A DNA stretch of 64,000 nucleotides from Dipteris shenzhenensis. Lineage: Eukaryota. Where the stretch lies: the NCBI GenBank assembly GCA_047967505.1, contig CM106538.1; one strand, 5' to 3'. Position numbers and translations under genes: made by a program. This document shows, piece by piece, positions 1-64,000 of this stretch; the first letter of the stretch is position 1; each line of letters opens with the position of its first letter. A model generated the notes under the pieces. That model saw nothing but the letters and a program-made list of their open reading frames with translations, ran no database searches and had not been told where the DNA came from.

Positions 1-781
1 ATACCTTGGTATGGGGTGAGAGTTATTTGTGTATGGGATATTCTGGGGTTTTTAGAAAATAGGACTTAGAGAGTCATATAAAGAGGTGGACTCATGTCCA
101 TGTGTTTCAATAATATTAGAGAGGCCACATGCCAAGCGTGTGGAAGGCATGTGGAGGAGTGTGAAGTCGAGAGGAATCCTTCTAGAATTCCCATGTGGAA
201 TAAGGAGGATGTGGACATTAGGAAAATAGAGGGTCCCTGTGGGCTCCATCTGGGGAGACTCTTGACTTTCTCAATATTTTAAGAGTCAAGCATCTTTTAA
301 TGGGACACATGGCAAGAGTAGCCAAAAAGGACATGGATGGTGACATACGGGCTTATGTGATTGATGGGGAAAAGAATCTACGGGCAACAATTGTAAATGG
401 GTGAATGAGGGTGATAAAATCTCTTAAAAAGGAGCCCTCCTCTCCCTTGTTCACCATATCTCTTCCACCATTAGGCCTCATGTTGTTGTAGCTCTAGTCT
501 CCTCAAGCCTCTTCCATGAGCCTTCTCTCCCTCTTGTAGATATTCTCTTATGTAGACTCTTGAGTCCATCTCTCTCTAGTTTATTCTCTCTCTATGAGTA
601 GTCTTGGAGCTTCTGCGCCCTGTTGTATGTATGAAACCTCTTCTTCTCCCTTGTGTTTGTAGTATTTTGAGTGTATTTGAGTGGAGTCTTACTCTCATGG
701 CAATGAAAGTCACTTCTTATAATTTTCCTTGAGTCTCCATTCCTTTTTCTCCATTCCTATGTTCTTTTCTGTCTCTATTCA
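1..781 (+). mobile_element. Possible LTR-like remnant (left boundary outside window)
   Basis: Non-coding; purine-rich U3-like part, then CTTAAAAAGG and a long CT-rich R/U5-like tail ending ...CTATTCA; no partner LTR or PBS seen. Confidence 0.25.
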
Positions 782-935
782 AGTCTCTAAAGTAGTTCTT
801 GTTCGGCCGCTCACTATGCACACATGGTCCATCCATTTCTCGAGCCACCATGCAAGGTTCTTCCTCTCTTTTAGGCGAATTCTAGGGGTATTCGATTGTT
901 GATAATTGTGGAGCCTTAAGGGAGTAGTTTGCTTA

Positions 936-1687
936 TTTGTTTGCAGGTTGAAGAAAGCCTTGTATGGCTTGAAGCAAGCACCTAGAGAATGGTCTGACAA
1001 GATAGGACAGTATCTTGTCACTATTGTCTTTCAAATTTCCAAGGGAGATTTCTCACTTTATGTGAGAAAAACAAAGGTATTATGCCGCTTGTCATTTATG
1101 TTAATGATTTGATTATCACAGGCGATAGTGATGAAGATATCCTTCATGTGAAAAGGCTATTGAAGCAGAAGTTTTAGATGAAGGATTTGGGAGGGCTGTG
1201 TTATTTCTTGGGCATTGAGGTGATTAGATCACCAAGTGGGATACGGCTCTTGTAGAGGCAGTATGGATTGGACATGCTGTCCAAAGATGGGATGACAGGC
1301 TGTAAGCCTATTTCAGTTCCTTTGGAGCAGAATGTGAAGCTCAACACAGATGCAGGTGAGCTTCAGGAAGACCCTACTATGTACAGACACATAGTAGGAA
1401 TTTTGATTTATATGACTATTACCAAGCTAGATTTGAGCTATGCTGTTGGATTGGTAAGTCAGTTTATGCAGGCTCCAAGGAAACTGCATTTGGATGCGGC
1501 TAGATGCATACTCAGGTATGTGAAGTTGACATTGTAGTATGGAATATTTCATGAGACTGGGGTTCAGATATAGTTGCATGGATACACTAATGCTGATTGG
1601 GCTAGTAGTATTTCTTATAGACAATCTACTAGTGGATATGTGTGAGAGATGTGTTCTCTTTTGGGAGTGCTGCAGTCACTTGGAGCA
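936..1687 (+). pseudogene. Ty1/Copia reverse transcriptase fragment (family of the 37111 element), degenerate
   Basis: [17 protein letters not shown] and GMTGCKPISVPLEQNVKL motifs; closely matches 41177-41919; stops and frameshifts. Confidence 0.93.
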
Positions 1688-1705
1688 CTCCCAAAAGAGA
1701 ACACA

Positions 1706-2380
1706 CATGGGACAAGTGGTTGCCATTGTTGGAGTTTGCCTACAATGATAGAAAACATTCATCTACCGGGTTCAGTCCGTTTGAGCTGAACTATGGTTAT
1801 AGTTGGAGTACCTCAGAAAGTGCCTAGTGCCGCGAACTTTGTAGTTCAGATGTGGGAGATGCGAGCACTTGCGAGAGCTAATATCTGTCAGGCTATGGAT
1901 AGAGCCAAGGTGTATGCGGATGAAAATCGGTCTATAAGAGTATTTGAAGAAGGAGAAAAAGTTTTTCTCAGAATTCCTTCGCACTCGAAGTCGTTGACTT
2001 CAGGAGAGTGTGCTAAGTTATCACCTCAATACTGTGGGCCGTGGTTAATTCTAAAGAGAATAGGTAGTGTAGCCTATAAATTAGAATTGCCACAGGGGTG
2101 TAAGGTGCACCCGGTTTTTCATGTTTCGCGCTTAAAAAAATTTTTGCATACAAGTGACTCACTAATCGAAGGTGTGGTTTTGTTTCATGAGATAGAGGAT
2201 ATTGCAAGGCGCCAACCAACAAGAATCCTGGACCGAGGAACAATGCAGATACGAAATCGGAAGATACCCACGGTGTTGGTTGCATGGCATGGTCAGCCTC
2301 TATCCGAAGCTACCTGGGAATCCGTATACCAGTTATGGAGAGCTTTCCTAGATTTCATCATCGAGGACGCTGATGCTTGA
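1706..2380 (+). pseudogene. Ty3/Gypsy (chromovirus-type) integrase C-terminus plus chromodomain
   Basis: WDKWLPLLEFAYN..HSSTGFSPFELNYG; GPY/F-type LSPQYCGPW..AYKLELP..VHPVFHVSRLKK; chromodomain-like RILD..VLVAWHG..EATWE; frameshift near 1800. Confidence 0.88.
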
Positions 2381-2392
2381 AGAGGGAAGGAA

Positions 2393-2868
2393 TGTTATGC
2401 TCTAGCCGGGATAGCATGACCTCGGATAGATCGGTGGGCATTTTCTCTTAGATGCCCAACTTTTGTAATAGTTAATGTGCGTAATTGAAATGGTCAAGAG
2501 AAGTAACTGCCAAGGTCCTAGGTGAGGGCGGAATGGCATTGACTAGATAGTTCTAAGTGCTAAGGCCTAGGTGCACCTAAATGTGTAATAATGCCAAGGG
2601 GCAAGTGGGTTTTAATGTGCCCCAAGAGAGGGGTAAAAAGGTGCACCAAGTGGAGAGGCTAAATTGATGACATTTAGCAAGGAGAACTATCTAGGGAATT
2701 GAGGGTCTCATGGATAAGTATGAATGAAATAACATACGGATCTGACGATTTACTATCCTTTGAGAAAAGGCTGGGCAGAATAACAAAAAGCCATCGCCTG
2801 TGAGTGTTTCAACGATGAGTAGAGGTTTAGGCTACCGATAATAACGAGGATAGGTAAAGTCGTCGACA
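2393..2868 (+). mobile_element. Gypsy LTR (476 bp) with PPT upstream and PBS stub downstream
   Basis: PPT GAAGAGGGAAGGAA 2379-2392; TGTT...GACA termini; TGGTATCAG at 2872-2880. Confidence 0.75.
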
Positions 2869-2883
2869 TTTTGGTATCAGCAT

Positions 2884-3284
2884 CTTGTCGAGCACAGAGG
2901 CTGAGTATAGGGATGCAGCAATGGCTGCGTGTGAGGGTAGCTTGGTTGCATAAGCCACTTTATGATATGCATCAGTCTACAGATGGGCTAGTTGTCATTT
3001 ATTGTGACAACATGAGCAGTATACACTTGGCAAATAACCCAGTCTATCATGCTAGAACAAAGCACATTGAGGTGCATTATCACTATGTGTGGGAGAAGGT
3101 TTTACTAGGCCTTATTGATCTAGTTTATGTCAACACAGAGGATCAGGTAGCTGACATATTCATGAAGGCATTGGGCGCAGAGAACCTACGCAAGTTCAGA
3201 GACCTGCTTGGTGTGCAGGAATTGGGATTGAGCTCGAGGGGGAGTGTTGAGATATCGAGCTCCACTCGTGATATGCCAGGGTGA
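2884..3284 (+). pseudogene. Copia RNase H remnant (continuation of 936-1687)
   Basis: YCDNMSSIHLANNPVYHARTKHIEVHYH..DQVADIF; matches 41944-42343. Confidence 0.93.
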
Positions 3285-3596
3285 CCATTGTGCATTTATG
3301 TCACCGACTTGTTAGCTGGAAATGCGGTTGGTACACCACCCATGAATAATAGCTGGATGACAGCTATCCTTATCTACTCTAGTTCATGGCTCAGTTAGTA
3401 TGCCACCTTAGTTAGCTGAGTTTGGTTTGAGACCCACATATAGGGTTCTTCTATTTCTTTGTACAAGAGTTCTTTTGGCATACACAACTAAGAAGAGGAA
3501 AACTGTTTTCAGCCTCCACCTTTGTGTGTATTCCCCCATTGTGTATGTGAGAAAGCCGCAAGTGAGACTCCTTCCTTCTCTCCCACTATCTTCACA
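3245..3596 (+). mobile_element. Copia 3' LTR (352 bp)
   Basis: PPT GAGGGGGAG 3236-3244; TGTTGAGATA...CTTCACA; homologous to 37111-37463. Confidence 0.93.
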
Positions 3597-3899
3597 ACGA
3601 GTGTGGAGGGAAAATGGGGATGTGGGAGGGTAGGAGAGGAGCATGGGAGGGAATGAGAGATTAGGATAAGGGATTGAAGGCCAATGACAAAGAGAGAAAA
3701 ATGGAGAGAAAACCATAGTTTTTCCTATATATAATCTCTTTTTCTCATTCATTCTCCCATTTAAACAAGAAAAAGTATGAGGAGGAGAAAAAGCAAGAGG
3801 ATGTCAAAAGCATTCTTCTCCAAACTCAAACCCCTTTCCACTCAAATACTTTTCTAGGTAATTCTTTTTCAAGTTCACTTTCAAATTTATGATCTTCTT

Positions 3900-5150
3900 G
3901 TAAAGAAGTTAAGGAAAAAAATTAGAGAGAGAGAGAAATGTTTGGAGAGAGAAAGAGAGAGGAGAGAAAAGTGGAGTGAGACTGAGTGAGGGAGTGTGAG
4001 GGATTGGCTGTGGCCATTGTTGCGGCAATGAGAGAGGAGGGAGGGAGTGGAGCTACGAAGAGAGTAAGGGAGTGGCCACAATTGCTACCAACCATGGCAA
4101 TGAGAGTAAGGAGTCAAGGAGTGGACTGTGAAGTGAGGGAGTGTGAGGGGACCACTGCCGTGGCAATGAGAGTGAGGAGTGAGGGAGTGCAGGAAGTGGA
4201 GTGTGAGGGAGTGGTTGCATCCACTATCGTGGCAGTGAGAGTGAGGAGTGAGGGACTGGTCATGGTTGTTGCTGTGGCATCGAGATGGAGTGAGGGAGTG
4301 GAGGGAGTGGAGAGTGAAGAGAGGGAGTGGACGTGGCCCATTGCCGATAGCAAGAGTGAGGAGTGAGGGAGTGGCCATGGCTACTGCTATGGCAATGAGA
4401 GTGAGTACTAAGGGAGTGGAGGAGTGGAGAGAAGTTAGGGAGTGGCCACAACAATGAGAGTGAGGAGTGAGGGAGTGGAGTGTTAGATAGTGGCCGTAGC
4501 CACTGCCGCTACCATGGCAAGGAGAGTGAGGAGTGAGGAGTGGAGTGTGAGGTAGTGGCTGTAGATGCTACCACAGTAGCGAGAGTGAGGAGTGAGGGAG
4601 TGGAGGGAGTGGATTGTGAGGGAGTGGCCATGGCCACTTCCGCAGCAAAGAGAGTGAGGAGTGGAGGGAGTGGAGTGTGAGGTAGTGGCTGCAACCACTT
4701 CTATGGCAGTGAAAGAGGAGGGAGGGAGTAGAGTGAGGCAGAGTGAGAGAGTGGAGTGAGGGAGTGACTACTGCCACATTAGTGAGACAGTGAAAGTAGA
4801 CAGCCTGTAAGGGAGTGGAGGGAGAGGAGTGAAGCGTCGCAGTGAGGGAGAGGAGTGGAGTGAGACTAGAGTGAGGGAGAGGAGTTGATAAGACGAAAGC
4901 AAAAATCTAAGAAAATGTGGGAGAAAGGGAAAGTGAAAAGATCTTAAAAAGTTAAGAAATGAAATTGTACGTCTTTGAAGAGAAGTGAGCCATAAGAAGT
5001 TGAGGAGTGAGTCGCATGAATTTGTATGGAGTAAGAATGAAAATGAGAAGTTGAGAAGTGAGTCATATGAAGTCGTACCAAGTAGAAAATGAGGAGAAGA
5101 TGAATGAAAATGAGGAGAAGATAAGAAGAAATGAATCATACAACAAGAGG
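3900..5150 (+). repeat. Purine-rich degenerate minisatellite (GAGTGAGG/GAGTGG units with GTGGCC motifs)
   Basis: Repeated GAGAGTGAGGAGTGAGGGAGTGG; strong strand asymmetry. Confidence 0.8.
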
Positions 5151-6084
5151 AATGAAATCATGAGAACCTCAAAATTCAAAATTTGAATTCCCCCCCCCCT
5201 CCATCATCTCACCATGTGTACACCCCCCCGCCACCCCTCCCCTCCCCACCCCACCCCACCCCGCCCTGCCCCCCCTCCCTCATTTTTTGAAGCAACCTTT
5301 TTAAACATGTAAAATCATAGAGAGAAGAGTATATCATAATTTTTTGAAGAAACCTTCTAAAAAATTTAGAATCATCTCACTTTTATAATTTTTAGTTTAT
5401 ATTCCTTACAATCATACCTAAGTAAGGATTGTAAGAACCAAGTATTATTAGAAATGAAATGAAAAGAATTTAAAATTTAAATTTAGAAATAATTTTTTTA
5501 AAAAGTTAAAATTTTATTTTATTTAAAATTTGAAGTTAGTAGTTAGATAATTATTAAATTAGTAACAATTTAAAATTTTAAGTTTCTCGTACTTTTGAAA
5601 GAAAATTAAATTTATTTTTATTTACATTTTAAGTTTAGTAAATGTAATTTTATCTATATTTGAAACTTGTTAAATTTGATTTTATTTGCATTGTAAATTT
5701 AGTACTTAGAGATTTATTTTTCCAAATGAAATTAATTTAAAATTTAAAGTTATATTTTTTTCTCTCCTTTTCAAAAATTTAATTGTAATGTTATTTAGGT
5801 TATAAATTTAGTAGTTAGAGAAGAGCACAATTCAATATTGGTAGCTATATGTATCACTGTGTAGGGCAGTTGAAATGGAAATCACTGTGTAGAGCATATT
5901 ACAATTTTATCACTGACAGATTAAAAATGCCATCAATGATTGATGATTCTTTATACTTTTATGCACATAATTAAGCCTTGTAAAGCCTTCTAGGCTATCC
6001 CTATTATTTTTTAAATCATTTATGTATATATTTAAGCCTTGTAAAGTCTTCTAAGCTATGCCTTCTAAGCTATTCTTAGACGGG

Positions 6085-6195
6085 TGATAGTGGTATCATT
6101 GGTAGACTATTGTAGTTGTATCATTGTGCAGATTGTGATAGTGGTATCATTGGGCAGACTATGATAGTTGTATCACTAGATAGACTGTCAGTGGT
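6085..6195. repeat. ~26-bp minisatellite, about 4-5 units
   Basis: TGATAGTGGTATCATTGG.AGACT-like units with an internal TGATA..TATCA dyad. Confidence 0.6.
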
Positions 6196-7526
6196 ACACA
6201 TTGTACTTTTATCAAAAAACATTTTATTGTTCTATATAAAATTATGTATCCTTATTGCTTTTGTATATAACCTGGGGCACCAACTCAATATGTAATATGT
6301 TACTACCCTCGTCCAAAATCGAGGGTATGGGGGGACAAGGTCCATATATAATATGCATGGTTTTCCTTAAAAATTCTCAAATATGCAAGGGAAAAATATG
6401 AAAATTTGATGTCCTCCCTCCCACAAAATATGAGGTATATACCTTGAAAAATATGCAAGATTTTTAGATTTGTACATATTTTTCATAATATGTGAGGCCC
6501 AAGGGGGGGGTCTTTTGGATGAGGGGGGGTAAAACAAAAAGTACACTAAAATATGAATCCTATCTCTTTTCAAATTGATGTAAATTTTTCATGTATTACC
6601 CAAATTTCAAGGTGTAAAGACATATTTGAAGCTCTATTAGTGTAGAACACAACCATGTTAATTTCAATAATTTCTACTCATGGCACATTGTTAAATTCAT
6701 CTCATACTCAAGATTTTAATATGTTTTCTTACTACAAGGAGTTGGAGCCCCATGGTATATAGGAATGATGGAGCATGCCAAGATTGTCATGTATGTTGAT
6801 GTTTTAGTATTTGCCAACAATAATATGACCTTGACGCACAATGGAAAAGATTATTCCCCCAAAGGACTTCTTTCAATGGAGTGTACGTAAGACCACTAAG
6901 AGAGCTTGGTTCTTGGTTTTAAAAAAAGAGAAGCTGTTCTTAGTGATGACAAAGAGGGATTTCATGAAACATGAGGAGACATGGGGTGCAAATTTTGGAA
7001 AATGCAATAAGCTTCAAGGGGACACTGTGCTCGGAATGACAATAAAGAAGGACAACACTTTAGTCACATGAATTTATGCCACGTCTAGAACTAGCAAGGG
7101 GAAAATTTTATTGTGAGCTTTTTAATGCGAGCTTTTTTTGAAATTTATCAAAGTTTGCGAGCTTTTTTAGAGTCCCATAAAAAAAGACCTACTAATCAAA
7201 AAATAACAAAGTAATTACATATTCTGTATTTATGGATTTATCCTAGGAAATACCAAAGCAATTAGCAATTCTATGGACTAAAAAAGACAAAGCTATTAAT
7301 CCAAGTAATTTATATTGCAAGTCAGTAACAAATGATATTATATATAAAAATGAGCCATCACAATACCAGCAAATATGTATTATGCATTCAAGTCTATGGA
7401 TTATTGCTAGGCAACAAAGGTTTAATGAAACTTCAAGTAAGCATATGCCAATTTTCATGTAGTTCTATTATTTGAAAAGGCAAAAGCAATTAGTAAAATG
7501 TTCCACATTAAGAACATTGTGTTGAC

Positions 7527-7900
7527 TCAACACAACAAATTTTGAGCAAAAAATAGTGTCACATCAAAAAGTGGGCTATCATAATACCAACCAAGTTTAT
7601 ATCTTGCATTCAGGTCTATGGATTGATCCTCTTGCAGATCCAACTCTTCATCCTTGGAAATCCTTCTAAAACTTTTTGGACTAAGGGATTTGCAAATTCT
7701 TTGCAACCTAAACTTGAAAGTGCTATCAACCCGGCGACAATCAATGAGGAGATTCACAGGAACCCATTGTACTCTATCTATGTCTAGCCACCGGATTAGG
7801 TAAGGCTTGATTTTCTCTCTCACATAATCTACCACATCTCTAAAGAGATATAGATGCCTGTGGACTATGCCGATGACATCTATTTGATGATCAAAAATGT
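7527..7900 (-). pseudogene. Unknown ORF remnant interrupted by the 7906-10120 LTR element
   Basis: Removing the element and one TSD gives a continuous frame (..SSREAELY|DIFDHQIDVIGIVHRHLYLFRDVVDYVREK..); no in-frame ATG seen. Confidence 0.4.
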
Positions 7901-7905
7901 CATAC

Positions 7906-10120
7906 TGATGGGATATCTCAAGGTGTATGCCTCAGGCACACCTTGGTTTCTATGTGTGAGTGCTAGAGGCACAGTTAGGTGGTGGAGAGCCACATAGGAT
8001 GATTGAGAGAATCTAGGAGCAGATTGAGGAGATGATTGTGGAGCTCTGAAGTCATCAATGATGTCAGTGAGCATGTATGAGGTGCCTACTTAAGGACCTC
8101 ACTCTTCTTCATTCCAAAATGCAAGTAATGCAAGTATTCTGAGTTTGTGTCCACTCTTTGCTTTCCTTTCAGCTTACCAACATGGTATCAGAGCCCTTTG
8201 ATCCCCCTTGAGCCCATTTCTGCCACATCATCATCTTCTTCTTCATCTTCTTCTTCTCCATTTTCCTCCTTCTTCCCAAAATCTTTGAGAGCTTGGTTCT
8301 TTGCCTACAAATGACCATTGCCCAAACCCTCTGAGCTGTAAACTCCTCTAGTATGGGCGAACTTCCACCTGCAAGCAATTGAGAAAAAAATGTCTCTGTT
8401 GGCTGCCATTCTCCAAACAACAAATTTCTTCTATTGCTCAATACTCCCTGCCTGCTCCACCATTGCCTGAGCCCTCTTAGGAGTAGATGGGTGACCTCAA
8501 GACGAAGATTTTGAGCCATTTTTCAGCTCATTTGGTTTAGTAACGAAGGAGAAATCGTCAAAACTCAGGTTCAGCCTGTAGCAACTCCCCCGGGCAAAAG
8601 TGCACACCATTTTGTCCAACCTCTGTGCTAGACCCTCTCTCATATATGAGCTTTCTTTTTCTTTAGAAAGCCCTCTTTTCCTTGCTTTGAAGAGTGAGCT
8701 ACAAGCCCTCCAAGTTCAGCCTTTTGGTTTTGACAGTTTTGGACAAGTTTTTGAAGATGATGCTACATAAAATGCTACTCTAGCATTTTTGGTTTTCTGA
8801 AACTTTCAATAACTTCAGTACAAGTGTGGCTTCAGTTTTGTTTTGAATTGCTAGACCTGGTTTTGATTGAAAAGTATTCATTTTAGCCACCTCTATGAAG
8901 CATGTAAGAAGAAGCATCATTGTTTGAAATTTGGTCACAAGACTTTGCTACATTAAATGCTTATATTTTGAAGCATTTCAGTTGTTATTCTAAGCTCTGT
9001 AAGAGAGAAGACACTGCCTAATACCTGGGTTAGACCCTCTCATGGCTTGCTTATGCAAAATATGTGAAAAGCCAAAACATAAAGCAATGTCTTGTTATGC
9101 TACAAAGGATGAAAATGTCAACCTGACCTCCTTGTTGAAGATTGCTAAAACAATGGTTGCCAAAAAGGAAGAAACTACAAAGCCAGAGATCTACCCTCTC
9201 ATGGCACTTTTATTTGACTCCAAGTACAAGAAAAAGATGAAGGTCAGATACCTAAGATATGCTTCTTTACACAACTATGGAGATGACAAGATAATTGTTC
9301 TCTTGAAGGATATGATTTTCAGATCCACTTGTTCTATCATAGTACCATCTTATAAGGCACTAGACACTGCCCATGTGGTAAGACCTTGCCTTGACATGGA
9401 TATTTTGCCTCCACAAGATGAGGCATCCCATGAAGATTATGCATTTTAAATCATCTCTATGTATGCTCCAGATCTCTCTTTTTATGTCAAGGTACTCAGC
9501 CTGGATAGTCCTCCAAAATGAATGAAATAAACTATTGTGTTTTTGTGTGTTTTGTAAACACCTCTGGTCACCTTATGATGTAGGCCATGTGTATGTTTTG
9601 CTCCATGGTACCTCCTGCAGACATTGTGTGCATGTACATGCAGGGGAGATAACCATTGGAAGGTCTTTTTGTATCCCTTTTGTTTACCTTACACCCAAGG
9701 GAACCCTTGCTAGCATGAGAACCTAGCCATAGATTTATCCTTGACCACCATGAGATGGCATGAGAAACTATGAGACTAGATGTATCCTTGACATAGCCTG
9801 AGGCATTCCCTTGAGGGGGGGTTTGATGGGATATCTCAAGGTGTATGCCTCACGCACACCTTGGTTTCTATGTGTGAGTGCTAGAGGCACAGTTAGGTGC
9901 CCACAAGCATAGTTAGGTGGTGGAGAGCCACATAGGATGATTGAGAGAATCTAGGAGCAGATTAAGGAGATGATTGTGGAGCTCTGAAGTCATCAGTGAT
10001 GTCAGTGAGCATGTATGAGGTGCCTACTTAAGGACCTCACTCTTCTTCATTCCAAAATGCAAGTAATGCAAGTATTCTGAGTTTGTGTCCACTCTTTTCT
10101 TTCCTTTCAGCTTACCAACA
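7906..10120 (+). mobile_element. Non-autonomous 2.2-kb LTR retroelement (TRIM/TR-GAG-like)
   Basis: 5' LTR 7906-8182, PBS TGGTATCAGAGCC 8183-8195, PPT GAGGGGGGG 9813-9821, 3' LTR 9824-10120, TG..CA ends, TSD CATAC (7901-7905, 10121-10125). Confidence 0.95.
9042..9449 (+). pseudogene. gag: Gag remnant with CCHC zinc knuckle
   Basis: CKICEKPKHKAMSC fits CX2CX4HX4C and lies inside the LTR element. Confidence 0.6.
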
Positions 10121-10670
10121 CATACAACTCTGCCTCTCTACTCGAATGATGAGTAGAAGCAACGAAGTCATGAATGTCTCGTGGGGTGTGGCCATTGGAG
10201 GTTTGTGGAAGATAGCAAGAGCAGGCTGTCTTGGAGGTGAGGACAATAAAGGCTATGTCATACCTAATGGCCCTTTATATAGTTGACTTTAGTCTCTTTA
10301 AATACCTTAAAAGTCTGACTACAATTTAGGTAATTAAATATTGGACAATGTAATATATTGGCCTAAATAATTTGCCATCATATTCCACTCCCGCCTCCCC
10401 TGCCACCCAAAATAATGATTTTTTTTTTGGGAATTTAGGGGACCCTATATTAGTACAAATGACATCACACTTAACAAAAACTATTACATTTAGTCAAAAA
10501 CTATCACAAAATAGTTTCAAAACTTTTACATTTATTCAAGTGCTATTACAACACACTTCAAAAACTATATCATATTTTCAAAACTATTACAACACACATC
10601 AAAACTACTAATTTTATTAAGTATACTCATTGCCAATACAAATGACATCACACTTCAAAAACTATTACAT

Positions 10671-11099
10671 TTATTCAATACCAGTATGAATGGACAAGTT
10701 ACAAGGAGGCTTCCATTTCTCATGCATTGATGTTCCTTCGAGTCGCCTTCTTACTATCTTCCCATTTAGTGTAAAGAAAAAATCACTATCATCAAAGGTG
10801 ACCGTGATGTATTCTCGAACGTGCTTCAAGCTCCAACTACCTATGACCTCAAGATATTGGATATCCCCATTGGGCATATGTACCTCTACCTCTGTGGTGT
10901 CCACTACATCACAATCCATAGGTATCCATGTGCCATGATTATTTTTCCAATGTCTGTAAGCGTATCTCATGTAGCAAATACTCTGCACTACTTGATATCT
11001 TATTACTATAATTAGTAAGTATATGTCAAAAATGGTCTCCCTTCTGCAAACCCTCCCTAACATCCCGCATTGTGTATAGAATATTATCAAGAAATTCAT
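10671..11099 (-). CDS. Hypothetical protein, possible ubiquitin-like (beta-grasp) C-terminal domain
   Basis: VEVHMPNGDIQYLEV..SWSLKHVREYI..FFFTLNGKIV pattern; true start unclear. Confidence 0.35.
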   Translation of the reverse strand: MNFLIIFYTQCGMLGRVCRRETIFDIYLLIIVIRYQVVQSICYMRYAYRHWKNNHGTWIPMDCDVVDTTEVEVHMPNGDIQYLEVIGSWSLKHVREYITVTFDDSDFFFTLNGKIVRRRLEGTSMHEKWKPPCNLSIHTGIE

Positions 11100-11562
11100 T
11101 TTCTAGGCCTTTGCATACCCATATGGTCTTTGTCTTGTGAATGAAGACTGATTTGAACAAATAAATAAATATAATGGAGGGCATGAATATCTGATCTCAT
11201 CTTCATTCTAAATGCATCTATAGAGAATGGATTAGGAAGAGGTCATTGTGGACTATCAAAGTTAGGGAGAGGAATAGGACGTAGGCTTCCATATGCGCCT
11301 TCTCTTCGAGGAACTTGGTAACATGAATTATAGAAAAAAATACTAGACTTTGTCAAGGAGGCAGCACTTCGTCCTGAGAACATTAATTCCAAAATATTTG
11401 AATGGAAAGCTTGAAATATTCTCGTGAGACTATCCAGAGGCTGGGTTTCAACTTTGGTAGAGGGAAAGATATCTACATAGAAAGCAAAGAAAGATGTTAA
11501 TGGGCCACTACTTAATATAATTAGTAAGTATATATGAGGTATATATCGAAAATGGTTGGAGT

Positions 11563-11808
11563 CTCGGGGGGTTCACTATGTATAAACCCTCAATATCACG
11601 TGCGTTCAAGGCCTATTTGTAAAATCCCTTATTTGTAATTTTTCCATTAATAAAATGTACCCTTTTTCTATACAAATCTGTAAATTTTTTCCAAATTCAT
11701 TTTAAAAACTTCCTTATGTATATTAATTTCTGTAAATTTTAAATATTAAAAATATCCTTCTGTTGAACTCACGTGATAGGGTTACATATGATGAATGACC
11801 CCCCCGAG
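11563..11808 (+). mobile_element. 246-bp MITE, copy 1
   Basis: Imperfect TIR CTCGGGGGG.TCA / TGACCCCCCCGAG; 8-bp TSD GTTGGAGT (11555-11562, 11809-11816). Confidence 0.92.
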
Positions 11809-12224
11809 GTTGGAGTTAATGGGGATAGTTGGGATAGTTTGGGGAGACTCCAGGGAGGAGTTTGGGGTGCTAGGGACACTTTTGGAAAATTTCAATTTTT
11901 TGGAGGGAAAAAAAGTCGCGGATTTGGGAGCCTACCAAGAGAGCCTAGGAAGGCCATCGAAAAGTGAAAGGGGGGAGTAAATGCAGGAGAAGGAGGTGAA
12001 GTGATGAACAGGACAGGAGAGGAGGTGAAGAACCCCCTTTTCCAAAAAAAAAAATCTCAAGAGGTGGTGGGGGCAAGAGAGAGGCAAGTGGAAGCCTAGT
12101 GGGGACCAAGGAGGACTCTCCACCGATAAGAGGCCAATATGGAATCCTCCATTCTTTTAATGCCCAAGCCTTCCCATTGGTTGGTTTGCTAATCACAAAT
12201 CTTAAGGGACTAATCCAAGAGGCT

Positions 12225-12535
12225 CTTTTTGAGTCCAAAATTCCCCGTACCCCTAAACACACAGAGCACTTATTTTCCTCCAATGCAGAAAATTAGAATA
12301 GCTTCAGCGGCTCTTTTCTATAGAGCAAACTAATAAAACACCCAATCACGTAGAGCTCCTGTTTTGTTTCCTATTTTTTGAGTCCAAAATTTTCCTAATG
12401 GAAGCGCATTTGCCTTCGTACCCCTAAACACACAGAGTGCTTATTTTCCTCTAATGCAGAAAATTAGAAAAGCTTCAGCGGCTCTTTTCTATAGAGCAAA
12501 CTAATGAAACACCCAATCACGCAGAGCTCCTGTTT
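12225..12535. repeat. Tandem duplication, period about 171 bp
   Basis: CGTACCCCTAAACACACAGAG...AGAGCTCCTGTTT present twice. Confidence 0.8.
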
Positions 12536-12672
12536 CATTTTCATGCACGAACCCGACTACCAAAACTCCACAACATTGTACAAAGCAGACTACTTAGAAC
12601 AACACCTACCGAATCCATGGTTCATTTATAGAGCCAGCTACCGAAATCCCCACAAACCCACGATGTATTCCT

Positions 12673-12918
12673 CTCGGGGGGGTCACTCATCATATGTAAC
12701 CCTATCACGTGAGTTCAACAGAAGGATATTTTTTATTTCTAAAATTTACAGAAATATATATACATAAGGGACTATTTAAAATAGTTTTGGAAAAAATTTA
12801 CAGATTTGTATAGAAAAGGGGTACATCTTATAAATGAAAAATTTACAGATAAGGGATTTTAGAAATATGCCTTGAACGCACGTGGTATAGAGGGTTTATA
12901 CATAGTGACCCCCCCGAG
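12673..12918 (-). mobile_element. 246-bp MITE, copy 2 (inverted relative to copy 1)
   Basis: TIR CTCGGGGGGGTCAC / GTGACCCCCCCGAG; 8-bp TSD GTATTCCT (12665-12672, 12919-12926); reverse-complement homolog of 11563-11808. Confidence 0.93.
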
Positions 12919-13962
12919 GTATTCCTACTCATTCTCTTCCTCAACACGTCCAAAACAGAAGCACATCTGCTTCCCTAACGAGACGCAAGCATGTAGACAC
13001 CAAAGCACCTCCCTAATTATTCTATCAGCAAAAAATCGAAGACGCAAGCATGCAGACACCCACGCACCTCTCTAACGATTCGATCAACAAAAAATCGACC
13101 TTCAGAGTCAGCCATTTCTGTGTCGAAATCTGCGTAGCAAGAGTCACACAACGCATACACAATCATCGCAATCCTGCAAGTAAACAAATCATGCACACAC
13201 CTCTTTATATACAATCAAATAACACCTCATACAATGCATGTTCTAGATCGAGTCAGGGCAGATAAAAATGATCTACCTGACCCGATCGCCCCCTCCATCA
13301 CTATCCGATTGTGTGGAGAGATGCAAGCCAAGAATGGCTTTCCCCCTCCAAAAATCAGTCCTACAATAACTAAAAACGAAACGCAGTAAGTATGGACATC
13401 CATCACGATTTTTGCCTTCTCCACGCCGCGAACAGGCTCGCGAACAGGCAAAGAACTCTCCACCATTGCCAAAGAGCTCGCACAAAAGGTCAACCAGCAA
13501 GATCGTCGAGCAGGGAAAGGGAGGTGCATTCACTACCTCTACATAACAACAAAACAAAGACCCCTAATCCTATGCTATAACCTAAACTAACCACTAACCT
13601 AGGTATTACGAACCACTAACCTAGGTATTACGTTTGGTCAATTTGACCAAACGTTAACTACAAAACCGGATGGCCCGCATTAGGGTCCAACGAGTCCAAT
13701 AACCACTAAGGACCCTTGCAGGGCCAAAAAGAAATGGCAAAAACACTTCTTAGTAATAAACAATTGCTAGGGTTTTGAGGGAAAAATGGGTCTAATGGAC
13801 AACGATAAAAGAAGTGGGACATGCTCTATATACGCCATTTTATAGATAACAAAGCATACTATATAGGGAATGAAACGCCACTTCCTGGATAACAACAAAA
13901 TACATATTGAATTCCATTAGTTAAAACTGTTAATTTCTTTTAGTCACCATATCATTTCCTAT

Positions 13963-15288
13963 TTATGAGTAGCAAAATTTTCTATAGCATTCTGAATTTG
14001 TATGTAATAAACAGTCAAAATTTCCTTCGGCTATACTCGCAAAGGAAGTCTCAGAATACCTTCTGCTTGAAGAAGATTTCGCAGTGATATAGGCTAAGAA
14101 ATTCTTGTCGTGCGACTTTGCTTCCTCTGGCCGAAGTTGCGGGCTTTCATCTGAGCTGTACTCACAATCAGCTGATCCACTAGCATTAAGGGACGCAGGA
14201 AAGCTATGCAAATGCCTCCTGCGTGAAGGAAGTTTTGCCGTGACATAGGCAGAAAAACTATCCGAATACCTCCTGCGTGACGGAGAATTTCTCGTCACAT
14301 AAACAGAAAAACTCTCCGAATGCCTCCTGCGTGATGGAGCGTCTGCTTGCTCCAGAAATCGAGTTTCATCTCGACCATATCGGAGCTCGTCGGATTCGCC
14401 TTCCTTCATTGGGGCAGAAAAACTTTCCGAGTTTCTCCTAGTGCGTCCACTACCTTTTGCCGGTAAATTATCCGAGCTTCTCCTAGTGATGTAGGAAGAG
14501 AAGTTTTCCGAATGTCGCCGGCGTGACTGAGATTTTGCTTGCAGTGGAGCTTGCGAAGTATATTGAGGGAGTTGGTGATGACCGTTTTCGACTACTCCAT
14601 TTGCTTTCGAATCTGGATCAATGCTGACTCTCGAGAACTTGTGGAAGAGTTTCTCAACCGCAGATAATGGCCATTTGAAACTAGACTTTCTAGACTTTGG
14701 CTGCAAGGGCTCTTCTGCGGAAAACGAACTACCGTCTGTCTGCGGACTCGGCCTACCCTCAAAATTCATGCGGGCAGTTTGAGTGCATAATTTCACAGAA
14801 TTGCGATGACGGGAGTTTCCGGGACCTGACTTATCTGAGGGAGAGCGGTCGGTTGCCTGCGGTTGCAACTTATTCGGAGGAGGCCTAAGATCGGATTGTG
14901 ATGAAGCTCCTTCTTGGACTCTTCGCATAAATCGGGCCATCTGTTTCGTCAGACCTTGGATGTCGAATTCATCATAAAGAGTCATTTGAGGATTGCTTGC
15001 TGACTTAGATGACAAATTGTTACTGTACTCTCTCATCGCCTCAAGTTTGAATCGGGATTCGGATCTGTTTGCGACACGATCTCGGGGAACAGGTCTACTC
15101 TCGACAATGTTATTCAATAGAACTGCATCCGCTCTGCGCTGGAACCACGCCCATGCTGCTGCCTTTCTATGTGCTTCTGTATCCTCGTTCCGGCCTCGAG
15201 CAGAAAATGATGCTGATGGATTTCGGAAGCTGAGAGAAATCCAGTGGAAGCTATTTCTGCTTTTGTTTTTGCTATGAAAGATGCTCAT
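13963..15288 (-). CDS. Probable host gene: plant-specific uncharacterised protein (RKAAAWAW / SRFKLEA family), 441 aa, single exon
   Basis: Intact ATG-to-stop ORF; motifs HRKAAAWAWFQ, SRFKLEAM and TLYDEFDI resemble a conserved plant family; CpG retained, unlike the surrounding TEs. Confidence 0.8.
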   Translation of the reverse strand: MSIFHSKNKSRNSFHWISLSFRNPSASFSARGRNEDTEAHRKAAAWAWFQRRADAVLLNNIVESRPVPRDRVANRSESRFKLEAMREYSNNLSSKSASNPQMTLYDEFDIQGLTKQMARFMRRVQEGASSQSDLRPPPNKLQPQATDRSPSDKSGPGNSRHRNSVKLCTQTARMNFEGRPSPQTDGSSFSAEEPLQPKSRKSSFKWPLSAVEKLFHKFSRVSIDPDSKANGVVENGHHQLPQYTSQAPLQAKSQSRRRHSENFSSYITRRSSDNLPAKGSGRTRRNSESFSAPMKEGESDELRYGRDETRFLEQADAPSRRRHSESFSVYVTRNSPSRRRYSDSFSAYVTAKLPSRRRHLHSFPASLNASGSADCEYSSDESPQLRPEEAKSHDKNFLAYITAKSSSSRRYSETSFASIAEGNFDCLLHTNSECYRKFCYS

Positions 15289-16513
15289 TCTCAGATGCTT
15301 CTGGAGAAAGGGCGGACGGAAGAGCGTTTAGGAAGGTTACGTACGAACGAAGGCTGCACAGGGACCAGACGTAGCAGCTGGGATCTGAGGGCTCAAAGAC
15401 GAAAATGAGCTATGCGGCTGAAGCTGGCAGCTAAGGACTCAGTTTAAGCACCTAGCTGGGTGCGCAGATCTGAGACGCGGTGGACGCAAATCAGCTAGCT
15501 AACTGTGTGAGCGAGTGCTTGGTGGTGACTGTCCTGAATACCGTTGTCAACTGTGGCGGCATGCACAGACGTGAGAGTGAGTCGTGACATGTCTGGTGCA
15601 GATCAGATTGGGCATGGAATTGGAGAAGCACATGATATAGTTGCTACTGCGAGAGATTTCAATATGCAGACGCATACACGGACGTAATTACGACATGTGG
15701 TGTTGCAGATGAGGTGAGGGAGGGCAGCAAACAAGGAGCAAGAGGCAATCAATCAGGAAGCGAGACAAGGAAAGCAGAGGCGAACAACAAAGGAAGCGCA
15801 GATTCAGGGACGTACGTTCCATAAAAATCTCATCAAAGAACATGACATCAAGAACGGCTTGTAACGTTGATCTTATACAAGCCTTTGTACACCTTTCGAC
15901 GTGGTTCTTCTTATGGCCTCCCACTCTTGGCCTTCCTCCTCTCGTCGTTAGGATCTTTTCATTTCGACGCTTTTCATGAGGGGCGTTTCACACCAAGTCC
16001 ATTATAATCTCACCTTCCTCTCATATCCTCCCAAAAATGCTCCAATTGCTCAAATCTACTTGCCTCATCCCCTTCATATAATAGAAAGGTCCCCCCCCCC
16101 CCCCACATGGTGCATGGGCATTTTGGGTACACCAAGAGTTAAAGCCATGCATTGAGCACTCAAATAGTGGCTTCATCCGGAGCTTATTCTTTCCTCCCAA
16201 TAATCATGATACGTTCAAATTTCAAGTCATGAGCAAATACATGTAAGTAAAACTTCAAGGATAGGTCCCACATCCTTCAAGTGCAAAACTTCAAACTCTC
16301 TCTCTAATTAGAGGCACCACTTTAGATGATGGGTCTTAAACATGGCACCTACTTTCAATCCTCACTCTTATTGCAACAATTTGTTGCCTAGATTTTCCAA
16401 GTCGGGCCAAAACATGATTGGATGTAGCCATTTTCCATAACTTATGCATTGCTCAACAGGAGTTGATAAAACCCTAGTATAAGCTAATCTACACATGCCA
16501 AAGTTGAATATGA

Positions 16514-16890
16514 TGGAGAATCCCGTAGGATAGAATAGATGCATCTTGAAAGAAGTGTGAGAGCACAATGAAAACAAAATGGTAGTTCTCTAATATGGAT
16601 TGTGAGAGAGAGGACTCTCTCTTATAGAAAGGGGGAGAAGGTAATACCTTCCCTACATAAGTGACAATCAGCCCCTACATCATTGGGAATTAGTCCCTAC
16701 ATCAGTGGGACCAGCCTAAATCAAAGGAACCTCCCATGTGGGGGCCTTTGGCTTACATCATCACTTAGGTCACACACTAGACACATCATAGCACTTGATG
16801 TGCCTTTACAACACACAAACACACACATGTGACTCACCTAGATGCACACATGCACCATAGAGCAAGCCCTTGATCATACTTATCCCAACA
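16514..16890 (-). mobile_element. Solo LTR (377 bp)
   Basis: TG...CA termini flanked by TATGA at 16509-16513 and 16891-16895; TATA-like CTATAAG on the minus strand. Confidence 0.7.
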
Positions 16891-17153
16891 TATGAGACCA
16901 AATAATTACATAATTTTATTCTTGAATGAGATCATTGAAACACATTATTCAATATTTTTGGGCTTTCTCGCTTCGTTTGGACTTTCTTTCCAAAATGGTC
17001 GCCTCCACTCAATGGCACTTAGTGTATTCCAAAATTTAAGAAAATTTACAAAACTACATGGATACCTCCACACAAATAGGCCTAATAAAGCTAAATTTCA
17101 CCAAAGTTATAAGTGGTGACCTCCACTTTGTTGAGAGACCATGCTCAACATCA

Positions 17154-17560
17154 TGTGATTACATGTGCATAACACTAACACATATAGAGTGCTATAAAGG
17201 AAAGGGTTTGATGCCCTAACCCTAACCCTAAATGGGTTTGTATATATTCTACATTTTCAACTAAATCTAGTGTACAGTTAGTCATTTGTGGTGTGCTCTC
17301 TTGCTATTCCCTCTCTTCTCATCTCCACTCTTCTCCTCTCCCCTCTTCATATTTTGTAATGGTATCAAAGCTCCCTTGCTTTCCGTTGAGGCATTGCGAT
17401 CCTTGAGAGCATGAGAGAGATTGAGAGCGAGCGAGTGTTGTTTCACTTCCGTTGAGTGATAGAGAAATTTCCGTTCATTGCATTTCTTCTTGAGTTGAGA
17501 AAATTTCGTCCATTTTCCTTAAGAGATTTTCGTTCAGCTCTTTGAGACACTACAAGGCAT
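17154..17560 (+). mobile_element. Degenerate LTR/PBS/leader remnant
   Basis: TATA-like CTATAAAGG, CT-rich tract, PBS-like TGGTATCAAAGC at 17360-17371; boundaries uncertain. Confidence 0.4.
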
Positions 17561-17780
17561 AGGGCAGGTGTTGACAAACACCAAAAGTTACAATAAGTCT
17601 GAGATAAGTTACACAAAAAAATAAGATTCAGTAATTGTAAACTCTCTTAATATTTATAATAGTGTTTAGGAAACACTTTCAAAAGTTACAAGTGGAAGTA
17701 GCAAACTCTCACAATATTTATAAAGGTGTTGAAAACACCAAAAGTTACAATAAGCCTCTCACTAGAAGGCAAATCTATTT

Positions 17781-18215
17781 TCAAGACTCTAGACTAAATT
17801 CAACCCATTCAAGAGCTGAGCTCATCTCATCCTCATCGATGTAGTTAAAATTATAGAAGAGAAGTAAGGATTGATGAATTTTCTCCTGCATAACACTTTG
17901 TTTATTTCGAATGGCTTGCACTTCTTGGGGTGGAAATCTTCCATAATGAGCCACACGTGAAGATATCTCACTTTGAAAGTCTATCAACTCTCTCCTATAT
18001 GACTGAAATTTGTCTATTTCACTAGTAGCCATACTTATTTTTCTTTTCTCTTCCTTCTCTAAGCCCTTCTGACAAGCAAAGTCATCCTTCTTGTACTGGG
18101 TTAATGGAGCTGGATTTCGGTTTCTCTCCTCTCTCTTTCCTTGGTTCTCGGCAATCCATACTTTGATGCTGCTAATGGCTTGCTCGACGGAATCGATTAC
18201 CTTAAAAAGATCCAT
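17781..18215 (-). CDS. Small helical/coiled-coil hypothetical protein (144 aa)
   Basis: Intact ORF; TATA-like CTATAAAT about 200 bp upstream; homologous to 19127-19568. Confidence 0.6.
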   Translation of the reverse strand: MDLFKVIDSVEQAISSIKVWIAENQGKREERNRNPAPLTQYKKDDFACQKGLEKEEKRKISMATSEIDKFQSYRRELIDFQSEISSRVAHYGRFPPQEVQAIRNKQSVMQEKIHQSLLLFYNFNYIDEDEMSSALEWVEFSLES

Positions 18216-18499
18216 AAAAATGAGAGGAGGAAGGTAACGAGAGTGAGGAAGGTAACTAGAGGAGGTAAGGCAAGATGAAAGGAGTATGCTTGAGGAGAGG
18301 AGGTAAGGCTACGGGCAAGATGGAAGGAGCAAGCTTGAGGAGAGGAGTAAGGTAAGAAGAGCAAAGTGGAAAAAGTGTTTGCTACGGGCGAGATATAGAA
18401 GACGAATGACTACTAAGGGATTTATAGAACTGCAGACTCATAATGTGAGATGAAAGATTTAGAATAAAGAATTGGTAGAGGCTGAGATGACTAGATTAT

Positions 18500-19045
18500 C
18501 TGAAGTAACAGATGCAAGACCATAATGCGAGACATGTGAGACATGTAAGGCAGTGAGTACATTGAAATCTATAAAATGAAATGATGGGATGCAAGACCGT
18601 AATGCGACACATGTGAGACATGTAAGACAGTGATCAGTACATTGAAATCTATAAAATAAAATGATGGAACACAAGAATGATATAATTATTAGAATCTCAT
18701 CATGAGATATTTTTTTAATATAATAAGTTAGACTTGCTGATGCAAAACCGTAATGTGAGACATGTGAAATGATAGATTTTGAGTACATTGAAATCTATAA
18801 AATAAAGTGATGGAACACAAGAATGATATAATTATTACATTCTCATTCTAAGATATTTATTATATATAATAAGTTAGACTTCCAAAAAAGTAAAACCAAT
18901 TTAATAAATTTAGAGAGGTGAGTTGCCCATTGAGTGAAGTAAAAAATAAAAGACCGGAAATGTGAGAGACACATGAGATGATAGATTTTGAATCGGTTTA
19001 AATCTATGAAATAAAGTGATTGAAGACAAGAATAATATAATCAGA
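18500..19045. repeat. Imperfect direct repeats between the divergent small genes
   Basis: Repeated TAATGCGAGACATGTGAG and TACATTGAAATCTATAAAATAAAGTGAT blocks. Confidence 0.65.
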
Positions 19046-19126
19046 ATCCCTTCTTTCGTCCATCCTAGTCCTTCTACAAGCACATTCTTCATTTATCACT
19101 CTTAATTTATCATCTCTCCATCCACC

Positions 19127-19568
19127 ATGGATGTCCTTGGCATCGTTGGAGACATGGAGTCTGGAATCGACAGTCTCAAACAATGGGTTGCTGACCAAGG
19201 AGCAAGGAGAGATGCAAGAATTCGACAAGGCTCTCCACTGATACGGATAGAGAGATGCACAGAAGCGGACAAAGAGGGAGGAGACTCAAAAGATAGCAGA
19301 GAGTGAAAGACTTATACAATGTATTATAAAAGCATGACAAGATCTCTTGGACTTCTTAAGCAACCTACATTATCGAAGCACTCGGTATGGCTGATTTGAT
19401 TGGGATGCTGAAAGAACAATAAAGGCCTCCCAAAGAGATTATAAAGAAACAATCTGTGACTGTTTGAATTTCTTCCTTCATTGTAATTATGTTGATGATA
19501 TGGAAGTGGAGTCCGTGGAATATTGGATTGTTGAGAAGATAAGAGATACTAATGATGAGATCTTCTAG
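19127..19568 (+). pseudogene. Decayed paralog of the 17781-18215 protein
   Basis: MDVLGIVGDMESGIDSLKQWVADQG vs MDLFKVIDSVEQAISSIKVWIAENQG; after a frameshift, DLLDFLSN..RYG*F..NFFLHCNYVDDMEV vs ELIDFQSE..HYGRF..LLFYNFNYIDEDEM; 3' end duplicated at ~19608-19735. Confidence 0.7.
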
Positions 19569-19842
19569 TGTGATCTCGGCCTCTGTGGCCTGTCCATCAT
19601 GATTGCTTGAATTTCTTCCTTCATTGTAATTATGTTGAGGATATGGACGTGGAGTCTAAGGAAGATTGGATTGTTGAGAAGATAAGAGATACTAATTATG
19701 AGATCTTCTAGTGTGATCTTGGCTTCTATGGCTTGTAATAGTTTTGTATTCTCTGCAACAAGTGTGGTAGGGCTGAGCAGATCATATTAGAATTACTAAT
19801 ACAATTTATGTTTTAGAATTGCTAATACAATAATAATACAAT

Positions 19843-21570
19843 CTAACTTGAGAGCAATCGTACCTTTTCCTTTTGCTAGACATTTTGCATCATTGCCGAC
19901 TGCTACCAAGATGTCATTCCCTACCGGCTGTAGAGAGGTATACCAATCCTTCCGACTGGTCATGTGGCACGATGCACCACTGTCAATGATCCATGGTTCA
20001 TCCATAGGTACATGAACTGCCTCTATGCAAATGTCCTCAATTGCGACGAACAACTCTACTGGTACTGCCTGCGCATTGTTGCTGGACTCTTTCTTTACTC
20101 CATTCTTCTCATCTGCAATCTTCTTTCGGCACTCATTCTGATTGTGCCCTGCCTTGTTGCAATAGAAGCACTTGATCTTCTTCTTTCTCTTTTTATTATC
20201 AGAAGAAGATGGGTTACCAGAGTCCTTACCCTCACACTGAAATCCTCAAAGTTGAGGGGCGGATTTTTGTTTTGCGTATTCAGCACCGTAACAAGACTGT
20301 CGTACTTTGGTGGGAGAATTCGTATGCACTTTCATGCTAGATTCTCGCTGGTGAAGGTGATGCCAATCGCAGTCATCTGATCGCACAGATTCTTCACCCT
20401 AGTGATGAACTTCTCTACCGCTTCAGACTCAAACTTCTCATTCACAAGTTGAGTCTCCAGATTCTGAATCCGCGTCTGATTCATGGTCTCGTACTGATTT
20501 TTCAAGACCGTCCATGCCTCCACTGTGATGACATGTTGAATTAATGCCATGACGGAATCACTAACACTGTAGATAATAGAACACAGCGCATCTGCATTTC
20601 TTCTTGTCCACGCGAGAATCTCATCCGTAGTTGGTACTATCTGTTGTCCTACATTGGCTGGATCTGGTCTCGCAACCGGCCTCATGTCCACCCCAGTAGC
20701 AGTGTCCCAAAGCTCGTATGCACTTAGGATGATCTTCATCTTGAACTTCCAGAGTGGATAGTTAGAGCCATCCAACTTTTTGCTTTCGCCGAACGGTGGG
20801 ATTCACAGTCTTGCGGGCTGGGCCATCTCTCACGATCTGCTCGCAAACAGAAAGCACACTACCAAATCTTCTTGCTAGAGTCCAAGCTCTGATACCATGT
20901 AAGAAAATAATACAGCGTCTGTGCTCAACAAATAACAGGATCTCGTATGCAAGAGAGAAAACAAGATAGTATGGAGAATCAAAAATTTGATTACTATAGA
21001 ACTGATACAATAGATGGCACTTTCTCCCAACCGTGCGCTCTTGTGAAAGAAGCTTCAATGGCATGCTGGAAATAGTAGAAGACGGAGGCTGGATGCTAAG
21101 GAATCAGGGTTGCTGTAGCCAGTGATGAAATGGGCTTCACGGCCTTGCTCTTATATAGCCACCAGTCGCAGTCAGTTAGGCTCAATTGGGTGACCGACCC
21201 AGTCCGCCCAAAAGGTCGACTAGGGGTCGGTCCCGAAATAGGCCACCAACCATACGATAGAACCAGTGCACAAAATAGACAACTAACCTATGGTCTCCGT
21301 TCGGCTCAGAGCCATTCGGGATCATCTGAGGCTCCAAACGGGCCTTGCAACCCGAGAGTGGGTTGCCCTTGGAAATGCTCCATCTACCCTCAGTGCAGTG
21401 AGTCAAGGGATGCCTTCCTGCACTTGCATGTAGCCTAGTTGGCGGTGTGCCAACTCTATCTGAAGCCGTCCAGCCATCAGGCCACACATGGCCCCCATCT
21501 GGTGTCCAAACCAGGACCTACCGGATAACCGAGCTACTCAAATGCCTTCTCCTCATATGGGGGGCTTACA
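19843..21570 (-). mobile_element. Truncated Ty1/Copia element (second family): 5' LTR, PBS, gag, protease
   Basis: LTR 20898-21570 with TGTAAG..CTTACA ends; PBS 20886-20897; gag DGSNYPLWKFKM; protease WIIDSGASCHMT. Confidence 0.88.
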
Positions 21571-21693
21571 AGTAGAGTTAGCTGGTTCCCGCATAGTTAC
21601 ACGAGAGTGGAGCATTGATATCTAACACACACATCATCCTTGTACAGCCTCTTGGCTACTCCCAACACCCAGTTGTCATCATGGCATAATCAA

Positions 21694-21717
21694 CACCTAT
21701 TTCATTAATTTTGGACT
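21694..21717 (+). mobile_element. Putative DNA-transposon terminus (24 bp), copy 1
   Basis: CACCTATTTCATTAATTTTGGACT, identical at 59441-59464; followed by subterminal repeats; 1.3 kb from the transposase 3' end. Confidence 0.55.
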
Positions 21718-21821
21718 TTTTGTGTTGTTTTTGGACGAAGCCCAAAAATCCTTCCCAAATGAAAAATTTACTTTGTGAAAATATCCTTCCCAAAATTAAA
21801 ATTTTACTCTTTGAAAATATT

Positions 21822-22175
21822 CTTCCCAAATCAAAAGTTCACTTTGTGGCACTATCATATTCACATAAAAATATTATTTTTTCAATCTATACTTTTGCAC
21901 CAACATGCAAGAAGTTGAAATAATCCTATATTAGAAATTCTAGCTATATCTAAGTTATTTGTTAATTTAATTATTTTTAATATTTTTCCTTGACATTTTT
22001 CCTTCCCAAATCAAAAGTTCACTTTGTGGCACTATCATATTCACATAAAAATATTGTTTTTTCAATCTATACTTTTGCACCAACATGCAAGAATTTGAAA
22101 TAGTCCTATATTAAAAATTCTAGCTATATCTAAGTTATTTGTTAATTTAATTATTTTTAATATTTTTCCTTGACG
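21822..22175. repeat. Tandem duplication, period 180 bp
   Basis: CTTCCCAAATCAAAAGTTCACTTTGTGGC... begins at 21822 and 22002. Confidence 0.88.
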
Positions 22176-22486
22176 TTTTTCGTTGACGTGATAAATTTAT
22201 AAATCCATGAAAGGAGACTTAAATATTTCATGAAAATAACATTGTCACTCGCAATATGCACAAAATTTTTAAAACTTTTAATAAATAGAAAAAAGACATG
22301 ATGCCATAAGACCCAAGTTTTGTATTGAACCAAAGACTCACCAAAGAGGTATAATAGCAATTATAGCTATTATTATATGATTACATTGAGAGACGTTGCT
22401 CTCAGCTAGAGTCTTTATATCCAAAATGATATAGATTGAACATATGTTTACAATTTAAATTGTTGCTCTTAAAGAGCCTCAATTCG

Positions 22487-22893
22487 TGCCATCTACATAA
22501 TTTGACTCCCCATTGTCTTATTGCTCAATGTCATGACAGTCCCTTGCCAGGTGCCATCTGCATAATTTGACTGCCACTTGTCTTGCCAAGCCTTGCCCCT
22601 TGGGTGCATTGACTCCCCATTGTCTTATTGCTCAATGCGATAGTCCCTTGCCAGGTGCCATCTGCATTAACTCCCTATTGTCTTGCCAAGCCTTGACCCT
22701 TGGGTGACATCCAGTGCAAAATATAGGTGCCATCTACATTAACTCCCACAAGTTATCTTGCCAAGCCTTGCCCCTTGGGTGCATTGACTCCCCATTGTCT
22801 TATTGCTCAATGTGATAGTCCCTTGCCAGGTGCCATCTGCATTAATTAACTCCCTATTGTCTTGGCAAGCCTTGACCCTTGGGTGACATCCAC
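22487..22893. repeat. Complex tandem repeat (short subunits, ~176-bp higher period)
   Basis: Recurring GGTGCCATCTGCAT, GACTCCCCATTGTCTTATTGCTCAATG and CTTGCCAAGCCTTG.CCCTTGGGTG blocks. Confidence 0.75.
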
Positions 22894-23013
22894 TGCATAT
22901 TTTGACTCTCATTTGACATAGGAGGTGATGACTCTGATTATAATTGTCTTGGATTGGCTCCTTGCCTAGAACCCAAATAAAATCCTTCAATGGACTTCAA
23001 TACAAAGCTTTAA

Positions 23014-26000
23014 TCATGGACATTCTTCATTTGCATTGTCTCCTTCTACTTCCTCCATGGCGAGCATCCTTAAACATTCGTGTATATGCAAAATAGTTTG
23101 CTGTGGTATTTTTATTTTTCCTTCTACCTCATATCCCATGCGCTTCTTTGATTTCTTTGCCCTTGAATGCCAAGACACTATGATTGTCTCCGTCGAAACT
23201 TGAGAGACCGCTTCATCATTTGGGACCCACTCCTTCATTATACAATTAGTATACAATGTGTTGTTATCCATATTCTCCTTGGTCATCTCTTTGCACATCA
23301 ACTACTTTTGCAACCCAAAACTTCACATTCTCATATTCATCATCCAATGGCCGAACCACAACAAAACAATCGACCTCTATATCTACTTGTGGCATAAACT
23401 CTCTCTTCTTCGGTCCACAATATGGACGTGGGAGTAATGATACAAATTCATTTTCAAAGACTGGAGCTGGGCGCAAATCGTTACGAACATTTGGCCAAAA
23501 CATATTGCATTCTTCCTTGACATCCTTTGAGCCTCACATTCTCTCAAGGTCCTTTATTAAATTTCGTGTCTTGTTAATTATAGTGGTAGTGTGTTCTCTC
23601 CAAGTAGGCTTCGAATCAGGATATCTCCGGAGCATTTCCTCTTTGTATGTAATAAATGCTTTTAATCCTTCTATTTCACAATTAGACCTCTCATTGGATT
23701 CTTGTATAGGAGCCCATGTTGGATACCTTTCCTTGCTGGGAATTGAAGTTAAGAGACTGTAAGGTTCTTCAGGTTCCCATTTTTATCATGAGAATACTGT
23801 TGCCATTGCATTACGGGTTTTTCATCTTTAAAAAAAAAACGAAAGTAGTGTGGATTGTTATAACCTGTCAATGCATCACCACCCGTTTGTATGAAAGGTA
23901 AAATGAAGCTCTTCCATTCATACATTCTTTCGAGCCTCTCACATAATGTACTTTCCTTACGACCACCAACTTGCCTGCCACATCTTCTTACCAAGTCATC
24001 TATTGTCTCCACATCCTTGCATTTAAGCTCCCTTGAGACTGTGCTAAAAACCTGATCGATATCCTCATGTGTATGCCCAATATACAAAAATCCACATTCG
24101 ACCTCATTGAAGATTCGATGAACAACTAGCATGGAGCAGAATGCAAACATGAGTACATTCTTATTTTCTCGCCAGCAATTATCAGCTTGTATTCTCAAAG
24201 TCGGTGGTAGGCGACCTTTTTCTGCATGTACATTGCGAATTGCCTTCATAATAGATGTTACAACTTGATTGCTATCATGTAGATGCAAGGAATCAATCCA
24301 TATATCTGCAAAGAACTTAATTCCATGCACTAACACTCCACATATATGTGTCTTTAGAAAGTGCTTTCCTTGTAATTTAGGTGGAGTGGCAACAAAACGA
24401 GGCAATGTTGTTGTATTCTGATCCATGCCATCTACAATAAGGCACATGTAGTCATCGGGATGCGAAATAGCTTGCTCCTTTCAAAATGCATATTTTTGTC
24501 TGGAATGTCGAATAAGGTCATGATGAGATTTTCGTTTTTTTTTGTGTAATTCCCTTTGATTTGGACATGTTGCACTCTCAATCGCTCGCTTTAAATCATC
24601 ACAGACATTGCACTTTGACATTTTTTGCCTCCTTGGGATTTTAACATATCCAAAGTTCTTCTTCCAAAGAGTATACAAAGTATGAGAAGAAGCTACGGCA
24701 TCCCCCCTTTGCCTTTGCTTTTCTGCAATAGAGTCAAATACTTCGAGCTTTGTCAAGCCCATTGGAAGGTGCATTTCAGTGATCGCGTCACCATTAGCGA
24801 GTTTGGTAGATATATGGGGTTGAGGTAAAGCATTTTCATGTATGAAGTCTTGCAAAATTGCTGCTGCCCTGGCAGTTGAGATTCTTGATTTGGACCTTCC
24901 TCTATTACCGTGAATGCTAAATTTGTTGCCACCCTTTGCCTTGGTGACTAAATCCCAATATGTACCATGGGATAATCCAGTAATATTGTGATATGCCTTA
25001 TTGCAAATCCTTTTTCCATTTACGAGAGGTTTTACCTTTTGTCTTGAACTTAGCCTTTTATTGCCATTCTGAAGAAAGCAAGAGAGACTTGTGAGAAGGT
25101 ATTCATTTCTTTCGCTTCCTCTTCTTTGCCACACATGTCCTCTACATTCCCTAATGTCTACAAGATCAATGAAGCGCGTACATCTTCGCTTGCAACATAG
25201 ATATCCCAATGCATTTAACATGTTCTCCTCCTTCATTACTCTCTTCCTCTTTCGTTGCTTTTGTGGATCTACCTGGATTCGCTTTCTCTTCATGCATATA
25301 TATGACCGTTTTCGTTCCTTGTGCATGTTGTTATCTGTATTTATGCACTTCTTCTCCTCACATTTGTTTGTAACCAAGCATCCATGATTGGCCGTTGCAT
25401 TCTTGTCCATATCACAATCAAAGTTAAATATTGAATAATCCTCTATTGATCTCATCCTCGTTTTTAACATACTCTTAGGACCATTCAATGAATTCAATAT
25501 TCTACAAGAGTATTGAGAACCTTGAAACTCTTCCACTCCTGAGAGAACATCGCTCATTGGGACATCTTGCATGGCTTTCACAAATCCACAAGCTTGATTG
25601 ACACCAGGTTTGTTAATATGCATGAACTCATCCACACTTGACAAGACATCGCTATTGAAACCTTTGCCCTTCTCACTGTGCAAGAATTCATCCACCCCAG
25701 ATAAGGCTTCACTTCTAAAATCATTTTGTTTCTCGGAACCAATGAACTCATCCACTCCATATAAGATGTCACTTCTATAATTGAGTATATCGAAATCATC
25801 CACATTTGAAGTGATAGAGCCTGGCACATGGGCATGCTTTTTAGGTCCTTTGATATTGTAGTATACCTTGTCTTTATCATTGAAAACCACGTGCCTCTTT
25901 CTCATGTTTAAAAATTGCATGCTCCATCTCATATTCTTGCCTACCTCATAGTAGGGATCACATAAGGATGTTATGTTATCAACCATACCATCATCAGTGA

Positions 26001-26462
26001 CTTTTAGAATCCTCATCTGTGCAAATGACCATTGCTCCACTTGTTCAAATCCCAATACTTCACCTTCTGCTACAGTCTTATTTGCAAATGACCTCATTTG
26101 TAAAATGTCCCCTATAGTAAAATCCAAGGTGGTGCACTTTGTATTCTTGATAATGTCTGTTGCATAAGTCTCATCTTTGTCCCACGCTATAAATGATTTG
26201 TTGGATGTATTGTAGGGCATAACATCTCCAAGTGTTTCCATATCTCCACATTTATACTTTAGCTCAACATGTGCGCTAAGAATCTTTGATACAGTAACTG
26301 CCACCTTATCTTCGCCAAGTCTTCGAAAGTGGCAAACTGAATTGGGATCACTATCATGGATTGTAGCAAATGCAACTATTTCTCTTTTGCTACATAAAAT
26401 CACATCCATCCCTGGAACAAAATCTATAGCCATCTCCTTTGTGAGAGTCCTTCGCAAGCAAG
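23014..26462 (-). pseudogene. Sola-like DDD transposase (~1150 aa) with N-terminal En/Spm Tnp1-like domains
   Basis: Catalytic motifs IVDGMDQ, IQADNCWRENKN and GHTHEDIDQVFS; Cys/His motif KCNVC..HH; the 658-aa and 232-aa ORFs are in one frame, separated by a TGA at 24481-24483; frameshift near 23780 and later stops; splice acceptor ..CTGCAG near 26463. Confidence 0.8.
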
Positions 26463-26554
26463 CTGCAGTAGCAACAATTACATAAATATTAGTCTCTTTT
26501 TAATAATCTACTCATTTATTATAATTTTTAATTAGTACTTAATTTATTGGTGGG

Positions 26555-29500
26555 AGAAGTTATCCGATCAAGTACTCATTAGATGGACATGCCAAGTTAT
26601 CCTTTGCATGGTCGATCGAGCATTAAATACTATTTTTGATCTAGTGTCATGCACATCCGTAAAAAAACACGAGCCTGCTAGGTATGTTATCCAATCAAGC
26701 ACTAATGGGATGCGTGTGCCACTTTGCATGTAAGCCAATTCTACCTAGTTGAAGGTGTGTGCAAAGTATTGTGCCCGTCGGATATGCTTTGCATTGTCAA
26801 TCAAGCATAAAACACTGTTTTTGCCTTAGTGTCATGCACAACCATGAAAAAACACGGTCCTAAGTGTGTTAATCAAACAAGTACTTATTGGATGGGGGCT
26901 CCACTTTTCACGCAAGTCCGCTTCAACTAGGTTGAGATGCGTGCAAAGTATTGTCACCATCGGATATGCTCTGCATGGTCGATTACACATTATACAACGT
27001 TCTTCCCGTAGTGATATGCACATCTGCAAAAAAACACGCCCTTAGGTATATTATGTAACCAAGTACTACTTATCGGATGGGTGTGCCTCTTTGACAAAAT
27101 TTCAATACCACCTAGGCTAAAGCGTAGGAAAAGTATTGTTCCCATCGGATATGCTTTGCATGGTCGATCGAGCATTAAATACTATTTTTGCTCGTGTCAT
27201 CCACATCCATTAAAAAAACACACTGCTAGGTGTGTGTGCAAATTATTGTGCCCATCGGATATGCTTTGCATTGTCGATCAAGCATAAAACAACGTTTTTG
27301 CCTTAGTGTCATGCACAACCATGAAAAAACACGGTCCTAAGTGTGTTAATCAAACAAGTACTTATCGGATGGGGGCTCCAATTTGCACGCAAGTCCGTTT
27401 CAACTAGGTTGAGATGCCTGCAAAGTATTGTCACCATCAGATATGATTTGCATGGTCGATCACACATTATATACCGTTTTTTCCCTAGTGGTATGCACAT
27501 CCATTAAAAAAAACGCCCTTACGTGTGTTATCTGACCAAGTACTTATCAGATGGGTGTGCCTCTTTGAGAACATTTCAATACCACCTAGGTTAAGGTGTA
27601 GGAAAAGTATTGTGCCCATCGGATATGCCTTCCATGGTCGATCGAGCATTAAATACCATTTTTGCCTTAGTGTCATGCACATCCGTAAAAAAACACGCTG
27701 CTAGGTGTGTTATCCGATCAAGTACTTATACGATGGGAATGTCACTTTGCATGTAAGTCAATTCCACCTGTTTGAAGGTGTGTGCAAAGTATTGTGCCCA
27801 TCGGATATGCTTTGCATTGTCGATCAAGCATAAAATACTGTTTTTGCCTTTGCGTCATGCACAACCATATAAAAACACGGCTGTAGCTGTGTTATTCAAA
27901 TAAGTACTTATCGGATGGGGGCTCCACTTTGCACGCAAGTCCGTTTCAACTATGTTGAGGTGCATGAAAAGTATTGTCACCATCGGATATGCTTTGCATG
28001 GTCGATCACGCATTATACACCATTTTTTCCCTAGTGATATGGACATCCACAAAAAAACACGCCATTAGGTGTGTTATCTGACCAAGTACTTATCAAATGG
28101 GTGTGCCTCATTGAGAACATCTCAATACCACCCGAGGTTGATGTGTATGAAAAGTTTTGTGCCCATCGGATATGATTTGCATGGTCAATCACGCATTATA
28201 CACCGTCTTTTCCCTAGTGGTATGCACATCCGAAAAAAACATGCCCTTAGGTATGTTATCTGACCAAGTACTTATCGGATGGGTGTGCATATTTGAGAAC
28301 ATTTCAATACCACCTAGGTTGAGGTGTACAAAAAGTATTTTGCCCATCGGTTATGCTTTGCATGGTCGATCGAGCACTAAATATTGTTTTTGCTCTAGTG
28401 TCATGCACATCCGTAAAAAAACATGCTTCTAGGTGTGTTATCCGATCAAGCACTTATGCGATGGGCGAGCCACTTTGCATGTAAATCAATTCCACCTAGT
28501 TGAAGGTGTGTGAAAAGTATTGTGCCCATCAGATATGCTTTGCATTGTCGATCAAGCATAAAACACCGTTTTTGCCTTAGTGTCATGCACAACCATATAA
28601 AACCACGGCCGTACGTGTGTTTTTCAACTAAGTACTTATCGGATGGGGGCTCCACTTTGCACGCAAGTCCGCTTCAACTATGTTGAGGCGCGTGCAAAGT
28701 ATTGCCACATCAGATATGCTTTACATGGTCGATCACACATTATACACCATTTTTTCCCTAGTGATATGGACATCCGCAAAAAAACACGCCATTAGGTGTG
28801 TTATCTGACCAAGGACTTATCGGATGGGTGTGCCTCATTGAGAAGATTTCAATACCACCTAGGTTGACGTGTACGAAAATTTTTGTGCCCATCGGATATC
28901 CTTTGCATGGTCGATCGAGCATTAATTACTATTTTTGCTCTAGTGTCATAAACATCCGTAAAAAAACACGCTGCTAGGTATGTTATCCGATCAAGCACTT
29001 ATGGGATGGGCGTGCCACTTTTCCTGTAAGTGAATTTTACCTAGTTAAAGGTGTGTCCAAAGTATTGTGCCCATCGGACATGCTTTGCATTGTCGATCAA
29101 GCATAAAACACCATTTTTGCCTTAGTGTCATGCACAACCATGAAAAAACGCAGTCCTAGGTGTGTTATTCAAACTAGTACTTATCAGATGGGGGCTCCAC
29201 TTTGCAGGAAAGTCCGTAACTATGTTGAAGGGTGTGCAAAGTATTGTCACCATCGGATATGCTTTGCATGGTGGATCACACATTTTACACCATTTTTTCC
29301 CTAGTAATATGCACATCCGCAAAAAAACACGCCCTTAGGTGTGTTATCTGACCAAGTACTTATCGGATGGGTGTGCCTCTTTGAGAACATTTCAATACCA
29401 CCTAGGTTGAGGTATACGAAAAGTATTGTACCCATCGAATATCCTTTGCATGGTCGATCGAGCATTAAATACTATTTTTGCTCTAGTGTCATGCACATCT

Positions 29501-32500
29501 GTAAAAAAATATGCTGCTAGGTATGTTATCCGATCAAGCACTTATGGGATCAGCGTGCCACTTTGCATTAAGTCGATTCCACCTAGTTGAAGGTGTGTAC
29601 AAAGTGTTGTGCCCATCGGATATGTTTTGCATTGTTGATCAAGCATAAAACACCGTTTTTGCCTTAGTGTCATGCACAACCATGAAAAAACACGGTCCTA
29701 GGTGTGTTATTCAAACTAGTACTTATCGGATGGGGGCTCCACTTTGCACGCAAGTCCGTTTCAACTACATTGAGGTGGGTGAAAAGTATTGCCACCATCG
29801 AATATGCTTTGCACGGTCGATCACGCATTATACACCATTTTTTCCCTAGTGATATGGACATCCACAAAAAAACACGCCATTAGGTGTGTTATCTGACCAA
29901 GTACTTATCGGATGGGTGTGCCTCTTTGAGAAAATTTCAATACCACCTAGGTTGTGGTGTACGAAACATGTTGTGCCCATCGGATATCCTTTGCATGGTC
30001 GATCAAGCATTAAATACTATTTTTGCTCTAGTGTCATGCACATCCGTAAAAAAACACGCTGCTAGGTATGTTATCCAATCAAGCACTTATGGGATGGGCA
30101 TGCCACTTTGCATGTAAGTCAATTCCATCTAGTTGAAGTTGTGTGCAAAGTATTGTGCCCATTGGATATGCTTTGCATTGTCGATCAAGCATAAAACACC
30201 GTTTTTGCCTTAGTGTCATGCATAACCATGAAAAAACACGGTCCTAGGTGTGTTATTCAAACAAGTACTTATTGGATGGGGACTCCACTTTGCACGCAAG
30301 TCTGTTTCAACTACGTTGAGGTGCGTGCAAAGTATTGTCACCATCGGATATGCTTTGCATGGTCGATCACGCATTATACACCATTTTATCTCGAGTGATA
30401 TGCACATCCGTAAAAAAACACGCCCTTAGGTGTGTTATCTGACCAAGTACTTATCGGATGGGTGTGCCTCTTTGAGAACATTTCAATACCACCTAGGTTG
30501 AGGCGTACCAAAAGGTTTGTGCCCATCGGATATCCTTTGCATGGTCGATCGAGCATTAAATACTATTTTTGCTCTAGTGTCATGCACATCCGTAAAAAAA
30601 CACGCTGCTAGGTATGTTATCCGATCAAGCACTTATGGGATGGGCGTGCCACTTTGCATGTAAGTCGATTCCACCTAGTTGAAGGTGTGTGCGGTGTATT
30701 GTGCCCACCAGATATGGTTTGCATTGTCGATCAAGCATAAAACACCGTTTTTTGCCTTAGTGTCATGCACAACCATGAAAAAACACGGTCCTAGGTGTGT
30801 TATTCAAACAAGTACTTATCGAATGGGGGCTCCACTTTGTATGCAAGTCCATTTAAACTAATTTGAGGTGTGTGAAAAGTATTGTCACCATCAGATATGA
30901 TTTGCATGGTCGATCACGCATTATACACCGTTTTTTCCATAGTGGTATGCACATCCACAAAAAAACACACCCTTAGGTATGTTATCTGACCAAGTACTTA
31001 TCGGATGGGTGTGCCTCTTTGAGAACATTTCAATACCACCTAGTTTGAGGTATAGGAAAAGTATTGTGCCCATCGGATATGCTTTGCATGGTCGATTGAC
31101 CATTAAATACCATTTTTGCCTTAGTGTCATGCACATCCGTAAAAAAACACGCTGCTAGGTGTGTTATCCGATCAAGCACTTATGCGATGGGAATGCCACT
31201 TTGCATGTAAGTCAATTTCACCTAGTTGAAGGTGTGTGAAAAGTATCGTGCCCATCAGATATGCTTTGCATTGTCGATCAAGCATAAAATACCGTTTTTG
31301 CCTTAGTTTCATGCACAACCATGAAAAAACACGGTCCTAAGTGTGTTTATTAAACAAGTACTTATCGGATGGGGGCTCCACTTTGCACACAAGTCCGTTT
31401 CAACTAGGTTGAGGTGTGAGCAAGGTATTTTCACCCATGGATATGCTTTGCATGGTCGATCACGCATTGTACACCATTTTTTCCCTAGTGATATGGACAT
31501 CCGGAAAAAAACACGCCCTTAAGTGTGTTATCTGACCAAGTACTTATCGGATGGGTCTGAATCTTTGAGAACATTTCAATACCACATAGGTCGAGGCGTA
31601 CGAAAAGTTTTGTGCCCATCAGATATCCTTTGCATGGTCCATCGAGCATTAAATACTATTTTTATAGATGGGCATGCCACTTTGCATGTAAGTCGATTCC
31701 ATCTAGTTGAAGTTGTGTGCAAAGTATTATGCCCATTGGATATGCTTTGCATTGTCGATCAAGCATAAAACACCGTTTTTGCCTTAGTGTCATGCATAAC
31801 CATGAAAAAACACGGTCCTAGGTGTGTTATTCAAACAAGTACTTATTGGATGGGGGCTCCACTTTGCACGCAAGTCTGTTTCAACTATGTTGAGGTGCGT
31901 GCAAAGTATTGTCACCATCAGATATGCTTTGCATGGTCGATCACGCATTATACACCATTTTTTCTCGAGTGATATGCACATCCGTAAAAAAACACGCCCT
32001 TAGGTGTGTTATCTGACCAAGTACTTATCGGATGGGTGTGCCTCTTTGAGAACATTTCAATACCACCTAGGTTGAGGTGTACAAAAAGTTTTGTGCCCAT
32101 CGGATATCCTTCGCATGGTCGATCGAGCATTAAATACTATTTTTGCTCTAGTGTCATGCACATCTGTAAAAAAACACGCTGCTAGGTATGTTATCCGATC
32201 AAGCACTTATGGGATGGGCGTGCCACTTTGCATGTAAGTCGATTCCACCTAGTTGAAGGTGTGTGCAAAGTATTATGCCCATCAGATATGCTTTGCATTG
32301 TCGATCAAGCATAAAACACTGTTTTTGCCTTGATGTCATGCACAACCATGAAAAAACACGGTCCTAGGTGTGTTATTCAAACAAGTACTTATCGGATGGG
32401 GGATCCACTTTTCACGCAAGTCCGTTTCAACTACGTTGAGGTGTGTGCAAAGTATTGTCACCATCGGATATGATTTGCATGGTTGATCACGCATTATACA

Positions 32501-35500
32501 CCGTTTTTTCCCTAGTGGTATGCCCATCCGCAAAAAAACACACCCTTAGGTATGTTCTCTGACCAAGTACTTATCGGATGGGTGTGCCTATTTGAGAACA
32601 TTTCAATACCACCTAGGTTGAGGTGTACAAAAAGTTTTGTGCCCATCTGGATATCCTTCGCATGGTCGACTGAGCATTAAATACTATTTTTGCTCTAGTG
32701 TCATGCACATCCGTAAAAAAAGACGCTGCTAGGTATGTTATCCCATCAAGCACTTATGGGATGGGAGTGCCACTTTGCATGTAAGTCGATTCCACCTAGT
32801 TGAAGGTGTGTGCAAAGTATTATGCCCATCGGATATGCTTTGCATTGTCGATCAAGCATAAAACACCGTTTTTGCCTTAGTGTCATGCACAACCATGAAA
32901 AAACACGGTCCTAGGTGTGTTATTCAAACAAGTACTTATTGGATGGGGGCTCCACTTTGCATGCAAGTCCATTTCAACTACTTTGAGGTGTGTGAAAAGT
33001 ATTGTCACCATCAGATATGATTTGCATGGTCGATCACGCATTATACACCGTTTTTCCCTAGTGGTATGCACATCCGCAAAAAAACACGCCCTTAGGTGTG
33101 TTATCTGACCAAGTACTTATCGGATGGGTGTGCCTCTTTGAGAACATTTCAATACCACCTAGGTTGACGTGTACAAAAAGTTTTGTGCCCATCGGATATC
33201 CTTCGCATGGTCGACTGAGCATTAAATACTATTTTTGCTCTAGTGTCATGCACATCCGTAAAAAAACACGCTGCTAGGTATGTTATCCGATCAAGCACTT
33301 ATGGGATGGGCGTGCCACTTTGCATGTAAGTCGATTCGACCTATTTGAAGGTGTGTTCAAAGTATTATGCCCATCGGATATGCTTTGCATTGTCGATTAA
33401 GCATAAAACACCGTTTTTGCCTTAGTGTCATGCACAACCATGAAAAAACACGGTCCTAGGTGTGTTATTCAAACAAGTACTTATCGGATGGGGGCGCCAC
33501 TTTTCACGCAAGTCCGTTTCAACTAAGTTGAGGTGTGTGCAAAGTATTGTCACCATGAGATATGATTTGCGTGGTCGATCATGCATTATACACCGTTTTT
33601 TCCCTAGTGGTATGCACATCCGCAAAAAAACACACCCTTAGGTATGTTATCTGACCAAGTACTTATCGGATGGGTGTGCCTCTTTGAGAACATTTCAATA
33701 CCACCTAGGTTGAGGTATAGGAAAAGTATTGTGCACATCGGATATGCTTTGCATGGTCGATCGACCATTAAATACCATTTTTGCCTTAGTGTCATGCACA
33801 TCCATAAAAAAACACGCTGCTAGGTGTGTTATCCGATCAAGCACTTATGTGATGGGAATTCCACTTTGCATGTAAGTCAACTTCACCTAGTTGAAGGTGT
33901 GTGAAAAGTATCGTGCCCATCAGAAATGCTTTGCATTGTCGATCAAGCATAAAATACTGTTTTTGCCTTAGTTTTATGCACAACCATGAAAAAACACGGT
34001 CCTAAGTGTGTTTATTAAACAAGTACTTATCGGATGGGGGCTCCACTTTGCACACAAGTCCGTTTCAACTAGGTTGAGGTGTGAGCAAGGTATTTTCACC
34101 CATGGATATGCTTTGCATGGTTGATCACGCATTGTACATCATTTTTTCCCTAGTGATATGGACATCTGGAAAAAAACACGCCCTTAGGTGTGTTATCTGA
34201 CCAAGTACTTATCGGATGGGTGTGAATCTTTGAGAACATTTCAATACCACATAGGTTGAGGTGACGAAAAGTTCTGTGCCCATCGGATATCCTTTGCATG
34301 GTCGATCGAGCATTAAATACTATTTTTGCTCTAGTGTCATGCACATCCGTAAAAAAACACGCTGCTAGGTATGTTATCCCATCAAGCACTTATGGGATGG
34401 ACGTGCCACTTTGCATGTAAGATGATTCCACCTATTTGAAGGTGTGTGCAAAGTATTAAGCCCATCGGAGATGGTTTGCATTGTCGATCAAGCATAAAAC
34501 ACCGTTTTTGCCTTAGTGTCATGCACAACCATGAAAAAACACGGTCCTAGGTGTGTTATTCAAACAAGTACTTATCGGATGGGGGATCCACTTTGCATGC
34601 AAGTCTGTTTCAACTACGTTGAGGTGTGTGCAAAGTATTGTCACCATCAGATATGATTTGCATGGTCGATCATGCATTATACACGGTTTCTTCCCTAGTG
34701 GTGTGCACATCCGCAAAAAAACACGCCCTTAGGTGTGTTATCTGACCAAGTACTTATCGGATGGGTGTGCCTCTTTGAGAAAATTTCAATACCACCTAGG
34801 TTGAGGTGTACAAAAAGTGTTCTGCCCATTGGATATCCTTTGCATCGTCGATCGAGCATTAAATACTATTTTTTCTATAGTGTCATGCACATCCGTAAAA
34901 AAACACGTTGCTAGGTATGTTATCCGATCAAGCACTTATGGGATGGACATGCCACTTTTCATGTAAGTCAATTCCACCTATTTAAAGGTGTGTGCAAAGT
35001 ATTGTGCCCATCGGATATGCTTTGCATTATCGATCAAGCATAAAAGACCGTTTTTGCCTTAGTGTCATGCACAACCATGAAAAAACACGGTCCTAGGTGT
35101 GTCATTCAAACTAGTACTTATCGGATGGGGGCTCCACTTTGCACGCAAGTCCGTTTCAACTACGTTGAAGGGTGTGCAAAGTATTGTCACCATCGGATAT
35201 GCTTTGTATGGTCGATCACACATTATACACCATTTTTCCGCTAGTGATATGCCCATCCGCAAAAAAACACGCCATTAGGTGTGTTATCTGACCAAGTACT
35301 TATCGGATGGGTGTGCCTCTTTGAGAAAATTTCAATACCACCTAGGTTGAGGTGTACGAAAAGTGTTGTGCCCATCGGATATCCTTTGCATGGTTGATCG
35401 AGCATTAAATACTATTTTTGCTCTAGTGTCATGCACATCTGTAAAAAAACACGCTGCTAGGTATGTTATCCGATCAAGCACTTATGGGATGGGCATGCCA

Positions 35501-37110
35501 CTTTGCATGTAAGTCAATTCCACCTAGTTGAAGGTGTGTGCAAAGTATTGTGCCCATCAGATATGCTTTGCATTGTTGATCAAGCATAAAACACCGTTTT
35601 TGCCTTAGTGTCATGCACAACCATGAAAAAACATGGTCCTAGGTGTGTTATTCAAACTAGTACTTATCGGATGGGGGCTCTCATTCATTATACACCATTT
35701 TTTCCCTAATGATATGCACATCCGCAAAAAAACATGCCATTACGTGTGTTATCTGACCAAGTACTTATCGGATGGGTGTGCCTCGTTGAGAGCATTTCAA
35801 TACCACCTAGGTTGAGGTGTACGAAAATTGTTGTGCCTATCGGATATCCTTTGCATGATCGATCGAGCATTAAATACTATTTTTGCTTTAGTGTCATGCA
35901 CATCCGTAAAAAAACACGCTGCTAGGTGTGTTATCCAATCAAGCACTTATGGGATGGGCATGCCACTTTGCATGTAAGTCAATTCCACCTAGGTGAAGGT
36001 GTGTGCAAAGTATTGTGCCCATCGGATATGCTTTGCATTGTCGATCCAGCCTAAAACACCGTTTTTGCCTTAGTGTCGTGCACAACCATGAAAAAACACG
36101 ATCCTAAGTGTGTTATTCAAACAACTACTTATCCGATGGGGGATCCACTTTGCACGAAAGTACGTTTCAACTAAGTTGAGGTGTGTGCAAAGTATTGTCA
36201 CCATCGGATATGATTTACATGGTCGATCACGCATTATACACCATTTTTGGCCTTGGTGTCATGTACAACCGTCAAAAAACATGGCCGTAGGTGTGTTATT
36301 CAAATAAGTACTTATCGGATGGGGGCACTTTGCACACAAGTCTGTTTCAACTATGTTGAGGTGGGTGCAAAGTATTGCCACCGTCGGATATGCTTTGCAT
36401 GGTCGATCACACATTATACACCATTTTTTCCCTAGTGATATGGACATCCAGAAAAAAACAAGCCATTAGGTGTGTTATCTGACCAAGTAGTTATCGGATG
36501 GTTGTGCCTCTTTGAGAACATTTCAATACCACCTAGGTTGTGGTGTACGAAAAGTGTTGTGCCCTGCGGATATCCTTTGCATGGTCGATCAAGCATTAAA
36601 TACTATTTTTGCTCTAGTGTCATGCACATCCGGAAAAAAACACGCTGCTAGGTATGTTATCCGATCAAGCACTTATGGGATGGGCTTGCCACTTTGCATG
36701 TAAGTCGATTCCACCTAGTTGAAGGTGTGTGCAAAGTATTGTGCCCATCGGATATGCTTTGCATTGTCGAACAAGCATTAAACACTGTTTTGGCCTTAGT
36801 GTCATGCACAATCGTCAAAAAACGCGGTCCTAGATGTGTTATTCGACTAAGTACTTATGGGATGGGCATGCCACTTTGAATGTAAGTCAATAATACCTAG
36901 GTTGAGATGTGTGCAAAGTAGTGTGATGATCGCATATGCGTTGCATTGTCGATTGAGCATAAATCAGCGTTTTTGCCTGTGTGTCATGGACAACAACCAA
37001 TAAAAAACATGGTCCTAGGTGTGAGATTCTAAAAAGTACTTATTGAATGGGCGTTCCACTTTGCATGGAATAACATACCAATGCTTTTGAGGCACGTGCA
37101 AAGTATTGTG
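26555..37110. repeat. Satellite array: 182-bp monomers in a 546-bp three-monomer higher-order repeat
   Basis: Homologous positions recur at 29670/30216, 31790/32336/32883/33428 and 34519/35065; three monomer subtypes share ATCGGATATGCTTTGCATGGTCGATC. Confidence 0.97.
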
Positions 37111-38008
37111 TGTTGAGATATCGAGCTCCACTCGAGATATGCCAGGGTGACCGTTGTGTACTTATGTCACCGACTTGTTAGCTGGAGATGCGGTTGGTAC
37201 ACCGCCCACGAATAATAGCTGGATGACAGCTATGCTTATCTACTCTAGTTTGTGGCTCAGTTAGTATGCCACCTTAGTTAGTTGAGTTTGGTTTGAGACC
37301 CACATATAGGATTCTTCTATTTCTTTGTACTAGAGTTCTTTTGGCTTTCACAACTAAGAAGAGGAAAATTGTTTTCAGCCTCCACCTTTGTGTGTATTCC
37401 CCCATTTGTGATTATGAGAAAGCCACAAGTGAGACTCCTTCCCTCTCTCCCACTATCTTCACATGGTATCAGAGCCTTGTTCGTGGTAAGGAGCTCAAGA
37501 AAGCAAGCCAAGTTCGTGGTGTCCTGGTAAGAGGACCAGTGTTGCTTTCCTATTTCGAGTTTGGGAGCAAATCTCTGCAGGTAGCACAGCCAGAAGTGCA
37601 GGAGTGCACTGTTTCAGATTGAGACGCCCTTCGCGGTGTGGCAAGAGTGCAGTATATGCTGTGGGCGAGGGCGAAGCCCTTAGTGACTTTATTTTTCTGA
37701 TTCGAGGCCGTTTCAGGGCCCGTTTTTAAGGCGGAAGTTCTTCGCAGGCACTTAGAAAAAGGCCCTGTTTTTTGCTGTGCGACCACTGCGCGGCTAGTGG
37801 GTGGAAAGGTGCCGCAGAAATTGCATCATATGCCTGTGTGCAGAGATATTGGGAGTTGCTGATTCATGCCTATTGCCTGTTGATGCAAAATCATCACTAG
37901 GAAGTGACTGTGTGGTGAAATACCACTCTCGTCGGTTTTGCAGATCTGCCCGTGTGAGGCAAAAGCTGTGTTTTTTTGCAGTGACAAAATATTTTGCAGT
38001 GTTCTGTA

Positions 38009-41000
38009 ATGGCATCTGATTCTCTTTCACAGATTGTCACTGAAAAGCTTGACAAGAACAACTTCCAGGCATGGAAGTTTAGAATGACGAATTTCTTAAT
38101 GGGAAAAGGCTATTGGGAATTCATTATAGGAAATGAAGAAGAACCTGTTCTTCCTAATGTTCCCAGTCAACAGGAAATGCAGGCATTCAAAGGATGGCAT
38201 GAGAGAGCCAGGAAAGTTATGTACTGGCTATCTATCAGTACTTCGGACTCCATGATTGTGCATATTCAGGATGCAAATACGCCAAAGGAGGCATGGGATA
38301 CTTTGGCAAAAATGTATAGCACAAATACGCAAGCCAGGAAAATGCAACTCAAACAGGAGTTGCACAATGTGCAGAGAGAAAATTTGAGCATAAATGACTA
38401 CCACATGAAAGTGAAGAAAATTGCAGATGCACTTGCTTCCATTGGGTCGCCAGTGGATGATGATGATTTGGTTTCTGTGACCTTGAATGGTCTAGGAAAG
38501 GATTATGCACAGTTCCGGACATCCATTGCCGTCCGTGAAAACTTTCCTGATTTTGAGGAGTTGATTGCTCTTCTAATTTCTGAAGAGCAGAGAAATGGGG
38601 GTGCATCTTCTTCAGCAGGAACTTCAAAAGAAACTGTCTTCTACTCAAATGCTGGCAGAGGTAGAGGCAGAGGTAGAGGAGGCCGATCTGCAGGCCGTGG
38701 TAGAAATCAGAATATGCAGCGAACGCAAGAAAACCAGTCCTATGCAGGAGGACGTGGTAACTCTAGAGGCAGGGGGAGCCAAAGAGATCGTGGTGGATGG
38801 TAGAGAAGCCAAAATGCAAACAGCAATGTTGAATGCTACTATTGTGGCAAAATGGGTCATATGGCTAAAGACTGCTACAAAAAGCAGAATGACATTATGA
38901 GTGGAAAATTGCAGCAAGCCAATTATGCATCCTCTAGTAGACAGGGTGATGACAGAAATGAGCATTTGTTTATGGTGCAGCATATGACAAATTCTGTAAC
39001 AATTGCAGAAGAAAGCAATGATGTGTGGTATGTTGACTCGGGTGCGTCAAACCACATGACAGGTCACGCTGAATGGATGCAGGATGCAAGAAAAATGGAA
39101 AAACCAGGATTTGTGGAGACTGGTGATGATACTGCACATCCTATTGTGCAGATTGGCAAAATTCCTTTGTCTATGCAGGATGGGAAAAAGAAATACTTGT
39201 CTGATGTATTTCATGTCCCGAACATCACCAAGAACCTAGTTTCTGTTGGTCAGATGGTTGAGCAGGGCTTGCAGGTCAGATTTAATCCTCATGGATGCTT
39301 TGTTGACGATATGAAAGAAGAAGGGCAGGATGTTTACGTTGGATGCAGACATGCCTGAATTGAGTGCAGCAATGTTTGCACATGGGACCGGTGTAGTTGC
39401 AGATATTGATATCTGGCACAAACGCATTGGTCATGTTAATATACAGTGACTTAAATCAATGCAAGCCCAAAATATTGTTGCAGGATTGCCAAAATTCAAG
39501 GTTGCAGAAATGCACAAGATTTGTGAAGCCTATCAATTTGGGAAACAGGCAAGGAAACCTTTTCCTAGGCATGTTCAAGAGAGTAAAAAGCCATTGGAAT
39601 TAATCCACTCTGATGTGTGGACTACAAAAGCTGCATCTATTGGAGGCTGTCACTATTTTGTCACATTTATTGATGACTTCAGCAGAAAACTGTGGGTGTA
39701 TTTTATGAAAAAGAAAAGTGAAGTGTTTGGGCACTTCAAAGCTTTCAAAGCTGTGGTTGAAAAAGAAACAGGCCTGCAAATAAAATGCCTAAGGTCAGAT
39801 GGAGGGGGAGAGTACCTCTCAAATGAGTTTGCAAGGTTCTTGCAGGAGCATGGTATAAAGCAGCAATATTCATGCAGTCATACCCCACAGCAAAATGGAA
39901 TTGCAGAAAGAAAAAACAGGCATATTGGAGAGGTATCTCGGGCTATGCTAAATGAAAAAGATCTACCAGATTATTATTGGGCTGAAGCAGTTGCTACAGC
40001 AGTCTATATAATGAACAAGACTCCCACTGCAGCAATACATGGCATGACGCCAGAGGAGATGTATACTGGTAGGAAACCAGATATTTCTCATTTGAAGATT
40101 TTTGGTTGCATTGCCTATGTCCATGTGCCAGATGAGCTGAGGTCCAAGTTGGATCCAAAAGCTGAGAAGTGCATCTTTATTGGTTATTCTCTGCAGCAGA
40201 AAGGGTATAGATGCTATAACCCTTGTACACGTAAGTCCACAGTGAGCAGAGATGTTGTTTTTGATGAGATGAGCAGCTGGTATAAACCAGTAAATGTGAT
40301 GATTGATGTAGATGCACAAAATGGTAATGCTGCACAGAATGCACAGCAGCAATCACAAAATATCAGTGGACCTGGAGTGTCCTCTACCAGTGGTTCACAT
40401 ACTTCGCCATGGACAGGCAGATTGAGATCAGGAGAATCCCCTCAAAGCAATGCAGAGAGTGCTACGCAGGTATCACGAAAAGGGAAAGAGAAGTAGATCA
40501 GCCCATGTATGATGTGAATGCAGGTCACTCTTGTGTGGATGGTGAATCCAATGGCTCAGAACAGAGCATTGATGATGAGTTGGGTATTCCTTCTGTTGTT
40601 ACACCTGGAGTAAGGAAGACCAGGGATGTTTTGAGAGCACCTGGAAGTGAGCCTATTTTGCGCAGGTCTACCAGGGCTAGGTATCCTGTGGATAGGTTGA
40701 AATATGATGGATTTACAGCCATTCACTATGCCTATATGGTCAAAGTGATACAGGAACCAGAACCCACTTCTTTTGAGCAAGCCATGGGAAATGAAAAATG
40801 GGAGAAAGCCATGGATGAAGAAATGGATGCCTTGGATGCTAATGCTACATGGGAATTGGTGCCTTTGCCTAAAGGCAAGAATGCAATTGGTTGTAAGTAA
40901 GTTTATAAGATCAAGCACAATGCAGATGGTTCTGTGAATAGATACAAGGCAAGATTAGTTGTCAAGGGGTATGCACAGACATATGGCATTGATTATGAAG

Positions 41001-42343
41001 AAACTTTCAGCCCGGTTGCAAGGATGGCAACCGTAAGAGCAGCCATTGCTATGGCTGCATCAAAGGGATGGTCTTTACATCAGATGGATGTAAAGAATGC
41101 CTTCTTGCATGGTGATTTGCAAGAAGAGGTCTTTATGGAGCAGCCAGCAGGTTATGTTCATGCTACTCATCCTGAGTTTGTTTGCAGGTTGAAGAAAACC
41201 TTGTATGGCTTGAAGCAAGCACCTAGAGCATGGTCTGACAAGATAGGACAGTATCTTGTCACTATTGGCTTTCAGATTTCCAAGGCAGATTTCTCACTCT
41301 ATGTGAGAAAAACAGAGAAAGGGATTATGCTGCTGGTCATTTATGTTGATGATTTGATCATCACAGGTGATAGTGATGAAGATATCCTTCATGTGAAAAT
41401 GCTATTGAGGCAGAAGTTTGAGATGAAGGATTTGGGAGAGCTGCGTTATTTCTTGGGCATTGAGGTGACTAGATCACCAAGTGGGATACAGCTCTTGCAG
41501 AGGCAGTATGGATTGGACATGCTGTCCAAATATGGGATGACAGGCTGTAAGCCTATTTCAGTTCCTTTGGAGCAGAATGTGAAGCTGAGCACAGATGCAG
41601 GTGAGCTTTTGGAAGACCCTACTATGTACAGACGCATAGTAGGAAGTTTGATTTACATGACTATTACCAGGCCAGATTTGAGCTATGCTGTTGGGTTGGT
41701 AAGTCAGTTTATGCAGGCTCCAAGGAAACCGCATTTGGATGCGGCTAGACGCATACTCAGGTATGTGAAGTCCACATTGCAGTATGGACTATTTTATGAG
41801 GCTGGGGTTCAGATACAGTTGCATGGATATACTGATGCTGATTGGGCTGGTAGCATTTCAGATAGACGATCTACCAGTGGATATGTGTTCTCTTTTGGGA
41901 GTGCTGCAGTCACTTGGAGCAGCAAGAAACAGCCTACAGTTGCCTTGTCGAGCACAGAGGCTGAGTACAGGGGTGCAGCAATGGCTGCATGTGAGGTAGC
42001 TTGGTTGCATAAGCTACTCTATGATATGCATCAGTCTACAGATGGGCCAGTTGTCATTTATTGTGACAACATGAGTAGTATACATTTGGCAAAGAACCCA
42101 GTCTTTCATGCCAGAACAAAGCACATTGAGGTGCATTATCACTATGTGCGGGAGAAGGTTTTACTAGGTCTTATTGATCTAGTTTATGTCAGCACAGAGG
42201 ATCAGGTAGCTGACATATTCACGAAAGCATTGGGCGCAGAGAAACTGTGCAAGTTCAGAGACCTGCTTGGTGTGCAGGATTTGGGATTGAGCTCGAGGGG
42301 GAGTGTTGAGATATCGAGTTCCACTCGAGATATGCCAGGGTGA
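38009..42343 (+). pseudogene. gag-pol: Copia gag-pol (Gag, CCHC, protease, integrase, RT, RNase H) with stops and frameshifts
   Basis: CYYCGKMGHMAKDC; WYVDSGASNHM; LRSDGGGEY; PQQNGIAERKN; YVDD; DADWAG; RTKHIEVHYH. Confidence 0.95.
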
Positions 42344-42347
42344 CCGT

Positions 42348-45300
42348 TGTGAAGATTGTGGGAGAGAGGGAAGGAGTCTGACTTGAGGCTTTCTCACAAT
42401 CACAATGGGGGAATACACACAAAGGTGGAGGCTGAAAACAGTTTTCCTCTTCTTAGTTGTGAAAGCCAAAAGAACTCTAGTACAAAGAAATAGAAGAACC
42501 CTATATGTGGGTCTCAAACCAAACTCAACTAACTAAGGTGGCATACTAACTGAGCCACAAACTAGAGTAGATAAGGATGCTGTCATCCAGCTATTATTCG
42601 TGGGCGGTGTACCAACCGCATCTCCAGCTAACAGGTCCATGACATAAATGCACAACAGTCACCCTAGCATATCGCGAGTGGAGCTCAATATCTCAACACT
42701 CCCCCTCGAGCTCAATCCCAATTCCTGCACACCAAGCAGGTTTCTGAACTTGCGCAGCTTCTCTGCGCCCAATGCTTTCGTGAAGATGTCAGCTACCTGA
42801 TCCTCTGTGCTGACATAAACTAGATCAATGAGACCTAGTAACACCTTCTCCCGCACATAGTGATAATGCACCTCAATGTGCTTTGTTTTGGCATGAAAGA
42901 CTGGGTTCTTTGCCAAATGTATACTACTCATGATGTCACAATAAATGACAACTGACCCATCTGTAGACTGATGCATATCATAGAGTAGCTTATGCAACCA
43001 AGCTACCTCACATGCAACCATTGCTGCACCCCTGTACTCAGCCTCTGTGCTCGACAAGGCAACTGCAGGCTGTTTCTTGCTGCTCCAAGTGACTGCAGCA
43101 CTCCCAAAAGAGAACACATATCCACTGGTAGATCGTCTATCAGAAATGCTACCAGCCCAATCAGCATCAGTGTATCCATGCAACTGTAGCTGAACCCCAG
43201 CCTCATAAAATAGTCCATACTGCAATGTGGACTTCACATACCTGAGTATGCGTCTAGCCGCATCCAAATGCGGTTTCCTTGGAGCCTGCATAAACTGACT
43301 TACCAACCCAACAGCATAGCTCAAATCTGGCCTAGTAATAGTCATGTAAATCAAACTTCCTACTATGCGTCTGTACATAGTAGGGTCTTCCAGAAGCTCA
43401 CCTGCATCTGTGCTCAGCTTCACATTCTGCTCCAAAGGAACTGAAATAGGCTTACAGCCTGTCATCCCATATTTGGACAGCATGTCCAATCCATACTGCC
43501 TCTACAAGAGCCGTATCCCACTTGGTGATCTAATCACCTCAATGCCCAAGAAATAACGCAGCTCTCCCAAATCCTTCATCTCAAACTTCTGCCTCAATAG
43601 CATTTTCACATGAAGGATATCTTCATCACTATCACCTGTGATGATCAAATCATCAACATAAATGACCAGCAGCATAATCCCTTTCTCTGTTTTTCTCACA
43701 TAGAGTGAGAAATCTGCCTTGGAAATCTGAAAGCCAATAGTGACAAGATACTGTCCTATCTTGTCAGACCATGCTCTAGGTGCTTGCTTCAAGCCATACA
43801 AGGCTTTCTTCAACCTGCAAACAAAATCAGGATGAATAGCATGAACATAACCTGCTGGCTGCTCCATAAAGACCTCTTCTTGCAAATCACCATGCAAGAA
43901 GGCATTCTTTACATCCATCTGATGTAAAGACCATCCCTTTGATGTAGCCATAGCAATGGCTGCTCTTACGGTTGCCATCCTTGCAACCGCGCTGAAAGTT
44001 TCTTCATAATCAATGCCATATGTCTGTGCATACCCCTTGACAACTAATCTTGCCTTGTATCTATTCACAGAACCATCTGCATTGTGCTTGATCTTATAAA
44101 CCCACTTACAACCAATTGCATTCTTGCCTTTAGGCAAAGGCACCAATTCCCATGTAGCATTAGCATCCAAGGCATCCATTTCTTCATCCATGGCTTTCTC
44201 CCATTTTTCATTTCCCATGGCTTGCTCAAAAGAAGTGGGTTCTGGTTCCTGTATCACTTTGACCATATAGGCATAGTGAATGGCTGTAAATCCATCATAT
44301 TTCAGCCTATCCACAGGATACCTAACCCTGGTAGACTTGCGCAAAATAGGCTCACTTCCAGGTGCTGTCAAAACATCCCTGGTCTTCCTTACTCCAGGTG
44401 TAACAACAGAAGGAATACCCAACTCATCATCAATGCTCTGTTCTGAGCCACTGGATTCACCATCCACATAAGAGTGACCTGCATTCACATCAAACATGGG
44501 CTGATCTACCTTCTCTTTTCCTTTTCGTGATACCTGCATACCACCATCTACATTGCTTTGAGGGGATTCTCCTGATCTCAATCTGCCTGTCCATGGCGAA
44601 GTATGTGAACCACTGGTAGAGGACACTCCAGGTCCACTGATATTTTGTGATTGCTGCTGTGCATTCTGTGCAGCATTACCATTTTGTGCATCTACATCAA
44701 TCATCACATTTACTGGTGTATACCAGCTGCTCATCTCATCAAAAACAACATCTCTGCTCACTGTGGACTTACGTGTAGAAGGGTTATAGCATCTATACCC
44801 TTTTTGCTGCAGAGAATAACCAATAAAGATGCACTTGTCAGCTTTTGGATCCAACTTGGACCTCAACTCATCTGGCACATGGACATAAGCAATGCAACCA
44901 AAAATCTTCAAATGAGAAATATTTGGTTTCCTACCAGTATACATCTCCTCTGGCGTCATGCCATGTATTGCTGCAGTGGGAGTCCTGTTCATTATATAGA
45001 CTACTGTAGCAACTGCTTCAACCCAATAATAATAGCCCAATAATAATCTGGTAGATCTTTTTCATTTAGCATAGCCCGAGATACCTCTCCAATATGCCTG
45101 TTTTTTCTTTCTGCAATTCCATTTTACTGTGGGGTATGACTGCATGAATATTGCTTCTTTATACCATGCTCCTGCAAGAACCTTGCAAACGCATTTGAGA
45201 GGTACTCTCCCCCTCCATCTGACCTTAGGCATTTTATTTGCAGGCCTGTTTCTTTTTCAACCATAGCTTTGAAAGCTTTGAAGTGCCCAAACACTTCACT

Positions 45301-47179
45301 TTTCTTTTTCATAAAATACACCCACAGTTTTCTACTGGAATTTGTCATATGCTGCACCATAAACAAATGCTCATTTCTGTCATCACCCTGTCTACTAGAG
45401 GATGCATAATTGCCTTGCTGCAATTTTCCACTCATAATGTCATTCTGCTTTTTGTAGCAGTCTTTAGCCATATGACCCATTTCGCCACAATAGTAGCATT
45501 CAACATTGCTGTTTGCATTTTGGCTTCTCTGCCATCCACCACGGCCTCTTTGGCTCCCCTTGCCTCTAGAGTTACCACGTCCTCCTGCATAGGACTGGTT
45601 TTCTTGCGTTTGCTGCATATTCTGATTTCTACCACGGCCTGCAGATCGGCCTCCTCTACCTCTGCCTGTACCTCTGCCAGCATTTGAGTAGAAGACAGTT
45701 TCTTTTGAAGTTCCTACTGAAGAAGATGCACCCCCATTTCTCTGCTCTTCAGAAATTAGAAGAGCAATCAACTCCTCAAAATCAGGAAACTTTTCACGGA
45801 CAGCAATGGATGTCCGGAACTATGCATAATCCTTTCCTAGACCATTCAAGGTCATAGAAACCAAATCGTCATCATCCACTGGCGACCCAATGGAAGCAAG
45901 TGCATCTGCAATTTTCTTCACTTTCATGTGGTAGTCATTTATGCTCAAATTTTCTCTCTGCACATTGTGCAACTCTTGTTTGAGTTGCATTTTCCTGGCT
46001 TGCGTATTTGTGCTATACATTTTTGCCAAAGTATCCCATGCCTCCTTTGGCGTATTTGCATCCTGAATATGCACAATCATGGAGTCCGAAATACTGATAG
46101 ACAGCCAGTACATAACTTTCCTGGCTCTCTCATATCATCCTTTGAATGCCTGCATTTCCTGTTGACTGGGAACATTAGGAAGAACAGGTTCTTCTTCATT
46201 TCCTGTAATGAATTCCCAATAGCCTTTTCCCATCAAGAAATTCGTCATTCTAAACTTCCATGCCTGGAAGTTGTTCTTGTCAAGCTTTTCAGTGACAATC
46301 TGTGAAAGAGAATCAGATGCCATTACAGAACACTGCAAAATATTCTGTCACTGCAAAAAACATAGCTTTTTGCCTCACACGGGCAGATCTGCAAAACTGA
46401 CGAAAGTGGTATTTCACCACACAGTCACTTCCTAGTGACGATTTTGCATCAACAGGCAACAGGCATGAATCTGTAACTCCCAATATCTGTGCACACAGGC
46501 ATACGATGCAATTTCTGTGGCACCTTTCCACCGACTAGCCGCGCAGTGGTCGCACAGCCAAAAACAGGGCCTTTTTCTGAGTGCCTGCGAAGAACTTCCG
46601 CCTTCAAAACGGGCCCCGAAACGGCCCGCAGCATATACTGCGCTCTCGCCACACCGTGAAGGGCGTCTCAATCTAAAACAGTGCACTCCTGCACTTCTGG
46701 CTGTGCTATTTGCAGAGATTTGCTCCCAAACTCGAAATAGGAAAGCAACACTGGTCCTCTTACCAGGACACCACGAACTTGGCTTGCTTTCTTGAGCTCC
46801 TTACCACGAACAAGGCTCTGATACCATGTGAAGATAGTGGGAGAGAGGGAAGGAGTCTCACTTGCGGCTTTCTCACAATCACAAATGGGGGAATACACAC
46901 AAATGTGGAGGCTGAAAACAGTTTTCCTCTTCTTAGTTGTGAAAGCCAAAAGAACTCTAGTACAAAGAAATAGAAGAACCCTATATGTGGGTCTCAAACC
47001 AAACTCAACTAACTAAGGTGGCATACTAACTGAGCCACAAACTAGAGTAGATAAGGATAGCTGTCATCGAGCTATTATTCGTGGGCAGTGTACCAACCGC
47101 ATCTCCAGCTAACAGGTCGGTGACATAAATGCACAAGAGTCACCCTGGCATAGCGCGAGTGGAGCTCGATATCTCAACA
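42348..47179 (-). mobile_element. Copia element B (same family), inverted inside the 3' LTR of A, with an internal deletion
   Basis: LTRs 42348-42698 and 46827-47179; PBS ends at 46826; TSD ACCGT (42343-42347, 47180-47184); junction HMTNS|SRKLWVYF removes the protease and pre-integrase region. Confidence 0.97.
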
Positions 47180-47493
47180 ACCGTTGTGTACTTATGTCAC
47201 TGACTTGTTAGCTGGAGATGCGGTTGGTACACCACCCACGAATAATAGCTGGATGACAGCTATCCTTATCTACTCTAGTTTGTGGCTCAGTTAGTATGCC
47301 ATCTTAGTTAGTTGAGTTTGGTTTGAGACCCACATATAGGGTTCTTCTATTTCTTTGTACTAGAGTTCTTTTGGCTTTCACAACTAAGAAGAGGAAAACT
47401 GTTTTCAGCCTCCACCTTTGTGTGTATTCCCCCATTTGTGATTGTGAGAAAGCCGCAAGTGAGACTCCTTCCCTCTCTCCCACTATCTTCACA

Positions 47494-47875
47494 TTGTGCC
47501 CATCGGATATGCTTTACATAGTAGATTGAGTATTAAATACCATTTTTGGCCTTGGTGTCATGTACAACGGTCAAAAAACACGATCGTAGGTGTCATTTTC
47601 AAACATGTACTTATTGGATGGGGATGCCACTTTGCACACAAGTCAATACTGCCTAGGTTGAGGAACGTGCAAAGTCTTGTGTCCATTGGATATGCTTTGC
47701 ATAGTCGATCTCACATGATACACCATTTTGTTCCTAGTGTTATGCACAATCGTCATAAAATACGTTTGGAGGTGTGTTATCCGAACAAGTACTTATGGGA
47801 TGGGTGCACCACTTTGTATGCAAGTCAATAAGACCTAGGTTGAGGCGTGTACAAAGTTTTGTGCCCATCGGAGAA
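47494..47875. repeat. Distal diverged satellite monomers
   Basis: Satellite resumes in register after the TSD (TTGTGCCCATCGGATATG); about 2 monomers. Confidence 0.9.
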
Positions 47876-48779
47876 ATGTAGATGCGATAATATTAGAAAA
47901 TTCTCGGTATGTTTATATGTGTGTGCCTTGAGTAAATAAGCTTGTTGATGAGGATAAATATGCCCTTGAATAAAAGCACAGTTGTTGTATGACCACAATA
48001 GGATCGCTTTGACACCTGTGATTTTGCCCACATGTAAGTTTGCAAATAGTATAAAAAATCATATATTAATATATTAAAAGTTTGCAAATGTGTATAGCAA
48101 GTGAGTAATGGGAAGTGGAAGTGGGAGTGAGGAGGGAGGAGTGGAATGGGAGAGGGAAGTAATAGGGGTGTATGATAATAAGTATAAAAAATAGTATAAT
48201 AATATATTGATAGTTTTCAAATGGCAAGTGAGTAATGGGAAGTGGAAGTGAGAGTGGGGAGGGAAGAATGGAATGGGAGAGGGAAAGGTAATAGGGGAGT
48301 AGGATAATAAGGGAGTGAAATGAGTGAGGGAGTTAATAGGGGATGAAAAAGAGGAGGGTGAGATGGGGAAATATGGGATTTTGGGAAATGGGAGGAGTAT
48401 GGGACGTGGTGGAAATGTGGGATGGGAGTGGTGGCAATGGGGAGGAAGAAGAAATGGATGGATGGGGGGAGGGCTAATGGAAGATTGGGATGAGGGATGG
48501 GGGTGCAATGGGAGAGGGGGAGTAATGGGAGCTAATGGGAGAGGGGATAAATGAAAAGCCAATAGGAGAGAGGGGAGGAATGGAAAGCCAATAGGAGAGG
48601 AGGAGGAAAACCTAATTTTTCTTATATATAGTCATCCTTCTTCATTCATTCTCCCCTCATTTCATTCATTGAAGCAAACTTACAAACTTTTTCCAGGTAC
48701 TTGCAAATTTTTTTGATTAATTCTTTTTCTAGATTTTTTTTTTAAATTTGAAGAGAGAGGAACTAGAGAGAGAAAGGTT

Positions 48780-50845
48780 GAGGGGAGGAGAAGAAGAGGA
48801 TGGAGGGGCTGGAGGGAAGGGAGGAGGAAGGGAGGGAGAGGCTGGGGATGAGTAGAGGGGGGAAAGGAGGAGGGAAGGGGGCGGGGGGGACTAGGTCTCC
48901 CCTGGAGGGGGGGAAGGGGGGAGGGGAGGGGGGGCTGGTGGAAGGGGAGGAGGGGGGGGGGACTGGCGAGGGGGAAGAGGGGAGGGGGGGGAAGGGGGGA
49001 GTGGGGAAGGGGGGGGCGGGGGTGAAGGGGGGGGAGAGGTAAGGGGGTGGGAGGGGCTGGCGGTCGGGGGAAGGAGGGGGGGAGGAGGGGTGGGGAAAAG
49101 TGGGGGGGGCTGAGAGGGGGGGCGGGGGGGCTGGCAGCCGCGGCCGCCAGCTCGGGGGCGGGGAGGGGGGTGGGTGGGGGTGAAGGGGGGGGAGGGGGAA
49201 GGGAGTGGGAGGGGTGAAGGGGGTGGGAGGGGCTGAGAGGGGGGGGGGTTGGCGGCCGCAGCCGCCAGCCCAGGGGAAGGGGGGGGAAGGGGGGGTGGGG
49301 AAGAGGGAGGGGAGGGCTGAGAGGGGGGGGGGCTGGCAGCCGCAGCCGCCAGCCCGGGGGAAGGGGGGAAGGGGGGGAGAGGGGGCGGGGAAAGGGGGAG
49401 AGGGGGCAGGGAAAGGGGGGGGCTGGGGGGCCGCGAAGGGGGGATGGGGAAGAGGGGGGAGGGAGGGCTAAGAGGGGGGGGCTGCCAGCCGCGGCCACCA
49501 GCCCAGGGGAAGGGGGGAGGGGGGCGAGAGGGGGTCGGGAAGGGGGGTGGCGGGGGTGAAGGGGGGGAGGGGGAAGGGGGTGGGGTGCGAGAGGGGGGGG
49601 GCTGGGGGGCCGCGAAGGGGGGGTGGGGAAGAGGGGGGGGGAGGGCTGAGAGGGGGGGGCTGGTGGCCGCGGCTGCCAGCCCGAGGGAAGGGGGAGGGGG
49701 GGGAGAGGGGGCGGCGAAGGGGGGGCAAGGGTGAACGGGGGGAGGGGGAAGGGGGTGGGGTGCGAGAGGGGGGGTGCGAGGGGGGGGGAGGCTGGCGACC
49801 GCGGTCAATAGCCTGTGGAGAGGGAAGGGGGTGGGGTGCGAGAGGGGGGGCACGAGAGGGGGGGAGGCTGGCGACCGCGGTCGCCAGCCCGTGGAGGGGG
49901 GGGGCAGGGGTTAAGGGGCAGGAGGGGGAAGGGGGTGCGAGGGGGGTGGTGGAAGGGGGGGTGGAGGGGAAAGGGGGGAGAGGGGGGGCGGGGAGTGGGT
50001 CAGGAAAGGGGGGAGGGGGGGGCTGGGGAGTGGGTCAGGAAAGGGGGAAGGGGGTGCAAGGGGGGTCAGGAAAGGGGGAAGGGGGTGCAAGGGGGGTCAG
50101 GAAAGGGGGGAGGGGGGCAGGGGGGAAGGGGGTGGGACGGTGGGGGAGGAAGGGGGTAGGGGGGGGCTGGCAACCACGGCCGCCAGCCTTGGGGAAGGGG
50201 GGAAGGGGGGGTGGAGGGGGAAGGGGGTGAGAAAGGGGGTAGGGGGGGAAAGGGGGTAGGGGAGGAAGGGGGTAGGGGGGGGCTGGCGGCCGCAGACGCC
50301 AGCCTTGGGGAAGGGGGGGTGGAGGGGGAAGGGGGTGGGAAAGGGGGTAGGGGAGGAAGGGGGTAGGGGGGGGGCTAGCAGCCGCAGCCGCCAGCCCTGG
50401 GGAAGGGGGGAAGGGGGGTGGAGGGGTAAGGGGTTGGGACGGGGCCGGGGGGAAAGGGGGTAGGGGGGGAAAGGGGGTGGGATGGGGGCGGTGGGGAAAG
50501 GGGGTAGGGGGGGGAAAGGGGGGAGGCGGGGGGGAAAGGGGGGTGGGAGGGGGAAGGGGGGGGGCAGAGGGGGAAGGGGAGGGGGGGAATGGGAGGGGAG
50601 GGGTCGAGAGGGGGAGGGATTTTGGCAGCAGAGGGAGGGGAGGGGAGGGCAGGGGAGGAGGGGAGGGCAGGGGGTCGAGGGAGGGAGGAGTTTTGGCAGC
50701 GGACGGAGGGGAGGGGAGGGGAAGGGAGGGGAGGGGAGGAGGGGAGGGTGGGGGTCCAGGGAGGGAGGGAGGGGAGCGGAAGGAGAGAGAGGAAAGAGAG
50801 AGGGAGAGGAGAGGAGGGAGCAGAAGGAGAGAGAGGGGAGAGGAG
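48780..50845 (+). repeat. Extremely G-rich minisatellite with GGCTGGC..GCCAGCC hairpin motifs
   Basis: Dense G4-G9 runs on the + strand; repeated GGCTGGCRGCCGCRGCCGCCAGCC. Confidence 0.9.
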
Positions 50846-51519
50846 GATTTGACTTACTATCACGAGCAAGAGCGACAAATAAGATTTGACTTACGAGAAG
50901 AATGAAAAAGACTTACGAGAAGAAAGTATCGAGAAGAATGTTGAAGAAAGTATCAAGAAGAATGTTGAACACAAATTTGAATTCAAAAGGAATGTACGAG
51001 AAGAAAGTATGAGAAGAATGTTGAACACAAATTTGAATTCAAATTTATAATGAATTCAAATTTCCCTCTCTTTTTTGAAAATTCAAATTTATGCGTAGGA
51101 GGAGTGGGCTAGTTTTTCTCATATATACTTTTCTTTCCATTCATTCATTCTAATTCTCTCCTCATTTCATTGAAGCAACCAAGAGCGGAAGAGAAAGGAT
51201 AAGCGGAGCCTTACTTTTTTCACTTTTTCCAGGTACTTGCATTCTTTTTCATTCGTCTTGTAATTATTTTTCTTTACTTACAATTCTTTTTCAATTAGTT
51301 TCTTGTTAAAGTTTTTGAGTTCTATTTCTTAAAATTCGTCTTGTAATTCTTTTTCTTTACTTACAATTCTTTTTCAATTAGTTTATTGTTAAAGTTTTTG
51401 AGGAGGGGGGTCTTTTAGAAGGCATTAAAATTCTTTTTAAATTAGTTTCTTATTTGAGTTTTTGAGTTCTATTTTAATTAGTTTTTTATTTATATTTGAG
51501 TTTGTAAATTTGAGAAATG

Positions 51520-52205
51520 AGAGAATAGGGAGGGAGAGAAAGAGAGAGGAGAGAGGAGAGAGGGAAAGAGAGAAATTAAGAGAGAGAAGAGGGGCTCTTA
51601 GTGGCTGTGGCCGCCAAGAGAGAGGGAGAGAGGGAGAGAGAGAGAGAGATTCACAGAGAGAAGAGGGGCTCCTTAAATGAGAGAGAAGAGTAGGGAGGGA
51701 AAGAAAGAGAGAGGAGAGAGGGGGAGAGAGATTAAGAGAGAGAAGAGGGTCTCCTGAGGGCTATGGCTACTTGAGGGAGGGAGAGAGTAGGGAGAGAGAG
51801 GGAGAGAGAGAGAAAGAGAGAGAAAGAGAGACAGAGGGAAAGAGAAAGAGGGAGAGAGAGAGAAAGAGAGAGAGGGAGAGAGAGGGATTAAATTAGTTTC
51901 TTATTTGAGTTTTTGAGGGGGCTGTGGCTGTTTGAGGGAGGGAGAGAGTAGGGAGAGAGAGGGAGAGAGAGAGAAAGAGAGAGAGGGAGAGAGAGAAAGA
52001 GAGAGAGAGAGGGAAAGAGAGAGAGGGAGGGAGAGAGAAAGAGAGAGAGGGAGAGAGAGGGAGAGAGAGAGATGTTTATCAAAATGAAATGTGGCGAGAG
52101 GAGAGAGGGAAAGAGAGAAATTAAGAGAGAGAAGAGGGGCTCTTCGGGGCCATGGCCACCAAAGGGAGAGAGAGAATGGCAGCAATGAGAGAGAAAGAGA
52201 GACTC
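51520..52205 (+). repeat. (GA)n-rich low-complexity tract
   Basis: GAGAGAGG/GAGAAA repeats with GTGGC/GGCC interruptions. Confidence 0.85.
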
Positions 52206-52215
52206 AAAGACCTTT

Positions 52216-54160
52216 GTGATGCCTCCTCCTCAACCATCAAAGTTTCCAGAGCTGCAAAGTGCATTGGAGACTCTTTCATATACTTGGGAGCAATTTCCTA
52301 GTGTGGTGGCAAAAAGGATGCATGCAAAGATAATGTTTGAGTACTTTCAGGATGCAGAATATGCTCCTCATATTCAAGGATCTTCACATGAAGGAGATAA
52401 AAAAGCTCAGACTTCGATGCAGGGACAAGAAGAACAGGCACACTATCATAAACGTGTAGAACATGAGCGCAAACTTCTAGACCAAGAAATGGTGGATGTA
52501 ACTAAGGATGATGAAAAACAAGCCTTGAGTGCATGGGAATTAAAAAAAATTGAAGAAGATCAAGGTCGATCCACTGTAGTTATGTTGGAAGCTCTTGCTA
52601 GCAAACCACGATGTGAAATGCAAAAGGCTAGTACTGCAAGAGCCACGGTTCCAAGTGGTAAAAAAAGACATCGTCCCACTGTAGATAGAGATAATGTGGA
52701 TGAAAAACGGTTAAAAGAAGAGAAAGATGAAGAAGACTCAGAACCCGAGGCTGAAGATGATCAGGATGAACTCACATCAATCAAAAATCTTAATCTACGT
52801 CTTAATGAAGCAGTTATAGATGATGATGTGGGATATATCTGGGGTCAAAGGACGTGGTTTGTGAACGCCAAAGATGTGGAAGCTGCAGCTCTCTTTACTA
52901 ATAGCCGAAGCCTTGATATATCCTATGCAATGCAAATATACGAGGCTTTGAGAGATGGTAAGAAACCTGTGGCAAGCAATGTGGTCTTGCGCCCAATAAT
53001 GTTTTGTCCAACCAAAAATAGTTTTTTCTAGATCAAATAACATTTACAGGGCCTACACATTTCGAGGAAACCTTCAGTCGATTCTTTAAAGACACTCTTA
53101 AAAATATTCCACATGAACAAGGCGAAGAGGCACAAGGTGAGAATATGCTAAAGGAAGTAAATAAGGAATTCCTCCTTCATTGCAGATTCCAGCCCATTGA
53201 TGGTCAACATTGGGCTTATGCTTGTAATCAGATCGCAAGGGAAGCAAAGGAGGGAAAAAGACTCACTCTAGAACAATTTGCAAAGATAAGTTCATTCCAT
53301 TACTATCCTGCAACAATCTGTATATTCAAGCATGAGATCAAGTATTTGATTGAGTGCGAAAGACTTAATCATTATGTCCATGGAAAGCGTAAGATATCCT
53401 CAACATCAGAGGTCTTACAGAAGGCAAGTGTTATATGGACAACATTTGGTTCTCCAAATCCTGATTTGAAGCGAAAGGTCACAAAAGCAGACGCCGACAC
53501 ACTCACGAACTTCTATACTTCTTTGAGTGCAGTTGTGCCTAGGGGAACTCAAGAGCGAGAAGAAAGTATGACAAGCCTCAAGGTAGTGAGGGACAGATAT
53601 GCCGACTACACTTCTATCATATTTCATCTTGTTGAAGTGTTCAATGAGATGCTTGAAACGTGCATTGCTTGTGAGCGTGGACAGTTGACCTATGAAGCTC
53701 CTTTGTTTATCTCCGGCAAGTCAAAGGTAATGGATAAGAAGGAGTTGACGGCAAGGATGTGGAGGCCTATAAAGTACTTACCTGGTAAGTATGCATCCAT
53801 GGCAGCACAAAAAAGTTTAAAGAAAGAATGGTTTTTTGGAAGAAAAGACAAAGACCACTGCATGGAAGAATGCATCAATGTACAGGTGAGGCGTGATGCA
53901 GTGCATAGTGCCATTAAGTATTTGTTGTCAGAGAAACAAATTCCACTTACTCATTGTAACATTGACTATAATGTGGTGAAGCATATAGCTTCTTTGTCAA
54001 CACCCAAGGTAAAGCTATGGGCAAACAGGTGGATTAAAAAGGATGAAGATGGGTCAGAATAGTAACCTCTTATATGAGAAAAGAAATCCCACAACAAGTG
54101 GTTGCATATGTGGAAATATTAATCAGCGAGATAAGGATGCCGACAGATATGCACCAAAGC
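52216..54160 (+). pseudogene. ParB/Srx-like (DGQH motif) protein gene, frameshifted and 3'-truncated
   Basis: SRSLDISYAMQIYEALRDG..VVLRP and FQPIDGQHWAYAC; the two ORFs join by a frameshift at the T-run ~53022-53027; truncated by Copia C at 54161. Confidence 0.55.
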
Positions 54161-56157
54161 GTTCGGGACATGAAATACATTAGACAAGTATTTATTTTTC
54201 CCATCCTGCATAGACAAAGGAATTTTGCCAATCTGCACAATAGGATGTGCAGTATCATCACCAGTCTCCACAAATCCTGGTTTTTCCATTTTCCTTGCAT
54301 CCTGCATCCATTCAGCATGACCTGTCATGTGGTTTGATGCACCTGAGTCAACATACCACACATCATTGCTTTCTTCTGCACTTGTCACAGAATTTGTCAT
54401 ATGCTGTACCATAAACAAATGCTCATTTCTGTCATCACCCTGTCTACTAGAGGATGCATAATTGCCTTGCTGCAATTTTCCATTCATAATGTCATTCTCC
54501 TTTTTGTAGCAGTCTTTAGCCATATGTCCCATTTTACCACAGTAGTAGCATTCAACATTGCTGTTTGCATTTTGGCCTCTCTGCCATCCACCACAACCTC
54601 TTTGGCTCCCCCTGCCTCTAGAGTTACCACGTCCTCCTGCATAGGACTAGTTTTCTTGAGTTTGCTGCATATTCTGATTTCTACCACAGCATCTAGATCG
54701 GCCTCCTCTACCTCTGCCTCTACCCCTTCTAGCATTTGAGTAGAAGACAGTTTCTTTTGAAGTTCCTCCTGAAGAAGATGCACCACTATTTCTCTGCTCT
54801 TCAAAAATTAGAAGAGCAATCAACTCCTCAAAATCAGGAAATTTTTCATGGATGGCAATGGATGTTCGGAACTGTGCATAATCCTTTCCTAGACCATTCA
54901 AGGTTACAGAAACTAAATCGTCATCATCCACTGGCGACCCAATGGAAGCAAGTGCATCCGTAATTTTCTTCACCTTCATGTGGTAGTCATTGATGCTCAT
55001 ATTTTCTCTCTGCACATTGTGCAGCTCCTGCTTGAGCTGCATTTTCCTGGCCTACGTATTTGTGCTGTACATTTTAGCCAAAGTATCCCATGCCACCTTT
55101 GGCATACTTGCATCCTGAATATGCACAATCATTGAATCTGAAATACTGATAGACAGCCAGTACATAACTTTTCTGGCTCTCTCATGCCATCCTTTAAATG
55201 CCTACATTTCCTGTTGATTGGGAACATTTGGAAGAACTGGTTCTTCTTCATTTCCTGTAATGAGCTCCGAGTAGCCTTTTCCCATAAGGAAATTTGTCAT
55301 TCTAAACTTCCATGCTTGGAAGTTGTTCTTGTCAAGCTTTTCAGTGACAATCTGTGAAAGAGAATCAGACACCATTACAGAACACTGCAAAATATTCTGT
55401 CATTGTAAAAAACACAGCTTCTGCCTCACAAGGGCAAATCTGCAAACCTGACGAAAGTGGTTTTTGACCACATAGTCACTTCCTAGTGACGATTTTGCAT
55501 CAACAGGCAATAAGGATGATTCTGCAACTCCCAATATCTCTACGCACAGGCATACGATGCAATTTCTACAGCAACTTTTCACCGACCGAGGGCTTCGCCC
55601 TCTCTCGCAGCATATAATGCACTCTCGCCACACCGCGAAGGGTGTCTCAATCTGAGACAGTGCACTCTTGCACTTCCGGCTATGCTACCTGTAGAGATTT
55701 GCTCCCAAACTCGAAAAAGGAAAGCAACACTGGTCCTCTTACCAGGACACTGCGAACTTGGTTTGCTTTCTTGAGCTCCTTACCACGAACAAGGCTTTGA
55801 TACCATGTGAAGATAGTGGGAGAGAGGGAAGGAGTCTCACTTGAGGCTTTGTCACAAGCACAATGGGGGAATACACACAAAGGTGGAGGCTGAAAACAGT
55901 TTTTCTCTTCTTAGTTGTGAAAGCCAAAAGAACTCTAGTACAAAGAAATAGAAGAACCCTATATGTGGGTCTCAAACCAAACTCAACTAACTAAGGTGGC
56001 ATACTGACTGAGCCACGAACTAGTGTAGATAAGGATAGCTGTCATCCAGCTATTATTCGTGGGTGGTGTACCAACCGCATCTGTAGCTAACAAGTCGGTG
56101 ACATAAATGCACAACGGTCACCCTGGCATATCACGAGTGGAGCTCAATATCTCAATA
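54161..56157 (-). mobile_element. Truncated Copia element C (same family as A): 5' LTR, PBS, gag, protease
   Basis: LTR 55806-56157; PBS ends at 55805; gag and WYVDSGASNHM match A. Confidence 0.95.
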
Positions 56158-57290
56158 GCATGAGGCCTTTGATATGAAAGATTTGGGACTTGTAGGTCAT
56201 ATTCTTGGTATGCGCATCGCGCGTGATCGGAGTAGGAAACTCCTTTGGCTTTCACAAAAAGAGTATGTTACAAAAGTATTGCAACGTTTCAATATGGAGG
56301 GCGGGAAGGCAGTGAGTACTCCATTGCCTCCATATGTGAAACTGAGTCATACAGATAGTCCCGAATCAGATGAGGAAAGGGCCATGATGGCCAAGGTTCC
56401 TTGTGCATCAGTAGTTGGGAGTCTTATGTATGCTATGATAGCTACTATACTAGACATTGCATTTGCAGTGGGAGTTGTTAGCCGGTATATGGCTAATCCA
56501 GGAAAGAGGCATTGGGAGGTAGTTAAGTGCATCATGAGGTACATGAAGGGTACCAAGGAGATGTGCATCTGCTTTGGTAGAGGAGGCATGCGTGTACTTG
56601 GGTACATAGATTCAGACTATGTAGGGCATGTGGATAGTAGGAGATCCACTTCTAGTTATGTGCTCACCTTTGCAGATGGTGCAGTGTCATGGATGTCTCG
56701 CGCACAGAAGTGCATTGCTTTGTGTACCACAGAGGCTGAGTATGTTGCAGCCACAAAGGGTTGCAAGGAGGCTATATGGCTTGATCGGCTAGTGGGAGAT
56801 TTGGGGATTCATACAGGTGTACCGACATTGCATAGTGATTCCATGAGTGCTATTCAGCTAGCACGGAATCCGGTCTTTCATGCAAAGACCAAACACATTG
56901 AGGTCAGGTACCATTTCATCAGGGAGGTACTTGAGGACAAGCACATAGAGCTTGTTAAGGTTCACACAGATGATAACCCTGTAGATATGCTGACGAAGAG
57001 TCTACCTAGTCAGCAGTTTGAGTATTGTCGTGTATTGATGGGCATTGGATAGTATGCTCACTAGTTGTTCTCCCTTAAAGGCACATTTTCCTTTAAGTGG
57101 GAGGTTGTGGGGGTTAAAGGTCACTGTGCCTTTACCTTGGTTATGTACAATACTCAAAACACATATATAAATGAATGAAAAAAGAAGATTAGGGTGGTTC
57201 TACACCCACCAAAACTTGTGTGGCTCTCTGTCTCTCTCTCTCCCTCTTCCGTTCTTGCTTCCGTTGAGAGCACTCTCATCTTCTTCAATA
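56158..57290 (+). mobile_element. 3' remnant of a different Copia (Tnt1/Tork-like RT-RNase H, PPT, short LTR)
   Basis: ORF 56174-57052 MKDLG..ILGMRIARDR..LWLSQ..KTKHIEVRYHFIRE; PPT AAGTGGGAGG 57095-57104; TG at 57106; LTR end approximate. Confidence 0.85.
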
Positions 57291-58297
57291 AAGTCGGGTA
57301 ATTCTTGATCGTCATTGTATTCCTCACCATCTCGATCTCCATCTTCCTCCTGTATGATGTCATTTATATGTGCATCTCCCTCTTGGCCCATATTGTGATC
57401 TTCATCTTCTTCACTAGATCCATGTGGATCAATTGGATCCAGCATTGGTAGTGGCATCTCCATATCTACATCTCTATCTTAAAAACTTTGTTTACTTCGT
57501 TGTGCAACTTGGATCACGTCCGACCATCTTGGATCAGAATGATCCAAATGAAAAACCACTTATAGTGAAGATGGGTGTCAAATGCCATCAATTATATGAA
57601 TTTATGTTTAAGTACATGTACCAAATTGATCTTTAAAAATGAAATGTTCGATTAATTAAATGATTAGTATGCACCTACTCACAATGCTTGGGAAGAACAA
57701 AAGTATCACTTTCATCGGTTCAAAGTTTGGAGTCTATTGCAACTTTGAATCAATGCGTTCCATGCAAAAATGTTGTCTATATGACCATAATGCACTGTAC
57801 TTTTTGTATTGCAAAAGGGCATCATTAAAACAATGAGGATGCATCTATTTTATATTGTATATTGCCACAAATAATTACTTAATTACGTCAAGAGGTAAGA
57901 AACTTACATGCATTATACATCTAGATGATAACTCTCCTAGATGATAACTCTCGCTCATGCTCATTTATTGCCTCTCCATTGCATTTAGCTTTACATAGAG
58001 CCAGTTGTAGCAAATCAACTGACATGCGAGTGGGGAGAAGGGCGAGATCCTGTGGATATGGTTGCGCTCGCGTGTGCATTACTCTGAATGGTGTCCAACC
58101 ATGAGCATAGAGGCAAGCTCTCATAATCAAACACTGGAAATGCTTGCAGGTCAAGATCATGCCGAGCAGTAGCAAGCCTCATAGCAACAAGGCACGATGA
58201 CAAATAAACTTATTGTTGTTACTAAAGTGGAAGGTGATGAGGTTGTGGATGACAAAGTGCATGCCCAAGGTGATATTTTTGGAGCGGCATTGTGCAC

Positions 58298-59100
58298 TGA
58301 AGAAAGGGCCAACAAATCCCATCAAGAATATAGATTAGCTTGGACTCATAAATAGAATCTTGAGTGATTGTGCATTTCTTCTCTTATACTTAACAATACA
58401 TGATAGGCCTCTTATATAAGGAGTGCCCTTTGAATAGTCAACCATGTGGGATCCTCTCATCCACATCTCTCCTTGTGGATATCCTCAATCCACATCTCCA
58501 CATCTTGTAGTCCACATCCTAGGGTGGCTACTTTAATTCTTTCCTATACCATACCTTAGCCCTTTAATCTATGTGCTCATGGCACTATATCTCTCAACAC
58601 CTCTCCTTGGTGCCATGACCCTTTGGCTACTGCAAGGTGGTTAGATGTGAGTTACATTCCATCACCTCCCCTTAGTGCATGCATTGCTACTTAAGATGGT
58701 CAAGTGTGGCTTTTACATGTCAATACCTCCCCTGGGTGCTTTCATAGCTACAGTCAGGTGGTCAAGCTTGATTTACAAAATATAGGCAAGGTTGGCAAGG
58801 TATTTGTTTCTCAATACATTCCATTGATGTCACCTTTTGGCTCATGGCTTGATGATGATGCTATGCAGTTGACTTGCTAGTTCTTCAATATGCAATCTTC
58901 TTCCTTGTGTATCTTCATGCATGATGCTTTGTTCTTCCATGTGCCTTGATGCTTTATGTGTGGATGCCATGCTTCATGCTATGGTCATCTCATGCACTTG
59001 TGCTTTTGTTATGCTTATGACAATGATGTGTGCATTCATGCTTTGATTTGTCATTTGTTGCAAAGGTCTTACCAATTGATTTCTTTCAATATTGGCAATG
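58298..59100 (-). mobile_element. LTR retroelement 3' remnant (LTR ~58298-58599 plus PPT-proximal region)
   Basis: Minus strand AGGAGAGG|TGTTGAGAG at 58599-58607; TATA-like CTTATATAAG; extra PPT-like copies; boundaries uncertain. Confidence 0.5.
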
Positions 59101-59440
59101 TCTAATTGCTAACAATGATTTTGATCTAATAAGCACGTAGATCTAAAAAAGAAGATCACTTTTCCTTTTTGGAGCATGTCCAAATTCATCATGGATTGCA
59201 AGTTACGCCTTGTCAAAGTTTTTGTGAAGAAGAGGGCATTTGATGATGTGGCACAGGGATTCACATGCTGAATTCCATACTGTGCTTAGTAGGGGCTATG
59301 TGCTTAGGTGGGACTGTGGTGATGTGGCACTTTTAACCAACCCCATAACCTTACCATGGCTATGTTTAGCCTTACTAGAGTCAGGTCTTATCTGCCATGT
59401 GGCAAAACTTTGACCACACTGCCTAACTAATCGAACCTAA

Positions 59441-59464
59441 CACCTATTTCATTAATTTTGGACT
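59441..59464 (+). mobile_element. Putative DNA-transposon terminus (24 bp), copy 2
   Basis: Identical to 21694-21717; precedes a region with an Ulp1-like gene and a transposase fragment. Confidence 0.55.
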
Positions 59465-59941
59465 AGTGCACTATCCAAATTCATTTTGTGAGATAATTTT
59501 GGATAAAGCATTTCAAAAAAAGAGGCTCTTATAAAACAAAACTTTGAGTCAAAAAGTAAGATTTTAAAAAAGCAAATTAGAAAAAATGACGTGACATGTT
59601 ATTAAAACTAGAGTACATTAAAAAAAGAGGACTTCATGTTGTTAAAAGAGACAAAAAGTAAGATTTTAAAAAATCAAATTAGAAAAAAAACCAGAGTACA
59701 TTTAAAAAACTAGAGTACATTTAAAAAAAAGCATGACACATTTGTACAAGAAGTAGATCATATAACTCAAAGCCATATGGTGTTAAAAAACACCTTCCAT
59801 TAGCTCAGCCTAGAAGATGTCATCTTTGTCTTTCTTGTCTACTATAGTTACTTTAGAAAACACATAAATCTATGGAATTAAATTTCACAGTTACTTTAAA
59901 TTTCTATGGAATTAAATTTCCATCACTTGACTATTAAGTCA

Positions 59942-60398
59942 TTAGAGAGAGCATATGTCCTCGAAAGTGCCTACTATGGCATTGGCTTCATGAAAACAAG
60001 TAGACTTTAAACTTGCAGGCCATGCGTAACCAGGGCTGGCATCACAAATCTCCTCACAGACTCTCCTCACAACTTGTTTCGAATCTTCCGTCGACTTGTA
60101 AGCATTCAACAACTCTTCTTTTCTCTCTTGGCTTTCCTCATCTTCACCATTTTTTTCAATACAGCTTCTAGCCACCCCCATATCCTGTACGAAAATTTAA
60201 CTCGTTCGCATAAGAAGTATGTGATTAAAAGAAGCGAAAAAGAAAGCTAAGGATATTCACCTCTTCTGCTAAGTTCAAATCAAGCAGCCATGTGCATAAC
60301 ATATCCTCCTCGAATGATTTTCCCTTCATTGGTCCATACAAAAAAGATCTAAGATAGAATTTGAGTTCAGTAAATGAAGTCAGGTAGTAACTAGTCAT
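59942..60398 (-). CDS. Small two-exon hypothetical protein (~126 aa)
   Basis: Exon 60398-60261 and exon 60184-59942 join in frame (..LAEE|DMGV..) across a 76-nt GT..AG intron. Confidence 0.55.
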
Positions 60399-61180
60399 TG
60401 TCTTAGAGGGAAAGTGGGAGAAGTAGAGTGAGGGAGCAATAGTGAGGGATGCACAGTGAGCTGCCCCTCCTTCAAGGGTGATATAAAGTGAGGGAAGACG
60501 TAAAGTGAAAGATGAATACAAGTTAATCAGAAGGACTAGGATGTAAGAAATAAGAGAGTGTTTGTGGAAGGACTACGATGGAAGATTACAAGTGCACTAA
60601 GGCACGATGTGTTCGCTATGATAAGGATAAGGGTTGGAATAAAGTGAGAGAAGCATTGGAAATGCTCTACTTTAAGTGAGTGGAGACTGTCCAATTGAAT
60701 AAAATTTTGCAGAGCATTGGGAATGCTGTACTTTAAGTGAGTGGAGCATTGGGAATTGATACTTTGCCATGAAATATATTACAAATATTGCATCATCACA
60801 TATTCATATCAAAATTCTCATCACAAAAGGTTATATTTCCTAATAATCACATCATCACACATTCATATCATAAAATTGTGTGCATGAAATAAATATATAA
60901 ATATCATGACTAAATGCCACTTAAGTAATAAGTCAGAAATTGGTGTATAATCAATAAAAACTACATCATGATTCATACATTGCAACAAATAAATGTCAAC
61001 CATAATATTCATGGAGTAAACAACATCATGAGAATATGCTCCTCATGCATATATACAAACACAACATCATACATGCATCACAACTCTTTTGATGCTTTCA
61101 ATGGAGGCTGTGGTGCTCTAGATGTATACTCTTCTTCTGTAGTATGTAGTGCTTTTAGAGTAGACTCACTATCCTCTTCC

Positions 61181-62044
61181 TTAAATGCAACCGGAGGCTG
61201 TGGCAACTCTTCTGATGCTTCCAGTGGAGGCTGTGGTGCTGTAGGTGTACACTAAGTCTTCCTTTGTAGTGTGCAGTGCTTTCACAGTAGACTCAGTCTC
61301 CTCTTCCTTAAATGCAAGCTCTGATATTGCTTCATTTGCACGTTGTATTCTAATGGCAGCAATTAGGTCTCGAATGATTTCAGCCCTAAACAATTGTATA
61401 TCCTCCTCTGAATATTTGAGCTCCAAAGAGTCTTCTGATGAGATCTGTGGCTTAAGTGAGAAAATTTCTTTGAAAATCAACATGCAGTTGTAGGCAACTC
61501 TCCACCCACAACTATGCCCATCTTCCTGCTCTACTACTAAATGCTTTTGGAAGTCTACCAAGTCTTTGTACTGTCTTGTTTCTCTGATAGCAGATACCAA
61601 CTTCTCAATCGACCTGCTCATCATGACATATTAAAAAAACTTAGTGTGTCTATTACATAAGGTACATAATATAGAAGTAACAACAGATTATAGAATACTT
61701 ACATTTGCATGAGCCATGAAAGCCTGCAATCGAGTTAACAAACCAACAATAGTTGTATTCAAGGTCCCAAACCACTAGACTCCAATGTTCCCTACACGAA
61801 TAATTAAGAACCATTATTATTTAACACAATGTTGCTAGTATAAGATGAAAATAAAGGTTGCCATGATACTTACATCTCGTGATATGCCATAAATAGGACT
61901 CACACGCCATGTAAATGTAAAGGCTGTAACCATTTACAAACATCGGCTATTGTCTTTCTGCTATCGCTAAGTATAGGAGAAAGGAGGGAATCCAACATAT
62001 ACACACGGTTTTATACGGCTGTACCAAATCGTGAGATAACTATA
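61181..62044 (-). pseudogene. Ulp1/C48-like cysteine protease gene (three exons, 5'-truncated)
   Basis: Exons ~62044-61874, 61791-61703 and ~61629-61181 give VLFMAYHEM|EHWSLVVWD..FVNS..EQEDGHSCGWRV; GTAAGT donors; internal stops; last acceptor damaged. Confidence 0.75.
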
Positions 62045-62074
62045 CTGCACCAACAAATAAATGAATATTAGCTT

Positions 62075-62507
62075 AAAGAGACTAATATTTATGTAATTGT
62101 TGCTACTATAGCTTGCTTGCGAAGGACTCTCACAAAGGAGATGGCTATAGATTTTGTTCCAGGGATGGATGTGATTTTATGTAGCAAAAGAGAAGTAGTT
62201 GCATTTGCTACAATCCATGATAGTGATCCCAATTCAGTTTGCCACTTTCGAAGACTTGGCGAAGATAAGGTGGCAGTTACTGTATCAAAGATTCTTAGTG
62301 CACATGTTGAGCTAAAGTATAAATGTGGAGATATGGAAACACTTGGAGATGTTATGCCCTACAATACATCCAACAAATCATTTATAGCATGGGACAAAGA
62401 TGAGACTTATGCACTAGACATTATCAAGAATACAAAGTGCACCACCTTGGATTTTACTATAGGGGACATTTCACAAATGAGATCATTTGCAAATAAGAAT
62501 GTAGCAG
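62075..62507 (+). pseudogene. Inverted copy of the transposase first large exon (N-terminal part)
   Basis: Reverse complement of ~26067-26499; near-identical peptide RRTLTKEMAIDFVPG..RSFANK. Confidence 0.92.
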
Positions 62508-63429
62508 TTTTTCAAACAAGTACTTATCAAATGGGGATGCCACTTTGCACACAAGTTAATACTGCCTAGGTTGAGGAATGTGCAAAGTCTTGTGTCCATT
62601 GGATATGCTTTGCATAGTCAATCTCACATTATACACCATTTTGTTCCTAGTGTTATGCACAATCATCATAAAATACGTTTGGAGGTGTGTTATCCGAACA
62701 AGTACTTATGGGATGGGTGCACCACTTTGTATGCAAGTCAATACAACCTAGCTTGAGGCATGTACAAAGTTTTGTGCCCATCGGAGAAATGTAGATGCGA
62801 TAATATTAGAAAATTCTCGGTATGTGTATATGTGTGTGTGTGTGGCAAACAATTTTGATACAACAAAGTAAACACCTAGTGCACAAATTATGCACTTCAT
62901 ACCTTCAGTAAATAAGCTTGTTGATGAGGATAAATACACCCTTGAATAAAATCACAGTTGTTGTATGACCACTATAGGATCGCTTTGACACCTGTGATTT
63001 TGCCCACATGTAAGTTTGCAAATAGTATAAAAAATCATATAATAATATATTAATAGTTTGCAAATGTGTATAGCAAGTGAGTAATGGGAAGTGGAAGTGG
63101 GAGTGAGGAGCGAGGAGTGGAATGGGAGAGGGAAGTAATAGTAGTGTATGATAATAAGTATAAAAAATAGTATAATAATATATTAATAGTTTTCAGATGG
63201 CAAGTGAGTAATGGGAAGTGGAAGTGAGAGTGGGGAGGGAAGAATGGAATGGGAGAGGGGAAGGTAATAGGGGAGTAGGATAATAAGGGAGTGAAATGAG
63301 TGAGGGGAGTTAATAGGGGATGAAAAAGAGGAGGGTGAGATGGGGAAATATGGGATTTTAGGAAAGGGGAGGAGTATGGGACGTGGTGGAAATGTGGGAT
63401 GGGAGTGGTGGCAATGGGGGAGGAAGAAG
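62508..63429 (+). repeat. Direct copy of the satellite edge and flanking DNA (47596-48451)
   Basis: Same diverged monomers, GGAGAAATGTAGATGCGATAATATTAG junction and GA-rich flank; ~60 bp of extra sequence near 62840-62900. Confidence 0.92.
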
Positions 63430-64000
63430 CACTACTACACACGCATCCTATTGTGACGTTTACGTACCGATGATTAGCGCCCGCTTAGCGTTAATCGTCG
63501 GTATAAAAATCGGGTGTCGTAAATCGTCGCTATATAGCGACTTTTACTAAGCGTCGCTATATAGCGACGTTAGTAAAAGTCGCTATATAGCGACTTTTAA
63601 AGGTCGCTATATAGCGACACTGAGACAATATATTATAGCGACATTTTACAGAGAGGTTTTTTCTTTTTTTTAGCCTTAAAATTTATTTTCTTCCAATGAC
63701 AAAATTTTTTAAATTTTCATACATGTTTGAGCTCATAGAGAATTAAAAAATGAGAGCATGTACATCAAGCCTTTGAAGCTCATATATTCATGTCCAAGTT
63801 TGAGATGAGAAAAATCAAATTAAATAAGAGCATTTACATCAACTGTTTCATCTTGAGCCAAGTCTAAGGCGCCAAGCAAGTCTATCTCCAACTCTATACC
63901 GAGTTGATCTCCTATATCATCATCGTACTCTAGCATCGTACGTTCACCTAAAAGTATTTGATCATCTTCTTCAATTAAGCTTAAGTGTGGTGATTGATCT
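63430..64000 (+). mobile_element. CACTA (En/Spm) element left end
   Basis: Starts CACTACTAC exactly where homology to 48451 stops; four palindromic GTCGCTATATAGCGAC subterminal repeats at 63526-63618. Confidence 0.85.

Follow-up and report, generated by a model that had tools for sequence, protein, structure and literature searches.

A DUF7869 transposase pseudogene beside a 182-bp satellite, and an apparently chimeric second segment with the same 26-bp terminus-like sequence, in a 64-kb window

Features at the locus

The window, i.e. the whole 64-kb stretch of DNA analyzed, consists of repeat-rich chromatin with satellite DNA from a plant-like genome. Within it, two segments open with the same short sequence. 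According to repeat, Pfam and ORF mapping, the order proposed for segment 1 from the letters alone (terminus, repeats, transposase, satellite, G-rich modules, DGQH gene) was borne out. Rfam and tRNA scans of the window returned no match. The features of segment 1 and the sequence following it are listed below.

21692-21717, plus strand: terminus-like 26-mer, copy 1, an exact repeat of copy 2
21744-22181, plus strand: subterminal tandem repeats, a 36-bp unit in three to four copies and a 180-bp unit in two (TRF and repeat search)
22502-22900, plus strand: second tandem-repeat block (100-175-bp repeats), past the terminus and before the 3' end of the transposase
23038-26433, minus strand: DUF7869 (PF25273) DDD/E transposase pseudogene (Pfam, translation, tblastn)
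26559-37110, plus strand: 182-bp satellite, main array (TRF period 182)
37110-47493, unstranded: two nested Ty1/copia elements, tail-to-tail, with LTRs of approximately 350 bp (self-blast, ORFs, RVT_2)
47493-47925, plus strand: last satellite units, approximately 2.4 (TRF, monomer matches)
47926-48451, plus strand: flank with a 127-bp repeat in two copies, common to segments 1 and 2 (96.8% identity to 62902-63429)
48452-52188, plus strand: purine/G-rich low-complexity modules (GC up to 0.63, GC skew 0.7)
52219-54062, plus strand: "DGQH" ORF, a single frame with LRPI ... IDGQH motifs and a break in the T6 run at 53022-53027
54161-57100, unstranded: Copia fragments inserted after the DGQH ORF (minus strand: gag and LTR; plus strand: RT/RNase H)

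The 182-bp satellite totals approximately 11 kb and is split by the two nested Copia elements, a pair of 10.4 kb after which the satellite phase resumes at 47493. The assignment of this pair to Ty1/copia is based upon an RVT_2 match (E 8.7e-70), gag and integrase ORFs, and repeats of approximately 350 bp at the element ends. All 64 matches to the satellite monomer lay on the plus strand, with none outside the arrays in the window. The transposase gene reaches to within approximately 130 bp of the array, and no similarity was found between the 182-bp monomer and the transposon, its ends included, or anything else in the window. A derivation of the terminus from the monomer was also considered and rejected, as local alignment scores were not above those of shuffles (42-262 of 300 reached the observed score). 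The purine-rich sequence at 3.6-5.3 kb was compared with that at 48.5-52.2 kb, and the likeness was only 60-76%.

The terminus-like 26-mer and the DUF7869 transposase

The claim that an identical 24-bp sequence opens both segments held, with a small correction of length. Exactly two exact copies of the 24-mer were present in the 64-kb window (21694 and 59441), both on the plus strand, while two or more matches occurred in 0 of 100 shuffles; the true identity between the copies extends over 26 bp (21692-21717 and 59439-59464). To the left of the two 26-mers the sequences are unrelated, the bases there reading TCAA and CTAA, and directly past the 26-mer the segments are again unrelated in sequence. 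Tandem subterminal repeats, the usual transposase-binding architecture, lie to the right of both copies. Given these repeats at both sites and the unrelated left flanks, the shared 26-mer has the appearance of a transposon end.

Inverted pairs of the 24-mer, proposed as a check on this element, were sought on both strands with up to three mismatches allowed, and no inverted copy occurred in the window. The 26-mer likewise had no inverted partner in the 64 kb, including the 42 kb to the right of copy 1, so that neither a boundary pair nor a TSD is demonstrable within the window; the partner may lie outside it. The terminal 14-mer in inverted orientation gave one match at 11 of 14 positions or better, inside the satellite, versus 3-9 in 10 shuffles. 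A right end for a short version of the element was not found in the window: the candidates at 26546-26552 and 60936-60945 matched only 6 of 7 and 9 of 10 terminal bases, with unmatched flanks, and were within chance. None of 53 weak inverted-repeat pairs around the transposase gene was convincing as a pair of ends, and no cluster of subterminal motifs elsewhere in the window exceeded chance. Furthermore, the first 20 bases of the terminus were located at eight loci in metagenome contigs; all eight were chance matches lying in unrelated sequence, and none extended to the full 24-mer.

The transposase pseudogene matched the Pfam family DUF7869 (PF25273) with an E value of 4.2e-53 and 180.2 bits (cut-off 26), covering profile positions 3-191 of 192. 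A total of 81 homologues were recovered, with best identities of 38-40%, and 80 of them carry PF25273. Homology by tblastn extended from 25374 to 23038; the N-terminal approximately 350 amino acids aligned to no homologue and are lineage-specific. Residues D17, D20, D100, E105, H136, H138, E139, D140 and D142 of the transposase fragment were invariant across 12 aligned sequences. The frame is broken by an in-frame TGA (24481-24483) and by three or more frameshifts, located near 23775, 23535 and 23300. The DDD transposase gene claimed for segment 1 is upheld in its DUF7869 match and retained acidic residues, but it lies on the minus strand in a disrupted frame. Judged from its Pfam match and invariant acidic residues, a genuine DDD/E-type transposase of family DUF7869 is present.

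DUF7869 is presumably a Sola-type transposase family. The named relatives originate from sea urchins, bivalves and amphioxus, which are Sola-rich taxa, and an oyster protein (P0039) has OTU fused to DUF7869. Pfam, PHROGs, NCBIfam and PADLOC contain no Sola profile, and no paper was found under the name DUF7869; a transposase family without literature under its Pfam name is a side result of some value.

The 26-mer is tied to this gene by its 1.3 kb proximity alone, and it might instead be the end of a non-DUF7869 family, e.g. a carrier of the Ulp1-like sequence, with the DUF7869 gene merely adjoining one copy. Ulp1 domains are described as cargo of plant Mutator-like elements (PMC13317346). However, the interval from 21717 to the transposase 3' end is filled by tandem repeats with no insertion boundary visible, and a profile search detected no Mutator or CACTA transposase in either segment. 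An origin of the 26-mer in another family is considered highly improbable.

Segment 2 and the genes proposed as cargo

The features of segment 2 are as follows.

59439-59464, plus strand: terminus-like 26-mer, copy 2, an exact repeat of copy 1
59546-59751, plus strand: tandem subterminal repeats, with no sequence relationship to the repeats of segment 1
61181-62067, minus strand: Ulp1-like fragment (Cys-motif ORF at 61181-61630; upstream piece with an in-frame stop at 61903-62067)
62056-62507, plus strand: inverted copy of 26067-26520, i.e. the transposase 5' flank and first 122 codons (96.3% over 454 bp)
62491-63429, plus strand: copy of 47576-48451, i.e. the last 1.8 satellite units and flank, fused to the transposase piece at GTAG
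63430-64000, plus strand: sequence interrupting the segment 2 flank (CACTA start, palindromic 24-26-bp repeats)

With alignments to subjects inside the 26600-37100 array dropped, the homology between segment 2 and the rest of the window consisted of three blocks, all from segment 1: the 26-mer, a 454-bp piece of the transposase 5' region, and 0.94 kb of satellite end and flank. The 2.6 kb at 59465-62055 had no match to segment 1. The two segments are collinear, each running from terminus through transposase piece and satellite to flank. The order given for segment 2 by the sequence-only reading stands, as does its observation that transposase, satellite and flank co-occur twice; however, the transposase "exon" is only a 454-bp inverted piece fused by microhomology, the Ulp1-like stretch is broken, and no Pfam family at E<=0.1 backed the small spliced gene, for which open frames are the sole support.

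The transposase piece and the satellite are joined at a 4-bp GTAG microhomology present in both source sequences. An inverted transposase fragment fused in this way suggests a repair or rearrangement join rather than a second intact copy, and on these grounds segment 2 is read as a chimera. The two duplicated pieces are 96-98% identical to segment 1, and their similar divergence fits one event; in the transposase piece 8 of 367 coding bases differ (three synonymous, four not). The homology between the segments extends to 48451 and 63429; it is cut short there only by another element within segment 2, and the window closes shortly afterwards. The sequence at 63430-64000 is likely another transposon end, and the far right end of the element may lie beyond the flank.

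According to one alternative, there is no second copy, and 62056-63429 arose as a rearranged local duplicate, through inversion and deletion while satellite-rich DNA was being replicated or repaired, that by chance lies near the 26-bp end of some other short or unrelated element. The duplicated pieces lie only approximately 36 kb from their sources and are equally diverged, the join is by microhomology, and beyond the 26 bp nothing is common next to the ends, all consistent with a local event. Nevertheless, a coincidence is needed, since the duplicate would have to fall 2.6 kb to the right of the 26-mer with matching side and order (roughly a few per cent), and both 26-mers are followed by the tandem-repeat architecture typical of one family's ends. 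A purely local duplication is regarded as unlikely.

The gene read as Ulp1-like proved to be a truncated, pseudogene-like stretch with an in-frame stop and no Pfam support, cut off at the 62056 breakpoint. No PF02902 match was obtained at E<=10 for 61400-61630 and 61903-62067, nor at E<=0.1 for 61184-61630; PDB sequence searches, including this stretch, returned no match; and the ORF had no homologues among longer proteins. In the Atlas feature search, Peptidase_C48 clusters ranked first at 0.95, which is taken as a lead only. The stretch contains a Cys motif and an Asp-like motif, separated by a stop. Ulp1/SENP peptidases are expected to have a His-Trp motif, and Cys-Trp is read at that position, the catalytic His-Asp-Cys not falling in one frame.

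For the DGQH ORF, an HMMER search of 1.84 billion representative proteins identified seven relatives, none with a Pfam family (0/7), and its motifs are common to P0085 and P0087. No homologues were found at near lengths. The ORF thus belongs to a very small protein family, a further side result of some value. A GT..AG intron joining the two frames was rejected, as it would remove the "LRPI" stretch; since this stretch is conserved in homologues, the break is attributed to a frameshift in the T6 run. Searches for a ParB, DndB or DGQHR profile yielded 0 Pfam families and 0 relevant NCBIfam at E<=10, while the nearest clusters in the Atlas feature search were "DGQHR domain-containing protein" (0.92, low recognition). 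Structure models had pLDDT values of 47 and 56. Fold scores from these low-pLDDT models included KorB (Z 3.6), PadC (Z 3.1) and sulfiredoxin (Z 2.9) among many unrelated rows, Foldseek returned ParB/Spo0J, Srx and GmrSD rows only at E 1.6-2.8, and the fold searches gave no clear match. The DGQH gene is possibly ParB/Srx-like.

Contigs from the two best public DNA runs, X1 and X2 (0.28 and 0.25 of sampled words), were compared with the window; they are 96-98% alike to it and derive from other samples, which may be other species or other copies. Among the matches listed, an X2 contig corresponding to 52197-52533 is unlike the GA-rich module from 52217, 2 bp before the DGQH ATG; another X2 contig over 61655-62075 continues unlike the window past the junction of Ulp1-like sequence and transposase fragment; an X1 contig over 62191-62507 continues unlike the window at the switch to satellite; and contigs are unlike the window after 54164, in the region where the Copia fragments start. 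An X1 contig past 63419 continues with letters matching segment 1 after 48451. No loose contig end at 59439 was among the matches listed, and no RNA runs containing the window sequence were listed. That contigs of the DGQH and Ulp1-like sequences leave the window where the context changes was counted as independence of the proposed "cargo"; both sequences are linked to the transposase by position only. The DGQH ORF and the contigs had 17 listed differences, of which 6 were synonymous and 11 were not; these are near-neutral, as in decaying mobile-element genes.

Interpretation and comparison with known systems

The portion confidently assigned to a transposon is approximately 21.7-26.5 kb, comprising the 26-bp end, approximately 1.3 kb of subterminal repeats and the minus-strand transposase. 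The best explanation, which we judge to have about an even chance of being correct, is a dead Sola-type/DUF7869 transposon bordering a satellite, together with a chimeric non-autonomous relative (segment 2). The satellite, G-rich modules and DGQH ORF would then be neighbours rather than proven cargo, the array presumably having grown or pre-existed at the transposon edge and been invaded later by Copia elements. Segment 2 would be the non-autonomous relative, with the same 26-bp end, its own subterminal repeats and a patchwork interior of unrelated 2.6 kb with the Ulp1-like pseudogene, inverted transposase fragment, and satellite end plus flank. The last two pieces appear to have been copied from a segment 1-like template, seemingly in one repair event, consistent with abortive gap repair or with template switching joined through microhomology. 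Against this explanation, the terminus, transposase, satellite and flank recur in the same order, as expected of a family with an internal satellite and unlikely for an unrelated local duplication. The homology that continues to 48451 and 63429, the lack of a right end for the short version in the window, and the origin of the contigs in other samples also count against it. If the explanation is true, the locus is ordinary, a dead DNA transposon and debris in satellite-rich chromatin, and its chief use is to annotate a DUF7869/Sola-type element for a plant-like genome, a setting in which PMC10741241 describes such elements as rare.

The sequence-only reading had proposed one large multi-gene family carrying its own satellite. 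The collinear order and the end-like 26-mer agree with this proposal, but no inverted partner exists in the window and segment 2 is chimeric. In its fuller form, one Sola-type family of more than 20 kb (nested Copia excluded) would carry the satellite, purine-rich modules and DGQH, with segment 2 a deleted, Ulp1-bearing derivative. Collinearity of end, transposase piece, satellite and flank in both segments is consistent with such a family, as are the unrelated left flanks of the 26-mers, expected of separate insertions, and the near-neutral differences in the DGQH ORF. Furthermore, Sola elements of more than 15 kb are on record (PMC10741241), and cysteine-protease domains travel with DUF7869, e.g. 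the oyster OTU fusion. On the other hand, the 42 kb to the right contains no inverted end partner, the transposase piece of segment 2 is inverted and microhomology-joined, the Ulp1-like piece is truncated, stop-bearing and without Pfam support, the DGQH contig of another sample has different upstream sequence, and the satellite is unlike the element's ends. Such a giant family is judged quite unlikely. The stronger proposition, that the Sola-type (DUF7869) family of a plant-like lineage grew into a composite of more than 25 kb that moves the satellite, purine-rich modules and DGQH gene as a unit and spawned a protease-bearing deletion derivative, is distinctly unlikely. If this were so, new loci would gain satellite arrays through transposition, and the family would be a direct example of a DNA transposon that transports and disperses a satellite array, with relevance to the way satellites reach new chromosomal sites.

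Among known systems, the giant cargo transposons Starships (fungi) and Teratorn (medaka) are delimited by defined ends, have target sites and recur as whole copies. The likeness here is in the idea alone, a mobile element tens of kb long that bears accessory genes; two defined ends with a TSD enclosing all modules were not found in the window. Ulp1 cargo is described for the plant Mutator-like elements Kaonashi/KI-MULEs and Vandal (PMC13317346). Segment 2 is similar in having SUMO-protease-like sequence within an apparent DNA transposon derivative, whereas the adjoining transposase is DUF7869, not MULE, and the protease-like sequence is a truncated pseudogene.

The satellite of the Tetris foldback element of Drosophila virilis consists of repeats internal to that element (PMC4079207). 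The 182-bp monomer differs in resembling no part of the element in the window, while the placement of a tandem array directly against a DNA transposon, with a short version kept in segment 2, is alike. Sola elements, as summarized in PMC10741241 from Bao et al. 2009, span 2-9 kb, some exceeding 15 kb, have TIRs ranging from 11 to 1124 bp and are accompanied by 4-bp TSDs; the same source places them in the moss Physcomitrella patens and calls them rare in flowering plants. The element in the window differs in its single end and in the N-terminal approximately 350 amino acids that align to no homologue, and resembles Sola in its DDD-type transposase and in an end-like sequence followed by subterminal repeats.

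Termini and blocks shared by the two segments

The sequence-only reading of this region placed an identical 24-mer at 21694 and 59441, and this was borne out, the match being exact, with both copies on the plus strand and two matches in none of 100 shuffles. Exact identity between the two ends amounts to 26 bp (21692-21717 and 59439-59464), and the loci are unrelated immediately to the left and right of it, with left flanks of TCAA and CTAA. That this 26-mer belongs to an unrelated owner is highly improbable. Inverted pairs of the 24-mer were looked for within the window and none was found, and the window likewise holds no inverted copy of the terminus. The inverted terminal 14-mer (at least 11 of 14 bases) gave one match, inside the satellite, versus 3-9 matches in 10 shuffles. 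There were no convincing inverted repeats around the transposase gene, and when metagenome contigs were scanned with the leading 20 bases of the terminus, eight matches came up, all chance.

Self-comparison of the window yielded 817 HSPs, including 364 of at least 200 bp, with 158 left after intra-satellite pairs were removed. A sensitive comparison of 57000-64000 with 1-57000, from which rows with a subject in the 26600-37100 array were dropped, gave nine rows. Both self-comparisons together revealed only three blocks common to segment 2 (59439 onward) and the rest of the window.

Blocks common to segment 2 and the rest of the window
59439-59464, plus strand: exact copy of the 26-mer at 21692-21717
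62056-62507: inverted copy of 26067-26520, 96.3% over 454 bp
62491-63429: copy of 47576-48451, in blocks of 95.8 and 96.8%, with a 63-bp insertion

Transposase gene and 182-bp satellite of segment 1

Features to the right of the first 26-mer
Adjoining tandem repeats: 36-bp unit, three to four copies; 180-bp unit, two copies
22502-22900: tandem units of 100-175 bp, beyond the 36-bp and 180-bp repeats
From 26433 downward, minus strand: large frame of the transposase gene

Pfam detected DUF7869 (PF25273) in the large frame (180 bits, E 4.2e-53), and 81 homologues were recovered at E<=1e-3 among 6023 candidates, with PF25273 present in 80 of them. The closest are just 38-40% identical and unnamed, while named homologues originate from sea urchins, bivalves, amphioxus, a coral, a nemertean and a dinoflagellate. 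The DDD/E core is recognisable because acidic residues are invariant across a 12-sequence alignment, in which the invariant positions are D17, D20, D100, E105, H136, H138, E139, D140 and D142 (window fragment numbering). DUF7869 may correspond to 'Sola', judging by the host range of Sola elements; the term DUF7869 appeared in none of the papers searched. The gene is dead: a TGA interrupts the frame at 24481-24483, the frame shifts near 23775, 23535 and 23300, and homologues of ~1060 aa match it piecewise from 25374 to 23038. No homologue aligns to the first ~350 codons. The lineage-specific N-terminus (26067-26433, minus strand; 62141-62507) is weakly similar to PF03017, the TNP1/En/Spm domain of plants (E 0.19, under the cut-off), and is the sole part of the transposase gene that is duplicated.

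The 182-bp array starts at ~26559, ~130 bp upstream of the transposase ATG. All 64 monomer matches are on the plus strand, 60 in 26598-37065 and two each at 47493-47857 and 62507-62770. The satellite is split by 10.4 kb containing two tail-to-tail Copia elements with ~350-bp LTRs (RVT_2, E 8.7e-70), after which the monomer phase is picked up again at 47493. No likeness of the monomer was found to the rest of the window or to the terminus. The Copia pair (37110-47493) forms a near-palindrome whose arms, ~5 kb each, are 94-97% identical, with one central LTR (42348-42699) and an additional 5'-truncated LTR (47180-47493), an unusual arrangement that suggests inter-element recombination rather than simple nesting.

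Elsewhere, purine-rich 'GAGTGAGG/GGGAAGG' modules lie in 3600-5300 as well as in 48500-52200, with a likeness of just 60-76% in low-complexity sequence, and are thus not unique to the transposase neighbourhood. A 454-aa Ser/Arg-rich open frame on the minus strand at 13963-15327, with a 54-bp tandem repeat at 14195-14339, for which no Pfam family passed the cut-off, could be either a host gene or sequence of low complexity. A Ty3/gypsy chromovirus integrase fragment lies at 1790-2380 (SH3_Tf2-1, E 1.9e-20; Chromo, E 0.004, below the Pfam cut-off).

Composition of segment 2

Transposase, satellite and flank had been proposed to occur together twice; their order does recur, but the transposase of segment 2 is a 454-bp inverted piece only. 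What speaks most for the proposed composite, a single giant Sola-type element carrying the satellite and ParB-like and Ulp1-like genes, is that both segments have the end, transposase piece, satellite and flank in collinear order. Compared with segment 1, the 5' piece of the transposase lies in the opposite orientation, so the segment 2 copy reads into the satellite, not away from it. Its coding part differs at eight of 367 bases, three synonymous and four not. At the join at 62507, GTAG is present in both source sequences, the signature of a microhomology-mediated join, and at its other edge (62056) the piece adjoins Ulp1-like sequence.

Ulp1-like sequence in segment 2
61181-61630: open frame with the Cys motif
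61903-62067: upstream piece with an in-frame stop

The Ulp1-like sequence does not look like an intact cargo gene: it contains an in-frame stop, ends at breakpoint 62056 and gave no Pfam match (at E<=10 for either piece, at E<=0.1 for the full ORF). It has Cys-Trp where we presume a His-Trp motif, and neither homologues among longer proteins nor a PDB sequence match were found. Peptidase_C48 clusters ranked first (0.95) in the Atlas feature search only, and the name 'Ulp1-like' fits it reasonably well as a truncated pseudogene. At 63430-64000 a sequence starting with CACTA, with palindromic 24-26-bp repeats at 63526-63618, breaks into the segment 2 flank; it resembles one end of a CACTA-type transposon whose remainder would lie beyond the window.

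Judged from its sequence, segment 2 is a chimera. The reading rated highest, with about an even prospect of being right, has a DUF7869/Sola-type transposon, now dead, bordering a satellite array; segment 2 would be a related non-autonomous chimera, created during repair that switched templates. The composite element is decidedly unlikely. Overall, the observation behind it is largely real, while its interpretation is supported just in part.

Other samples, the DGQH frame and known parallels

In no public run was as much as half of the window's sampled words present, the best two reaching 0.28 and 0.25. Contigs from two runs of other samples, X1 and X2, match the window at 96-98% and span 30 of 30 bins of 52100-64000. 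Among the matches listed, an X2 contig (52197-52533) has a loose end at 52217, 2 bp before the DGQH ATG, unlike the GA-rich module; X1 and X2 contigs extend beyond 54164, where Copia fragments stand in the window; an X2 contig (61655-62075) diverges beyond the junction of Ulp1-like sequence and transposase fragment; an X1 contig (62191-62507) diverges where the window turns to satellite; and another (62625-63419) extends with letters matching segment 1 after 48451. The divergence at 62507 would fit an uninterrupted transposase copy. Since these contigs diverge where the window changes, DGQH and Ulp1-like sequences are also found in other surroundings, and no segment 2 junction was seen in X1 or X2 contigs, again among the matches listed. 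A purely local rearranged duplication is an unlikely account of segment 2.

The DGQH ORF (52219-54062) comprises two frames, 52189-53031 and 53022-54062, of a single gene that is interrupted in a T6 run; its relatives P0085 and P0087 keep both 'LRPI' (end of the first frame) and 'EP(V/I)DGQH' (second frame). Two long relatives, of 589 and 1097 aa, have the LRPI and DGQH motifs. The family is very small: a full HMMER search of 1.84 billion representatives brought up only seven relatives at E<=1e-3, none of the seven with a Pfam family, and the ORF itself had no match in Pfam, NCBIfam or the word-indexed search. 'DGQHR domain-containing protein' clusters ranked first in the Atlas search (0.92, low recognition). 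Two AlphaFold models were poor (pLDDT 47 and 56), and in fold comparison ParB-family chains scored weakly (KorB, Z 3.6; PadC, Z 3.1; sulfiredoxin, Z 2.9), with ParB/Spo0J, Srx and GmrSD reached in Foldseek just at E 1.6-2.8. The ParB-like reading is a lead. Of 17 listed differences from the run contigs, six are synonymous and 11 are not, giving no sign of constraint.

Only a composite shown to move as one unit would make the combination new. Sola elements may be longer than 15 kb and are present in a moss (PMC10741241), plant Mutator-like elements carry Ulp1 domains (PMC13317346), and the Tetris transposon is reported to be a source of satellite building blocks in Drosophila virilis (PMC4079207). 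The oyster DUF7869 transposases P0039 and P0045 have an N-terminal OTU cysteine-protease domain (PF02338, E 5.6e-9, in the P0039 fusion), indicating that proteases of ubiquitin-like proteins recur with this transposase family. With parallels for every ingredient, each is already known.
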